Shown here: one piece after another, positions 1-64,000 of the stretch
How the letters are laid out: the number at the start of each line of letters is the position of its first letter
How positions within the stretch are numbered: the first letter of the stretch is position 1
Assembly: GCF_963921235.1 (NCBI RefSeq)
Contig: NC_086107.1
Span: 99,574,001 to 99,638,000 of the forward strand
Reading direction: 5' to 3'
Origin: Mobula hypostoma
Lineage: Eukaryota
Length of the DNA: 64,000 nucleotides
The notes under the pieces: model-generated
What the model was told of the DNA's origin: nothing
Database searches by the model: none
What the model saw: the letters and a program-made list of their open reading frames with translations, nothing else
Translations under genes and position numbers: made by a program

Positions 1-292
1 AGTTTCCTCCTCATCTTCAGAATCAACCTAGTGAACATTCTCTGAATCCACCCTCCCCTCCCAAACCCCCACCAAACTAGTTTAGACCCTCAGTGGTAGC
101 ACTGAAAATAAAACATTGATTTCTTGTAAACTCAAGTAATAGTGCCACACCATAATGATGCATTCAGCTAATGGGGAAAAGACATGCTTGATCTGTATGC
201 GGTTTGAAAGTACTAGATTTCATGAAGCAAGCCTGTGATCATCAAGAGGCTTGTTTCTGTTTTGCCCTACATTGGAGATTGCCATGTGAGCA

Positions 293-533
293 GCAGAGTG
301 GTGCAGCTGGTGGAGCCACTACCACCCACCCTGACTTTGTGCATGGAATTTGAATGTACTTCCTCTGACCACGTGAATTTCCCCCAAATTGTCCAGTTTC
401 CTCCCACATTTTAAATTCATACTAGTAGACTAATTAGGCATTGTCTTAAAACAGGATTAATGTCAATAGGTGGTTGATGGTTCACGTGGACTTGGTAGGC
501 TGAGGTGTCTTTTTCAGTGCTGTGTCAGCACTC
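293..533 (+). mobile_element. Degenerate tRNA-derived SINE
   Basis: A-box-like head (GTGGTGCAGCTGG) and body motif GTTTCCTCCCACA shared with SINE copies at 43778, 45565 and 55385; boundaries approximate. Confidence 0.6.
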
Positions 534-536
534 TAT

Positions 537-1235
537 TGGATTAGATTAGGTTAGATTAGATTCAAACTTTATTGTCATACAGATACAGATACAAAGACAA
601 TGAAATGCGTTTAGCATCTGACCAGAAATGCAAAGAATATTGTTATTTACAAAATAACTGCGAATTTTAAAAAAGTGCTACAGCACACAAATATAAAAGT
701 ACTGAGACAGAACAATACAGATGCAATACTGCTTAGCGCTGTGATGAGAGGTTCAGCAGTGTCACAGCCTCAGGGAAGAAGCTCTTCCTGTGCCTGCTGG
801 TGCAGGAACGGAGGTTCCTGTAGCGCCTACCGGATGGGAGGAGAGTAAAAAGTCAATGGTTAGGGTGAGATGCATCCCTGATAATACTTTTCGCTCTGCC
901 CAGGCAGCGTTTATGGTAGATGTTCTCAATGGTGGGCAATTGGGTGCCAATAATCCACTGCGCAGTTTTCACCACACGCTGGAGTGCATTGCGATCCGAT
1001 ACGGGACAATTGCCATACCACACTGAGATGCATTTGGTGAGTATGCTCTCAATGGTACGGTGGTAAAAGTCCGTCAGTATCCTGGGACAGAGGTGAGCTT
1101 TCTTCATGCTCTGCAGGAAATAAAGGCACTGTTGCGCCTTTTTGATCAGGATAGAGGAGTTCAGGGACCAGGTGAGATCCTCGGAAATATGGACACCAAG
1201 GAATTTGAAGTTTGATACATGCTCCACTACAGTGC
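537..1235 (-). mobile_element. Rex1/Babar-type LINE, 3' fragment
   Basis: ORF 853-1227 (FKFLGVHISEDLTWS...KKAQQ.LYFL...ESILT.CI.VWYGN) is the Rex1 RT C-terminus; ends on - with AATAAA and a (TCTAA)n-like tail at ~537-572. Confidence 0.85.
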
Positions 1236-1319
1236 TGTTAGACAGTGCTTGTATCCAAATTGGTCATTGACTTCAAATCTTCCAAGATCTAACTTAATTT
1301 ATTATTGTTTCTTTTTAAG

Positions 1320-1430
1320 GCAATGGATCACTTGCAGTCATTTATCACAGACTGTGATAGAAGAACAGAAATTGCAAAGAAAAGGTTGGCAGAAACCCAA
1401 GAAGAGATCAGTGCAGAGGTGGCAGCAAAG
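1320..1430 (+). CDS. LUC7L2: LUC7-like 2 splicing factor, internal coding exon (111 nt, AMDHLQSFITDCDRRTEIAKKRLAETQEEISAEVAAK)
   Basis: ttttaAG acceptor at 1318-1319 and GT donor at 1431; the peptide matches LUC7 proteins and the QSF/VAAK residues fit LUC7L2 as I recall it. Upstream exons are outside the window. Confidence 0.93.
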
Positions 1431-4400
1431 GTATAATCCATCCTAGTCATTATTAAATTCAAGAATAACCTACAAAATAACATGATAATTTATAGAGTAG
1501 AATGGCAGTTGGAAAGCAAATCGCTAGTTTCAATTGAAAGTTGAAAAATTTATGTAAACGTATTCTTGTATTGATCAGTTTAACTCTGTTTCTCACATTT
1601 GTTTTAAATTAACTTCTGAAGTTCATAAGACTATAAATTTAGTGTGTGCTTAAAGATATAACAAATTGGGAATATTTTGATTTTATTGTTCTGTTATTAT
1701 TTATATAACAACATTTGTTTATCTGCCACAATCCCCTCTTGGATTGTCAATTTGGCACACTTGAACTCTGAAATTTTTTTTGAACTAATCAAAAGCTTTT
1801 GTCAGTTTTACACTCCAGATGTTAAAAAGCTGATGATTTTTGAAACTTACAGCAATTTGTTCTTGGTCTTGTGATTTTTTTTTTGAAATGATAACTTTTT
1901 TATAATCTGCTAAAACATTGTTTCCTCTTAGATCTGGCCATCAATGTTATAAGATAATTCAAAGAAATAAGTACTTGAATCGTAGTCAGAACTAAGCAAT
2001 TACAGTTACGTACGATATGATTATTGAATAGGATTGGTTTTATCCCAATACAGTACACCCCTGCGTTGCTGAGGAATTGCATTCCTGGAAAACCATCTGT
2101 ATTGCTTTTTTTGTAAGGGAAATCTTTTTTTTAAGGCTAATGTTAATTAGTTTATTTTCCTGCATAAATTCCTAAGAGCAAAACTCTATTCCCTATCTCA
2201 AAACTTTTTGATGGTGATCTGTGAATTCTGAAAAGGCAAATTTTCATTATCTGAACTATTATGTTATTAAGGTAATTAAACTACCAAATGCATTTCCTTT
2301 GGCTATATTAATTGAAATGTATTTATTCTATTAGCTGCCACCTTAAAAATAATGTTAAATTGCCATTGCTCATGATTGTACTTGCATTACTTTGTCAATC
2401 TCTCTGTTCTGATTAGCAGGAAGTTAACTTTTGTGACAGTATGTAATATAGATCTCATTAATGGTGAGGGCTTGACACTATTAGATGTTAATGGAAAGGT
2501 TTTTTATATAAAGTAGTGCAATTTTTTTCAGTTCATTCTTCACCAAATATCTTTCAACCATAGCTTTGAAAATTACAGTTACAAAAGCCTATCCTTAGGC
2601 TTGCAGGTAAATTTGGAAAACTATTGTCAAGCAAGGACAGATAAATTTAAAAAAATGCATGTTCTGATCTTTCTTATTGAATGTATTTCATCTTCAACAG
2701 CACTGTGAATAATAGTTTGCTTTATCCTTCCCCAGTCAAAGCTTCATAATCCTGACTGTTGTTTACTGAGTCCTCTGCAGATGTGCTTCCACAAAAGCTG
2801 CTTAAAACTGGGATGTGGTTCTGGTCTTTTTGAGTTTTTGACCAATTAGTAGTTATATCACAAAAAGTTTATTGACTACTATAAGTGAAAAATGAGTAAT
2901 TTGGTGGAAATGGCTTTTTAAATCCATTGCATCTTATTGTATTGTGTTCAAATATGTTCATTAATTTACAGAAAGTTGCAGTACAGAAGTGTTCAACCTT
3001 TTGGCTTAAACTTCTAAATTTCTGCATTTAATTTGTAACTCTTGTTCCTCAGGCCCCAGTGAACTCCTTTTTAAAAATAATATTCATGTTATCAGTTTCT
3101 ATTTATTTTCTGATAGAGCACACTGATTCAATATTCTAGTGAAGGGAAATAAGTTAATTTCTTCAATCTAGATGATTTTTATCATTGATTATAAATTTGA
3201 CTGGTCTACGTGGCACGAGGAAAATATATATCTAATGCTATGACTCCACCAAAGCCATGATATCTTGAAAGCCTGCATCTTCTGAGTTCCATGGAATGTG
3301 ACCTTTACTTTTCAATTATTTTTCATTACTAGTCTTAACAACTGTGCTAGCACCCTGATAATCTTTACTGTACTCTTTTTAAGATCTTGCAATTTTCCTG
3401 AATTATGTTGCCCAGAATTTATTGACTGTATTCCAGCAGAGGCAACAGTAGTTTATAAAGTTATGGCATGATTTCTTTATATTTTTATTTAGTGACTCCA
3501 GTCACTGATCTAAATAACTCCAATGTTTTTTGTTGTCAACTTGCATGCTATCTTGAATTGTGTTTCTGGACAATAGTATCTTTTTTTTCCTGTACTATAC
3601 TTTACAAAATAATGTATCAACTTTTCATGTTAGGCCTTCCCAAGGGTATCACTTTACATTTCTATGTGCAGAACTCCAATAGATGGTCTGCTTATTTCGC
3701 CATCTTTACCATCCTGAATCTTGTGTCTACTACTCTTAAGTTTCAAATCATCAGCAAATGTAATGCTGCTCCATATTGTCTAGTCTGCCATTTATTTTAA
3801 AAAATGCAGAAAAATGGCCTTTGTAGCTAACTTTTGGGAAGCACCTCTGTAAGCTACATCCTGGTCTACAGAATATTCATTGATTACAAATTACCTTCCA
3901 CTTATTATTCTGCCCATTTTGTATCTATATTGTCACTCTCCTCTGGGAGAGTGCACACATCGTGTTAAATTGGATTGTTTTAGAAAATGAGGCAACAAAG
4001 CAGAATTTGAGAGGAATCTCAGAATTCTCCAAATCACCAACCTTTCGGAAACCACCAGGACATCCCATAGTTACTGTGTATTGCCCTTTTGTAGATGGAT
4101 AACTGCAGAGTTGGGATGGTGGTGGAGGGCTGTTTTTAGTGGGTATGTATGAGAGAATAGTTAGTAAGAAAAAGGAGTAAGGGGATCAGATTGACAGGAC
4201 TCTGTGAGACACACCAAAAACTCCATGGTCAACCAGGTAGAAAAACTTGGGAATAATTCTATTGATTTAATTTTAGTGCAGTATAGGAACCTTGCTGATA
4301 CCTATTCCATTCCAAAGTCTGTATTCAGCTGCTATGCACCCCTGGTCAGCCTTCTACTTGTTAAAAATTTGTTCAGGTTAATGATACACTGGCTGCTAAT

Positions 4401-4509
4401 CCAATTTGTACCCACTACTTTCCAACTGAAAGTTTTTGTTCTTGATTATAGTTTATTGCATCATCTGCTTTTGTGATGAAGATTACATGCCTTTTTATTT
4501 TTTACTTAG

Positions 4510-4653
4510 GCTGAGCGAGTTCATGAACTAAATGAGGAAATTGGAAAGCTACTAGCCAAGGCAGAGCAGTTGGGAGCTGAAGGAAATGTTGAAGAATCTC
4601 AGAAGGTCATGGAAGAAGTAGAGAAGGCAAGAGCAAAGAAGAGGGAAGCTGAG
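4510..4653 (+). CDS. LUC7L2: LUC7L2 coding exon (144 nt, AERVHELNEEIGKLLAKAEQLGAEGNVEESQKVMEEVEKARAKKREAE)
   Basis: tttacttAG acceptor, GTAAGA donor, phase 0/0, in frame with flanking exons; coiled-coil region. Confidence 0.95.
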
Positions 4654-5966
4654 GTAAGAAAATAGCTTATGCTGTTGATTTGTTTTTAATCCTTCAAGTT
4701 CGTAAAGTTTTTCTGCATTGTGTGGAAGTGTGAAACTTACCCACTTTGAATTCTTTATTTTTTCCCATAAATAAGAGCTCAATTTGGTATTTAAGCAGTG
4801 AAATTTGAATGTTTATTTCAATTTGAAATGCCGATTGTACAAAAGTTTATTAAAATAGTGTCTTTTAGAATTCTCCAAAAATGTAAATTGCAAGCTGTGA
4901 TTTACGTGGAAAAAAATGTGGCACCAAACGTGTTAAAAATTACGCTTTTTAATGCTAGTTTGCCAAGTTAGGTTGACATGGCAAATAAAATTGTAACTTT
5001 TTTTTGGAGACAATTGGCGGTGGTTAAAACAGTACTTGGCACTTTATTCAATAAAATTTATATGGTTACAGGCAGCACCTGTAGGTAATCTGAGCAATCC
5101 TGAGGAGAAATCTAATCTTGTTAGTATCAGGCAGTTTCTCCATGCAACCCCACCCCATCGTCATTTAGATTACAGATAGATACGTAATTTCAGGAATTGA
5201 TTTCATAAAAAAATTGTCATCCCCAATAAATTATGCAAATACATTGATTATTGAACTTGCACCATTTTCTTGGTGTGTAGACTGGGCAGCAAACATTTGT
5301 TTTATTTATTTTACAGCTTAACTGTGTTCTGATTTCCAGTATTGTTATAATGACATGGCAGATTATGTCATCACTATCCATCTGTAGTTTCACTTGTATA
5401 ATTCATCAGGTGCCCTGGAGGCTGAAGTTCCTAAAGGGATGTTAATACTGATAGCTAATAGAGAATGTGAAGAGAGAAGGGCCAGACATGTGATGTAAAA
5501 TATCTGGGTTAGTTGTTCCAAGCTATCCAATTTATTATGTGTGTACTTGTATCGATATTTTAGAAATGGTAATTTTAGGTTTCAGTGTTGATGAAAGGTT
5601 GTCATTGAACAAGTTGGCTGAATCAGTTTTATATTCCTAGGTGTCAACCCTGTAAAGTACAATATATTTTATAAAATTCTTGGTTCTCACAGTAATTCCC
5701 AACTTATTGCAAAATATAAAGCTACAGCCAGCTTGTAATCAGTTGCAAAGGATTATTGATGATTCAGTGGAGAAGCAGAACAACTTTAATAAATTTATAT
5801 TAGAGATTGTATTAGATCCTTTTTTGTGTAGTAATTAAAAACAATTGTTTTTTTAAATAATACTTTTGTTTAAATCACTGTCTAGAGCAGCTCACACCAG
5901 TAGTTATTAGTTCTAAGATTGAAAGTAACTTTCTGCCTCTCTAACCCAGATGAGAACTAAAATAAT

Positions 5967-6081
5967 GAATCAGAATCAGGTTTAATATCACTGGGATATA
6001 TTGAGAAATTTGTTGTTTTGCGGCAACAGTACACTGCAATACATAGTAATAGACACTATAAATTACAATAAGAAGTGTGTA

Positions 6082-6136
<55 letters not shown>

Positions 6137-7040
6137 GATAAGAGTAGTGCAAAAAGAGAGGGGGAGAGAAAAAGAAAAAAAACCACTGGGTTCATTGTCC
6201 ATTCAGAAATCTGATGACAGATGAGTAAAAGCTGTTCCTGAAACGTTGGCTGTGTTTTCAGGTTCCCGTACCTTCTCCCTGATGGTAGCATTGAGAAGGG
6301 GGCAAGTCCTGGGTGGTAGGGTCCTCAATGATGGATGTCACCTTTTTGAGGCATCGACTTCTGAAGGTGTCCTGGATACTGGGGGAGGCTAGTGCCTATG
6401 ATGGAGCTGGCTGACTTTACAACTTTCTGCAGCCTTTTCCAGTCCTGTGCAGTGGCCCCGCCATACCAGATGTAACCAGTTAGAATGCTTTCCAGGTTAC
6501 ATCTGTCAAAATTTGTGAGTATCTTTGGTGACGTACCAATTCTCCTCAAACTCCTAATTGAAATACAGCCACTGTCGTGCCTTCTTTGTAATTAGATCAA
6601 AAGGTAGGACCCAGGATAGAGCCTCGTTGACGTTGACCCCCCCAAGAAACTGCTCATCCTTACCACTTCTAATCCCTTGATGAGGATTGATGTGTGTTCC
6701 CTCAACTTGCCCTTCCTGAAGTCTACAATCCATTCCTTGGTCTTACTGACATTGAATGCAAGGTTGTTGCTGCAACCCCACTCAACCAGCTGATCTGTCT
6801 CACTCCTGAACACATCCTCATCACCGTCTGAACTTCTGCCAACAATATTTGTGTCACTGGCAATTTTATAGATGGCGTTTGAGTTGTGCCTAGTCACACA
6901 GTCATGAGTGCAGGGAGAGTAGAGCAAAGGGTTAAGCACACAACACATCCTTGAGGTGTGCTAGTGTTCATGTCAGCAAGGAGGAGGTTATTTCTGACCC
7001 ACACAAACTGTAGTCTCCCGGTGAAGAAGTCAAGGATCCA
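5967..7040 (-). mobile_element. Rex1/Babar-type LINE, frameshifted 3' part
   Basis: RT peptides in ORFs 6592-6948 (VLNPLLYS...NVSKTKE.IVDFRK) and 6325-6549; ATTAAA plus (TGATTC)n tail on -; contains a (GT)/(AT)n microsatellite at ~6076-6131. Confidence 0.85.
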
Positions 7041-7055
7041 GAAGGAGGTATAGGG

Positions 7056-7140
7056 GTAACACACACAAAATGCAGGAGGAACTCGGCATTTTGTGTGTGT
7101 TACTCGGATTTCCAGCATCTGCAGATTTTTTTTTTGTTTG
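7056..7140. mobile_element. Miniature Penelope-like inverted-repeat insertion
   Basis: Perfect 18-bp inverted arms (7056-7073 and 7086-7103) followed by the tail GGATTTCCAGCATCTGCAGATTTT that is shared with the larger PLE copies; no TSD seen. Confidence 0.7.
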
Positions 7141-9739
7141 GTTTCTAGTTTTGTTCCCATGCAGATCTAATTTCTTTCTCATTTCCCTCCTGGATATTCA
7201 TGAGGGTAATGTTCCCAATAAAGGCTCTATTTTCTAGAGTGGCTTTATTTTTTTCCAGAATAAAAATGGTTATCTTTTTTCCAGAAACATTTGTTTTTAA
7301 AAGTAATTCCTTTGAGATTGACCACTTTTGTATAAAAATTGAACATTTTCCATTCTGGGTTATCATTGTGTTGCTTTTTTTATCTGGGTGTATATGGCTT
7401 GTGTGTGTGTGTGTGTGCACGCATGTGTGTGTTTGGGGTACTCTATACTAACTAATTTAACATAGGTCACCTTATTTCTTGGAAGCATGCTTTTGTCATT
7501 TGGAAATTAATGACTATTTCCTTTAGTGAGCAGCCTTTAAATATTAAAGGGAATCACTTAAAGGAATGCAAAGCCACCCTTGCCCCTCTGATGCATACTT
7601 AGCAAAGTAAAGTTTCTTGAGATGCTGCACAAATGACGCATACAAGTTTTTAAAAATTAAATTCATCATTCAAATCCATTGGGTCATTAAGAATCACAGA
7701 GAGCTTAGTTAGAAACAAAATGCACAATTTTATGTTTTCCGCTTCATAAGAAGGCACAACAGCAACAAAGCTAGGAATTTGCCAAATAACTGATCACTCA
7801 GCCAATAAGAAATCAGAGCAGGGTAAAATCACTTCTGTAGTTCAGTTATCTTTGAAAAGGGATTGCTCCCATCAGATTGAGGGTTCTCCCTGGAAATTGT
7901 TTTGCAAGTGGGTGCTGCCTGTACCCACCATCAGTTTTGAGAGGTTGGGCTCAAAAGAATTCAAAGTGAGTGAATAACCACTTTAGTTAAAATGGGGAGA
8001 ACCCTGTTTGAATTATGTTCCAGAAAAATGCTATGTAATATATTTTAATGTCATTTACTCCCTGGCTTACCCAATGTTGCTAGTAAAATTGTAATTGAAC
8101 TCTACCCTGTTGAATTTTTTAAAATTGATAAATCTTAATAGTTAAATCACAATCCTCTGTCAAGTATTCTCGGCAATATGTTTTGGAGAATAACAATGTA
8201 TTATGGAGAAATCCAGCTTGTAACATTGCATTTTTTCACCACCAGGGGGACACCATTGCTTCTCCTTCCTCCAGTGCATTTTGGGTAGGATGACATCACT
8301 GTGGCTGACTTGTGCTCTGTGACTGTTGTGTATATTCCACAGAATGTTCACTCATTATATGAGAGCATTTCATTATGAAGTTACAAATAAAAATGCTTTA
8401 TAAGTTATATCCAGCAATCTCAGAAAGGGTACAACTTCTATTTGGTAGAACTATTACCAGGTTTTAGTGAGCTGTTTTGCCACCTTATCAGATACGTGCA
8501 TAAATAGATGTTATGTAACGAATATCATAGTCAAGGTGTTGTCTATGAAGTATGAATGTGTATGCGTGTCTGACTGCATGATCTGGGCAGGGAAAAAACT
8601 CAGTTCAGGCTGCTATTTGTAGCTAATTTTTTATCTTCAAATTGTGAACAAAGAAACATTCTAAACTTTTTTGTTGCATTTAATTCTTGTGATTTGTCAG
8701 GCTTTAGGTTAAGTGATAATATAGGAAGTAGGCTTCACAAAGGTGCCACCCCATACATGGGAGGTCCCTGGATACACAGAGTAAATATTTCCCCCAAGAA
8801 TTGAATTGTGCTTAAAAATAAAATCAACATTTTGGGTTTGAGTTGCATTTTGGAGACCTGCATGTAATCTAGCAGGGCACTTGAGGGAGAAACTGTTGGA
8901 AAACTTTAAGGTGCTCCTCCAGATCAGCATTAAATATGTCTAAACACACATGAAATCTCTTTTAGTGTTCTGACGAGCACCATTTTACTTGGATGTAGTT
9001 TGACTTCTGTGATAGTGACCAATGATATTTCATCGGGTAAAAGTGAAGATCTGCTTGGGTATAAAATTAAAACCCAATCACACTACAGACAACCTCAACT
9101 TGGCTCTAGCCCATGCATTAAATGTATGGATGCCCAATCCTAACACAGTCAAGTCCCACCAGCCTTGGGTCAGGTTGTCAGCATTTTAAAAGATTGAATC
9201 TTGGCACATATATTTATCAATAGCTGATCTGACCAAGTTCAAGTTTATTTGGTTTTTTTTAGGGTTTTAGATAAGGGAAAATAAAAGAAAGGGAGACATT
9301 AAAATGAAAGTCAACAGTTACAAGTTTGAAGAGACTAAGCCCAAGTGAAAAAATTGAAATATGTGGAATTGCAAAAAGAATGAATCTTTTGAGGGAAGAG
9401 ATTTTATTAAAATGTTTTCTGTGGCCATACTGTATTACATTATTTAACATTTCTGATGTTCGTATAACATGATTGACATACCAAACAAATGTTTGCGACC
9501 TGATGGTGCTAGAGATTTATTGCTGCTGCCTAATGGTGAGGTACTTATTTTTAAATAACAGGAAATTATTTTTTGATTATAGGTGTTTAGCATTTACTAT
9601 AGTTTGTTTGTTCCCATGCTGTGTCTAATTTTATGATGATTGACAAAGTGCAAAGAAGTAATTGATCAGAATACAAGGTAAATGTTCAGAACATGTAAAT
9701 AATGCAACATAAGGTTTAAGATGCTGATTGATAATAATC

Positions 9740-10200
9740 ATAAGGCGAGCAGAGTTGGGCTAATTGGCCCGTCAGGTCTGCTCCACCAGTCCATCATGGC
9801 TGATTTATTATCCCTCTCAACTCCATTCTCCAGCCTTCTTCCGATCACCTTTGATACCCTTACTAATCTATAACCTATCAACCTTTTGTTTTAAATATAC
9901 TCAGTTATTTGGCCTCTAAAACCATCCGTAGCAATGAATTTCACAGATTCACCATCCGCTGTTAAAGAAATTCCTCCAACTCTGTTCTAAAGGGACATCC
10001 TTGTTCCTTCTGGTCCTAGACTCCCCCACTGTAGGAACCATCCTCTCCATATCCTCCCTACCCAGGCCTTTCAACATTTGAAAGGTTTCAATGAGATCTC
10101 AGCATCATGTTTAAATTCCAGCAAATACAGGCCCAGAGGTATCAATTGCTTCTCATACAGTACATTCCTGGAATCATTCTCATGAACCTCCTCTGGAAGT
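9740..10200 (-). mobile_element. CR1-type LINE 3' fragment
   Basis: Similar to the CR1 3' ends at 24217, 33277 and 49621 (AAGAAATTCCTCC...TCTGGTCCTAGACTCCCCC). Confidence 0.7.
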
Positions 10201-11067
10201 TAATAATAACGAATTGATATATGATTGTTGAAGCCAATGTTTGAGTCATTCTAAATGGGAGATGTTTATAATGAAGCATGACAATAAATGCATTAATGCT
10301 TCAGAAGGTTTAATCTCACAGAGAAAAATACTAGTAAGCCCTTACAAATTTAGTCATGCGTTTATAATTAAGGAAGATAATTAGGAAAAGTGCCTTCTTT
10401 ACTGATATAGACTTGTAATGATATATTCATTTTTTAAAAATTTAGACCATTTTTGAACAAATATAGATTGTGACACTGTCAGGGTTGCTATTTCATAAAA
10501 TATTAGGTCACACTATATTTCTGAGATGTCTTGAGCTATTTTAATCAAAATTTATTGGAGAAAATGGGCACACAGTGAAATAAACTTCCAATATCTATTG
10601 CGTTGATCATAGTACTGCCTGAATACTAATTCTGTTTTCATAACGTTATTCTTGCTAACTACTTGAAAGCTCTCAGTCCATTGTCACTGCCATTTGTTTT
10701 CCCAGTACTCTGTTCTCTCTTAATCTCCATTAACTCCACCCTGAGCACATCAACCAGCATGCTTCAGAATATAGGAAGAAACCGGAGCATTTGGGGGAAA
10801 ACTTGCATGGTTACAGAGAGAACGTGCAAACTATACAAAATACACCAGATAGATGAGAGAACTCCTGCATGGCTCGCTGATGTTCATTGTGTTTATTTTT
10901 AAGTGAGCAGTATTTCATGATTGAGATTTAAAATCAGCATAACAATGTTCTATTTTAAAATAGAACTTGCATCAGACTAATCAGTTTTATAAGGACAATC
11001 TCTCATGCTGACAATAAATACGCTGAGAAAGAGGATGTTACATGGTTGTTCTTGTTCCTTTTCGTAG

Positions 11068-11244
11068 GAGGTTTATCGGAATTCCATGCCGGCCTCCAGC
11101 TTTCAACAACAGAAATTACGAGTTTGTGAAGTGTGCTCAGCATACTTGGGTCTTCACGATAATGATCGGCGCCTTGCAGACCACTTTGGTGGGAAACTTC
11201 ACCTTGGATTCATTGAAATTAGAGAGAAATTAGAAGAGTTACAG
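11068..11244 (+). CDS. LUC7L2: LUC7L2 coding exon (177 nt) with the second zinc finger (EVYRNSMPASSFQQQKLRVCEVCSAYLGLHDNDRRLADHFGGKLHLGFIEIREKLEELQ)
   Basis: ttttcgtAG acceptor and GTAAGA donor; CxxC...H...H motif of LUC7 ZnF2; IEIREKLEEL is the LUC7L2-type sequence. Confidence 0.96.
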
Positions 11245-12979
11245 GTAAGAAATGTGGCCATTTGCTAAACTCTTGAAAATGGAAGCTAGTTACTAGGTTT
11301 TCAAATGTTTATTCTACCTAATAGCTAGCTTTTTCAGAGTTTTACTCTAATAATCCAGCATTCTCAGATTTTGGTGCCACAATAGCAGATTTTCTGGATC
11401 GTTGGATTTTACTCTTACTGAAAACACCAGAGCATTTTAAATTCATATTTTAAAATGTTACATAGTTATATAATAATTCTTTCAGTGATCCAGGGGCATC
11501 TAAAGGAGATGTAGGAATAGAGACCTTTAAAGAAAAACATGGGAACGGGACTCAGTGTAAAACAAAAAGCATGGGAACAAGGACTCAGTGAGTTCAAAGG
11601 GAACACAAGGACAAGGCTCTGTGGAAGTCACGGTAAAACAAGAGTATCCTGGGGCAGTTGTAGTCAAGCAAGGCCTTTGAAGTGAGACTGCCAAAGAGAC
11701 CTCTGCTTAAAACAGATGAGATAGACTGGGGTGACTGGCAGTGTGTACTCAAACCAGACGAGTGAGTGAGGCCTCTGTAGTGAAACTTTTTTAGAAAGGT
11801 CTTCCTAAAACATAGCATCCCGTTATACAATAGGGGGTGCCAGAGACAGGAGAGATAATAGAAGAATGTGAAACATACCCAGCAACTAAGTCAATAGACC
11901 TTACTGACTTAAAAATATCATTGGCTGTCCACTTGAAGATTCGATTGACTTTAACACCACTATTGTGAATGATAATCTTGTGAGTAAGGAATTCAAACGT
12001 GTACAATTAATAATGATCAGTATCTGTAATTGATAAGCCAATTCTGTATAAAAATAGCAGTTTCCTGTTAGGACTTCAGAACAGTGTGGGTGACGGGTCC
12101 ATGCTGTTCTTCATGTGCACAAGTAAAATTTTAAAATTGCTTCAGTCGTAAGACCATGTGTGTTCTGGGCCCATTTACTTTAGTTATTTTATTAATAGTG
12201 ATGACAGTTACGTTGACAGCTTCAATAAAGTTAAAGGGGTGTGCATGCAGGGCCCCAGTTAGGGAGAGCTTGAGAATAAGGCTCCAAAGAAATTGATTCC
12301 CGAACAATAGGAGAGCAGATAGTTGTTTACTGTAGTTCAAATGAGGGCAGTTGGATCAGATTACAATGCAGTAGGGCTAAATTATTTTTGTAGCTATTAT
12401 AACTTACAAAATATTTGAAAACTTTCCAACTAAAGGTATCAAATAATTTCCAGGAGAAGTTTTGTTCTACCAAAAAATTAATATTGAGATTTCAGAATTT
12501 ATATCCAGTTCATGTTGTCCTGAGGCATAAACTTGGGTGCGCCTGAATTTTCGGTTACAAACCTATATTGCATTTTCAGTGTAGTTGTTGGCTTTCATAT
12601 TACAGTGTGGAGCTGATTTTGAGTTGTTGAGACTGCTGCTCATATCTCTCTATTATGACATGGGAAAAGTATATTTGGCTCATCAAGCATTTCCATCATT
12701 CACATTCTCCATTCTACTTCTGCAATCTATTCTTTCTCACGTTTACATCAACTCCCCTCTAATTTTCCTGCCACCCACATGCACTAGGAGTAATTTACAG
12801 TGGCTATTTAACCCATCAGCACAACATTGGGACGAGAGAGATTAAACCCAGGTAGTCCATGTAGGACTTGAAGTCAGTATAGAACCTATCACTATGCCGC
12901 CTATTGAAGCTGTTGATCAATTGGGCATCAGTCGTTTTTGCGCCCGAGAACAACAGGGTGAGCTGCTCCAATGGCTATT

Positions 12980-13890
12980 GGCCAGTAGTACTCGCATCTA
13001 CTGTGAAGAAGTGCTGGCTATTATTGACTGTTGCCTGAGCAAGTACCTGGACCTACTGCAACAGGTCTACCATGGACACAATCCCACTTGCTCTCTTTTC
13101 AGCCTTGGACCACCTGGACAACAGCATTATCTACAGCAGGCTGCTGTTTATTGATTATAGTTCGGCATTCACCACGACTATCCCCTCCTACTAATCAAAA
13201 AGCTTCAAAACTTGAGCCTCTGTATCTACTTTTGCAGTAGGATCCTTGACTTCCTGACTGGGAGATCACATTCAGTGCAGACCATTAATAACATCTTGCA
13301 GACAGTCAACACAGAAGCATGCTGAGCCCACTGTTCTTCTCTCTGTACTCATGACAGTGGAGCTGGGCACAGCTCAAATACTATACATGAATTTGTTGAT
13401 GACACCACTATTATAGGCAGAGCCTCAGATGGCAAAGAGGTGTTCAGGAGTGAGGTAAATCAACTAGTTGAGTGGTATTGCAATAACAACCTTTTGTGCA
13501 ATATCAGCAAGACCAAGGAATTGATTGTGAACTTCATGAAGGGCAAGTTGGGAGAACACACATCAGTCCTCACTAGGAGGTGAGCAGCTTCAAGTTTTTG
13601 GGTGTCAGCATCTTGGAGGATCTATCATGAGCCTAAAATATCAATGCATTTACATTGAATGCACGCCAACAGCTATACTTCATTAGGAGTTTGAAGAGTC
13701 ACTAAAGACTCTTAACAGATTTCTACAGATACACAGTAGAGACGTTCGGTGGAGGGCATTCTGACTGGTTGCATCACCACCTGGTAATGAAGCTCCAATT
13801 CACAGGATCAAAGAAGGCTGCAAGGTTGTGGACTCAGCCAGTTCCATCACAGGCACGATCCTCTCCACCATCGAAGACATCTTCAGAATT
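12980..13890 (+). mobile_element. Degenerate Rex1/Babar LINE
   Basis: RT motif remnants (LDHLD...[30 protein letters not shown]); ends where the Tigger-like element begins. Confidence 0.75.
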
Positions 13891-13897
13891 AGGTTTA

Positions 13898-14625
13898 CGG
13901 TGGATTCTGGTTAATTGGGCCATCAGTTAATCGGGGAGCTGGTTATTTGGGACAACTGTTAAAGATCAAAATCTAATGAAGAAAATTGCTGGGAATCCCT
14001 TTATTTACTTGGGACACTATGCAATTTAATTGGGACAGGCAACTGTTGCTGAACAGTTTCTAACTAGCATCAGTTGTGTGTGTGTGTGTGTTCACAAGCA
14101 GTGATTTTTGTCACTGATAGATGGTTAGAAATAAGCAGTAAGACAATTCAGAATTGTTTTGATCACTGAGGTTTCAAGCATTCATAGGCTTGGAGAGCCA
14201 AGCTTGGAGTGAAAATGAAACTATTTCACTACTTAAACAAGTTTGGAACCATGAAGAATTTGAAAGAATCAACAATCATCTTGAATGTTACAGTAGAAGT
14301 GAAGATTTGGAGGATGCAGTTGTCGATAGCAATGCATGAAGGCAATCCATTATTTGATTCAGTGTTTGCGCTGATTTTGTTCTTTGCATACATTAGATGA
14401 ATTCCACTGCCAACAACTATTAGGGACTAATACACAGTTTTATAATACTGTAGTACTGTTGGTGGTGTTCTAATTCATTCTATTTCATTTAAATAGATAA
14501 TAGTTAGATGTTAGTTTGTCTTTTTTATACCTTTTTAATTATTTACATGAAACTTCAATGAATTGGAGGAGCTGCTTAATTGAGCAAAAATGCAAAGATG
14601 TGTCCCAATTAACTGGAATCCACTG
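13898..14625. mobile_element. Non-autonomous Tigger/pogo-like DNA transposon
   Basis: ~22-bp terminal inverted repeats (CGGTGGATTCTGGTTAATTGGG ... CCCAATTAACTGGAATCCACTG), flanked by TA on both sides (13896-13897, 14626-14627). Confidence 0.8.
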
Positions 14626-14629
14626 TATT

Positions 14630-15270
14630 ATCATTTTCATGTCATGAAATCGGTTGTTTTGCAGCAGTAGTACAGTGCAATACTTTAAAAATTTAAGTTA
14701 CAATAAATATTTTTTTTAAAATAGTGCAAAAAGGAGCAAATGATGAGATACTGTTCATGAATTCATGAACTGTTCAAAATCTGGTGACGGAGAGGAAGAA
14801 GCCTCTGCCACCTAAGATTCTGCGTGTTTGTCTTCAGGCTCCTGTTTTCCTTCTTTGATAGTAGTAATGAGAGGAGGGCATGTCCCAGATGGCATGGTTC
14901 ATTAGTGATGGATACCAATCTTCTTGCGGCATTGTTTTTTGCATATGTCTTTGATAATGCTAGTGCTATTGATGGATCTGGCTGAGTTTACAACCCTCTG
15001 CAGATTTTCTGATCCATTAATGCATTAATACCTCCATACCAGACGGTGATGCAATCAGTTAGAATGCTCTTCATGGTACATCTGTAGACATTTGAATCTC
15101 CTCACACACCCAATGAATAAAAGTGCTAGCATACTTTCTTTGTAATTGCATCAACATGTTGGGCCCAGGATAGATCTTCAGAGATGTTGACAGCCAGGAA
15201 TTTAAAGCTGTTCACTTTTTCCTCTGCTAACCCCTTGATAAGGACTGGCATATTTTCATGCACCTTTCCA
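14630..15270 (-). mobile_element. Rex1/Babar LINE 3' fragment
   Basis: ORF 15126-15323 contains FKFLAVNISEDLSWAQHVDAITKK; the 3' UTR resembles that of the 5967 copy. Confidence 0.75.
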
Positions 15271-15665
15271 TTTACCTTAATTACTTCTTCTGAGGAGCCA
15301 TCACACTCCCATCCCAGCAACACCTCACCCTAACAATTCTCCTGTCATCTGCCTACACTGGAGGATAACTTGCAGTAACAAGTTAACTTATCTGCATGTC
15401 TTTTTCGGATGAGGCAGGAAATTGAATGATTGGGATGACCACACTATCACAGGATGATCGTACAAAGTCCATGGAATAGATGCCCAAAGTAAAAATCAAA
15501 ACTGTTCATGGTACTCTGCAGCAACAGTACTACTTGCTCCGTCTCCCTTGTATTAATAGAGATAAGCAATGTGTAATGTTGCATTAGGGTTTCTAATAAC
15601 AAGCAACACACATCAAAGTTGCTGGTGAACGCAGCAGGCCAAGCAGCATCTATAGGAAGAGGCGC

Positions 15666-15701
15666 AGTCGACGTTTCAGGCCGAGACCCTTCGTCAGGAC
15701 T
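15666..15701 (-). ncRNA. Minimal type I hammerhead ribozyme motif (inverted arm of the PLE)
   Basis: On -: AGTC-CTGACGA-A-GGGT(CTCG)GCCT-GAAA-CGTC-GACT. Activity not shown. Confidence 0.75.
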
Positions 15702-17203
15702 AACTGAAGGAAGAGTGAGTAAGGGATTTGAAAGCTGGAGGGGGAGGGGGAGATGCAAAATGATAGGAGAAGACAGGAGGGGGAGGGATAGAGCCGAGAG
15801 CTGGACAGGTGATAGGCAAAAGGGGATACGAGAGGATCATGGGACAGGAGGTCCGGGAAGAAAGATGGGGGGGGGGGGTGACCCAGAGGATGGGCAAGAG
15901 GTATACAAGAGGTATATTCAGAGGGACAGAGGGAGAAAAAGGAGATTGAGAGAAAGAATGTGTGCATAAAAATGAGTGACAGATGGGGTACGAGGGGGAG
16001 GTGGGGCCTAGCGGAAGTTAGAGAAGTCAATGTTCATGCCATCAGGTTGGAGGCTACCCAGACGGAATATAAGGTGTTGTTCCTCCAACCTGAGTGTGGC
16101 TTCATCTTTACAGTACAGGAGGCCGTGGATAGACATGTCAGAATGGGAATGGGATGTGGAATTAAAATGTGTGGCCACTGGGAGATCCTGCTTTCTCTGG
16201 CAGACAGAGCGTAGATGTTCAGCAAAGCGGTCTCCCAGTCTGCGTCGGGTCTCACCAATATATAAAAGGCCACATCGGGAGCACCAGACGCAGTATATCA
16301 CCCCAGTCGACTCACAGGTGAAGTGATGCCTCACCTGGAAGGACTGTTTGGGGCCCTGAATGGTGGTAAGGGAGGAAGTGTAAGGGCATGTGTAGCACTT
16401 GTTCCGCTTACACGGATAAGTGCCAGGAGGGAGATCAGTGGGGAGGGATGGGGGGGACGAATGGACAAGGGAGTTGTGTAGGGAGCGATCCCCGCGGAAT
16501 GCAGAGGGGGGGGGAGGGAAAGATGTGCTTAGTGGTGGGATCCCGTTGGAGGTGGCGGAAGTTACGGAGAATAATATGTTGGACCCGGAGGCTGGTGGGG
16601 TGGTAGGTGAGGACCAGGGGAACCCTATTCCTAGTGGGGTGGTGGGAGGATGGAGTGAGAGCAGATGTACGTGAAATGGGGGAGATGCGTTTAAGAGCAG
16701 AGTTGATAGTGGAGGAAGGGAAGCCCCTTTCTTTAAAAAATGAAGACATCTCCCTCGTCCTAGAATGAAAACCCTCATCCTGAGAGCAGATGCGGCGGAG
16801 ATGGAGGAATTGCGAGAAGGGGATGGCGTTTTTGCAAGAGACAGGGTGAGAAGAGGAATAGTCCAGATAGCTGTGAGAGTCAGTAGGCTTATAGTAGACA
16901 TCAGTGGATAAGCTGTCTCCAGAGACAGAGACAGAAAGATCTAGAAAGGGGAGGGAGGTGTCGGAAATGGACCAGGTAAACTTGAGGGCAGGGTGAAAGT
17001 TGGAGGCAAAGTTAATAAAGTCAACGAGTTCTGCATGCGTGCAGGAAGCAGCGCCAATGCAGTCGTCGATGTAGCGAAGGAAAAGTGGGGGACAGATACC
17101 AGAATAGGCACGGAACATAGATTGTTCCACAAACCCAACAAAAAGGCAGGCATAGCTAGGACCCATACGGGTGCCCATAGCTACACCTTTAGTTTGGAGG
17201 AAA

Positions 17204-19194
17204 CCCTCCTCTTCTTTATGGACACCCCGCTCTGGTCTTCTGCCTGCTCTGGATCTCTTTATTGCCAACTGCCGACGGGACATCAACTGTCTCGACTTCA
17301 CCGCACCTTGTCCCCATTCCAACCTCACTCCTTCGGAACGCTCTGCTCTCCACTCCCTCCGCACTAATCCTAACATTATTATTAAACCCGCTGATAAAGG
17401 GGGTGCTGTTGTAGTCTGGCGTACTGACCTCTACCTTGCCGAGGCACAGCGACAACTCGCGGATACCTCCTCTTATTTACCCCTCGATCGTGACCCCACT
17501 AAGGAGCACCAGGCCATTGTCTCCCACACTATCAACGACTTTATCCGCTCAGGGGATCTCCCATCCACTGCTACCAACCTTATAGTTCCCACACCCTGCA
17601 CTTCCCGTTTCTACCTCCTACCCAAGATCCACAAACCTGCCTGTCCTGGCCGACCTTTTGTCTCAGCTTGCTCCTGCCCCACCGAACTCGTTTCTGCATA
17701 CCTCGACACTGTTTTATCACCCCTTGTTCAATCCCTTCCGACCTATGTTCGTGACACTTCTCACGCTCTTAAACTTTTCGAAGATTTTAAGTTCCCTGGC
17801 CCCCACCGCTTTATTTTCACCATGGATGTCCAGTCCTTATATACTTCCATCCCCCATCAGGAAGGTCTCAAAGCTCTACGCTTCTTTTTGGATTCCAGAC
17901 CTAATCAGTTCCCCTCTACCACCACTCTGCTCCGTCTAGCGGAATTAGTCCTTACTCTTAATAATTTCTCCTTTTGCTCCTCCCATTTCCTCCAAACTAA
18001 AGGTGTAGCTATGGGCACCCGTATGGGTCCTAGCTATGCCTGCCTTTTTGTTGGGTTTGTGGAACAATCTATGTTCCGTGCCTATTCTGGTATCTGTCCC
18101 CCACTTTTCCTTCGCTACATCGACGACTGCATTGGCGCTGCTTCCTGCACACATGCAGAACTCGTTGACTTTATTAACTTTGCCTCCAACTTTCACCCTG
18201 CCCTCAAGTTTACCTGGTCCATTTCCGACACCTCCCTCCCCTTTCTAGATCTATCTGTCTCTGTCTCTGGAGACAGCTTATCCACTGATGTCTACTATAA
18301 GCCTACTGACTCTCACAGCTATCTGGACTATTCCTCTTCTCACCCTATCTCTTGCAAAAACGCCATCCCCTTCTCGCAATTCCTCCGTCTCCGCCGCATC
18401 TGCTCTCAGGATGAGGGTTTTCATTCTAGGACGAGGGAGATGTCTTCATTTTTTAAAGAAAGGGGCTTCCCTTCCTCCACTATCAACTCTGCTCTTAAAC
18501 GCATCTCCCCCATTTCATGTACATCTGCTCTCACTCCATCCTCCCACCACCCCACTAGGAATAGGGTTCCCCTGGTCCTCACCTACCACCCCACCAGCCT
18601 CCGGGTCCAACATATTATTCTCCGTAACTTCCGCCACCTCCAACGGGATCCCACCACTAAGCACATCTTTCCCTCCCCCCCCTCTGCATTCCGCGGGGAT
18701 CGCTCCCTACACAACTCCCTTGTCCATTCGTCCCCCCCATCCCTCCCCACTGATCTCCCTCCTGGCACTTATCCGTGTAAGCGGAACAAGTGCTACACAT
18801 GCCCTTACACTTCCTCCCTTACACTTCCTCCCTTACCACCATTCAGGGCCCCAAACAGTCCTTCCAGGTGAGGCATCACTTCACCTGTGAGTCGACTGGG
18901 GTGATATACTGCGTCTGGTGCTCCCGATGTGGCCTTTTATATATTGGTGAGACCCGACGCAGACTGGGAGACCGCTTTGCTGAACATCTACGCTCTGTCT
19001 GCCAGAGAAAGCAGGATCTCCCAGTGGCCACACATTTTAATTCCACATCCCATTCCCATTCTGACATGTCTATCCACGGCCTCCTGTACTGTAAAGATGA
19101 AGCCACACTCAGGTTGGAGGAACAACACCTTATATTCCGTCTGGGTAGCCTCCAACCTGATGGCATGAACATTGACTTCTCTAACTTCCGCTAG
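17204..19194 (+). pseudogene. PLE polyprotein (reverse transcriptase + GIY-YIG endonuclease), 5'-truncated, one frameshift
   Basis: IIKPADKG motif, GVAMG, RYIDD catalytic motif, Cx4Cx2C linker (CKRNKCYTC), VIYCVWCSRCGLLYIGET endonuclease with two downstream His; a 14-bp duplication at ~18802-18829 shifts the frame. Confidence 0.9.
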
Positions 19195-19500
19195 GCCCCA
19201 CCTCCCCCTCGTACCCCATCTGTCACTCATTTTTATGCACACATTCTTTCTCTCAATCTCCTTTTTCTCCCTCTGTCCCTCTGAATATACCTCTTGTATA
19301 CCTCTTGCCCATCCTCTGGGTCACCCCCCCCCCCCGTCTTTCTTCCCGGACCTCCTGTCCCATGATCCTCTCGTATTCCCTTTTGCCTATCACCTGTCCA
19401 GCTCTCGGCTCTATCCCTCCCCCTCCTGTCTTCTCCTATCATTTTGCATCTCCCCCTCCCCCTCCAGCTTTCAAATCCCTTACTCACTCTTCCTTCAGTT

Positions 19501-19536
19501 AGTCCTGACGAAGGGTCTCGGCCTGAAACGTCGACT
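19501..19536 (+). ncRNA. Minimal type I hammerhead ribozyme motif in the PLE 3' repeat
   Basis: CTGACGA at 19505-19511, GAAA at 19525-19528, GUC triplet at 19530-19532; stem I AGTC/GACT; loopless palindromic stem III (ACGT). Activity not shown. Confidence 0.78.
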
Positions 19537-20295
19537 GCGCCTCTTCCTATAGATGCTGCTTGGCCTGCTGCGTTCACCAGCAACTTTGATGTGTGTTGCT
19601 TGAATTTCCAGCATCTGCAGAATTCCTGTTGTTAGGGTTTCTAATATCTGGAGAGCTTTGAGGGAACCGTGCAAAAAAAGACTCTTAAGTATTGAGAAAA
19701 TAAATGTACAAAAGGCTGCTGTTCCATTGTCTTAGGAGTGCAAAAGCACAAGCTGGTTGAAGATTAATTTAAAAATTATGTTTATTTAAAAAAATCTCTT
19801 GGACTTTCATAAAGTGTTTATCTGAACTTGCTGAGATTTAACAAAATTTGCAGTCATCACAGAACAAAGTTCAGTTAGCTGTATGTGACCATAGATTAAG
19901 CAAATAGATGTCATTTAAATTTTATGCAGAGAAATGCTAAGTAAATCCATGATAAAGAAAAGAACACAAAATGGTGGGATGGGAATTTATCCTTGATCAC
20001 ATGCAGAATAGCAATGAATGTTTGTTGAATTCAGATTATGAATATCAATGCTATATCTTTCAATGATTGCTTGAGAATAACAAAAACTATGTTTTTTGCC
20101 TTTTGATCAGGTTATATTTTCTGTTCATATACTTTTAAATGAAGTGCTTGAATTTTCCAACCATTTGACTTATTCAGGAAAGGTTTATTCCTGTTATAGT
20201 GGCTATGTACTTTGCCATATTCTCCAGAGATCTCTTTGATTTAAAGCTCTAATTTATTATGTACCTTATTGAAATGCTGACTTTTTAATGTACAG

Positions 20296-20384
20296 AAACT
20301 TGTTGCTGAGAAACAGGAAAAAAGGACACAAGAGCGACTGAAAAGAAGGGAGGAGAGAGAAAAGGAGGAACGAATGAAAAGAAG
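20296..20384 (+). CDS. LUC7L2: LUC7L2 coding exon (89 nt, KLVAEKQEKRTQERLKRREEREKEERMKR)
   Basis: tgtacAG acceptor and GTTGGT donor, phase 0/2; RE-rich segment matching LUC7L2. Confidence 0.92.
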
Positions 20385-21734
20385 GTTGGTTACCGTTTAA
20401 CACTTAAAGACTTGACCAACACCAGCGATAATTATTTCTGTGGGAAAAAAAATCATTTCTTCAGTTTGCTCCATGCCTTTAGGGATCTTTGACTTTGTTT
20501 ATCCTTTTTTCTTATCTTTGATCCTGATTTTGTTATTTTCTATTTCTCCTGTCTGATCCTAATGTTCCAGTACCATTATGTTCTTCCTTCCTCAAATTGT
20601 ATTCTTTTAATGTTCATTAATTTCCTGTTGTAATAGATCTTGACCCTGAAGACATTCTTCTCAATCTTGTCACCCTACTTAAATCTTGTATTCCAACATT
20701 ACTTGATTTTCTTTTGCTTGCAATCTCCATTCCTTTGGTTATCAAAGTAAGTCTGGATTCTTGGAAAAGCAAATCGTTTGACAATTAATATTCTTTCAAG
20801 AGGCAGCTAAAAAAGGGGAAGCATCTCTCTCATCTATCAGACAGGGTGCTTACTAGCAGCACTTAATCAGATTTCACACAGGAAAGTTGGTAGCATTCAA
20901 AATCTGTAGAAATGGAGGTAATCTTTTTACATCTTGGTATTTGCCTGAAGGCAGAAGGAAATTTGATGTGGGTTGGTGATCAAGTGATATCTGGATAGGA
21001 ATGGTCAATGTATTTTTCTTGTGGCGTAGCAAGTGGTAATTCTAAAGACCTACACATTACTTAGATAGTAAAGTGATGTTTCTAGGTTTGCAAGTGACAC
21101 AAAATTAGAAGGCAATGTATACTGTGTAATTTCAAGGAAGAAGTAATAAAAGCATAAATGATCATGTGTGTGGCTCAAAGTGGGGAAAAATGGAGGAGGT
21201 CTGTGTTGATCCACTGTGGATCCAAGAAGACACATGGAAAATGTTTGGAATTCAATTATCAGTAATGAGATAAGGGGCTTTTGTCATCCATGTGAATGAA
21301 CTGAGCATCAGCAGTTGCCAATACATACAAATGCAGTAGAGCTTGAATAAGTCTCCAGGCAACTGAAATATCAATTTTCAGTTTTGTATTCAAATCCCCT
21401 TGTGATAAAGACCTTTTGATTTATTTGGCTTCTAAATATTTGTGTTTTATTCAAAAGCCGAACTTGAGTTTCAAAACAAAAAATAATATAGGGAAATAAA
21501 CTTTACCCAGCAGTGTCTTACAGCTGTTAAGATGTGTGGCCAGGCTCTCTCTTAATTGTATGTAGTACATTAGCTCTGAGATTAAATGTTCAGAGGGTAT
21601 CAGGGTGAATTCATAGTTGCTTGAAAGCCTTTGTTTCTCTGAGAATACAAAGGAGCCTCGGCTTCATGTCAGAATTGAAAGATGAAGTTTGACCTGGCAG
21701 TAATTTTAGACCAAATCCAAGGCAAAACGTCACA

Positions 21735-22985
21735 AGAACTGGTACTTCTAAGAATTTTGATGACAAGAACTAAAAGTAAGATACAAGCTGAAATAGGTAA
21801 AGAACAATGTGGTTTTGTCAAAGACAGAGGTACAAGACACACGATATTGATGTTAAGGATACTATCAGAACAAGCTATTCAAGTGCAAAAAGATTTGTTT
21901 ATTTGTTTTATCAACTACACAAAAGCATTTGATGAAGTAAAGCATAATAAGTTATTTGAAATATTACAGGAAACTCTAGATCTAGATTCGAAAGACCTCC
22001 GCCTAATCAGAAATCTGTACTAGGATCAAGCTGCCGCTGTAAGAATAGATGGAGAAGTGGGTCAGTTTACGAAAATCGAGAGGCATTCGACAAGGGTGTG
22101 TTTTCTCCCCGATTTGTTTAATGTGTACAGTGAAACAATATTACAAAAAAGAAGAGACATCTTGGGAATCAAAGTTGGTGGTGAAAATATCAATAATTTC
22201 AGATATGCAGATGACACTGTTAATTGCAAGTACAGAGGAAGAACTACAAAACTTAATTGATATAGTTGTTGAAGAAAGTGCAAAAATGGGTCTATCAATT
22301 GTAAAAGGACAGAATATACGGTGATATCCAGAAAGAAGGAGAATCCTATCTGCTGGCTGAGAATAAACGGGGAAGACATAAAACAAGTACAGAACTTTTG
22401 CTACTTAGGAAGCTGGGTGACATCAGAAGGCAGGTGCAATATGGACATCAAAAGAAGAATAGGGATGGCAAAAGACACCTTTACGAGAATGAAGAATATA
22501 CTGACCAACACTAAACTAGGCATGACAACCTGCCTCAGAGCACTGAAATGTTACGTTTATCCAGTTACGTTATATGGCTCAGAATGTTGGGCAATAGCTA
22601 GTAACATGACGAAACGAATTGAAGCAACAGAGATGTGGTTTTTGAGGAGGATGCAAAGAATATCATGGATGAAATGAATATCTAACGAGGAAGTCATGAA
22701 CAGAGCAAGCACAAAAAGAGAAATAATGTATGAGATCATGAAAAGGCAACCTGACTTCATTGGACATGTGATTAGGACAGAGGAGTTAGAATGCACGGTA
22801 ATTATGGGAAAGATTGAAGGGAAGAAAGCAAGAGGAAGACAGACAAATGATGATGGAGACAGCAGCCAGAGAACTGGAAACGAATACCAGTGAATTGATC
22901 CACTTGACCCGAAACAGGAGTGTGTGGGCCATGGCAATCAAAGCTCAGACTGGGCACGGCCCCTGATGATGATGATGATGACGAC
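21735..22985 (+). mobile_element. RTE-clade LINE, 5'-truncated and disrupted
   Basis: EQCGF...ICFINYTKAFD.V, RQGC, RYADD, FCYLGS and LYGSECW motifs spread over frameshifted ORFs; (GAT)n 3' tail at ~22964-22985. Confidence 0.88.
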
Positions 22986-23342
22986 AACAGGTGCTACATA
23001 TAGTGTTAACAATAAAGTTATGTTGCTTAATCCATCAATGACTTTTATTCTTTTTACCCTTATTATTGGTGAAAGTCTTGAAATAATTGCATTTTAAGCC
23101 CTATCTCTGATGGTACCAATTTGCGATTCGATACTTTTATAATTTCTTCCTCTAAATTACACAGTTGCCGGCTTTATTATTGCTGATTAACCACCAATAA
23201 TTTTCTATGGTATTAGCGTTTGATAAAATCAGTATAAAAGATAGCAAGTATGTTGAGCCTTGAATCACTGTATTACATTAGAATTGTAGATGTAGCAATG
23301 AGATTCATTATCTTCTGTGTTACTCTTTTCTTGATATTTCAG

Positions 23343-23372
23343 GACCCGGTCTCGCAGCAGGGATCGCAGGAG
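23343..23372 (+). CDS. LUC7L2: LUC7L2 30-nt microexon (TRSRSRDRR)
   Basis: tttcAG acceptor, GTATGT donor, phase 2/2; keeps the frame between the 20296 and 27722 exons; CpG-rich RS codons in AT-rich surroundings. Confidence 0.85.
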
Positions 23373-24216
23373 GTATGTTTTCTTTTTTGGTTCCTCACTG
23401 GTGTGGCTACATCAACTATTTGAAGCTGGGGAATGAAGAGAAAATTATACTTGGATTTAAGAAGTAATATTGGGATATTCCAAAGTTATGTACCGATAAT
23501 GAAGTACAAGAGTCTACAAATATTACCTTCATTCCTGCACACATTAGCAATAAAAACACAATCTAGTCTAGTTTACCAGGTGAAGTTATCAATCTTCAGC
23601 ATCCAACAAAAGATCACATTCTTAATCTCACTCTAAAGGTCTCTGCTCTTCAGATGTTATTCAGTAGTTATACAGTCCTTATCAGGTGAGTTCAGTCATT
23701 CAAACCTGGTCATTACAATCTTACTTCAGATATCCTTAGTGAGATATTTACATTACAATTGAAACCATGAAATAGTACAAATTAACGTCTGAATCAATAT
23801 TTAAATGTGTTTCATCCAAGTTGGATGTACATTAAAGCCCAGCATCTGAATATCTGGAACAAATTAAGTGTTTACAAACACCTTCAGCCAAAGTGGTCAG
23901 TCTTGCTCTGTTGCCTCTTGTGGTATTCTTCACAGTGGCTAATTTCTAGGCAGATTGGTTTATAAGCAAATAAGGCTAAGTACATTTGGTATGACAGTGG
24001 ACTGTAAAAGCTGAAAGATTATCAAAAGAAACATCAATTCAAAATTGAAATATTCACAAACATTGTGCTCAAAGGAATTTGGTCCATTGTGCCATTCACT
24101 GTGATCATGGCTGATATACACCAAGCCTCAACTCTTTCTGAGGGTTATGCGGAACTGGCACAACTCCCCAACCTTTCAAAGTTGTATTTCCTATTTAAAT
24201 ATCTCTGGTTATTTAG

Positions 24217-24800
24217 ACAGTAGGTGCAGGAGTAGGCCATTCAGCCCTTCGAGCCAGCACCACCATTCACTGTGATTGTGGCTGATCATCCACAATCAGC
24301 ACCCTTTTCCTGCCTTCTCCCCATATCCCTTCACTCCGCTATCTTTAAGAGCTCTACCTAACTCTTTTTTGAAAGAATCCAGAGAATTGGCCTCCACTGC
24401 CTTCTGAGGCAGAGCATTCCACAGAACCACAACCCTCTATGTGAAAAAGTTTTTCCTCAACTCCGTTCTAAATTGTCTACTCCTTATTCTTAAACTGTGG
24501 CCTCTGGTTCTGGACTCCCCCAACATCGGGAACATGTTTCCTGCCTCTAGCGTGTCCAATCCCTTAATAATCTTATATGTTTCAATCAGATCCCCTCTCA
24601 TCCTTCTAAATTCTAGTGTATACAACCCCAGTCACTCCAATCTTTCAACATATGACAGAGCCGCCATCCCGGGAATTGACCTACGCTGCACTCCCTCGAT
24701 AGCTAGAATGTCCTTCCTCAAATTTGGAGACCAAAACTGTACACAGTACTCCAGGTGTAGTCTCACCAGGGCCCTGTACAACTGCAGAAGGACCTATTTG
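24217..24800 (-). mobile_element. CR1-type LINE 3' end
   Basis: ORF 24437-24625 (YTLEFRRMRGDLIETYKI...TRGHSL...RKNFFT) is the CR1 ORF2 C-terminus. Confidence 0.88.
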
Positions 24801-24979
24801 CCACTCTTCAAGAAGAAATTCCTATGTGGTTTTAAACTGTGATCTCCTTATTATGCAACTGTAATTATTTGAACTTCTACCTAGGTTCTGAATCAGATTT
24901 ATTATTTCTGGAGTGCCCTAAAAATTGTGGCTTTTGCAGCTGTGGTACAGTGCAAAGATGTAAAAATATAATTTATGAA

Positions 24980-25486
24980 AGTTCTGGTCACCTCACTATA
25001 GGAAGGATGTGGAAGCATTGGAAAGGGTATAGAGGAGATTTACCAGGATGCTGCCTGGTTTAGAGAGAATGCATTATGATCAGAGATTAAGGGAGCTAGG
25101 GCTTTACTCTTTGGAGAGGAGGAGGATGAGAGGAGACATGATAGAGGTATACAAGATATTAAGAGGAATAGATAGAGTGGACAGCCAGCACCTCTTCCCC
25201 AGGGCACCACTGCTCAATACAAGAGGACATGGCATTAAGGTAAGGGGTGGGAAGTTCAAGGGGGATATTAGAGGAAGGTTTTTTACTCAGAGTGGTTGGG
25301 TGTGTGGAATGCACTGCCTGAGTCAGTGGAGGAGGCAGATACACTAGTGAAATTTAAGAGACTACCAGACAGGTATATGGAGGAATTTAAGGTGGGGGGT
25401 TATATGGGAGAAGGCAGGTTTTAAGGGTCGGCACAACATTGTGGGCTGAAGGGCCTTTACTGTGCTGTACGATTCTATGTTCTATG
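24980..25486 (+). mobile_element. CR1-type LINE 3' end nested in a - strand Rex1 fragment (~24888-25790)
   Basis: LGLYSLERRRMRGDMIEVYKI...TRGH...FFTQ; TTCTATGTTCTATG tail; Rex1 3' sequence is present on both sides. Confidence 0.85.
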
Positions 25487-27454
25487 TAAAAATAAATAAT
25501 GGTCAGGTGATGTTCATGAATCATTCAGAAACCTGATGGCGGAGTGGGGGAAGAAGCTGACACTGAATTGTTGAGCATGGGTCTTCAGGCTCCTGATGGT
25601 ACTAACAAGTAGAGGGCATGCCCCAGGTGGCAAGAGTCCTTAGTGTTGGGTGCCATCTTTTTGAGGCACCATCTCTTGAAGTGTCCTCGTTGATGGGGAA
25701 GATTGGCTAAGTCTGTAACCCTCTGCAGCCTCTTGCAATCCTGTGATGTGGAGCCTCCATACCAGACTGTGATAGTCCTGTGTTTCATAAAGTTTGCCCA
25801 TATTCATCTAGACTCCAAAGAATACAAATCAAAGTTTTAGTCATTCATTATAAGAGAACCCTCTCAGCCCAAGAACTGTGCTTCCTCCAATGCTAGTGTA
25901 ACCTTTCTTAAATAATGAGAACAAAATTGTATGCAGTAGTCTAGATGTGGCCTCACCAGCACTTACAGTTGTAATAATACTTAAGCTTCAGCTCCCTTCA
26001 GTAAAGATAATGTACCATTTGCTTAACTACTTGTTAACTTTGTTTTTCATACCTAGAAGGCTTAGATTTTGCTATGCTAAGTCTCTATATTCTGTTGCAG
26101 AGTCCGTATAGCCTCTTCATAATGGCCCCTGAACTTGAGTACATTGCAACTGATCCCTCCTCCGTTAATGTAGATGGTAAATAATTAAGGGTCAAGAACT
26201 GGTACTTGTTACAAGATCTTTGTAATATTCCACTAGTCCTTCCAACTCTACACAATAACTGATGAATCCATGTCACCACATCAATACTCTGAATTCTTAT
26301 GTTGTGGCTCAGCCTTCAGTGAAGTACATTATCAAATTTCTTGTGAAAATTGAAATACATTACATCTGCAGATCTTATCAACTCTGCTGGCCATGGTCTT
26401 GATCAAAAGCAAATTCATAAATATTTTTCTTTTATAAAACCACGTTTAATTGGTTTGATTGCATTTAGCTTCTCTAAATGAATAGATATTTCTCCCTCAA
26501 TTAGTCTCTAGCACTTGATCAACAGTAGCTGTCAAATTCCTTGGTTTTTGTCTCCCTCTATCCTTGAATGAGCAAATTACATTTTGCAATTGTGTTACAT
26601 TCCCAAACCAAAGTGAATTTTGAAAAGCTTCAACCAGTGACTCTATCTGTAGTCCCTTTTCTGTTAAGGTTCTTGGATCAGGTCTTTGCAACTTGTCTGT
26701 CTGTTCCATTAGCAATAGGATGTTGTTTCTTCCATGCTATTTCAAGCTCGCCCACCTATTATTTTTGGACTATTTGCAATTTCTTCTACTTGAAAACTGA
26801 TTTAAATGATCTCCCATTTCCTTGTTACCTATCATTAATTCCACAGTCTCACCCACTTGCCTGATTTTCCTTCCTGTATCCTTAAAAGCTCTTTCTACTT
26901 GTTTTGGATATTACTGCCACCTTTATCTGATACTATTTTTTTTTACTGATTTTATTAGTACTAACGGCTTTTTAGTCTCCCACTGCTAGTTCTTGGAAGA
27001 ATTCATAATCTTCTGGCTTTCCACCAGCTTAGCTACTTTGTATGCTTTTAATTTAATATCTGTGATTGAATATTTTTCTTAACTTGCATTGTTACCCACA
27101 GTGGTTCATCTTTCTTATTGAGTCACTTTTTTTCTAATTGGGATAATTTTTTCTGGGGGTATGCTGCTTGAAAATCTGTCACTGCTCATCTACTGACTCT
27201 TAGCTTATTTACACAGTCCACTCAGGCATCTTGTCCCTCATACCTTCAGTTTTATTTAAGTTCAGGATACTGTTTATGGTTCCATGTAGTTTGCCCTTAG
27301 ACTGTATCTTCAATTCCCTGGAGAGCTCTGGTGTTACTGCATTTTAATACTGAATATCAGGGATGAGGGTAGACAGTTTACATCTATACTTGGCAATAAA
27401 GAGTTGAGATCAATGGGGAACAGATCATACGTTATATATTGTGTCTATATTTGA

Positions 27455-27668
27455 CCAGTCAGGGTTGTTGGCCCTGAGCTGAACCCCCCGAACCTGGAGG
27501 ACTGGTGGACCACTCTTAGTCTGACCTCTACCCTTTGAACTGTTTGGCATGGGTGACCTTACCAAGAATCAAAGCATAAGGCCCTGACTCCAGCCAATGT
27601 AACTCTCTGGGTCATTGAGGCACGCAAGTCTCCAACCCTATGACAAGGTTGTGGTCCTCTTGGAGTCG
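27455..27668 (-). mobile_element. Probable RTE-related 5' UTR-like fragment
   Basis: On - it reads ACCTTGTC...GCGTGCCTCAATGACCC...CCCATGCCAAAC...CAGACTAAGAG, resembling RTE 5' regions as I recall them; no ORF. Confidence 0.45.
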
Positions 27669-27721
27669 TAGAGAGATGGATGACTGATAAATAATTGTAG
27701 AAAACAAAATTATTTCTACAG

Positions 27722-27928
27722 ATCAAGATCAAGGGAGCGTCGTCGACATAGATCCAGGTCTGCATCCCATGACCGACGCAAACGTTCCCGCTCCAGATCT
27801 CGGGATCGGCGTCGTCGACGCAGGTCTCGTTCTAGAAGTAGAAGCAGAAGCCGTAGTCACCACCGCAGCAGACATAGCTCCAAGGACAGAGAGAGAGATC
27901 GGAGTAGAGAAAAAAGCTCTAAAAGGAA
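27722..27928 (+). CDS. LUC7L2: LUC7L2 RS-domain exon (207 nt)
   Basis: ttctacAG acceptor, GTAAGT donor, phase 2/2; encodes SRSRERRRHRSRSASHDRRKRSRSRSRD...SKR. Confidence 0.93.
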
Positions 27929-28904
27929 GTAAGTTTGTGCTTCGCTATTGCATTGTCCGTATGACTGACATATATCAGCATAACACTCTTGTTCAGACTT
28001 GTGATATAAGGTGGAAGCAGTCCCACTGGTCCCACTCCCCTCTCACTACCCTGTACCACTACAAGTTGTTTTCTCCCACATGCCCAATAACTGCACTTTG
28101 ATTATTTTGTCACTGTCACACTACAGGACAACTCACAATAGCCAACTGAAGTACCAGTACATCTTTGGGAAAGGAAAGAAACACGAACATTTAGAACCCC
28201 CTTTGATCATGGGAGAATATGCAAACTACACAGACTGGTCTTTAGAGCTGTGAGGCAGCACCATGAAATATGTGGTTGCAATTAAATATCCAGAGCTGAA
28301 ACTTTTTTTGCTCTTCATTAAAATAGCACTTTAACCATGGTAATGTCAATTCTGCAAAAATATAGTCTCATTTAAAAGACCTTTGGTTTGACCAGCCTTC
28401 CTTCAAAACTATTTCTAATTACTTCTTTGTAACTTGTAGGACTGCGTAGGTAATTCAAGTATTAATCTACATAGAAGAATTAAAATTTCTCATAACTTCA
28501 TGTTGTTACATATTTCTTAGAGATTTTTTTTCATTCCTCCTGATACTTGTTTTCTGAAATGGATTGCTCTCATGTTTAGTTTTCTGGCAATCACTGCTGG
28601 TACTATTATTCAGGTGCTCAGTTAGGTTGCCTCTTTATTTTCCTTTACTGCTTAATGAGACTGCACAATCTACATGATACATGGCTTCATTTGCCAAGGC
28701 ACAGAATATGAGCGTAGGAAGGTCTTAATACAACTGTATAATACATTGATGTTTTGGTTGCTACACTGTAGGAAAGATGTGACAGCATTGCAGAGGGTGC
28801 AGTAACGATTCATCAGTATATTGCTTGGGTTGAGAAACTAGGCTGAGTTTTCTTTGGAGCAGGGAAGATTGAGTTGGATTCCAGAATGCACTGTCCAAAT
28901 GTCC

Positions 28905-29255
28905 ATTTGTTCATGATGTGCTGTAATGTATAATGTGGGCAGTCACAGTCTTTTCATGACCATGATCGTTCTTGGCAGATTCTTCTGCAGGAATAGTTTG
29001 CTATTGCTTTCTTCTAGGCAGTGACTTTACAAGACGGGTGACCTTAGCCATTATCAAAACTCCTCAGAAATTGGCATCAGTGGCTACATAACCAGGAGTT
29101 GTAATATGCATCAAATGTTCATACGACCATCCACCACCTGCTCCCATGGCTTCACTTGACCCTGATCGGGGAGCTAAGCAGGTGCTACACCTTGCCCCGG
29201 CTAGCAGAGGGAACGAGTGTCTTACACTTCCTTTGGTAGAGATGCATCTCCACCC
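28905..29255 (-). mobile_element. Probable RTE-related non-autonomous repeat inside a CR1 remnant
   Basis: Non-coding block interrupting CR1-like sequence (~28690-28900 and ~29255-29400); family assignment is from recalled similarity only. Confidence 0.4.
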
Positions 29256-29921
29256 CACTACTGTCCAAATGGTAGAAGCAATTACTGTTAAGTATCTAAA
29301 TGAGCTCGAATTGCCAAGGCATAGAAGACTATGCACCAAGTGCTGGTAAATGGCATTACTGTAGCTAGTGGTCACAGTGGGCTAGAGGATCTGTTTGTGG
29401 AACACCTTAGCTGCTGGTTGCATGCAACTTCCCCCATTCCCCCACACTGACCTGTATCTCCCTGAAAATTGATGGTAACGAATATAAATGACATGCTTGT
29501 GTTTATCAGTTATAGTAGAGGAAGTTCATCAGGATGCTGCCTAGTTTAGGAAATATTAGCTATAAGGAATGATTGGGAGGAGTTGGATTATTTTCTCTGG
29601 AGCATTAGAGGCTGAGGGGAGACTGAATGGGTTTATAAATCTGTGATGCATAGATAGGGTAGATATTCAGTCTCTTTCCTGTGGTAGAAATGTCAACTAC
29701 ATGTGGGGAAAGGGTACAGGTATCTCTTTCTCTCAACTTTCCTGTCGGTTTCCCAATTGTTAGTTCTTCTTATCAGATCACTTTCATATTAAAGTATTGT
29801 TAAAATCTTGAAGCTCTGTATTTCAAGATGGGAGATTCTTCTATTTAATTTTTACTGGTAAAGTGAACTTGTATAATTATTTGTGTAATACACCTTGTCT
29901 AAAATTATCTGATTTTTCTAG

Positions 29922-30063
29922 GTCTAGAGATCGAGACAGATCCAGGGATCGAGACAGGGATAAATCAAGGGAGAAAGATCGTAAGGATAAAAGGCGTTCT
30001 TATGAAAGTGCAAATGGCAAATCAGAACACAGCTCTGAGGAGCGTGAAGCAGGAGAAATCTAA
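29922..30063 (+). CDS. LUC7L2: LUC7L2 last coding exon (SRDRDRSRD...RSYESANGKSEHSSEEREAGEI*)
   Basis: tttttctAG acceptor; C-terminus RSYESANG...SEEREAGEI is characteristic of LUC7L2; TAA at 30061-30063. Confidence 0.95.
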
Positions 30064-32010
30064 AGGACAAATTTTTTTTGGAATCAGGGCAGTGGATGTC
30101 TTATTGTTTAACTTGACTAGGGGAGCTCTTGTTTTGGTTTTGGACTTAGAGAAAAAAAATTCCAGCGTTTAGGTGACCGATAACTTAAATATTAGATAGT
30201 TGAAGATGTTGACATTTTTGTCAGTTTAACCAGCTGATTTTGAAGGCAGCAGCTGGAGGTGCCTAGAATGTACTATGTGTGCATGCACTAGTGCTGTTAT
30301 GCCACTGACATTAGGGTTCCTCCTTTCATTTGCACAAGGGTGCTATTTTACTTTGAATATTGAGTTATTTGTTAGGTTGCATTTTTTTTTTAAATGTGGA
30401 ATCTCAAATCCATAAAAAATTTTATTAGAAGCAGAGTAAGAGTGGATCTGGTCCTTTGGGACAGTAACTGTTGTTACTATAGACTGTATTGGCTTCTCCA
30501 CCCACCCCTCCCAGCTCCATCATCCCATACAAGTAATGGTACATGCTGTTTTCAGTAAAACTGCAACAGTCATCTTTTTCAGTCTAAGTATATTTGACTA
30601 GCATCTTTTTGCTGGTGATTGAGAACCTACTGGATCTTTTTCCCACCAGTAGGAAAAGTTACTTGTCTTGCATCCAAAGAAACTCCTTTTTCCTACACAC
30701 CATTTCCCTCAAAGTTAACACTTTATTCATGTTTAATTTTGCTTTGAACAAACCTAGATTTTTTTCTCATTCTGTTACATCCATAGATACTTCTACGATT
30801 TGAGTACTTTTTTTTTCTCTTAATTAACCTGAAAGGTGGAACAATGCACTGCCTGTTTCTTACAAAACTTATCAGTTGGGATTTATCAGGAAAAATGCAA
30901 CTGCTACAAATAAAGCTGAGTATTTCATCTCTTGATTTCTAATCCCATCTCCACACAAAATCTATTTTAAAAATCTGTAACTTAGGAGCATGTTTCTCTT
31001 TAAGTGCCCTATAAGGTGTGGAAATGCACTGAAGCTATTTTTTTTGGCAGTGGGTGGAGAGGAAAGCTCTAAATTTCTGAGTTTGTAATTTTTCCTTATA
31101 TGTACTTTTTAATATAATTAAGAAGTGTTGGTTTTATTCTTGCAGTTGCAGTAGAAGTTCAGGAAGGAATGGTCCAATATTGGAGTTGATAAGTTATGTG
31201 ATTTCAGTAGCTTTTCAGGATTCTGCATGCTAAATACATGCTAAAATTCCCCCAAGAAGACCTTTCTGGCTTTGTGTGCATGTAATTCTCATTAACCTTA
31301 GCATGTCTTCACAATACTTCTGGAACACAATGAACATAACTAATTTTGGATTGTTACTTGTGAACTTTTTGAGTGAAATCATGCCCATAAAATAGTTTTT
31401 AGTGTTTATTATTCACAAAAAGAGATTGTGTACTCAACACAGGATTTTCCAGCCATTAAAATGATACAAAATACTTAGTTGGATTTGAGGGAACCCTTTG
31501 TGTTTTCCACACACTTGTGGCATAAATGGCACACTCCATGCAGTTCAGGGTGTTGTCTCCAGTGGGCACTGGGGTGTCAAGAGTCCTACAATATACCAAT
31601 GTATTCCATGATGGCTATTTTGCTTGTTTTGTTGGTCATTTGTGGTTATCCCACAATTGATGTGTTTTGTTTTAAAGAGGTGGTCTGGTTTAACTTAAAC
31701 CAACTTCTGTGCTATAAGAATAACTCAGTGTAATGTTCGTTGCTATCCACAGTGGCACTGTATTTCTGCACCAGATACTTCAGTTGCTGGATGCCACTGC
31801 TGCCCCTGCCCTCCCCCTCTCCACCCTTCCACCCCTACCAACATTCATTTCATTCTCCATGGTCATTTGATCAGTCAGATTCCTGAGTTTGAGACGAAAA
31901 TAACAAGGTTTTATTTTATTCCCCTGTATCTTTTTTCCCTCATGACTTGTCTATACTTGTATTGTTAATTGAAAACAATTGAAATAAATTTTTTCAAAAC
32001 CATTTAATAA
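30064..32010 (+). other. LUC7L2: Probable LUC7L2 3' UTR (~1.95 kb)
   Basis: U-rich stretch with no recognisable repeats, running from the stop codon to AATAAA at 31983-31988. Confidence 0.65.
31983..31988 (+). terminator. Candidate polyadenylation signal of LUC7L2
   Basis: AATAAA with upstream TGTA motifs and a downstream U/GU-rich tract (32030-32050). Confidence 0.6.
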
Positions 32011-33276
32011 GATTTATAAACAATTTAAGTTTTTTTTCTGTATTGTATGAAATTGTCATGAATACTTGTTTGCTACTTTGCAATTAAAATGAAACAATAT
32101 TACGTCTTCCTTTGCTTGCTTGGCAAGTCTGTTGGAACATGTCGCGGTGTGTGCCGTGTTCCCATACCTTGCAGAGTCAGGAGTGCCTCTGCCTCTGCGT
32201 TGGTGATGTTTTAGTGTGAAGGTGAACTTGAAATGGTTCACTTATTATGTTGTGATCAATGTAAACTACATTTAAATTAAAATGATGAGGAATGATCTCT
32301 TAGGACTCAACAGTAGATGAGTCAGTAGATTTGTACTAATTTAGTTTGGGTCCGATTTTGATAATTTTGTTCTGGAAATGATCAAGCCAAATTTTATTAC
32401 AAACTGAAATAATTTGGAATCTGTATCCAGCAGGCAAGTAAATGCATATTCAATACAGTACATTTTGGTTGAACTTTCCAGTTATATTGTTAGTGAAAAA
32501 CAGTCTGGGTCATTGGAGAAAATATAACACTACATATGCTTGATTTATACCAACCCTGTTCGCTTATTCTCTTATAGTTAATTACTAATACTTTTCTATC
32601 TCTAGTATGTTAAGGGTTAAATATTTGGCCAGGCTTGGTTCCAACTGTCGCTCATATTCTACATCCAAGGTTCCTTATCTTCCTTGTTAATTGTTGGTCT
32701 CCAGATTTGTAGCTGACAAGGTAATCAATGTTTCTTTTTATGTTCTGGTGCTAGCATTTCAGAATATTTGAGATCCTCAAAACCCTGAGCCATTGAGCCA
32801 TTGAGACATAGGGGAGCATGGAACTGATTGCGCATGACAGTTTTCCCATGTTGGGTCTCACGACCAAGTTTTCCTGACAAGTTTACCTCACTGTTTTAAT
32901 CTAAGCCTCTAGTTATCCCTTATCATCATAATACCATACTAAATACCATAGTAACAACAACTTCTATTGCCCGGTGCTGAAGCCTTGGATGCCATGGGAG
33001 ATGTTTCGGGATGGACTTCATTATCACAAGATGGCTGCTGTCTTACTGTACTCACTTTACTACGTCTCCTTGAGTTTGGGTACCTTCAAAGCTAGGCAAC
33101 TCGAGAAACAATAATGAATGTTAGATGAAGCTACTTTGCAAGTCTGCTTTGCTTCATGAAGGTCTCCTTGTATTAAATTACACAGTTTAATTGCAGCAGA
33201 TGGCTTCTCAAAACAATTTGTGATTCATAATTCTGTGATCAACGCTGGAGAACACACTTCCAATGACATTATCAAC

Positions 33277-33725
33277 ACAGAAACATAAAAAACCTACAGC
33301 ACAATACAGCTGTGCCGAACGTGTACTTGCTTTAGAAATTACCTGGGGTTACCCATATAGCCCTCTGTTTTTCTAAGCTCCATGTACCTATCCAGGAGTC
33401 TCTTAAAAGACCCTATCGTATCTGCCTCCACCACCATCACCAGCAGCCCATTCCATGCATTCACCACTGTGTTTTTAAAAAATATTTAACCCTGACATCT
33501 CCTCTGTCCCTACTTCCAAGCACCTTAAAACTGTGCCCTCTCATGTTAGCCATTTCATCTCTGGGGAAAAGCCTCTGACTATCAACACAATCAATGCCTC
33601 TCATCATCTTATACACCTCTATCAGGTCACCTCTCACCCTCCTCTGCTCCAAGGAGAAAAGGCCGAGTTCACTCAACCTGTTATCATAAGGCAAGCTCCC
33701 TGATCCAGGCAACATCTTTGTAAAT
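33277..33725 (-). mobile_element. CR1-type LINE 3' end
   Basis: ORF 33461-33715: LGLFSLEQRRVRGDLIEVYK...RGHSFKV. Confidence 0.85.
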
Positions 33726-34939
33726 TAATGTTAGAGACGGGCGACATATCACTGACATGTCATGAAATTTGCTTTGCAGCAGCAGTACAGTGCAAAACAT
33801 AAAAATTATAAATTATAAGTTAGAAAATAATTAGTGCAAATGACAAGTACCAATATTATTATCTTTTAAGTATTCTTAGAAAACTTCACAAGCCATTAAC
33901 TGCATAGCTCCTTCAAGCTGAAAAACAATGAGTCTTCTAAGATTGTAAGTCACTTTCATATTGTTCTGATTTCCCCACAGGAATATGTTGCTTATGTAAA
34001 ATTGGCTCCTTTTCCCACCATGGGTTGTAGAGGTTTAGTTGTCAAGTACATGATACAGTCATAGTCTTGCTATGTTAATGATAAATTTTCTGCTTGATGC
34101 TCTAAACTGACAAAACATTGTTAACCTATGCGTATTTATGCAGGCGCTGCTGCTATTTAGGCCACTATCTTAACTTGAACTATTGTTACTGCAACAACAT
34201 GTGTACTTCCTCTCCATGGATGCTGTTTTCCAGGTGACTGCAGAGTGCACCTATTATGAAATCAGTGCTGTGCATCTGTGATGCTGTGGTCTGCATAAAT
34301 TGATGTCTTTATTCTGGATCAAAGGGCATTTGATTATTGGTTGAAAACATTTTGAGTGTTTGAACTGGGCAACAAGGAATAGAATATTGACTGAAGCAAA
34401 TTCAGACAGTAACATCAGCATCCTGGTTACTGAGGCAGTATGTCTTGTACACCAATGGTACCCCGGGTGTCACTTTATATTACCTGAGGTGGAACTGGGA
34501 AGAAGTTGCCAGAAAAGACACCAAAGACCTCCAATCAATTCCAGCAGAATTCCACTCCCTTATTTGTTTGGTTAAAGTTAATAATTTGACCTCTTTTAAA
34601 AGCCCAGCAAACATGGGTAACGTTGCATTACTCCCCTTCACTCACACAGTTGGCTAGTTGGTAGTCACACAGCCAGCTAGTTAAGTACAGCAGTCACATT
34701 TTATAATGCAATCATACACTTAGTGCATCCTCACCAATGTGGTACTCTCAATTCATCCATATAGCTGACACAGTGTCTCAGGACTATGAAAATCTTCATG
34801 AAGAGTTATGACTTGAAGCATCAGCAGTTCCTTTCCTCCCACATATGTTGCCTAACTCACTGAGTTCCCTTAAGCAGATTGTTCATCCTAACAGCTATTT
34901 CATTATGGCAGCCATTTTCTATCAACACATTGATATTAT

Positions 34940-35120
34940 AAACAGAAAATCTGCAGATGCTGGAAATCCAAAGCAACACACACAAAAAGCTGGAGGAACT
35001 CAGCAGGCTGGGCAGCATCTATGGAAAAGATGAAGGGTCTCAGCCTGAAACATTGATGGTTTACTCTTTTCCATAGATGCTGCCTGGCCTGCTGAGTTCC
35101 TCCAGCACTTTATGTGTTTT
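34940..35120 (-). mobile_element. Miniature Penelope-like inverted-repeat insertion (181 bp)
   Basis: 13-bp TSD ACATTGATATTAT (34927-34939 and 35121-35133); inverted arms; tail on the left only; partial hammerhead core (GATGAAGGGTCTCAGCCTGAAAC). Confidence 0.85.
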
Positions 35121-35199
35121 ACATTGATATTATTCTCCCCTAACCTTTGACATCCTTACTAATCAAGAACCAGTCAATGTCCACTTTAAATATACTTGA

Positions 35200-36235
35200 T
35201 GAATGGGCAAAGAAGTGTATGGTCATACACTGGTAGCAAAAATAAAGGTACAGACTTTTCAAATGAAAAAATTCAGGTGCAAAAGAGACTTGGCGCTCCT
35301 AGTGCAGAATTCTTTAATGGTTAATTTGCAGGTTGAGTCTGTAGTAAGGAAGGCATGCAATGTTAGCATTTATTTTGAGAGGACTAGAAAATAAAAGTAC
35401 GGATGTAATGCTGAGGCTGTGGAATATGGTGAGCAGTTCTGGGCACCTTATTTAAGAAAGGATGTGCTGGCATTGGAAAGAACCAGATGAGGTTCATGAG
35501 AATTATCCTGGGAATGGAAGGGTAAACTTGGAGGAGCATTTGATGACTCCACGCCTATACTCACTGGAGTTATGAAGAATGATGTATCTCATTGAGACCT
35601 ATGTAATGTTGAAAATTCTAGATAGGCTGGGCATGGAGAGAATGTTTCCTATAGTGGGGGACCTTTAGATCAGAGGGCTTAGAATACAAGGATGTCACTT
35701 TAGAAAAGAAATGAGAAGGAATTTCTTTAGATGGAGAATAGGGAATCTGGAATTCATTGCCATGGGTGGTGTGAATGCCAAGGCATTGTGTATATTTAAA
35801 GTGAAGGTTGATAGATTTTTGATAGGGTGTCAAAGGTTATGGGGAGAAGGTAGGAGAATGGGGTTGATTGGGGATAATAAATCAGCCATGATAGACCAGA
35901 TGGGCCCAATGCCATAATTCTGCTTGTATGTTTTATCTTGTTTACCAGCTTCATGCAACACCTTATCACCTTCTTAAAGTCCAAGCAAACAACATCCACT
36001 GATGCTCCTTTGTCTATCCTGCCTGTTATTTCCTCACAGAACAACAACAAATTTGTCGGGCAAGATTTCCCCTTCTGAAAACCATGCTGACTTTGGCCTA
36101 TTTTATCATGTGCCGCCAAGTATGCCCATCCTTAATAATGGAATCTAACATCTTCCCAACCATTCAAGTCAGACCAACTGACTTCATAGTTTCCTGTCTC
36201 TCCCTTCTTAAAAGAGTTGAGTGACATTTGCAACA
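35200..36235. mobile_element. Two adjacent CR1 fragments (+ ~35200-35935; - ~35940-36235)
   Basis: CR1 C-terminal peptides on + (MRRNFF...IFKVKVDRFL); RT N-terminal motifs on - (SQHGFQKGKSCPTNLL...VDVVCLDFKK). Confidence 0.75.
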
Positions 36236-37209
36236 TTGTAGATGGTTGCTTGGTCTTTAAGAGGGCTATGATGGAGTAAACTCAATGTGCCAGATGCATG
36301 GCAATGTGAAGACAGGCAGTAACATTCTTGTAGTGAAAGTACTGATGGAATAGATATCACTAAGTTTGTGCACCAGAAGTTCCCTCTGCTCCCAACAGAA
36401 GTCTATTTATAGGGTACAGACAATAATATCTCCCTCATATAACTAATTATTCACAAGGATTTAGTGAGTATGGTAGCAGTGATTTGATCTGACTCTCAGT
36501 GGATTGCAAAGCTGTGGGGACCCACCTTGAAAGAGAATCAGTGGCTACATGAAACAGCGATGTGCAACCTTTTATGGGGTGACAGCAGTTTTATTCCGAG
36601 CAATCTTTCCCAGACTGCTACTGCTCACCGCAGTATAGTTTAATACCCAAACAGGCCAGATCAACAATCACATATGTTTGCAGCTGTAGCACAGAGGACT
36701 ACAGCTACAGTAAAAAAGCACTGCATTAGAAGCAAATCATCTTTGAAAGCTATCAGAGAAGAGAAGATAAAAGGTGATTAGTCATGGCATTTCCACTGGT
36801 TTGGGGGGGGGGGATATTCCTCTACCCTTTTTAGGCCTCTTATTTTATTATCTTTTATCAGTCTTTATATTCTCTAACCCTCAACCATCAGGCTCTTGAA
36901 TCAAAGAAATGACTTCACGCACCCCAACACTCAACTGTTCCCACAACATATGACAAACGAGAAAATCTACAGATGCTGGAAATCTAAGCAACAAACACAA
37001 AATGGAACCCTTTGACAGGACTGCCAACTGAGCCCACAATATATGGACTCATTTTTCAAGGACGCTTCATCTCAAGACCTCAATATTTATTGCTTATTAA
37101 TTTTAATTATTTTTTTCATTTTGTATTTGCACAGTTTATTGTCTTGCACTGGTTGTCCACCCTGTTGGTATGGTCTTTCATTGATTCTGTTATGATTGTG
37201 GGAACATTT

Positions 37210-37690
37210 CAATGATGGGGTAAGTGAAGTTGAGTGAAGTTATCCCCTTTAGTTCAAGAGGCTGATTGTTGAGGGGTACTAACTGTTCCTGAACCTGCTG
37301 CAGTAAGTCCTGAGACTCCTGTACCTTCTTCCTAGAAGTGGCGAGAAGAGAGCATGTCTCTAGTGGAGGTGTGGGGGAGGGGGGTCCCTAATGGTGGATG
37401 CTGCTTTTCTGTGATGGTATTTCATGGAAATGTGTTCAAAGGTGAGGAGGCCTTTACCCATGATGGACTGGGCTGTATCTACTACTTTTGGTAAGATTTT
37501 CCATTCAAGGGCATTGGTGTTTCCATACTGGATTGTGATGCAGCCAGTCAATATACTCTCCACAGCACATCTGTAGAAGTCTCTCTCAGTTTTAGATGTC
37601 ATGCTGAATCTCCACAAACTCCTAAGGAAGTAGAGGTACAGCCATGCTTTCTTTGTAATTGCACTCATGCTGGGCCAGGACAGATCCTCT
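37210..37690 (-). mobile_element. Rex1/Babar LINE 3' fragment
   Basis: ORF 37360-37668: ITKKA..LYFLRSL...FYRCAVESILTGCITI.YGN. Confidence 0.8.
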
Positions 37691-38539
37691 GCACCTCTGA
37701 TCCCCTGATGTAGGCTGGCTCATGGACCTTGGGTACATGAGGTGAACTGAAAGGATAAGCAAGTTTTCTTTTCTTCCCCCATTTCTAGCAGAGTCTTCGA
37801 ATAGAAACATTTTCTGTTTCCATTTCTGTGCTTTTCCTGGCTTGAATATTGCCATTTTCTGTTTTTGTTTCAGGTATACTCAGCCTGTCTATTTTCTTCA
37901 ATCCCCACTGCTACTGAAATGAAAATTATACTCCCAGACAGATTTTCCAGTTTTGGGAATCAAAAATTGTTCACCTTTCAGTAGCTCAACAAATCCTGCT
38001 CATTATTTATGTCAAGTACAAACTTGTGTGTTGTATGCTTCTGTGCAACATCATCTGTGGCCTGTTCACTGTTTGTATTCAGCAAGGTCAGCCAAGTGCC
38101 TGTGACAACTGTTGCTACATTAATAACTTATGTCACAAGGCCTGCCTCTCCAAGTTCTTTAAATTTAGTCAGCACGCTTCAGAATAAGCTTCCCTGTCTT
38201 GGCTGGATAACCTTTGGAGCTGATTAAATGTTGGCCAGGAAAACTTTACTATCTCGTCTACTTTCTTCACAATCTGTTCGCAGTCTTTGCTTAACAGTTA
38301 CCTGCATCACAATATCAGAAGAAAGTGCCTCTAAAAATTAAGAATTGCTGTTTTCTCTGTAGGGTGTTAGTTTCCCTTGCACTGAGTTTTTGATTAGTTG
38401 GTCATAGCAAAGCCACCAAAAATCTACAAAGGGACAATATTTTCTAGTCCTTAGTTTTCTCCATACTACTACAGTTTCTCACTGGAACATGTGCAACACC
38501 CACAGTTAATTCAATATCATGTGCACTTTTGTATCAGTC

Positions 38540-39330
38540 ACTTTGGCCCAACTTGTTCACACTAATGTATTGCCCAGTGAACTAGACCCATCTGGACACA
38601 TTTGGCAATAGCCCTCTGAAACCTCTCCTATCCATGTTCTTGTCTAGATATCTTTTAAATGTTGCTAATGGGACCACTACTTCTGGCAGCTCGTTCCAAA
38701 TCCACACCATCCTTTGTGTGAAAAAGGTGCCCCTGATATCCCTTTCAAATCTCTCACCTCTGACCTTAAATTCATGCTTCTCATTTTTTATCACCCCCCC
38801 AATGAAAAAAAAACTGTGCTTGCACCCTCGATTTGCTCTTCATAATCCTATATACCTCTCTCAGGTTACCCCCAATCTCCTACATTCCAGGGACTAAAGT
38901 TCTGGTCATTGCAACCTCTCCTTGCAATTCAGGCCCTGAAGTCCAAGCATTATCCTGGTAAATCTTTTCTACATTCTTTGTCTCTCATTCTTTTTTCTAT
39001 CAGGGTGACCAAATACATACTACTCGAGATGAGGCATCACCAATCTCTTGTATAGTTGCAATATAATTTCTGGACTACTACACTCAATGCCCTGATTGAT
39101 GAAGACCACCATTTCAAATGCCTTCACTGTATCTGCTGTACCTGTGACACTGCTTTCAGCAGGCTACATGTGCACCTGCACATCCCTGTCCCGCTGTTCC
39201 CCAAAACTCAACTGGGCCCTAACATTCACTGTCCTTCCCTGGTTAACCTCCCAAAATGCAATAACTCATATTTATCTGCATTGAAAGCAATTTGCCAATC
39301 CTCAGCCCACATAGCTGATCAAGATACCCC
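38540..39330 (-). mobile_element. CR1-type LINE fragment
   Basis: ORF 38582-38794: FKVRGERFERDIRGTFFTQRMV.IWNELP. Confidence 0.8.
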
Positions 39331-39559
39331 TGTCATTTTTCATTATCTTCCACACTACACCATCACTCCTAGTATAATCTGCAAACATATTAACATTCAT
39401 ATGCAAATGTTTCTAAAAAGTACAATCCTATTGACATCCAAGTCATTATGTAAATTACAAATTCACCTTCAAATCGTCTATAATAATTTACAAACAATCC
39501 CAACCTTTTTATTGCTACTTAAAAATCCACAGTTTCAGACAACAAAAAGCTGGATTTAT

Positions 39560-39995
39560 TATCATTGGCTGATATGATGTGAAATTTATTGTTTCTGCAT
39601 TAGCAGGACAGTTCAAAAATACTATAAATTACAAAGATAAATATCGTAAAATAAAAAGAATAACATAGTAGTGTTCTTGAGTTTGTGGACTGTTCAGAAT
39701 TCTAATGGTAGTGGAGAAGAAGCTATTTCAGAATCATTAAGTAGGGGCCTTCAGGCTCCTGTCCCTCCTCCCCAATGGTAGTAATGAGATGAGGGATGGC
39801 CCAGATGGTGAGGGTCCTTAGTGGTGGATCCAGTTTCCTGAGGCACTGCCTCTTGAAGATGTCCTTGATGATAGTGAGGATTCTACCCGTGATGGAGCTG
39901 GCTGAGGCTACACCTTCTGCAGCATCTTTCAATCATGTGCATTGGAACCTCCCCTCCAGACCGTAATGAAAGCAGTTGGAATGCTCTCCATTATA
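39560..39995 (-). mobile_element. Rex1/Babar LINE 3' fragment
   Basis: ESIPTAFITVW.GG and ASSITG...IKDIFKRQCLRK peptides; 3' UTR like the other copies. Confidence 0.7.
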
Positions 39996-40669
39996 CTGTA
40001 TTTAACCACTGATTTTCCATAACTTGTAGCCTCTGCAACATCAGGAGCTTCAGAAATTAATTCCATTGTGTTAAGTCTTATGTCAAAGGGCAGTGTTACA
40101 AATGTGCTATTGAAAATTTGTGCATTCAACACAAGGACTATATTGGTGTCATGATCAGATGCCCAAGTCTAACTTTCTGAAACTTGCTGTTGAATTACAC
40201 TACTAGTATTAACATTTTGATACCATATCTAAAAATTGATGTGGTGTTTTGGAAAGGCATTTATCAAATACAGGGGATGCCCATGTAATGCTGTTCAGGT
40301 AATGGAAATTTGCCATTGGAAAATTCACAAATCACTCTCCAAAAATTTGAGATGTGAAATAATATTCACTGTTACAAAATCTATGTTGAAACAGTAAATA
40401 ATTCATTGTTTTCACCTCTCTTGAGACATGTACAGATGGCACATACACATCTTCATGTACCACTGAATAGCAATGTGGACCAGTTTCTAGGAATGCAACC
40501 CCAGCCCTGTCTTTTTGCGAGCTTGTTTGTAATGGACTTTATAATAATCTTCTATTCTTGTCAATTGTAGTTCACACATTCACACCCTCAGGATTCCACT
40601 ACTCTTGGAAATTAATTCTTTAACCACCTTGAGTTCAGTAAATTGCTCAGTCATTGATCATTTTTATTT

Positions 40670-40935
40670 TTATTTTATTGAGATACAGCACAGAATAGGC
40701 CCTTCTGACCCTTCTAGCCATGACGCCCAGCAATCCCCTGATGCCTAATTGTGGATCAATTTACAAAGACCAATTAACCTACCAACCGGTCTTTGGACTG
40801 TGGTGAGAGACCAGAGCACCCAGAGGAAACCCACATGGTTAGGGGGAGAACATACCAACTCCTTACAAGCAGCGATGGGAATTGAACCTGGGTCGCCTGT
40901 ATTGTATTGTGCTAACCACTACACTACCATGCTGT
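40670..40935 (-). mobile_element. tRNA-derived SINE
   Basis: A/B-box head on - (GGTAGTGTAGTGGTTAGCA...CAGGTTCAATTCC) and AATAAA-type tail; same family as 44415, 45565, 50640 and 55385. Confidence 0.75.
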
Positions 40936-41293
40936 CCCAAGTTCTTATTGTCAACTCTTGAAAATTAAACGGACTTGCAAAAGAAGATTGCACAGTTGTA
41001 TTTTTCTTGGACCAAATACAGCTGAAATGACTGAATTGCAGCACAGGTCCATTCTTTGGCATTATATCATTGCAAAGATGAATTACTCAATATTATGCTG
41101 TCCAGTTGCAGTAGAGTTTCACAAGAAAAACAGTAAGCAAATCCACGTAAGCATATAACATGGAAATGTTTCTGAGCATATTTACCCTTTCCGGTAAACA
41201 ACAGGAATTCTGTAGATGCTGGAAATTCAAGCAACACGCATAAAAGTTGCTGGTGAATGCAGCAGGCCAGGCAGCATCTCTAGGAAGAGGTGC

Positions 41294-41329
41294 AGTCGAT
41301 GTTTCAGGCCGACACCCTTCGTCAGGACT
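41294..41329 (-). ncRNA. Hammerhead motif with mutated stem III
   Basis: On -: AGTC-CTGACGA-AGGGTGTCGGCCT-GAAA-CATC-GACT; the ACGT palindrome is changed to ACAT. Confidence 0.55.
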
Positions 41330-42243
41330 AACTGAAGGAAGAGTGAGTAAGGGATTTGAAAGTTGGAGGGGGAGGGGGAGATCCAAAATGATAGGAGAAG
41401 ACAGGAGGGGGAGGGATGGAGGAGAAGACAGGAGGGGGAGGGATGGAGCCAAGAGCTGGACAGGTGATAGGCAAAAGGGATAGGAGAGGATCATGGCACA
41501 GGAGGTCTGGGAAGAAAGACAAGGAGGTGGGGGGGGGACCCAGAGGATGGGCAAGGGGTATATTCAGAGGGACAGAGGGAGAAAAAGGAAAAAGGAGAGT
41601 GAGAGAAAGAATGTGTGTATAAAAATAAGTAACAGATGGGGTACGAGGGGGAGGTGGGGCATTAGCGTCCGGTGCTCCCGATGTGGCCTTTTATATATTG
41701 GCGAGACCCGATGCAGACTGGGAGACCACTTTGCTGAACATCTACGCTCTGTCCGCCAGAGAAAGCAGGATCTCCCAGTGGCCACACATTTTAATTCCAT
41801 ATCCCATTCCCATTCTGACATGTCTATCCACGGCCTCCTCTACTGTAAAGATGAAGCCACACTCAGGTTGGAGGAACAACACCTTATATTCCGTCTGGGT
41901 AGCCTCCAACCTGATGGCATGAACATCGACTTCTCTAATTTCTGCTAATGCCCCATCTCCCCCTCGTACCTCATCTGTTACTTATTTTTATACACACATT
42001 CTTTCTCTCACTCTCCTTTTTCCTTTTTCTCCCTCTGTCCCTCTGAATATACCCCTTGCCCATCCTCTGGGTCCCCCCCCTTGTTTTTCTTCCCAGACCT
42101 CCTGTCCCGTGATCCCCTCGTATCCCTTTTGCCTATCACCTGTCCAGCTCTTGGCTCCATCCCTCCCCCTCCTGTCTTCTATCATTTTGGATCTCCCCCT
42201 CCCCCTCCAACTTTCAAATCCCTTACTCACTCTTCCTTCAGTT

Positions 42244-42279
42244 AGTCCTGACGAAGGGTCTCGGCCCGAAACGTCGACT
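42244..42279 (+). ncRNA. Minimal type I hammerhead ribozyme motif (best-preserved copy)
   Basis: AGTC-CTGACGA-A-GGGT(CTCG)GCCC-GAAA-CGTC-GACT; predicted cut after C42275. Confidence 0.8.
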
Positions 42280-42909
42280 GCACCTCTTCCTATAGATGCT
42301 GCCTGGCCTGCTGCGTTCACCAGCAACTTTGATGTGTGTTGCCCTTTCTGGTGACAGCTTTCTTCTCCACTTTCCCCATGAAGTTTTTTTTTGTCCTTGC
42401 AATGACCAGCATTCTATTCAGTCGTTAAACTGGATTTAATTTACAGAAAGAATGAGCCTGAGCATAAGAGAGAACTTCTAATTTTTGCTCCCATTGCTTG
42501 TTTACCCACTCTTTTTGAAGGAAGAAAGTGAAAGGCATTCCATATATAAAAGGAAGTTCTGCTTATTGATATTGTAAACATGTGACTGTACTTATTTATA
42601 AAGTTGTTTATTTTTAAGGTCATGGACAATATTAAATTTATTTATAAAGAGCTGTCCCTGTCGGCCCTCAGCCTGAACATCTACAGTATTTAACTCCAAT
42701 CTAACTCTGACATATGTGGACTGGTCTTGTTAGGCTCAGGGAATGAAGCCAGGGTCTATTACTGTACAAGAATCTGTCTACCTCAGGCTATGAAGTATGT
42801 GGTGACTCAATCTCTGAGCCTCTCTAGTGTAAAGAATTCAAGAGATTTATGACCAACAGAGAGAAGAAATTTCTCCTCATCTCCATTTTTAGTCATAGAC
42901 CCCTTAGAT

Positions 42910-42987
42910 CAGGGGTTCCCAACCTTTTTATGCCATGGACCAATACCATTAAGCAAGGGGTCCATGGACCCTAAGTTGGAACCCCTG
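42910..42987. mobile_element. hAT (Charlie-like) MITE, 78 bp
   Basis: TIRs CAGGGGTTCCCAAC / GTTGGAACCCCTG; 8-bp flanks CCTTAGAT and CCTTAGGC (6/8 match). Confidence 0.75.
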
Positions 42988-43189
42988 CCTTAGGCTAGGC
43001 TTTGCTCCCAGTTTGATATTCCCCTCTCCCCTACAAAAGAAGCACTTACCTGTCATCTATCTTGTTAAGGCTCCTGCTGAACCTTATATGCATTTAAAAA
43101 AATCACTTCTCATTCCAATCCAGATTCTGCATAGAGCCAATCTGCTCAAGCTTTTCTCTTCATCAATAAAGCTTCTCAGTATAGAAAAA

Positions 43190-43770
43190 AAAATACAAGG
43201 ATGTTACCAGGACTTGAGGACATGAGTTATAGAGAAAGGTTGAATAGTTTAGGACTTTATTCTTCATTGGTCAGGGCATGAAGGGGTATGATAGAAGGCA
43301 GGCAATTGAGGTCGGGAGAAAAACTGGATCAACCATGATGAAATGATGGAGCAGATTCTATGGGCCAAATGGGATAATTCTGGTCCTACAGCTTATAGAT
43401 TTATGGTCTTCATTTCCTGGAGCACAGAAGAATGAGGGTGTGTGTGTGTGGGGGGGTGATCTTTAAGAGGTAAACAAAACTATGAGGAGTGAATACAAGC
43501 AGGCTTTTCCTCTTCAGGTTGGGTGAGACTGCAACCAGAGGTCATAGATTTAGAGTGAAAGACAAAATGTTGAAGGGAATCTGAGGGAAAACCTCTCCAC
43601 TCAGAGTGTGGAATGAACCGCCAGAAGAAGTGGTAGTTGAGGGTTCAATTGTAACACTTAATAGCAGTTTGAATGGATAATTTAAATGGATGACAGTGAT
43701 TTGGAAGGATAAAGTCTGGGTGAGGTAAATGAGACTAGACACTAAAACAGGTTTGTATTGACTAGATACG
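43190..43770 (+). mobile_element. Rearranged CR1 3' fragments
   Basis: CR1 ORF2-end nucleotide motifs (GAGTTATAGAGAAAGGTTGAATAG...AGAGGTCATAG...GTGTGGAATGA). Confidence 0.65.
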
Positions 43771-43777
43771 CTACCAG

Positions 43778-44035
43778 GCGCCATGTTTAGCGTAGCGGTT
43801 AGCGCTTCTATAGCTCCGGGCTTCGGAGTTCAGAGTTCAATTACGGCACCTTCTGTAAGGAGCTTGGATGTCCTCCCTGTTTCCTCCCACAGTCCAAAAA
43901 TGTACCAGTTAGTAGGTTAATTGGTTGTTATAAATTGTCCTGTGATTCGGCTAGGGTTAAATAGGTTGATGGATGGTGCAGCTCACTGCGCCAGACGAGC
44001 CTGTTCCATGTTGTATCTCTAAGTAAATAAATAAG
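43778..44035 (+). mobile_element. tRNA-derived SINE
   Basis: TAGCGTAGCGGTTAGCG head, GTTCAATT B-box-like motif, shared body, and (AAAT)n tail. Confidence 0.75.
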
Positions 44036-45319
44036 AAAGGCCAAGGGATGTGTACTCTACTGCTCCTTGACTCAATGAACTATCTCCAATGCAAGGTAAA
44101 GCTGGATTCTAACCAACCTGATGATACTATTTTGCACCTCTTTAATTTAATGATGCACCCTTTGCATGAAGAAGTTATTTCTTGGCATTACCTGTAAACA
44201 ACCAGACTCCAGTTTTAATGTTATGGTCCTTTATTCTGGAATCCTTTACCATGGGAAATAGCTCCTCTCTTCCAGCAACATTGTTTTATATAATGCCTTC
44301 AGAACTACTAACCAAAAATTTTGACTGAGCCAAGTCAATGCCAAGATGGGTGTACAAAGAGTTGATCCAGGAGGCAGCTTTTAAGGAGCCTCTTGGAGGA
44401 GAGCCCTTGGGGTGGGACAGTAGCGTAGTGGTTAGCACAATGCTTTACAGTACCAGTGACCGAGGTTCAAGTCTCACCACTTAGTAGGTTAACTGGTCAT
44501 TGTAAATTGTCCCGTGATTAGGCCAGGGTTAAATTGGGGGTTGCTGGGCAACGGGGCTGGATGGACCTATTTAATAAGTAAGAAGCAGAGGCTAAGTGAA
44601 GAAATTCCAGAGCCTAGTATACTAGTAACTGTAAACATCACAACAAGTGACGGAGCAATTAACATCAAGGGAATAACATTTATTTATGAATTTGTCCATT
44701 GATAGTGCGTACATTAATTGTCCATTCTCACTCCTGATCCTTAGGACTGGTGGTGTGATTGATTGAATCAAGCTGGCCCATTAGCAACAATCATGGCAGA
44801 TGCAATAGATTGATTTCCTATCCATGTTTGGCCTATATCCATGCTTCTTCCTGGAATCTGTAGTCAATATTGAGAATTCCTGAAGTCCATTCCCTCCTAA
44901 CCATGTACCACTCTGCCAGCATATCTTGTGAAAGCTGTACAGGCAATTGGACCACGGCTTGGTGACTATGACCATATCAGGCTACTGTGCAAAAGTGCTC
45001 CCCCCGCCCCATACTATAACGAATTGATGGATGGGAGGACGAGTAGTCTGGCCTTAATTCATCTGCATTGCTTCTAATCTAGTTTTATCCTAATTATTTT
45101 TGTAAATACTAGTTTAATACAGTTATATTGAAGGTCATTAAGAGTCTTGGGGTTGTGTATAGATCAGACTGTGTAGCCTTCCTTCTTTCAAGGACATTAG
45201 TGAACAATATAGGATTTTGTGACAAACCAGGATTGCATGGTCACTAATTCCACTAATACACTAAAAAAAATGAACTAAATTCATATCCACAAATTGCTTT
45301 GTTAGGATTATACATTCAG

Positions 45320-45555
45320 TAGATTATGAGACAAAAGCGCAGATATTTTGGCCACATCATGAGAAGACAGGATTCCTTGCAGCAGACTCTCATGTTAGGT
45401 AAAACAGAAGGTAAAAGAAGGAGAGGATGGCAGAGGATAGATAATATACTCAGACAATGTGTATGACCTTGGAGGATCTTAGAGAGGCAGTTTCTAACGA
45501 GAGCTTGGTGTGCAGGAGTCCATCAGGTCACTCGACTTAACAACTGAACAACAAA
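45320..45555 (+). mobile_element. RTE/BovB-like LINE 3' end
   Basis: YFGHIMRRQDSL..TLMLGKTEGKRRRG peptide and a CTGAACAACAA tail. Confidence 0.75.
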
Positions 45556-45954
45556 GTGTAGATGTTAGCACGACGCTTTACAGTCGAGGTGACCCAGGTT
45601 CAATTCCCGCCACTGCCTGTAATTCCCATGACTGTGTGGGTTTCCTTGGGGTGCTCTGGTTTCCTCCTACAGTATAAAGCTGTACCGGTTGGTAGGTGAA
45701 TTGGTTACTGTAAATTGTCCTGTGATTAGGCCAGTATTAAATCAGGGGATTGTCGGGCAGCACTGCTTGAAGGACCAGAAGGGCCTATTCCACACTGTAT
45801 CCTCAATAAATAAATAAGGTATTTGATCATTAATGGGGAATTGGCTACAGTGTGTAGTAGGAAACAATTGACTACACAAGCTTGCACTGACCTGGTGATA
45901 ACCAGCTGAATTCCACGCGTTACCAGTGTAGCTAAAAGTATGGCAATATAAAGA

Positions 45955-46146
45955 CGACGGGTGGTGTAGTGGTATCAGCACTGGACTTCAAGGCAGATGG
46001 TCCAGAGTTCGAATCCGGCCGGTTCCCAACCTGGGCGGAAGAAAGGCGTGGCAATCCGTATCTTGCCACGAAAACCCTAATGAACAGCTACACTATCCAC
46101 AGGGTCGCCAGGAGTCGAAGATTCGACGGCACTCAACAACAACAAA
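45955..46146 (+). mobile_element. tRNA-head SINE with an RTE-like (CAA)n tail
   Basis: GGTGGTGTAGTGGTA A-box, GTTCGAATCC B-box, 3' CCACAGGGTCGCCAGGAGTCG...CAACAACAACAA. Confidence 0.75.
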
Positions 46147-46597
46147 GAGATTGGGTGTGACAAAGGTGATGTATCTTGGAGATATGTCAAAGTAACACAA
46201 ATTGCCCAGATCCAACCTTTATTTATGGGTTTCCTCGTGTACAGGTCCATCAAAGTATTTATCCTAACCAGTGGTGTTCCAACTGCCCAGACCAAGTTTT
46301 GGTTTCCACCTTAGTAGAAATACTCTACTATAAAACTCCATGCAATTCAGGGAAAAAAAACGCAAGTTAGCAATTATCAAAATAATTCCTAATGCCTGAA
46401 GTTGACCCTCACAAAGAGCTCAAATAGTGGTTTCAGCTCATACTTGGCCTGTGTAGACTATTGCACATGGCCAATCACCATTCCTCGCGCTAGTTGAAAT
46501 CTCTTCCGGCACATATACCCGGGCAGAGTATTGGTTAAGTCAAGCACTAACACTTGGCTGTTGAACGATCAGGCATTAAGAGGAGCGTGGACGATAT

Positions 46598-46812
46598 TGT
46601 GTGCTTTCACAAATAAAAATAGCGGAGGCGTTTTATGTTTTAAGAAAAGCCGTAGCAACTCATTTATTGAACACCAAAAACTGAACACGAAGCGCAGTAA
46701 AAGGCCTTAACGTAATTAACTCATCACATCAGACCCGCCTCTTATAGTGAACCCCAACCCAACATCAGTGGTTGTGAATTCTGAACGTTTCCACCAATTA
46801 TGTTACCCTACA
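46598..46812 (-). mobile_element. Solo LTR (215 bp)
   Basis: TGT...ACA termini, 4-bp TSD ATAT (46594-46597 and 46813-46816); TATAAG followed by AATAAA (46663-46668) in the expected order on -. Confidence 0.72.
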
Positions 46813-48386
46813 ATATTATATCTATAGCCCAGGCAAGCTACGTGTTTGTTTCTGTGTATAGAGAAGGTAGAATTGGAGTTAACATATTCTGCTGCTAAAA
46901 AAATTATAAGTTGTACATTACACGACTCGATCTGTTTACATGCAAGTAGACGAGCAGAATCAAAGTATCTATTCCCAAAATGTTTTGTTCATTATTTACT
47001 CGTTCAGCAAAACCCGGGAGCTCTGCATATAAGGAACGGTTCCTGCTTACTTGTAAATGATGACACCAGCAGTATGTAAGACCTGCCCGGTCTATCAGGC
47101 AATATTCTAATCCTCCCCAAAAATATCCCCAGAAAAGGTTTTAGGATTTCAATTAAAACTGATTCCGCTTCTGAAAATGTTAGAAGAATGGCTGATCTCG
47201 ATTTACTAAAATTTATAAGGAATTAAAATATCTCTCTAATTAATATTTTAAAAGCAATACCCAAAAATAAACGTATTTGAGAGATGGAGTTTGAACTGGA
47301 CATGTGCCAAGATAATACCTCTCTCTCTGTTACACAGTCCTACTTCAACTCTCGGCATCGGGTCTATTCTCTAAATCCGGAATAACTTTGCCATATTTGA
47401 TCATCAGTTTCTCCGGGATAGTTAAGGAAAAGAGGACATACTGCATATTTCTTTAATTTGGGAAAATTAAGTCCTTTTTAAGTAGAATCGCTGTTGTTAT
47501 GTAGAACTTCGTGCAAAGTTCCTCAAACAATGTTAGTTGAAAGATAAATATTAACCAGGCCTAGCAGCTCCGAGTTTTTACAAACACATTAATTGCCTTA
47601 TAAATGTTTATATCTTACCAGAGGGCAAACAAGACATTGTTACAGCGTATGATCTGAAATGCAACTTCTGCCGAAGTGCCGTGCGTGCACAGTGGGCGTG
47701 TCACCTTAGACTGTGGGGAGTAAGTCTTGAACCCAACCATCTTCCCACCCAGGCCAAAGCAGGACACATTCCTGGATGGCTCCCTTGGTAGCGTCCTGTT
47801 GTGGGAAATGAATGCACACAGCTTTCCCGTTTATAAGTGCAGGGCGATGAATTCGTTCATGAACATGTTATATGATGGTGGGAATCTCTGTTCATTCCAC
47901 CTACAGTTTACAGAGGAGAGTGAACAGAGTCTTACCTGATGGACACTGTTATCTAATTAGTTTCAATTCTAGCCACACATTTAAACTTCATGACCTATTT
48001 TGGAGAGCAGTGATCAGATTTAACTGTACTAAGTCTTAGCGCAGGTGGATGTCCTGATGTGGGCTCAGCCATCCATACTCACTCTGAATGCGGGATCCCA
48101 GAGCCGGGCTCTATGTCGGCATGGGAATTTAGTGGTACAATAGTGGTACACCGGCTGAGAATAATGTTAATTCAGATATGTATGAATGCGAAAGTAGTTA
48201 ATGGTCTAACTGCATTTGCATACATTAATTATGTTGTAGGCTCATTCACAAAGAAAACATAATATTGTGAACTAAAACAAAAGATCTACAATCAATTAAA
48301 GTCTAAACAGCTACTTCGCCCGAACTATTATCGTCACACTATTTAATACACTGTTATTTAGGAGCTCGATTCAGGAGGGTGGTAGC

Positions 48387-48533
48387 TTAGCCTTGGAAGT
48401 TCGCTTCCTTGTACAGTTTGTCAAGGTCGGCGCAGATTGTGTGAAACGCCTTCGCGAATGAATCCTTTACAGGTCCAGTCATCTGGCTTGGGAATTTCTC
48501 AGCGAGGACGGTCAACATAATGCCGGTGATCAA
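48387..48533 (-). CDS. MB: Myoglobin exon 3 (LITGIMLTVLAEKFPSQMTGPVKDSFAKAFHTICADLDKLYKEANFQG*)
   Basis: cttccAG acceptor, phase 0 (G7.0 intron position); YKEANFQG C-terminus typical of elasmobranch myoglobin; TAA at 48389-48387. Confidence 0.96.
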   Translation of the reverse strand: MITGIMLTVLAEKFPSQMTGPVKDSFAKAFHTICADLDKLYKEANFQG

Positions 48534-49288
48534 CTGGAAGACAATGTAAAGGGAAGAAGAATGGTGTTAATTCCACGGGATGGTGCATTGAGTCAGATAT
48601 GTGTGTGTGCGTGTGTGGGACTAACACACCCAAGGCTGATAATTGCGGGGTTCGTGTCAACACTGTCACATTAGTATAAACAAAATCATTCTTTTCTGAG
48701 AGAGAGAGCAGGGATATAGACAACATGATACCCACTGTAATCAAACAGCTCGCAAATGCCTACTGGCTACAATCACAAATTAGGATGGATTCTTTCTTGT
48801 CGCAAGATGTTGAGTATTGAGAACCATCAGCAGCATCTTCAGGAGAGGAGGGGATGACTCCGGGGCAAGGGAAAGGACCATTCGAATTACCTGATTAAAC
48901 AGCTTTGAGCTGTGTCTCCACTCGCTAGTGGGGGATAGGATAGGGATTAACTTTAGTTATCACACATACTGTCCATCAAAATGCATCATTTGCTTCAAGA
49001 AGCAACACAGTCCAAGAGCGCGCTGGGGGCAGTTCCGCAAGTGTCGGCAGGCTTGTGGTGCCAACGGAAGATGCCCACAACTGACTAACCCGTATGTCCT
49101 CGGAATGTGGGAGGAAACCAGAGCACCCGGAGGAAACCCACGCAGACAGCGGCGGGAATCGAACCCATGTTGCTGTAAAGAGTAATGCTAACTGGCATGC
49201 TCCCCGTGTTCGTTCACGGAACAGCTGAAGTTACCAAAAGTTATCAGTCAGAAAGACAGTACTGTAATTGGTAAAGTGTGGTACTCAC

Positions 49289-49508
49289 AGGGAAGTTGGC
49301 TGGTGGGATTTTGTGCTTGTGTATGTGAGTCTCTGCCATTGCCTTCACCTCGGCGGCATGGTCACCCTTCTTCTTCAACATTTTGCCCACCGCCTGGAGC
49401 ACAGTGTTGCCATGGTTGCGGACAGCATCGCTTTTCTCCACCTGATCAAGAGTCAAGTCCTTGAACTTGGGGAAGTGCTTTTGAGCGCCCGGGTGCTCCT
49501 TGAATAAC
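49289..49508 (-). CDS. MB: Myoglobin exon 2 (LFKEHPGAQKHFPKF...RNHGNTVL...AETHIHKHKIPPANFP)
   Basis: ctccAG acceptor and GTGAGT donor; CD1 Phe, distal His E7, proximal His F8 and the KHKIP motif are present. Confidence 0.97.
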
Positions 49509-49620
49509 CTGGAGTGAGAAAGGGCGGGGAGTAGTGGGATGGCGGGAAAGAGCGGAGAGTGAGAGGGAGGGGTTAAAATGGCCCTGCGGGTATTTTCCAA
49601 CTAAAAGCAGGGAGGAAGTC

Positions 49621-49881
49621 AATAGACAATAGGTGCAGGAGTAGGCCATTCGGCCCTTCGAGCCAGCACCGCCATTCACTGTGATCATGGCTGATCATCC
49701 ACAATCAGTATCCTGTTCCTGCCTTATCCCCATAACCTTTGATTCCGCTATCTTTAAGAGCTCTGTCCATCTCTTTCTTGAAAGCATCCAGAGACTTGGC
49801 CTCCACAGCCTTCTGGGGCAGAGCATTCCATATATCCACCACTCTCTGGGTGAAAAAGTTTTTCCTCAACTCCGTTCTAAT
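49621..49881 (-). mobile_element. Young CR1 3' end, closely related to the copy at 24217
   Basis: IRTELRKNFFTQRVVDIWNALPQKAVEAKSL; direct sequence similarity to 24217-24470. Confidence 0.85.
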
Positions 49882-49941
49882 TAGAAGCAAGGGAGTGTAT
49901 GGTGAACACGTGAGAAGGAGTCCTGGGTAGGAAGAGGTTGC

Positions 49942-50200
49942 ACGGTGACACAGTGGTAAGTGCTGTTTCCTCACAGCTCCGGAAATTCAGGTTCAACCTT
50001 GACTTTGGCTGCTGCCGGTGTGGGGTTCGTCCGCTCTCCCTGTGATACGTGGGTAGGTTCGTTGTGTGCTGGTGTGGGTCGGTGGCGGGAGGTCTGGGAA
50101 AGGGGAAGCTGGAGAGAGACAAGAGGAAAACCTGGATCGGTGTAGATGGATGGTTGATGCTTGACCTGGACACATTGGCCCTGAAGGATAGTACTGCTCT
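49942..50200 (+). mobile_element. tRNA-derived SINE
   Basis: GGTGACACAGTGGTAAG...CCTCACAGCTCC...CAGGTTCAA head and shared body. Confidence 0.65.
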
Positions 50201-50896
50201 CTACTCAGACGTTCTTTCCTTATGGAGCATGCCCCCCCCCCCCACCCCCCGGCTCACACAGTCAGAACGAAGCGTGATACAGGAACCGTAACAGATCATA
50301 CTGGATTAGTAAGGGTGTGAACAGTTATGTGGAAAAGGCAGGAGAATAGCATTGAGATGGAAAACTAAATCGGTCATGATCGAACGGAAGAGCAGGCCCA
50401 GGGGATCAAATGGCCTAATTCTTTTCCTATGCCTTATGGATCCAGCCTCTTCAGCCTGTACCTCCGTTCGATAGGACCCTGACTGATCTGCGCACAAACC
50501 TCCTCTCCTTTTGGTTCTGTCAATCGACCTCTCAAATACAAAGTTAGCATCGATTCCTTTCTGCATCATCTGCAGGTGTGGCCTTCTGAGTGAGCTGGTC
50601 CTGTGTGTTGGACTCTGCTCTCTTGTTCTTCATTCGTTTATTTATTGAGATACAGTGTGGAACAGGCCTTTCCGGCCCTTCGAGCCGCTCTGCCCAGCGA
50701 ACCCCCAATTTAACCCCCTGGCCTAATGACTGGATACTTTACAGTAACGAGTTAACCAACTAACCGGTACATTTTGAACTGGGGCATCCCGAGGAAACCC
50801 ACGCGGTCACGGGGAGCACATACAAACTCCTAGTCTCACCAACCAGCAGAAACAGCCCTCTCTCTCCACGTCTTACAATATCTACAAAATATCACT

Positions 50897-51220
50897 CCTT
50901 CTTCTTTTAAACCGTAAGGAATGTTGTGCCGAGTTGCTTATTATAGGGATCCGTTAGTCTCGCGAGACCATGGATTTGCGCCTTGGAAGGTTTCCAGGGC
51001 GCAGGCCCGGGCAAGGTTGTATGGAAGACCAGCAGTTGCCCATGCTGCAAGTCTCCCCTCTCCACGACACCAATGTTGTCCAAGGGAAGGGCATTAGGAC
51101 CCATACAGCTTGGCACCAGTGTCGTCGCAGAGCAATGTGTGATTAAGTGCCTTGCTCAAGGACACAACACTTTGCCTCAGCTGAGGCTCGAACTCGTGAC
51201 CTTCAGATCACTAGACTGAC
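50897..51220 (-). mobile_element. tRNA-head SINE
   Basis: On -: CTAGTGATCTGAAGGTCACGAGTTCGAGCC head, GTGTCCTTGAGCAAGGCACTTAA core, (GAA)n-like tail. Confidence 0.65.
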
Positions 51221-51779
51221 GCGCCAAGTTGCTTAATCGTTATAATCATTCAGCAGACTAGGCTCTTCGAGCCACGCCGCCCCGGAAACCCCACAACCCT
51301 GATCACGGGACAATTTATAATGAGTCTTTGAACTGTGAGAGGAAACCGGGGCACCGAGAGGACATCCACGCATTCCACGGGGGAGAGGGGAGAGGGGGCG
51401 CACTCCTCCCGGCGCTGGAACTGAACTTTGAACTCCCCGAGTTGTAATCGCGTCGCTACCGTGGCGTCGCTCCGCTAGGTCTGAATAACGTCCCCTTCCG
51501 AGGGAAAATGTGCCCAGCGACTCCTCAAAGTGCCCCGTGTTTATAGAAGTTCCTTCCTGCGTCTCATTTGGCGTTTCGGGCGGCAAGCTTGTCATTTCTT
51601 TAGCGTTTCGCCCCTCTTTCGAGATGTCAGCTTGACGCTCAACCCAGCACGAGTGGAGCCGGCCGGATTCGAACCCGGGACCTCTTGCTCCGAGGTCCCA
51701 TGCGGATGCCGCTACACAGGCACTGACAGGACTTTGTATAGCTGCAGTCTATACTGTACTGCACTGTATTCTAGACCTT

Positions 51780-52036
51780 GGAGAAATTCCGCTGCAGCTA
51801 AGGCCCTGTCAGTGGACTTCGGGATGAAAGGTCCCGAGTTCGAATCCAGCCGGCTCCCTTGCACGCTGGGTTACGAGCTGGTGATCTCTTTGGAAACTCA
51901 CCCGGCAGAAGGCAATGGGAAACCACTGCTGTAACTTGTCTCGTACGTGATTCCCCACTACGTCGGAGAGGCGTGGAGGGAAATGGTCCGCTAACCGGAG
52001 AACCTCCGGATGCGACGTACCTTTCCTTTTTTAGAA
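51780..52036 (+). mobile_element. tRNA-head SINE with a 12-bp TSD
   Basis: ATTCTAGACCTT at 51768-51779 and 52037-52048; GTTCGAATCC B-box; GAAGGCAATGGGAAACCACT RTE-like motif. Confidence 0.75.
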
Positions 52037-52699
52037 ATTCTAGACCTTAAATCCGCCAATCTATTAACTTTCTCAATAGTTTCTGTATCGGTCTAGAACA
52101 TTTAAATTAACTATGTGGCAGGATCACTTGTTCCTTCAACCCCCAGACCAGTTTCGGGCGGATCACAGATTCCTTTTCACCGAGCTGATGGTCTTCCCGC
52201 AGCAGCTAGAGTCTGTCCCGGTGCGGTCCCTGGACAGCCCAGGGTTCTGTGTGAAGGTGGCGGGTGTGGGGTGTGGGGAGAAGGATCCTGGATGAACCAG
52301 AGCATCTCCCGCTCCGTCCACGGGAGCTGTCCAGCGGGAAGGGGTGGGGGGGGGGTGTTCCTACCACCCGAATGTTTCAGATTGGTGCTGCGCTATCAGG
52401 CGAGACGCGCTCTTGCGTGGGCAATGTACTTGCGGCAACACGACGCTAACGCCACGATAACCAGCTCAACTCTACAGACTGGGCACGCTGCTCACACGCG
52501 GCACCACATAACCGTTCACATCACAGCAACCTGTCCCGAACGCGCCTGTTCACACTCCACACAGAACGCCACACTGTGTAATACCGTGCGTATACACAGT
52601 TCCCAACAGTCGTCCCCATTGGACACACCGTGCGCTCAGTATTGGCAACAGTTAGTCTGCACTGGGTGAACAGACACGTACACAAACACAAGCCAACAG

Positions 52700-53375
52700 T
52701 TTCTCTATCTCTCTCTCCACTCTCTCTCTCCCCCCTCTCTTCTCCCCTTTCTATCTCTCTCTCTAACTCTTCCCTTCCCTCTGTTTCCCTCCCTCCATCT
52801 CTCCCCTTTCCCTCACTCCATCTCGCACCTCTCTCTCTCTTCCTCTCTCCCTCCTTCTCTCCCCTCTCCCTCTCTCTTCTCCCCTTTCTATATATATCTC
52901 CCTTTCTCTCTTCCCCCCTCTCTATCTCTCCCTCTCTTCTCCTCTTACCATCGGATTTCTAAATGAACATGGAACCCATGAGCACCACTTAACTATTTTT
53001 ATTTATGTTTCTGCATTACTTATTTTAACTTATCATTTTAACAGACAGTTATACCTAGTGTAGCTCACTTTTTCTCTAAACTTATTTATCATGTATTGCA
53101 TTGTACTGCTGCCGTAGTGTTAACAAATTTCACGACATATGATGGTGGTATTAATTTTCTCTCTCTCTCTCTCTCTCCTTCCCTCTTTCTCTCCCTCTCT
53201 CCATTTCTCCCTCTCCCCTTCTATGTCTCTCTCTCCATTTCTCCCTCTCCCCTTCTATGTCTCTCTCTCCATTAATCTCTCTCCCTCTCTCCTTCTATCT
53301 CTGTCTCTCTCTCTCCACCTATCTCTATCTCTGTATCGCTCTGTCTCTCTCTCTCCCCCGTCACGCTCACTCTCT
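52700..53375. repeat. Two (CT)-rich polypyrimidine tracts (~52700-52950 and ~53157-53375)
   Basis: Low-complexity CT repeats, directly visible. Confidence 0.9.
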
Positions 53376-55599
53376 CAAACGCACACAGTTCACAGCAGAC
53401 GAAATGCTGGAGGAACTAACTCAGCAGGTCACACAGCGGGATCTATGAAGGGTCTCGTCCCGAAACGACGACTCGTTAATCCTCTCCGTAGAGTTCCTCC
53501 AGGATTTTGCCTGCTGTAATTCCACCATTCGGCACCGGTAACGCGGTAACATGAGAGAAATTCGGAGGGTCTGCAACAAGGAAATACAATAACGGGTAAA
53601 AAAAAAATCGTCGTGATAGTTCGGAGAATCAATTCACGGAGTGTCCAGGATCAGTTTTCCTCAACCAGGGGGTTAAGGAATTGCTAAAAGACTTAAATCG
53701 CGTATCGTGCAGCGAGAGACTTCGTGAATATTCCGACGGTCAGTGGATGTTTAAGGAACTGTTCATAGTTCTTAAAACTTTTGAAAAAACAACTACAAAA
53801 GTTAGTTTTCTCGGGGAGATTGGGAAACTATATTACAACGTAACGGGCAATCGTTAATATTAAATCGTAAATAATTGATACATTTATGACGGCTATTTAA
53901 CAGGCCAGTTGACCGGTGTTTATTGCTCATGAACTGCGTTCCACACTGGGCTGCTTCACTGTAGTTGGACAGAGAAGGCAAAGACGACGGGTTTTCCATC
54001 TTGTTTCCAAATGGTGTAGAAATAAGCCATTTTGACCTGTGAATATTTGCCGACTCACCGAAAAATCTCAGTAGCGCTCCCCCCCCCCCAACTAATTTTC
54101 TGTGTACAGTAATCTATCCCCGGTGGACCTTTATTTAAAGCAACAGTCCGAGGTTATTTTTGCGATTACATTGACAAACTGACCTTCCATCAAATTATGT
54201 TTCAATTGAATCTAAATCCCACACTGACAGATCTGACAGATCTCCGGATTTCTGGGCCAATTCCCTACGTACAAACTTGCCAGCGGTGGTTAGGAACATC
54301 GGAGCAAAGGAAGTGGCAAGGTTCCAAAAAAAAACAAAGCCTGAGCATTTGAAACATTCCGAAATTCAACAGAAGTGGATAAAGTGGAATGCAAGAATCA
54401 ACTCATGTGAAAGGTAAAGGCAGACTGTTTCTCTTTGTTCGAACTAAACACTTGGTTTACTTAATATTTGAGAATAAGAAATTAACGATTCAGGGAGGAA
54501 GACGCGCATATCGCCTAAATATTGTGGAGAACTCCACGTCGAGAGTAACTTGCGCTGAAAGATATTAGTGAAAAAGATAGTTTGGGAGAATTTACTGAGG
54601 TTGAAAATCATTAAATTCACAAAACCTAATGACATGTGTCCAATATTTTGAAAAATGTTGCAATGGGGTTAGATGCATTGGGTCAAATCACCGCGACATG
54701 CCCTCTTACTACCATCGGGGAGAAAGTACAGGAGACTGAAGACTCACACTCAATTATTTAGGGACCACTTCTTCTCATCGGATTGCTGAATTGTCCGTGA
54801 ACACTGCCTCGTTTCCCCCCCCCCCCTAAATTGCACTATTTATTCTGTAATTTATAATCATTTAATGACTTTGCCATGTACTGCTGCCACAAAGCAGCAC
54901 ACTCCCTGTCGTCTTGGACAGTGATAACAATTCTCATCTTCCAAAATTCCGTAGATCCTGGGCTGTTCCCACAGACTGGAAGGTAGCAAACAGAACTCCA
55001 TTAATTGAGATAGAGACAGAGAATAGGTAACTGCAAAACCAGCTAATCCTGCATCTACAGTAAAAACAGAAAATGCTGGAAGCAGCCAACAATTCAGGCA
55101 GCATCTGAGGAAAGGGAAAACGAATAACCTTTTCAGGTCCGATATGTTTCGTCGGACTTCCAGCATCTATAGTTTTTTTTAAATTTCAGCCAGAGATCTG
55201 TAGAGCGGAAAATGCTGGAATCTATCATTAAGGAAGTGGTAATAGGGGCACGGAACATAACGAATGAATAGGACACTTAGAAAACAATAATGACATCAGG
55301 CAGCAGTATGGATTAGTCAAAGGGAAATCACATTTGGTAAACCTGTTGGGAGCTTTTGAGGTTGGAACTAGCAGAATAAATAAGGAGTTTGTATGTTCTC
55401 TCCATAACCGCGTGGGTTCCTTCCGGGTGCTCCGTTTTCCTCCCGCTGTCCAAAGACACACCAGTAGGTAGGTTAATTGTTCATTGCAAATTGTCCCGTG
55501 ATTAGGCTCGGGTTAAATCTGGAGTTGCTGGGCGACGTGGCTCGAAGGGGAAAATGGCCTATTCCACCCTGTATCTCAATAAATATTTTTTTTTTAAAG

Positions 55600-56680
55600 T
55601 TGGATATTCACAAGGCGACATGCAGGAGGTTATTAGCGTGCGAGGTATTGGGTGTAGTTTAATGGTGTGGATAGAGGTTAATAAATAGAAAATGGAGTAA
55701 ACTGGTCGTATTTAAATTGGGAGGGAATGACAACAGGGATCAGTGCTGGAGCCAAGCTGAAGTCCGTGCTGCCCTCTAGTGTTCACTCAGGAAAAGACAA
55801 GCCTTATTGTATTCGACTGCAGACTGTTGTGACATTCATGGACCCAGGGACTTAGATGATTTCTTTTGTGTGTCTGTATTTTTCTGATAGCTTACATGTG
55901 CTACGTGTGCTTTGTGCTGTGTATAACTGTTGGTACTGTGTTTGGCATGTTGACCCCGTAGTAACGCTGTCTCGTTTGGCTGTATTCATGTATGGTTGAA
56001 TGAGAATTGAACTTGAATTGAACCGGATTTGGCTGAGGAAAATCGAGTGTTAATATATCCTAGTTTTTCCAGCAATAAAAAGGCTGGGTGTGGGCTGTGA
56101 AGAGGATGCTGCGAGGCTTCAGAGGGATATGTATTACAAGTTCAGTGTTAGTGAGGACATGACAGGTGGACCATAAAGTGGAAATATATGACAACATCCA
56201 CTTCAGAAAAAAAAATAGAAATCTGAACTTTTTTAATAAGGTGAGAGATAGCATGCATTAGTGTTCAGGAGACCTTGGGTGTCCTTGCAGACTGATCACT
56301 CAAGATTACATGCAAGCATTAGGAAGACAAAAAAAAACCTTAATTACTAAAGGAATTGAGTGCAAAAAGATAGAATTCTTGGTCCCAATTCCATAGCGTT
56401 CTGGTGACCATATCTGAGCAAATTATACAGGTCTGGTCCCCCGACGTGTGGAAGGATAGAGGGAGTGTAGCGAAGATCCACCAGATTGATTTTTTTTAAT
56501 CGATCTGGCGAATCTCTGCTGCACTCCCTCTATTCTTCCCTATGTAGAGAAGGTTTAGAGCAATGAGAGGTGACTGCTGAAAAGTGCAACACTCTTACAG
56601 GGCAAACATGTATTTGTGAGTTCGCAAGGCCAGAGTGTCGCACTTTCAAAATAATGGACCAGCCATTCAGGGGAGCCACT
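55600..56680 (+). mobile_element. Old, interrupted CR1 fragment
   Basis: CAGGGATCAGTGCTGG, GAGGATGCTGCGAGGCTTCAGAGGGATAT and GACCTTGGGTGTCCTTG resemble degenerate CR1 RT segments. Confidence 0.6.
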
Positions 56681-57097
56681 GGGGCTGGATCATTAGAGGG
56701 CACGGAGTCGGATAATTAGAGGGCGCAGGGGCAAGTGATTAGAGAGGATCTGGAACCGAATGATCGGGGGGAGGGGATACTCAGGGTAGGGTAGTCGGAG
56801 GATGCTCAGTCTGGGTAAATGAGAGTACGCAGGCTTGTGGGAGGACATTGTTAGAGCACACCTACTGAGAAGTAAATTCCTGACCGACAGCTAGCGCGGG
56901 GAAATGGGCAAGCGAGCCCTGCGTTCTGTAAGGTCTACACAACCTAAGCACCTCCAGAAACATTCACAACCGTTGAAGCCTGTGGAGAGAGAGCCTGCAG
57001 TCCTACCCACTGAGTACAACTATCACCCGCACAGACATAGCAAAAGTAAACTCGAAGTGTTTCTCTGAGCGGAAAGGTTGCTGAGCAAGCGGCTTAC

Positions 57098-57180
57098 CTG
57101 TAGAGAACCACTTGCCCGAGACCGGGCAGGTCCCCCTCCGCACCTGCCCACACCTTATTTATTGCGTCCCAGTCGACCAT
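57098..57180 (-). CDS. MB: Myoglobin exon 1 (MVDWDAINKVWAGAEGDLPGLGQVVLYR)
   Basis: ATG at 57180-57178, AG|GTAAGC donor in phase 2 (B12.2 intron position); two A-helix Trp residues; joined protein is 149 aa. Confidence 0.95.
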
Positions 57181-57264
57181 TATCCAAACTCCTGGAAATA
57201 CCACTTGTTTCTTGAGAACGATGGCAGAGATGTGCGGAGCAATTGTGGTCACAGTTACAGTGTA

Positions 57265-57375
57265 GACCTCTTATAGTCCGCTGCATTATCTGTCTCCTCC
57301 CCTCGGTCAGTTAATCCTACCCACTCAGCCGTGCCTCCCCCACCCAACCCCCTCCCACAGCCTATTTTGATCTGC
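57265..57375 (-). promoter_or_regulatory. Myoglobin proximal promoter
   Basis: CTATAAGAG TATA box (57268-57276), ~90 bp upstream of the ATG; AGATAA GATA site (57286-57291); CCCCCACCC CCAC-like box (57337-57345); TCAAAATAG A/T (MEF2-like) element (57362-57370). Confidence 0.65.
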
Positions 57376-58674
57376 ATTTTAGGATGGGTGGAGGGATTCT
57401 GGCCAATCCTTAACCGTGTGTAACATCTACAGACGGCTGGTGAGCTTCCAGGATCTGGCCCCTTGGCTTTATCTCTCTCTCCCTGTGACTTTCTGTTTGA
57501 CATTTACTTTCACCAGGCACAGGACTTTCGGTGAACAAAGGGCTGAGCTAGAACTCAAGTGAAAGTTTAGACCTCTGGACTGAGGGCTGGAAATGAGATG
57601 TCCTGAGAGAGTTCTCAGTAACTGCTCTCTGTGTGAACTGCTTGAATAGGTTTTTTGTCTTATCATTGGCTTGCTCCGCTTTGATGTTGGAATTATTAAT
57701 GAGAAGACTCAGGTGCCTGACTTTAGTCAGTCCCAGGGAACTGTCCGTCTTATTGGCTTATTGTGAGAGCAAAACAAAAGGGCTGGTTAAACCACCCAGG
57801 CGACAGGCAGGGGACGTGAGCACTGCCACACACTACAAGTGGGGAAATGTGGGCAAAGTAAGAGAGTTGTTCAACCATCCAGGTATCAGGCACGGAGCCG
57901 GATCACCGCCGTGGAGGGGAAGCAAATTAGGGATTGCATCTATTAGCCTCCTTTTCCCTAAACTCCGGGCATCCGTGTTGACGGGCAAGAAGACACCAGT
58001 GGAGATTAGTTGTGATGCTGAAAAGGGGCAGCAAATGAGTGTAAAGAGAGCTCCCTTTGCAACAGGAGACTTGATAAAGCGAATGTCCTTGGGCAAAGCC
58101 CTCCCAGCATTCCCTTTCAACTCTGCCACCTCTACCCACCTGTGAGGACTGTTAGAGTCACAAGGCAGATTTTCTCCCCCCTCCCCTACCAAAATATAAT
58201 TTATTCATAGTATCCACAGTTAAATACAATATGCCCGTTCGCTGTACTGTCATCATCATAATGTTCCGTGTCGTATGTCATCGGCAATCGTGATTGTTCT
58301 TGGAAAAAATTCGATGCACTCCCCTTTAATGTCAGTAATGTTTGGGATGTCGCACTGGTGAGATGGCCGGGAGACTGTTGCCCCCTGGACCCAGCCCCTC
58401 ATTATCCAGTGACGGCCGGACCCTCGCCTGTGGCCCTTCCCTAGAGAGCCGTCGTGATGGATGCGCCGAGCGTCAGGGCAGTTGCCGATCAGTTTATTAT
58501 TGTCAGGGGTACTGAAATAGAGTGAATAACTTTCTCTGGCGTGCTGGCCAAATGTAAATAAGTCGAGGCAGTACAGTACAAGGTCATTGAGACTGAGAGG
58601 TCAGGGGTTTATCTGTATCATTATAGAACATGTCTCTCGGTATATACTCCCGTGTCTTGGAATTGCCACTTGCC

Positions 58675-58775
58675 CAGTCCCGATGAAGGGTCACCACCTG
58701 AAACGTCAACTGTTTATTCCCTTCCACAGATGCTGCCCGACCTGCTGAGTTCCTCCAGCATTTTGTGTGTGTTGC
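58675..58775 (+). mobile_element. PLE-family 3' end fragment with a degenerate hammerhead
   Basis: CAGTC-CCGATGA-AGGGTCACCACCT-GAAA-CGTC-AACTG, then AGATGCTGC...GAGTTCCTCCAGCATTTTGTGTGTGTTGC. Confidence 0.7.
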
Positions 58776-59548
58776 CATGTTGGGAGGGAAGGGTCAGATT
58801 GACCTTTTGGAGTAGGTTAAAAGGACAGCACAACATCGTGGGCCGAAGGGCCCTGCGCTGTTCAATGTCCTTTGCTCTGTGTGTGTGTGTGAAAGGCCTT
58901 CTCCTGGTTCACACCTCGGTGCGTCCCTCAGCCTGGAACGTGTCGGTCAGCGGCGTCCCCTTTACAGACATCCCCCGGTGCTGGGATCTCGTACAGACAT
59001 CCCCCTGTGCTGGGATCTCGTCAGCTTGCGGGAAGGCCAAAGGCCGTCTTTCACCAAGCTGATACTTTCCAGCAGCACTTGATGTCTGTCTCGCTGTAAA
59101 GCCCAAACCCCGGGAGTCCTCTGTCACACAACTGCAGGGGATAGACCTGGACAGGGACCAGCGCCTCCTTTCTTGGTAAGTGCACTGTCCACTGTCTCCT
59201 CCTTCTAGAGGGATAATATTTCCTGAGCTGTGGGTCTCTGGAGACACCTGGACGTCACTGTGACACATTCCGCGCACCCGAAGCCCCCGGTGCGGGAGAG
59301 GCCGGGCCGTTTAAGCCCCTGTCTCGCAGGACCGGAGCTCAGCACCCCCACTCCAGCGCCGGTGCGGCAAACTGTGGAGGGCAGCGGGGAAGTAACGCCG
59401 TGCAGAACGGGAGGGGCAGCACCGCAAAGCAGCGCAGCTCGAGTGCAAACCGCAAGGATCGCAGGGCTGAGAGAGGTCGGAGGCGAAGGAACACCGACAC
59501 CCAGGAATGCATCAGGGAGGGAGCGCAACAGTAAGGCAGGGGGAGCAA

Positions 59549-59866
59549 GGGGAACACGGGAGTGACGGGACAATCCAGGGGAACACGGGAGTGATGGGAT
59601 AATACAGGGGGAACACGGAAGTGATGGGATAATACAGGGGGAACACGGAAGTGATGGGACAGTACAAGGAAACACGGGAGTGATGGGACAGTACAAGGGG
59701 AACACGGGAGTGACGGGACAGTCCAGGGGAACACGGGAGTGATGGGATAATACAGGGGGAACACGGGAGTGATGGGACAGTACAGGGGGAACACCGCAGT
59801 GATGGGACATTACAGGGGGAACACCGGAGTGATGGGACAGTCCAGGGGAACATAGAAGTGATGGGA
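59549..59866. repeat. 30-31 bp G-rich minisatellite (~10 copies)
   Basis: Unit approximately GGGGGAACACGGGAGTGATGGGACAGTACA. Confidence 0.92.
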
Positions 59867-61354
59867 GCAGTGAATTACAGGATTCCTGCAGTATGAATAT
59901 ATACTATTCTGCCCATCGAGTCCAAGTTAGCTGTTGGTGGTGCTGACTTTAGAGTGTTAATATTTTAGGCCCTGTTGACAGCTGAGCAGTCACATTTGTC
60001 TCTGGCTTTTGGCAAACGAAATGGTCGTCGTTGCCAGTTGTGGGATCTTGCTGTGTGTTTCTCCGTTTATTCTCAGTACACGAGACCACAGCGTAGGGGC
60101 AGCGATGCTTTGGGAGAATCTGGATAACAGCGAGTCGGCTCCCCCCTACTTTAGGACGCACGAGGAGGAAACATTTCGCTCTCCAAGCCCTTTAAATGCA
60201 TTGCAAGCATTTACTATTGCTGGAGATATGAATAAGCTGTAAATAAGCTCACAAACAAGGGTGAAGAATAAAGAGAGGAACGTTTGCACTGCGCTGTTCG
60301 GCTGCATGCCCTTGACAATAAACTTGAACTTGGAAAGAACTCACTGGCATTAACTCTTCTTATAGAATTAGCTGCTCGCTCCGGATCCCGGCCCTGAACG
60401 CCCTTGTACTATTCCTCTCCGAAAACTTCTGCTGAATCTGCATAGCTAGCACTTTTAGAGCTGCTGGTTATAAATCAGTGAGTGAAGCCTTATCATCTCC
60501 CTCCAATTCTTTACCAAGTTGTCCTCATCTGAACGCTTGCCTTCCTTCCAGTACAAACACTTCCCTGTCCGAACCTCTCCTTGATTTTGGACAGTGTGAT
60601 AACCCCAGGGGGTGGGGTGAAGGAGGTGGGGAGGGGTATTGCCCATCGTAGAGGGCTGCTTGGCCCCGGTTCCCCCTGCCCCCCAGAGAAGCAAGCTGAG
60701 CTCGTGACTTGTCTTACTACCCGAGCCAAAGTCCATGACACACACACAGGTCACATTGGAATGTGTAACATTCCCAGAACGAAGCTCTTCAAAACAGTGG
60801 TCCAAAAATTCTTGTGCGGGCATTAACGTTCCCAACACCAGCTCCTGCGGACAGGAGCAGCAAAAGTCTCTTGACAAATGTTATGTCATCACTGGTGCAA
60901 CAAATTCCAATCTATATTTAGGCCACCCTTGACACATCATGATGAGGGTGGACGGACCGGGCTCCAGGATCATTGTCCTTGCCCTGTCTGAGGACATCCT
61001 GGAGCAACGTACAGCCAGTGGCGGGTGTAGGTGTCCACAATGACTGATAATCAAGCAGATTTGCAGTCGCAGGAGAGTAGTACCACACTTCCTTCTCACC
61101 ACCTCCCTCCTGGCACTCCTTCAGCTGTGCCAGCTGAGAGTGAAGCACTCTCCCAGGTCTGCACTTCCAAAGCGTGGCACTGCTGCCCATGCCCCCTCCT
61201 GCCACTGCCTTGCACCGATCCTCACTGACTTACCCTGATCTACATTGACGCAACTAGTCTTGCCTACACTCGTCCACGTCGACCTACAAGAGTCTTCAAC
61301 AACAGCAGTCGAGAACTACCCTGGACTAATTGGTTTACATGGGATCTACATTAA

Positions 61355-64000
61355 TTCACACTGGTCTACAACAACTCTCATTGGTCTACACCAACTCTCA
61401 CTGGTCTACATGGACCCACACTGGTCTACACCGACTCACACTGGTCTACACCGACTCACACTGGTCTACACTGACTCACACTGGTCTAAACAGACTCACA
61501 CTGGTCTACACTGACTCACACTGGTCTACACCGACTCACACAGGTCTACACTGACTCACACTGGTCTACACCGACTCACACTGGTCTACACCGACTCACA
61601 CTGGTCTACACTGACTCACACTGGTCTACACGGACTCACACCATTCTACACAGACTCACACCGGTCTACACCGACTCACACTGGTCTACACCGTCTCACA
61701 CTGGTCTACACTGACTCGCACTGGTCTACACCGACCTCACACTGGTCTACACCGACTCACACTGGTCTACACCGACTCACACTTGTATTGACTGACTCAC
61801 ACTGGTCTACACAGACTCACACCGCTCTACACAGACTCACACCGGTCTACACCGACTCACACTGGTCCACACCGACTCACACTGGTCTACACTGACTCGC
61901 ACTGGTCTACACCAAACTCACACTGGTCTACACCGATTCACACTGGTCTACAACGACGCACACTGGTCTACACCGACTCACACTGGTCTACAACGACTCA
62001 CACTGGTATTCACTGACTCACACTGGACTACACTGACTCACACTGGTCTACGACTCACACTGGTTTACACTGAGTCACACTGGTCTACACCGACTCACAC
62101 TGGTCTACACTGACTCACACTGGTCTACACAGACTCACACTGGTCTACACCGACTCACACTGGTTTACACCGACTCACACTGGTCTACACCGACTCACAC
62201 TGGTCTACACCGACTCACACTGTTCTACACCGACTCACACTTGTCTACACTGACTCACACTGGTCTACACCGACTCACACTAGTTTACACCGACACACTG
62301 GTCTACACCGACTCACACGGGTCTACACCAACTCTCATTGGTCTACACCGACTCACACTGGTCTACACCGACTCACACTGGTCTACACTGACTCACACTG
62401 GTTTACACCGACTCACACTGGTCTACACCGACTCACACTGGTCTACACTGACTCACACTGGTCTAGACCGACTCACACTTGTCTACACTGACTCACACTG
62501 GTCTACACCGACTCACACTGGTTTACACCGACTCACACTGGTCTACACCGACTCACACTGGTCTACACTGACTCACACTGTTCTACACCGACTCACACTT
62601 GTCTACACTGACTCACACTGGTCTACACCGACTCACACTGGTATTCACTGACTCACACTGGTCTACACTGACTCACACTGGTCTACACTGACTCACACTG
62701 GTCTACACAGACTCACACTGGTCTACATGGACTCACACTGGTCTACACAGACTAACACTGGTCTACATGAACTCACACTGGTCTACACTGACTCACACTG
62801 GTCTACACCGACTCACACTGGTCTACATGGACTCACACTGGTCCACACTGACTCACACTGGTCTACACAGACTCACACTGGTCTACACCGACTCACACTG
62901 GTCTACACTGACTCACACTGGTCTACACAGACTCACACTGGTCTACACTGACTCACACTGGTCTACACCGACTCACACAGGTCTACACTGACTCACACTG
63001 GTCTACACCGACTCACACTGGTCTACACTGTCTCACACTGGTCTACACGGACTCACACCGCTCTACACAGACTCACACCGGTCTACACCGACTCACACTG
63101 GTCTACACCGTCTCACACTGGTCTACACTGACTCGCACTGGTCTACACCGACCTCACACTGGTCTACACCGACTCACACTGGTCTACACCGACTCACACT
63201 TGTATTGACTGACTCACACTGGTCTACACAGACTCACACCGCTCTACACAGACTCACACCGGTCTACACCGACTCACACTGGTCCACACCGACTCACACT
63301 GGTCTACACTGACTCGCACTGGTCTACACCAACCTCACACTGGTCTACACTGACTCACACTGGTCTACACCAACCTCACACTGGTCTACACCGACTCACA
63401 CTGGTATTCACTGACTCACACTGGACTACACTGACACACACTGGTCTACGACTCACACTGGTTTACATGGACTCACACTGGTTTACACTGACTCACACTG
63501 GTCTACACCGACTCACACTGGTCTACACTGACTCACACTGGTCTACACCGACTCACACTGGTCTACACGGACTCACACTGGTCTACACCGACTCACACTG
63601 GTCTACACAGACTCACACTGGTCTACACCGACTCACACTGGTTTACACTGACTCACACTGGTCTACACCGACTCACACTGGTCTACACTGACTCACACTG
63701 GTCTACACTGACTCACACTGGTCTACACCGACTCACACTGGTCTACACTGACTCACACTGGTCTACACTGACTCACACTGGTCTACACCGACTCACACTG
63801 GTTTACACTGACTCACACTGGTCTACACCGACTCACACTGGTCTACACTGACTCACACTGGTCTACACTGACTCACACTGGTCTACACCGACACACTAGT
63901 TTACACCGACACACTGGTCTACACCGACTCACACTGGTCTACACCGACTCACACTGGTCTACATGGACTCACACTGGTCTACACTGACTTACACTGGTGT
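61355..64000. repeat. 20-bp minisatellite (~130 copies, running off the window end)
   Basis: Unit ACTCACACTGGTCTACAC(C/T)G; degenerate units extend left to ~61220. Confidence 0.97.

Follow-up and report, generated by a model that had tools for sequence, protein, structure and literature searches.

Two-armed head-to-head insertions of a Neptune-type Penelope-like element in a ray genome and their possible origin by twin priming

Inverted insertions of Penelope-like elements

Penelope-like elements (PLEs) are known to leave inverted insertions. An inverted pLTR, a one-sided tail of 30-40 bp and a target site duplication (TSD) have been published for Pen2a_Av and its kin (PMC3846280) and belong to a general PLE scheme (PMC8557442 Fig. 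2), and form C of D. virilis Penelope is an inverted-pLTR insertion of the same kind (PMC2377424). The papers on Pen2a_Av-type insertions invoke antisense self-priming or resolution by the endonuclease (EN), and the origin of the inverted one-tailed insertions is listed as open (PMC8557442).

Biochemical evidence comes from PAc, a Poseidon element of Anolis carolinensis (Frangieh et al. 2024, PMC11167929), in which two internal starts of reverse transcription (RT) bracket the tail and a dimer is predicted. In vitro, both target strands are cleaved and extended, and the choice of start site does not depend on the strand, which alone does not account for one tail per event. The paper offers no validation of the later steps and deals neither with two-armed inverted products nor with microhomology at their junctions. 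It concerns Poseidon, a clade other than that of the element studied here, and the words "Neptune" and "microhomology" occur 0 times in it.

The locus described here is a stretch of 64,000 nt from Mobula hypostoma (the window), which contains four head-to-head two-armed insertions of a Neptune-type PLE with both 3' ends pointing outward. Like Pen2a_Av, the general scheme and Penelope form C, they combine an inverted 5'-truncated arm, variable arm length and an optional tail of 30-40 bp at one end, with TSDs of 11-15 bp rather than the ~8-10 bp of Pen2a_Av-type insertions. As in PAc (PMC11167929), two end points, separated in PAc by 30-40 nt, lie downstream of a hammerhead motif, which is a predicted one in the ray, and genomic ends fall on both, the ray side being known from its genomic footprint. 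In contrast to the AC-rich stem-loop of the PAc start region (PMC11167929), the inner end of the ray element is GU-rich in the sense strand, and a conserved fold was not found there (single-sequence z-scores of -0.2 to -2.0; a consensus fold of six arms with 4 pairs, 0 of them compensatory). The insertion structure and the two start sites are already published, and the idea is largely in print. What is added here is the placement of the tail on the 5'-shorter arm in three of the four insertions, which favours a copy of its own primed by each cut strand.

The insertions and the element behind them

A sequence-only reading had placed the four insertions at 7056-7140, 15599-19631, 34940-35120 and 41196-42341 and had divided the copies into two related families; both claims were confirmed, and both 3' ends of each insertion were seen to face outward. 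Family A comprises 15599 and 41196, family B comprises 7056, 34940 and a fragment at 58675, and the two are ~76-83% alike over their common end. A profile scan of the window revealed two further two-armed relics that had gone unnoticed, 55060-55190 with a single tail and 53399-53530 with an ambiguous one. Every PLE copy in the window is 5'-truncated, and as this holds for both arms of the two-armed units, a direct second pLTR is missing from them. The features are as follows.

7056..7140: mini insertion of family B; tail-less left arm on the minus strand, ~7056-7088; tailed right arm on the plus strand, ~7085-7140; TSD not found
15584..15598, plus: 15-bp TSD, left copy, 15/15 match to right copy
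15600..17203, minus: family A left arm, tail-less, 5'-truncated; mirror of 17986-19602
17204..19631, plus: right arm of family A with tail, 5'-truncated; contains PLE reverse transcriptase, endonuclease and 3' pLTR
19501..19536, plus: minimal type I hammerhead-like motif (CUGACGA ... GAAA ... GUC), read by eye against the published description; expected cut 19532/19533
19597..19602, plus: inner end point, to which tail-less arm ends map; putative RT start region 1
19603..19631, plus: tail; putative RT start region 2 is at its outer edge, which the four best-defined copies place at 19630-19634
19632..19646, plus: 15-bp TSD, right copy, 15/15 match to left copy
34927..35133: insertion 34940-35120 of family B, flanked by a 13-bp TSD; tailed left arm on the minus strand, 34940-35030; tail-less right arm on the plus strand, 35029-35120
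36955..37030, minus: single tailed arm with internal deletion; partner arm not found
41185..42352: insertion 41196-42341 of family A, flanked by an 11-bp TSD; tailed left arm on the minus strand, 41196-41667; tail-less right arm on the plus strand, 41665-42341
53399..53530: relic with two decayed arms; no tail on the left arm, that of the right arm absent or decayed; TSD not found
55060..55190: relic with two decayed arms; the left one (minus) long and without a tail, the right one (plus) very short and tailed
58675..58775, plus: lone arm of family B, beginning at the 5' edge of the hammerhead-like motif and stopping at the tail-less end; TSD not found

The left arm of the 15599 insertion encodes a linker CX4CxxC motif and a GIY-YIG domain in one open frame (16008-16940), and the right arm a reverse transcriptase with DKG and YIDD motifs in a 571-aa frame, with a frameshift near 18802-18836 due to a 14-bp tandem duplication. 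The matches to RVT_1 (E 2.2e-05) and GIY-YIG (E 7.8e-04) fall short of the curated cut-offs. Two motifs are invariant in all five aligned proteins: VIYCxxCxxCxxLYIGE with downstream histidines (the CCHH motif of the C-terminal endonuclease) and the zinc-finger-like CX2-5CxxC of the linker (C177-x4-C182-x2-C185). Among 8000 scored proteins, 2180 relatives reached E<=1e-20, some of them combining RT and GIY-YIG. A predicted telomerase-like RT with DKG and a predicted GIY-YIG domain with CCHH, together with one-tailed arms and variable TSDs, point to an EN+ PLE. An extra CX2-5CxxC motif in the RT-EN linker defines the Neptune (or Nematis) clade, whereas Penelope/Poseidon, the clade of PAc, lacks it (PMC8557442); by this motif the ray element is assigned to Neptune or Nematis, and membership in Penelope/Poseidon is ruled out by its presence. 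The core letters and stems I and II of the hammerhead-like motif are readable, and the motif is a prediction: Rfam returned 9 matches at E<=1, all under the gathering score, mostly hairpin look-alikes and none a hammerhead.

Arm ends, target site duplications and junctions

In each of the four insertions, one arm carries a tail of 28-37 nt and the other ends 1-6 nt past a GTGTGTT anchor. Tail-less ends lie at +2 (7056 left), +6 (15599 left) and +1 (41196 right) from the anchor, and at +2 in the 34940 right arm, where decay makes the register uncertain by ~2 nt; the tailed ends of the four insertions lie at +39, +34, +35 and +37. The 58675 fragment, at +2, does stop where the tail-less arms stop, as had been claimed. 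Of the tail of ~30-45 nt proposed earlier, the one-sidedness is real, but the upper figure is too high. Simulated ends placed five within 6 nt in 0.005% of trials when uniform over 100 nt and in 0.27% over 35 nt. Exactly one tail is found in five clear cases among the six two-armed units (four insertions and two relics); a fixed pairing of one target strand with one start site, and of the other strand with the other, rests on these cases and is not established.

Of the sequencing runs, 4 of 24 listed were used for contig alignment to 19241-19660, where the table of start and end peaks was empty. None of the 24 loose-end rows listed, of 1392, fell at the tail-less position, in a table that is biased against such ends; family B cannot be aligned immediately upstream of 19590, which hides its tail-less ends from this analysis, and contig joints skipping to 19600 were set aside, misalignment of family B being their likely cause. 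Across 19604/19605 the summed depth, by hand arithmetic, was down 24-28% in three of the four runs and up in one, which is not counted as evidence. No RNA run with the element was among those listed in the sequencing-run search, a result with no bearing on expression. The pattern scan gave 0 matches in viral contigs, and its matches in metagenome contigs (two) and prokaryote genomes (one) were dropped as chance, their similarity being confined to the 22-29 nt pattern; a protein-guided locus search of viral contigs yielded 4 candidates, 0 confirmed.

The TSDs of 11-15 bp attributed to three insertions withstood a chance control. They measure 15 bp at 15599, 13 bp at 34940 (13/13; 34927-34939 vs 35121-35133) and 11 bp at 41196 (10/11, one mismatch; 41185-41195 vs 42342-42352), and 2000 random flank pairs gave 0 with 9 bp exact and 0 with 11 bp and one mismatch. 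A TSD was sought at 7056 and none was found, and neither relic (53399, 55060) has a clear one.

These duplications bear on the idea that the units are compound, made either by two separate events in which the later insertion homed into the earlier one or landed next to it, or by subsequent recombination or deletion between inverted copies. Copy number is very high (123,325 and 99,567 contigs aligned in two runs), a few contigs connect ends of the two types, tail-less and tailed, on opposite strands, and a PLE protein cleaves its own ORF-pLTR junction in vitro (PMC11167929), all of which would suit compound units. However, a single TSD encloses both arms together in three of the four insertions, and arms within a unit resemble each other more than arms from different units: across 390 columns, 17 diagnostic sites are common to both arms of one insertion and 0 show crossed pairings, and the arms of 15599 are 98.6% identical over 1618 columns, with 7 substitutions, of which 4 are at CpG. 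Both arms of any one insertion derive from one source, and a compound origin is very unlikely.

Microhomology at the cDNA join, another earlier claim, is present at all three junctions open to testing: 3 nt at 41196 (chance 0.04), 2 nt at 34940 (chance 0.13) and ~5 nt with one substitution at 7056, the fourth, 15599, having its upstream element sequence absent from the window. The junction position differs in every copy, and a turn at the hammerhead cut site was rejected, as 0 junctions map to 19532/19533.

The tail sits on the 5'-shorter arm at 7056, 34940 and 41196 and in the 55060 relic, and on the longer arm at 15599. Since the spacer is thus found on either arm, the pattern fits two independent cDNAs. 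A single target-primed cDNA could instead fold back at an inverted microhomology, copy itself and halt at a fixed site ahead of the tail, which agrees with 15599, with the same-source arms and with the junction matches. Under such fold-back, however, the first cDNA must carry both spacer and tail, and at 7056, 34940, 41196 and 55060 the spacer lies on the arm that has no tail, which would leave the tail without a template; three of the four listed insertions contradict the scheme, which we consider highly improbable. A tail on the 5'-shorter arm therefore requires either that priming takes place twice or that an intermediate with two tails is trimmed. The latter is the main rival reading, a hairpin formed first, by self-priming on an antisense template as proposed previously (PMC3846280), with both arms initially tailed and one of them cut back by the endonuclease, in the course of integration, at a fixed site that lies 30-40 nt from the end, in line with the proposal of a tail through EN-mediated resolution (PMC8557442). 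Such trimming accounts for the strict one-tail asymmetry, the same-source arms and the short inverted matches at the turn, and permits the tail on either arm. Yet later in vitro work places both tail boundaries at RT starts on sense RNA (PMC11167929), and single arms exist with each end type (58675 tail-less, 36955 tailed); we regard a trimmed hairpin as unlikely.

Proposed twin priming on one source

Our preferred reading, to which we give slightly better than even credence, is that each two-armed unit is one Neptune-type PLE retrotransposition by twin priming and microhomology joining. The GIY-YIG endonuclease would nick both target strands 11-15 bp apart, as the TSDs suggest, leaving two 3' overhangs. 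Each target 3' end would then prime RT on element RNA from one source, at either of two start regions that lie downstream of the hammerhead-like motif and are separated by 28-37 nt. The two cDNAs would terminate at variable lengths, pair through 2-5 nt of inverted microhomology and be filled in, giving a duplication in head-to-head orientation that has a unique spacer, a single tail and a TSD.

Twin priming is reportedly known from L1, where Ostertag and Kazazian are said to have described in 2001 that both target strands prime cDNA, joined by microhomology into an inversion inside the TSD; the second primer reportedly lies far upstream on the same RNA, and the segments barely overlap. In the ray PLE, by contrast, both putative starts lie within 40 nt, and the arms duplicate each other in inverted orientation.

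Two fixed RT start regions with priming by both strands, the core of the sequence-only reading, gain support from PAc in vitro, in another PLE clade (PMC11167929), and from the local arm geometry. Its further suggestion that one cDNA starts at the RNA end is unsupported: both starts are internal in the only in vitro system (PMC11167929), no poly(A) was seen at the insertions, and contigs cannot show RNA ends. By analogy with Anolis Poseidon, both start regions of the ray element are probably internal to a longer RNA. Against twin priming, one of the four insertions lacks a TSD and neither relic has a clear one. For one source to template two overlapping 1.6-kb cDNAs, two RNAs or a tandem transcript would be needed.

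A bolder version is tentative and rather doubtful: PLE integration would be obligate, coordinated twin priming by a protein dimer whose subunits are committed to the inner or the outer start, always leaving one tail, and short run-off cDNAs from the 5' pLTR of the RNA would mass-produce MITE-like palindromes in sharks and rays. If true, coordinated twin priming would explain the inverted structures of PLEs and mean that two-site initiation, known from Poseidon, also operates in the Neptune clade.

Under twin priming itself, two short cDNAs would yield a MITE-like palindrome of 85-200 bp, made anew at insertion, which would not be a DNA transposon. MITEs and retrozymes (PMC8969392; PMC7229834) share with the ray palindromes a short, non-coding form with inverted arms or a hammerhead motif; unlike them, the palindromes have no transposase signature, are not tandem direct repeats and give no sign of amplification as units. 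That they are true MITEs mobilised by a DNA transposase agrees with the size of 85-200 bp, the inverted arms and the TSD at 34940. The arms are, however, unequal, TSD length varies (11, 13, 15 or none), the centre differs in every copy, and the same design scales continuously to a 4-kb unit with RT and GIY-YIG sequence; MITE membership was rejected, with equal terminal inverted repeats, a fixed-length TSD and one repeated structure all missing, and this origin is extremely improbable.

This PLE family of the ray is young, with 98.6% identity between arms, and its copies are extremely abundant; it offers a good data set for the question of PLE insertion, in which the tail on the arm with or without the spacer is a cheap statistic that separates the models.

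Paired arms and their end positions

Two-armed insertions of a Penelope-like element (PLE) lie at 7056, 15599, 34940 and 41196, positions claimed by the sequence-only reading that all held on re-inspection of the window, and each consists of two arms of one element end placed head-to-head with their 3' ends facing out. The pattern is real and was aptly described in that reading, and it is largely known already. For example, PMC3846280 describes inverted PLE terminal repeats (pLTRs), a 31-bp tail that is optional on one inverted pLTR, and target site duplications (TSDs) of 8-10 bp, and PMC2377424 reports for D. virilis that the inverted repeats vary and that a 34-bp repeat is present.

Insertions named by start coordinate, with arm ends relative to the GTGTGTT anchor
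7056, family B: tail-less end +2; tailed end +39, this outer position being uncertain because no TSD was found at the flanks
15599 (4-kb unit, 15599-19631), family A: tail-less end +6; tailed end +34; TSD matching at 15/15 bp
34940, family B: tail-less end +2, approximate because the inner end is decayed sequence; tailed end +35; TSD 13/13 bp
41196, family A: tail-less end +1; tailed end +37; TSD 10/11 bp
58675, family B, single-arm fragment: end +2

One arm stops short at its 3' end at a near-fixed point, as had been claimed, and the tail, the extra 3' stretch on the other arm, measures 28-37 nt in the four insertions, matching only in part the claimed gap of about 30-45 nt. The stopping place said to be shared by the tail-less arms and the 58675 fragment was confirmed: five ends fall within 6 nt, a result seen in 0.005% of simulations when ends were drawn uniformly from 100 nt and in 0.27% when they were drawn from 35 nt. 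The three TSDs of 11-15 bp were likewise borne out, and among 2000 random flank pairs none had 9 bp exact or 11 bp at one mismatch.

A profile made from eight window arms gave 15 matches of at least 9.9 bits, training arms included; the top score in five shuffled windows was 5.4 bits. These matches resolve into six units with two arms each, plus three arms that stand alone. Exactly one clear tail is present in five of the six units (7056, 15599, 34940, 41196 and 55060-55190), the tail state of the relic at 53399-53530 being ambiguous. Independent choice of an end by each arm predicts at most one-half one-tailed units (p 0.03 for 5/5, 0.11 for 5/6), and there is thus only a hint of one tail per unit beyond such choice.

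Every two-armed unit is a single event from a single source. When the four family A arms are compared over 390 ungapped columns, the two arms of an insertion agree with each other at 17 sites and no site is crossed, in a test that spans two insertions and has little power against occasional pairing of two different RNAs. Between the two 15599 arms, 1618 columns hold 7 substitutions, of which 4 are at CpG, together with a single 1-nt gap and a 14-nt duplication.

Identity and abundance of the element

In 15599, the DKG and YIDD motifs lie in a 571-aa frame of the right arm, and the endonuclease end occupies a single frame in the left arm. Pfam matches to RVT_1 (E 2.2e-05) and GIY-YIG (E 7.8e-04) are both below curated cut-offs, and the nearest named relatives come from Mobula hypostoma (89-94%), Hypanus sabinus (76-83%) and sharks (66-73%). 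A linker CX4CxxC and a nuclease CCHH pattern are invariant in all five aligned proteins. Since this linker marks Neptune or Nematis, not Penelope/Poseidon, according to PMC8557442, the element would belong to one of the former two, with Penelope/Poseidon excluded. What is new here is a putative Neptune-type element in a ray with the known insertion structure. In addition, perfect tandem duplications occur in only one arm of 15599 (14 bp, 18802-18836, shifting the right-arm reading frame) and in only one arm of 41196 (27 bp, 41393-41448).

Contigs of four sequencing runs (of 24 listed; four organisms) aligned to 19241-19660 in numbers of 123,325, 99,567, 17,456 and 16,760 per run; the element family is therefore very abundant and common to related species. 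Among the top loose-end rows, tailed ends lie behind 19627 in three of the four runs (427, 365 and 104 contigs) and behind 19633 in two (363 and 291), and the contigs continue beyond them as long, unrelated, T-rich sequence from which poly(A) is absent. The best 24 of 1392 rows included no loose ends at the inner end (19597-19602), with run X1, possibly the window's own source, counted in part and family B unalignable just upstream of 19590.

In a few contigs (1-3 per row, runs X1 and X5), tail-less and tailed ends from opposite strands meet tail-to-tail at 19598-19640, possibly through insertion into the element's own tail. At 55048-55075, a 13-nt tail-like motif (at 55048) adjoins a tail-less arm in like fashion.

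Models for the joining of two arms

Self-priming on an antisense template is proposed in PMC3846280. In a separate model, fold-back, a single cDNA would have to carry both the tail and the spacer, the unique part of the arm reaching farther 5', because a copy cannot acquire a tail missing from its template. The tail is on the longer arm in 15599 and on the arm with shorter 5' reach in 7056, 34940, 41196 and the 55060 relic; simple fold-back of one cDNA would therefore fail in three of the four listed units. We infer that two models survive. Two cDNAs, each primed separately, would be joined through microhomology; alternatively, a hairpin formed beforehand with two tails, one of which is trimmed by a nuclease, remains. 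Twin priming is a process known from L1. A literature search, mostly of non-subscription papers, found no combination of twin priming with microhomology for PLE inversions.

The microhomology invoked by the sequence-only reading was assessed at three junctions, the sequence upstream of the 15599 right arm being absent from the window. It is present at 41196 (3 nt; chance of at least 3, 0.04) and 34940 (2 nt; chance 0.13), and at 7056 only when one substitution is permitted (5 nt, otherwise 0); the cDNAs may have annealed there. The junction position differs in every unit, and none coincides with the expected ribozyme cut site. With separately primed cDNAs, MITE-like palindromes would be short products of the same reaction.

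According to PMC11167929, an Anolis PLE protein, for which a dimer is predicted, cuts both strands in vitro and extends them, starting at two internal sites that bracket the tail, the start site being alike on both strands. That PLE belongs to another clade; our element may likewise use two internal starts and two-strand priming. The suggested start at the RNA end is unsupported, given those internal starts and the tailed-end contigs without poly(A). Coordinated use of both start sites by one dimer is conceivable, if rather doubtful.

Hammerhead motif and other repeats

A hammerhead-like minimal motif at 19501-19536, 65-70 nt upstream of the inner end, was read by eye against PMC4209133; an Rfam search did not report it. 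Short copies start at its 5' edge and not at the cut site (19499-19510, with equivalents in 35029, 53445, 55157, 58675 and 34794), and a pyrimidine tract and AG resembling a splice acceptor precede this start. In D. virilis, according to PMC4209133, helix I is where the intron ends. The row 'before 19501' was among the top loose-end rows in all four runs (615, 444, 407 and 310 contigs), in part because family homology begins there. Palindrome size may be set by the hammerhead 5' edge acting as a third fixed point, through an RNA 5' end, a spliced RNA or an RT stall. Furthermore, a joint stepping back 35 nt, a tandem copy of the motif (19501-19535), appears in three of the four runs (3, 1 and 1 contigs). 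Minimal hammerheads probably function as dimers.

A 90-bp imperfect hairpin at 56450-56539 (arm match 78%) is unrelated to the PLE end profile and has only sub-threshold microRNA-like matches in Rfam. Other repeats are as follows.

Further repeats in the window
24214-24471 and 49623-49880: dispersed repeat pair, 258 bp, 89% alike
6200-6940, 13320-13890, 14830-15250 and 39690-39990: older dispersed repeat fragments, 65-75%
40670-40925, 45555-45815, 50640-50830 and 55380-55585: older dispersed repeat fragments, 65-75%
59549-59871: 30-bp minisatellite, about 11 copies
61356-63998: 20-bp satellite, about 132 copies, 89% matches, reaching the window end

Follow-up and report, generated by a model that had tools for sequence, protein, structure and literature searches.

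In endonuclease-bearing (EN+) Penelope-like elements (PLEs), the published norm is an inverted 5′-truncated copy adjoining the 5′ end and a tail of 30–40 bp at one end (Craig et al. 2021, PMC8557442), and inverted ends within one TSD are described for rotifer PLE copies (Arkhipova et al. 2013, PMC3846280). In the portions of these two papers covered here, the RT is followed by a GIY-YIG endonuclease and a hammerhead motif lies near the 3′ end. For Poseidon of Anolis carolinensis, the covered part of an in vitro study (Frangieh et al. 2024, PMC11167929) describes a protein that cuts and extends both strands, with two reverse-transcription starts that bracket the tail; head-to-head products are not demonstrated in that part. 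A self-priming route has been proposed as an alternative source of such junctions (PMC3846280, part covered).

The insertion described here lies in an intron of LUC7L2 in a 64-kb stretch of ray DNA, all of which was analysed and is referred to as the window. It shares with the published EN+ PLEs the head-to-head 5′-truncated copies, the single TSD, the one-sided tail, and the RT, GIY-YIG endonuclease and hammerhead motif. It differs in its inverted copy, which is 1.6 kb long and reaches into the RT (inverted pLTRs of rotifer copies are given as about 180–220 bp in the part of PMC3846280 covered), in its tail, which at 29 nt is slightly below the quoted range, and in the absence of a direct upstream pLTR, which is due to truncation of the sense copy. 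Among the titles listed in a search for literature on Penelope in sharks and rays, none was on the topic. In L1 twin priming, both target strands prime reverse transcription and an inversion inside one TSD results; the second primer, however, binds at an internal site of one RNA, so that the 3′ part is not repeated in the inverted part and a long hairpin does not arise. The LUC7L2-intron insertion likewise has one TSD and, apparently, priming from both strands, but it contains the 3′ part twice.

Location and structure of the insertion

The host gene is LUC7L2, as the first-pass annotation had proposed, and it lies on the plus strand. The exon upstream of the insertion is 100 % identical to shark LUC7L2 proteins, and in tblastn searches two of these proteins aligned with consecutive residues at 11068–11244 and then from 20296 onward, with nothing at E<0.05 between the two exons. 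The host intron is 9051 nt long, and its next exon begins 650 nt past the TSD and 694 nt past the right arm. As this exon is 89 nt in length, skipping it would shift the frame. It is joined to the following exon by a GT..AG joint at a depth of 397 in run X9 (organism A), which is likely to be RNA because it contains two GT..AG joints; the joint shows use of the exon, not the rate of its skipping, in a sample that may or may not carry the insertion. Run X9 has no cover at 19717–20077 and later introns have a depth of 1–7, to which no evidential weight is attached. A listing of titles on LUC7L2 regulation included nothing on the host intron.

The insert consists of two 5′-truncated copies of an endonuclease-bearing PLE, arranged head to head with a tail on one end (Table 1). 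Reverse-complementary arms with 7 substitutions and 2 indels, a 782-bp spacer and one 15-bp TSD around a single insertion had been noted by eye, and all of these were recovered. In self-BLAST, the left arm (15600–17203) and the right arm (19602–17986) are 98.64 % identical over 1618 columns, with 7 mismatches and 2 gaps, and a global alignment returned the same 7 substitutions and placed the indels at about 18823–18836, where the right arm has a tandem duplication of 14 nt, and at about 16506, where a G run is one G longer in the left arm. The spacer is exactly 782 nt. The TSD sequence is found at two places only, on either strand of the 64-kb window, and these bracket the entire unit; the internal head-to-head junction has no TSD. 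An 11-nt duplication common to both arms is a private variant of this insertion. On the transcribed strand, the insert contains one AATAAA (17014) and two ATTAAA hexamers, which are candidate signals by sequence.

Table 1. Features of the LUC7L2-intron insertion, its flanking exons and the insertions used for comparison
Feature	Position in window	Strand	Evidence or remark
LUC7L2 exon upstream of host intron	11068–11244	+	Protein identity, tblastn
TSD, left copy, 15 bp	15584–15598		Present twice in window
Extra base between left TSD and left arm	15599		Single nucleotide, untemplated or a later change; left junction alignment
Left arm: inverted 5′-truncated copy (RT C-terminal half, linker, GIY-YIG, 3′ end), tail absent	15600–17203	-	Self-BLAST, alignment
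Minimal hammerhead motif, left arm, antisense to LUC7L2	15666–15701	-	Descriptor scan
Head-to-head junction (17203/17204): 5-bp inverted match, 4-nt loop	17196–17209		Seen in sequence
Spacer, 782 nt: RT N-terminal part of the longer copy, unreached by the inverted copy	17204–17985	+	
Right arm: 3′ portion of the longer copy, in sense orientation	17986–19602	+	Self-BLAST, alignment, motif location
C-x4-C-x2-C linker motif, Neptune/Nematis type	18776–18802	+	Motif location
PF01541 (GIY-YIG) match	18898–19191	+	E 1.5e-4, 22.5 bits (cut-off 22.6); motifs located
Minimal type I hammerhead motif, right arm, sense to pre-mRNA	19501–19536	+	Descriptor scan
Tail, 29 nt, right end only	19603–19631	+	Alignment
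TSD, right copy	19632–19646		Contig alignment of the relative (X5) begins exactly here
LUC7L2 exon downstream of host intron, 89 nt	20296–20384	+	tblastn; GT..AG joint in run X9
Short head-to-head insertion of related end sequence	34927–35133		13-bp TSD, one-sided tail; comparison only
Older head-to-head insertion of the same PLE family	41185–42352		Comparison only, outside the finding

Identity of the element

The Penelope-like identity proposed in the first-pass annotation was borne out by domains and motifs. An RT with DKG (17393) and SLYTSI (near 17819) in the spacer and YIDD (18116) in the right arm is followed by a C-terminal GIY-YIG endonuclease, in which a CCHH motif places two cysteines between GIY and YIG (motifs at 18898–19024). 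Matches to PF00078 (E 2.2e-5) and PF01541 were both narrowly below the Pfam cut-offs. There were 1679 relatives, the closest (83–94 %) from rays, and the sense copy begins at about residue 235–271 of relatives that are 889–930 aa in length. The inverted copy does include much of the RT and the whole endonuclease, as had been claimed: its RT portion is the C-terminal half, QTKGVAMG motif onward, and its GIY-YIG is complete. The C-x2-5-C-x2-C motif of the Neptune and Nematis clades is present in the RT–EN linker, at 18776; the Penelope/Poseidon clade lacks this motif and was ruled out. The label ‘Neptune-type’, as against Nematis, is provisional and has the linker motif as its sole basis.

The insertion is a dead copy, because the sense copy is 5′-truncated and both copies are frameshifted, the left arm by the one-base gain near 16506 and the right arm by the 14-nt duplication just upstream of the endonuclease. 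There is no direct pLTR upstream of an intact ORF, as there would be in an active copy; family membership is unaffected. A minimal hammerhead motif in the terminal repeat was found with our own descriptor, which identified four motifs in the window, all within the two insertions of this PLE family. Rfam gave no match at all, hammerheads included, in the 64-kb window at the gathering score, with two chance matches only (E about 2) over 19380–19660, and the monomer folds no better than shuffled sequences (z 0.18); both results are expected as the motif is dimer-dependent. A 32-nt piece of the 3′ end of the element matched no stretch of the metagenome contigs.

Other head-to-head insertions in the window

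Two further TSD-bounded head-to-head insertions were found in the 64 kb. The one at 41 kb has arms at about 41231–41666 and 41944–42341, its tail is on the inverted arm, and its 11-bp TSD has one mismatch. A palindromic piece with a tail-like end at about 7056–7135 was not counted as head-to-head, and no TSD of at least 6 bp was found for it. The head-to-head layout is thus not special, being both the published norm for EN+ PLEs and seen twice more in the window, and the LUC7L2-intron insertion is a real, long-armed but ordinary case of a known type of PLE insertion.

Common source, age and read support

Several variants that are rare in the family are common to both arms, and the arms therefore derive from one source. 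Of 669 columns compared with the second insertion of the family, the arms side with one another against it at 31 and differ from one another at one. In run X1, T makes up 961,086 of the 962,589 depth units at 19224, whereas both arms have C. CpG transitions make up four of the seven arm differences, with two per arm, where the CpG share is 5.7 % (binomial p 0.0004), and this decay marks both arms as real DNA.

At the right junction, an X1 contig spans 19611–21786 with no differences, though it enters the element by only 21 letters where the bar for bridging was 31, and the assembly itself may derive from the X1 sample. The read support is for this junction; neither the left nor the inversion junction is among the joints and loose ends listed, beyond which there are a further 975 joints and 5764 loose ends, and the hairpin as a whole is therefore not confirmed by reads. 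X1 looks homozygous for the insertion, because its contig crosses the TSD without a break and with the depth of single-copy sequence (17 versus 15–17). In organism B, which is about 1.1 % divergent, a contig of run X5 aligns from 19632, the first base of the TSD, and is preceded by 407 unlike letters whose length suggests the left flank. The site thus appears to be empty in this close relative, and the insertion seems to lack the presence at an orthologous site expected of a conserved splicing structure. No piece of run X10 (organism C) among those listed lies at the insertion site, and this run is uninformative for presence or absence. The insertion is young, and hence no conserved switch, as its right junction is in the reads of one organism, the relative is apparently empty, and the arm divergence (7/1603, 0.44 %) is below that between the window and X5 (65/5732, 1.13 %).

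Origin of the hairpin

Our preferred account (probability about 0.8) is that a Neptune-type PLE integrated once, recently and in the usual head-to-head form, and that the duplex came about as a by-product and affects LUC7L2 little or not at all. The element endonuclease would have made a staggered cut, 15 bp apart, and both free 3′ ends would have primed reverse transcription of the element RNA, starting in its 3′ region. If one start site included the tail, 2428 nt were copied from it, and from the other, 29 nt further in, 1604 nt. Both copies would have ended early and been joined at their 5′ ends, with the TSD produced by gap filling and the arms drifting slightly since, mostly at CpG sites. 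Cutting and extension of both strands by Poseidon, with starts bracketing the tail (PMC11167929, part covered), would yield exactly this layout; however, this model comes from work in vitro on a Poseidon-clade element, and thus from a different family, without the linker cysteine motif.

An assembly or fold-back chimera artefact is extremely unlikely to account for the inverted arm. Head-to-head structures are reported to trouble assemblies (PMC8557442, part covered) and the joints listed do not include the inversion junction, but 7 substitutions with the CpG-decay signature on both arms, together with 2 indels, speak against an artefact. The left arm also ends exactly 29 nt short of the element end, as the tail rule predicts, the whole unit lies within one TSD at whose first base the contig of the relative begins, and the layout recurs in the window. 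We give next to no credence to a pair of separate insertions or to an inverted duplication made afterwards by DNA repair. The arms are not identical, and the short inverted match at the turn would fit fold-back copying; against this, the TSD surrounds the unit and is missing from the internal junction, the arms share variants rare in the family, and one would not expect a duplication made by repair to end at the tail boundary, as happens here and, mirrored, at 41 kb.

The probable duplex and its possible effects

With both arms in one intron and on the transcribed strand, a long duplex is possible. LUC7L2 transcription through the arms would probably let the intron fold, and the sequence makes it likely that the pre-mRNA forms a 1.6-kb duplex, with a predicted energy of -3509.6 kcal/mol, a longest perfectly matched run of 498 bp and G-U pairing at 4 of the 7 substitutions. 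The proposal that every LUC7L2 pre-mRNA could contain the stem holds to this extent, but applies to carriers only, the relative being apparently empty. By analogy, ADAR editing of the stem, before the intron is spliced out and degraded, is plausible: in lizard and Xenopus tropicalis, Penelope repeats rank with the most heavily edited families (PMC5625713, PMC10636886). The arms share with these repeats, and with Alu pairs inverted within one intron (Lev-Maor et al. 2008, PMC2533698), a same-intron inverted arrangement in which pairing and editing are possible. In contrast to Alu pairs, both arms here come from one event and are 98.6 % alike. Mismatch counts in X9 (A>G 13, T>C 12, C>T 10, G>A 9) resemble those in the DNA run X1 (11, 15, 9 and 10); both sets come from contigs, in which paralogous copies swamp the arms and the 14,732 to 246,334 records per run are mostly other repeat copies.

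A measurable change in LUC7L2 output in carriers, by slow intron removal, skipping of the 89-nt exon or nuclear hold of edited RNA, is quite improbable. The predicted duplex strength and the frame shift that exon loss would cause speak for it, as does the finding that inverted Alus in one intron can render a downstream exon alternative (PMC2533698), the stem greatly exceeding an Alu pair in length (about 280 nt for the Alus). However, an 800-nt insert between the Alus and the exon restored constitutive splicing and skipping returned only below 68 nt (PMC2533698), about a tenth of the distance here. The stem contains neither splice site and neither exon, and X1 looks homozygous. A splicing effect is considered unlikely because the stem is 650–694 nt from the next exon and this exon is spliced into RNA in the sample of organism A. 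The case for an effect on the exon ~660 nt downstream, suggested in the first-pass annotation, is weakened by the Alu precedent.

The locus is very unlikely to be an important supplier of Dicer-made siRNAs that silence the family in trans. In Drosophila, long inverted-repeat Penelope copies similarly have inverted body sequence able to form dsRNA, and Penelope siRNAs of transgenic Drosophila melanogaster matched the inverted regions of rearranged copies (PMC3681739, part covered), whereas the ray insertion is known from sequence. The arms do include sequence from the RT and endonuclease of a highly abundant family, but this family has many such copies, with three head-to-head insertions in the window, and would not depend on any one locus. 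The duplex would also lie in an intron and in the nucleus, and in vertebrates most long duplexes undergo editing. Vertebrate somatic cells have a weak siRNA output.

Significance

The insertion is a clean, datable case of PLE insertion in which both target ends were apparently primed, with starts 29 nt apart, matching the anole element in vitro. A further point is that very long, near-perfect stems can occur in ray pre-mRNAs, here within an intron of a conserved gene and, in one animal, apparently on both chromosomes. Larger importance would follow only if carriers differ from non-carriers in LUC7L2 splicing, as the effects in the closest experimental precedent were confined to a distance of about 70 nt from the exon. 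That the stem, in one ray lineage and not in a close relative, changes LUC7L2 splicing or level from at least 650 nt away or supplies siRNAs against the family is improbable. If true, the filled and empty sites would be a natural experiment on the reach of a very long intronic stem, in the gene for a core splicing factor.

Anatomy and identity of the insert

Self-BLAST of the window aligned the left arm (15600-17203) with the reversed right arm (19602-17986) at 98.64 % identity; the alignment spans 1618 columns and contains 7 mismatches and 2 gaps. This result and a global alignment match exactly the hairpin arms, with about 7 substitutions and 2 indels, reported in the first-pass annotation. 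In the global alignment one gap is a 14-nt stretch duplicated in tandem in the right arm, and the other is a single additional G within a run of Gs in the left arm. The reported spacer of 782 nt and single bracketing TSD of 15 bp were both borne out. No further copies of this direct repeat are found elsewhere in the window. The tail is at the right end only, and is absent from the left arm.

The sense copy encodes a reverse transcriptase (RT) in which DKG and YIDD are present, together with a linker of the form C-x4-C-x2-C and a GIY-YIG domain of the CCHH pattern. The Pfam scores fall slightly below the cut-offs. The nearest relatives of the protein are from Mobula and Hypanus (83-94 %), which makes a ray the probable host. 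The first residue encoded by the sense copy corresponds to about position 235-271 in relatives of 889-930 residues; the copy is therefore 5'-truncated. The inverted copy begins at a QTKGVAMG motif and hence retains the RT's C-terminal half together with the entire endonuclease, in agreement with the earlier description of its content. Both copies contain a frameshift. Under the definitions in PMC8557442, the element is classified, on motifs rather than a tree, among the endonuclease-bearing Penelope-like elements, as Neptune or Nematis type, and the same definitions led us to reject the Penelope/Poseidon type.

Each arm includes one minimal hammerhead motif. A hammerhead was not detected in the insert by Rfam, and the motif folds no better than shuffled sequences. 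Both results are consistent with PMC4209133, where motifs of this kind are dimer-dependent and weakly active. The sense motif would be buried within the arm duplex. Two ray proteins (P0009 and P0074), which bear the names of the host genes chitinase domain-containing 1 and divergent protein kinase domain 1C, match the RT of the element over >300 residues; in these gene models, sequence of the element has been either exonised or annotated in error.

Features in and around the LUC7L2 insert (window coordinates)
Feature	Position	Details
TSD of insert	15584-15598, 19632-19646	15-bp direct repeat
Sense copy	17204-19631	
Tail	19603-19631	29 nt
Hammerhead motif, right arm	19501-19536	
Hammerhead motif, left arm	15666-15701	
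Second insertion, same family	41185-42352	Head-to-head like the insert; tail on inverted arm; 11-bp TSD with one mismatch
Third insertion, short, related end sequence	34927-35133	Head-to-head; 13-bp TSD; one-sided tail
Tiny palindrome with the same kind of end, then tail-like piece	7056-7135	Within another LUC7L2 intron
Exon matching shark LUC7L2 isoforms	8246-8284	39 nt; AG and GT ends
LUC7L2 exon	23343-23372	30 nt; spliced at both sides in run X9
Stretches skipped by organism C contig	24210-24795, 24975-25505	
Tandem array	59516-59871	29-30 nt unit
Tandem array	61345-64000	20-nt unit; at least 2.6 kb; extends past window end

Host gene

Shark proteins named LUC7-like 2 match the exon at 11068-11244 with 100 % identity, and most of the 120 database matches listed for it bear this name. 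Two shark LUC7-like 2 proteins align collinearly with the + strand: adjacent residues fall at 11244 and 20296, and the interval between these positions gives no match at E<0.05. The insert therefore lies within a single LUC7L2 intron of 9051 nt, 4340 nt from the upstream exon. The 13 residues of the 39-nt exon match shark LUC7L2 isoforms; it is possibly a cassette exon conserved in cartilaginous fishes.

Read evidence

Contigs of 4 of the 24 runs listed were aligned to 17190-28000, a stretch that excludes the left arm. X1 is a run from organism A and may be the assembly's own sample. A single X1 contig spans 19611-21786 with 0 differences at a depth of 17, compared with 15-17 in other long unique contigs. 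This contig reaches 21 letters into the tail and also contains the TSD and flank, an exact match though below the 31-letter bridging threshold. Since the contig is not interrupted at the TSD, an empty allele is probably absent from X1. Neither the inversion junction nor the left junction is among the joints and loose ends listed, leaving the hairpin itself without read confirmation. However, an artefact is disfavoured because CpG transitions, which account for 4 of the 7 arm differences (p 0.0004), occur on both arms, two on each, and because the left arm ends at the tail boundary. The insert itself is real and well described.

Probable empty site and age

In X5, the run from a relative (organism B), a 2549-nt contig begins to align at 19632, where the TSD starts, and continues to 21772; its other 407 letters do not resemble the stretch. 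Counting 407 back from the left TSD leads to 15177. This position borders the next repeat of the left flank (match 15093-15176) and is so the expected place for the contig to end. From its start and the length of the unlike portion, we read this contig as the empty site in organism B. None of the pieces listed for organism C (run X10) is at the insertion site. Between the arms, 7 of 1603 sites differ (0.44 %), a smaller share than the 65 of 5732 (1.13 %) that separate the window from X5 in 7 of the 8 pieces listed, one low-depth second allele being left out (Fisher p 0.01). This fits an insertion that postdates the split of the two lineages.

Elsewhere in the gene, a contig of X9, an RNA-like run from organism A, has 19 differences from the window at 23373-23960, some common to organisms B and C, and the other X9 intronic contigs listed have 0; it represents either a divergent haplotype or mixed material. 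One organism C contig aligns in three pieces, and the two stretches it skips suggest further repeat insertions in LUC7L2 introns without a counterpart in organism C.

Layout and formation

The head-to-head layout is the norm for this Penelope-like family. PMC8557442 describes, as typical of these elements, an inverted and 5'-truncated copy next to the 5' end, with a tail of 30-40 bp on one side. Rotifer copies in PMC3846280 likewise have inverted ends within a single TSD, and two more insertions of this form are in the window (see table). The second insertion is older, with 14 substitutions in approximately 400 columns between its arms. No TSD was found around the tiny palindrome. What stands out in the insert is the length of its arms and its youth.

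At 31 of 669 columns the two arms are alike and unlike the second insertion; they differ from each other at 1. They have an 11-nt duplication in common, and both have C at 19224, where T makes up 99.8 % of the family depth in X1. These shared variants indicate one source lineage for both arms, and the one TSD indicates one event. PMC11167929 shows that both strands are cut and extended by the Poseidon protein of the anole, which starts reverse transcription at two sites bracketing the tail. By analogy, both ends of a 15-bp staggered cut would have primed reverse transcription, once with the tail and once without, and joining of the two unfinished copies would then have produced the head-to-head layout. 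The junction could alternatively reflect self-priming, a route proposed for such copies in PMC3846280. By inspection, the turn between the copies has a 5-bp inverted match.

Consequences for the host transcript

Both arms are within the LUC7L2 pre-mRNA. Their duplex has a predicted energy of -3509.6 kcal/mol, and its longest perfect run is 498 bp. G-U pairing is retained at 4 of the 7 substitutions. Duplex formation and editing would probably occur as a by-product. Penelope repeats undergo massive editing in lizard, and hyper-editing is reported in elephant shark (PMC5625713); in Xenopus tropicalis, Penelope ranks with the most heavily edited families (PMC10636886). Given these cases, editing is a plausible, expected and already described outcome. 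For transgenic flies, siRNA from inverted Penelope copies is described in PMC3681739. Over the stretch, the X9 counts are 13 A>G, 12 T>C, 10 C>T and 9 G>A, resembling the DNA run X1, but these counts are from contigs, in which rare variants are dropped and the arms are swamped by other element copies.

The insert appears quite unlikely to affect LUC7L2 or the silencing of its family. According to PMC2533698, inverted Alus in one intron can turn the next exon alternative, and the stem here is far longer and more perfect than an Alu pair; the downstream exon is 89 nt, hence skipping would shift the frame. However, in the Alu case 24 nt separated the repeat from the exon, inserting 800 nt brought back constitutive inclusion and skipping returned only at <68 nt, whereas here the exon is 650 nt from the TSD and 694 nt from the arm, and the stem contains no splice sites. 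In X9, GT..AG joints connect the downstream exon to the next, and that exon to the following one, at a depth of 397, which records inclusion rather than its level, in an animal that may or may not carry the insert. The aligned stretch lies downstream of the upstream exon. The insert is a young, dead, long-armed case of the standard head-to-head Penelope-like insertion.
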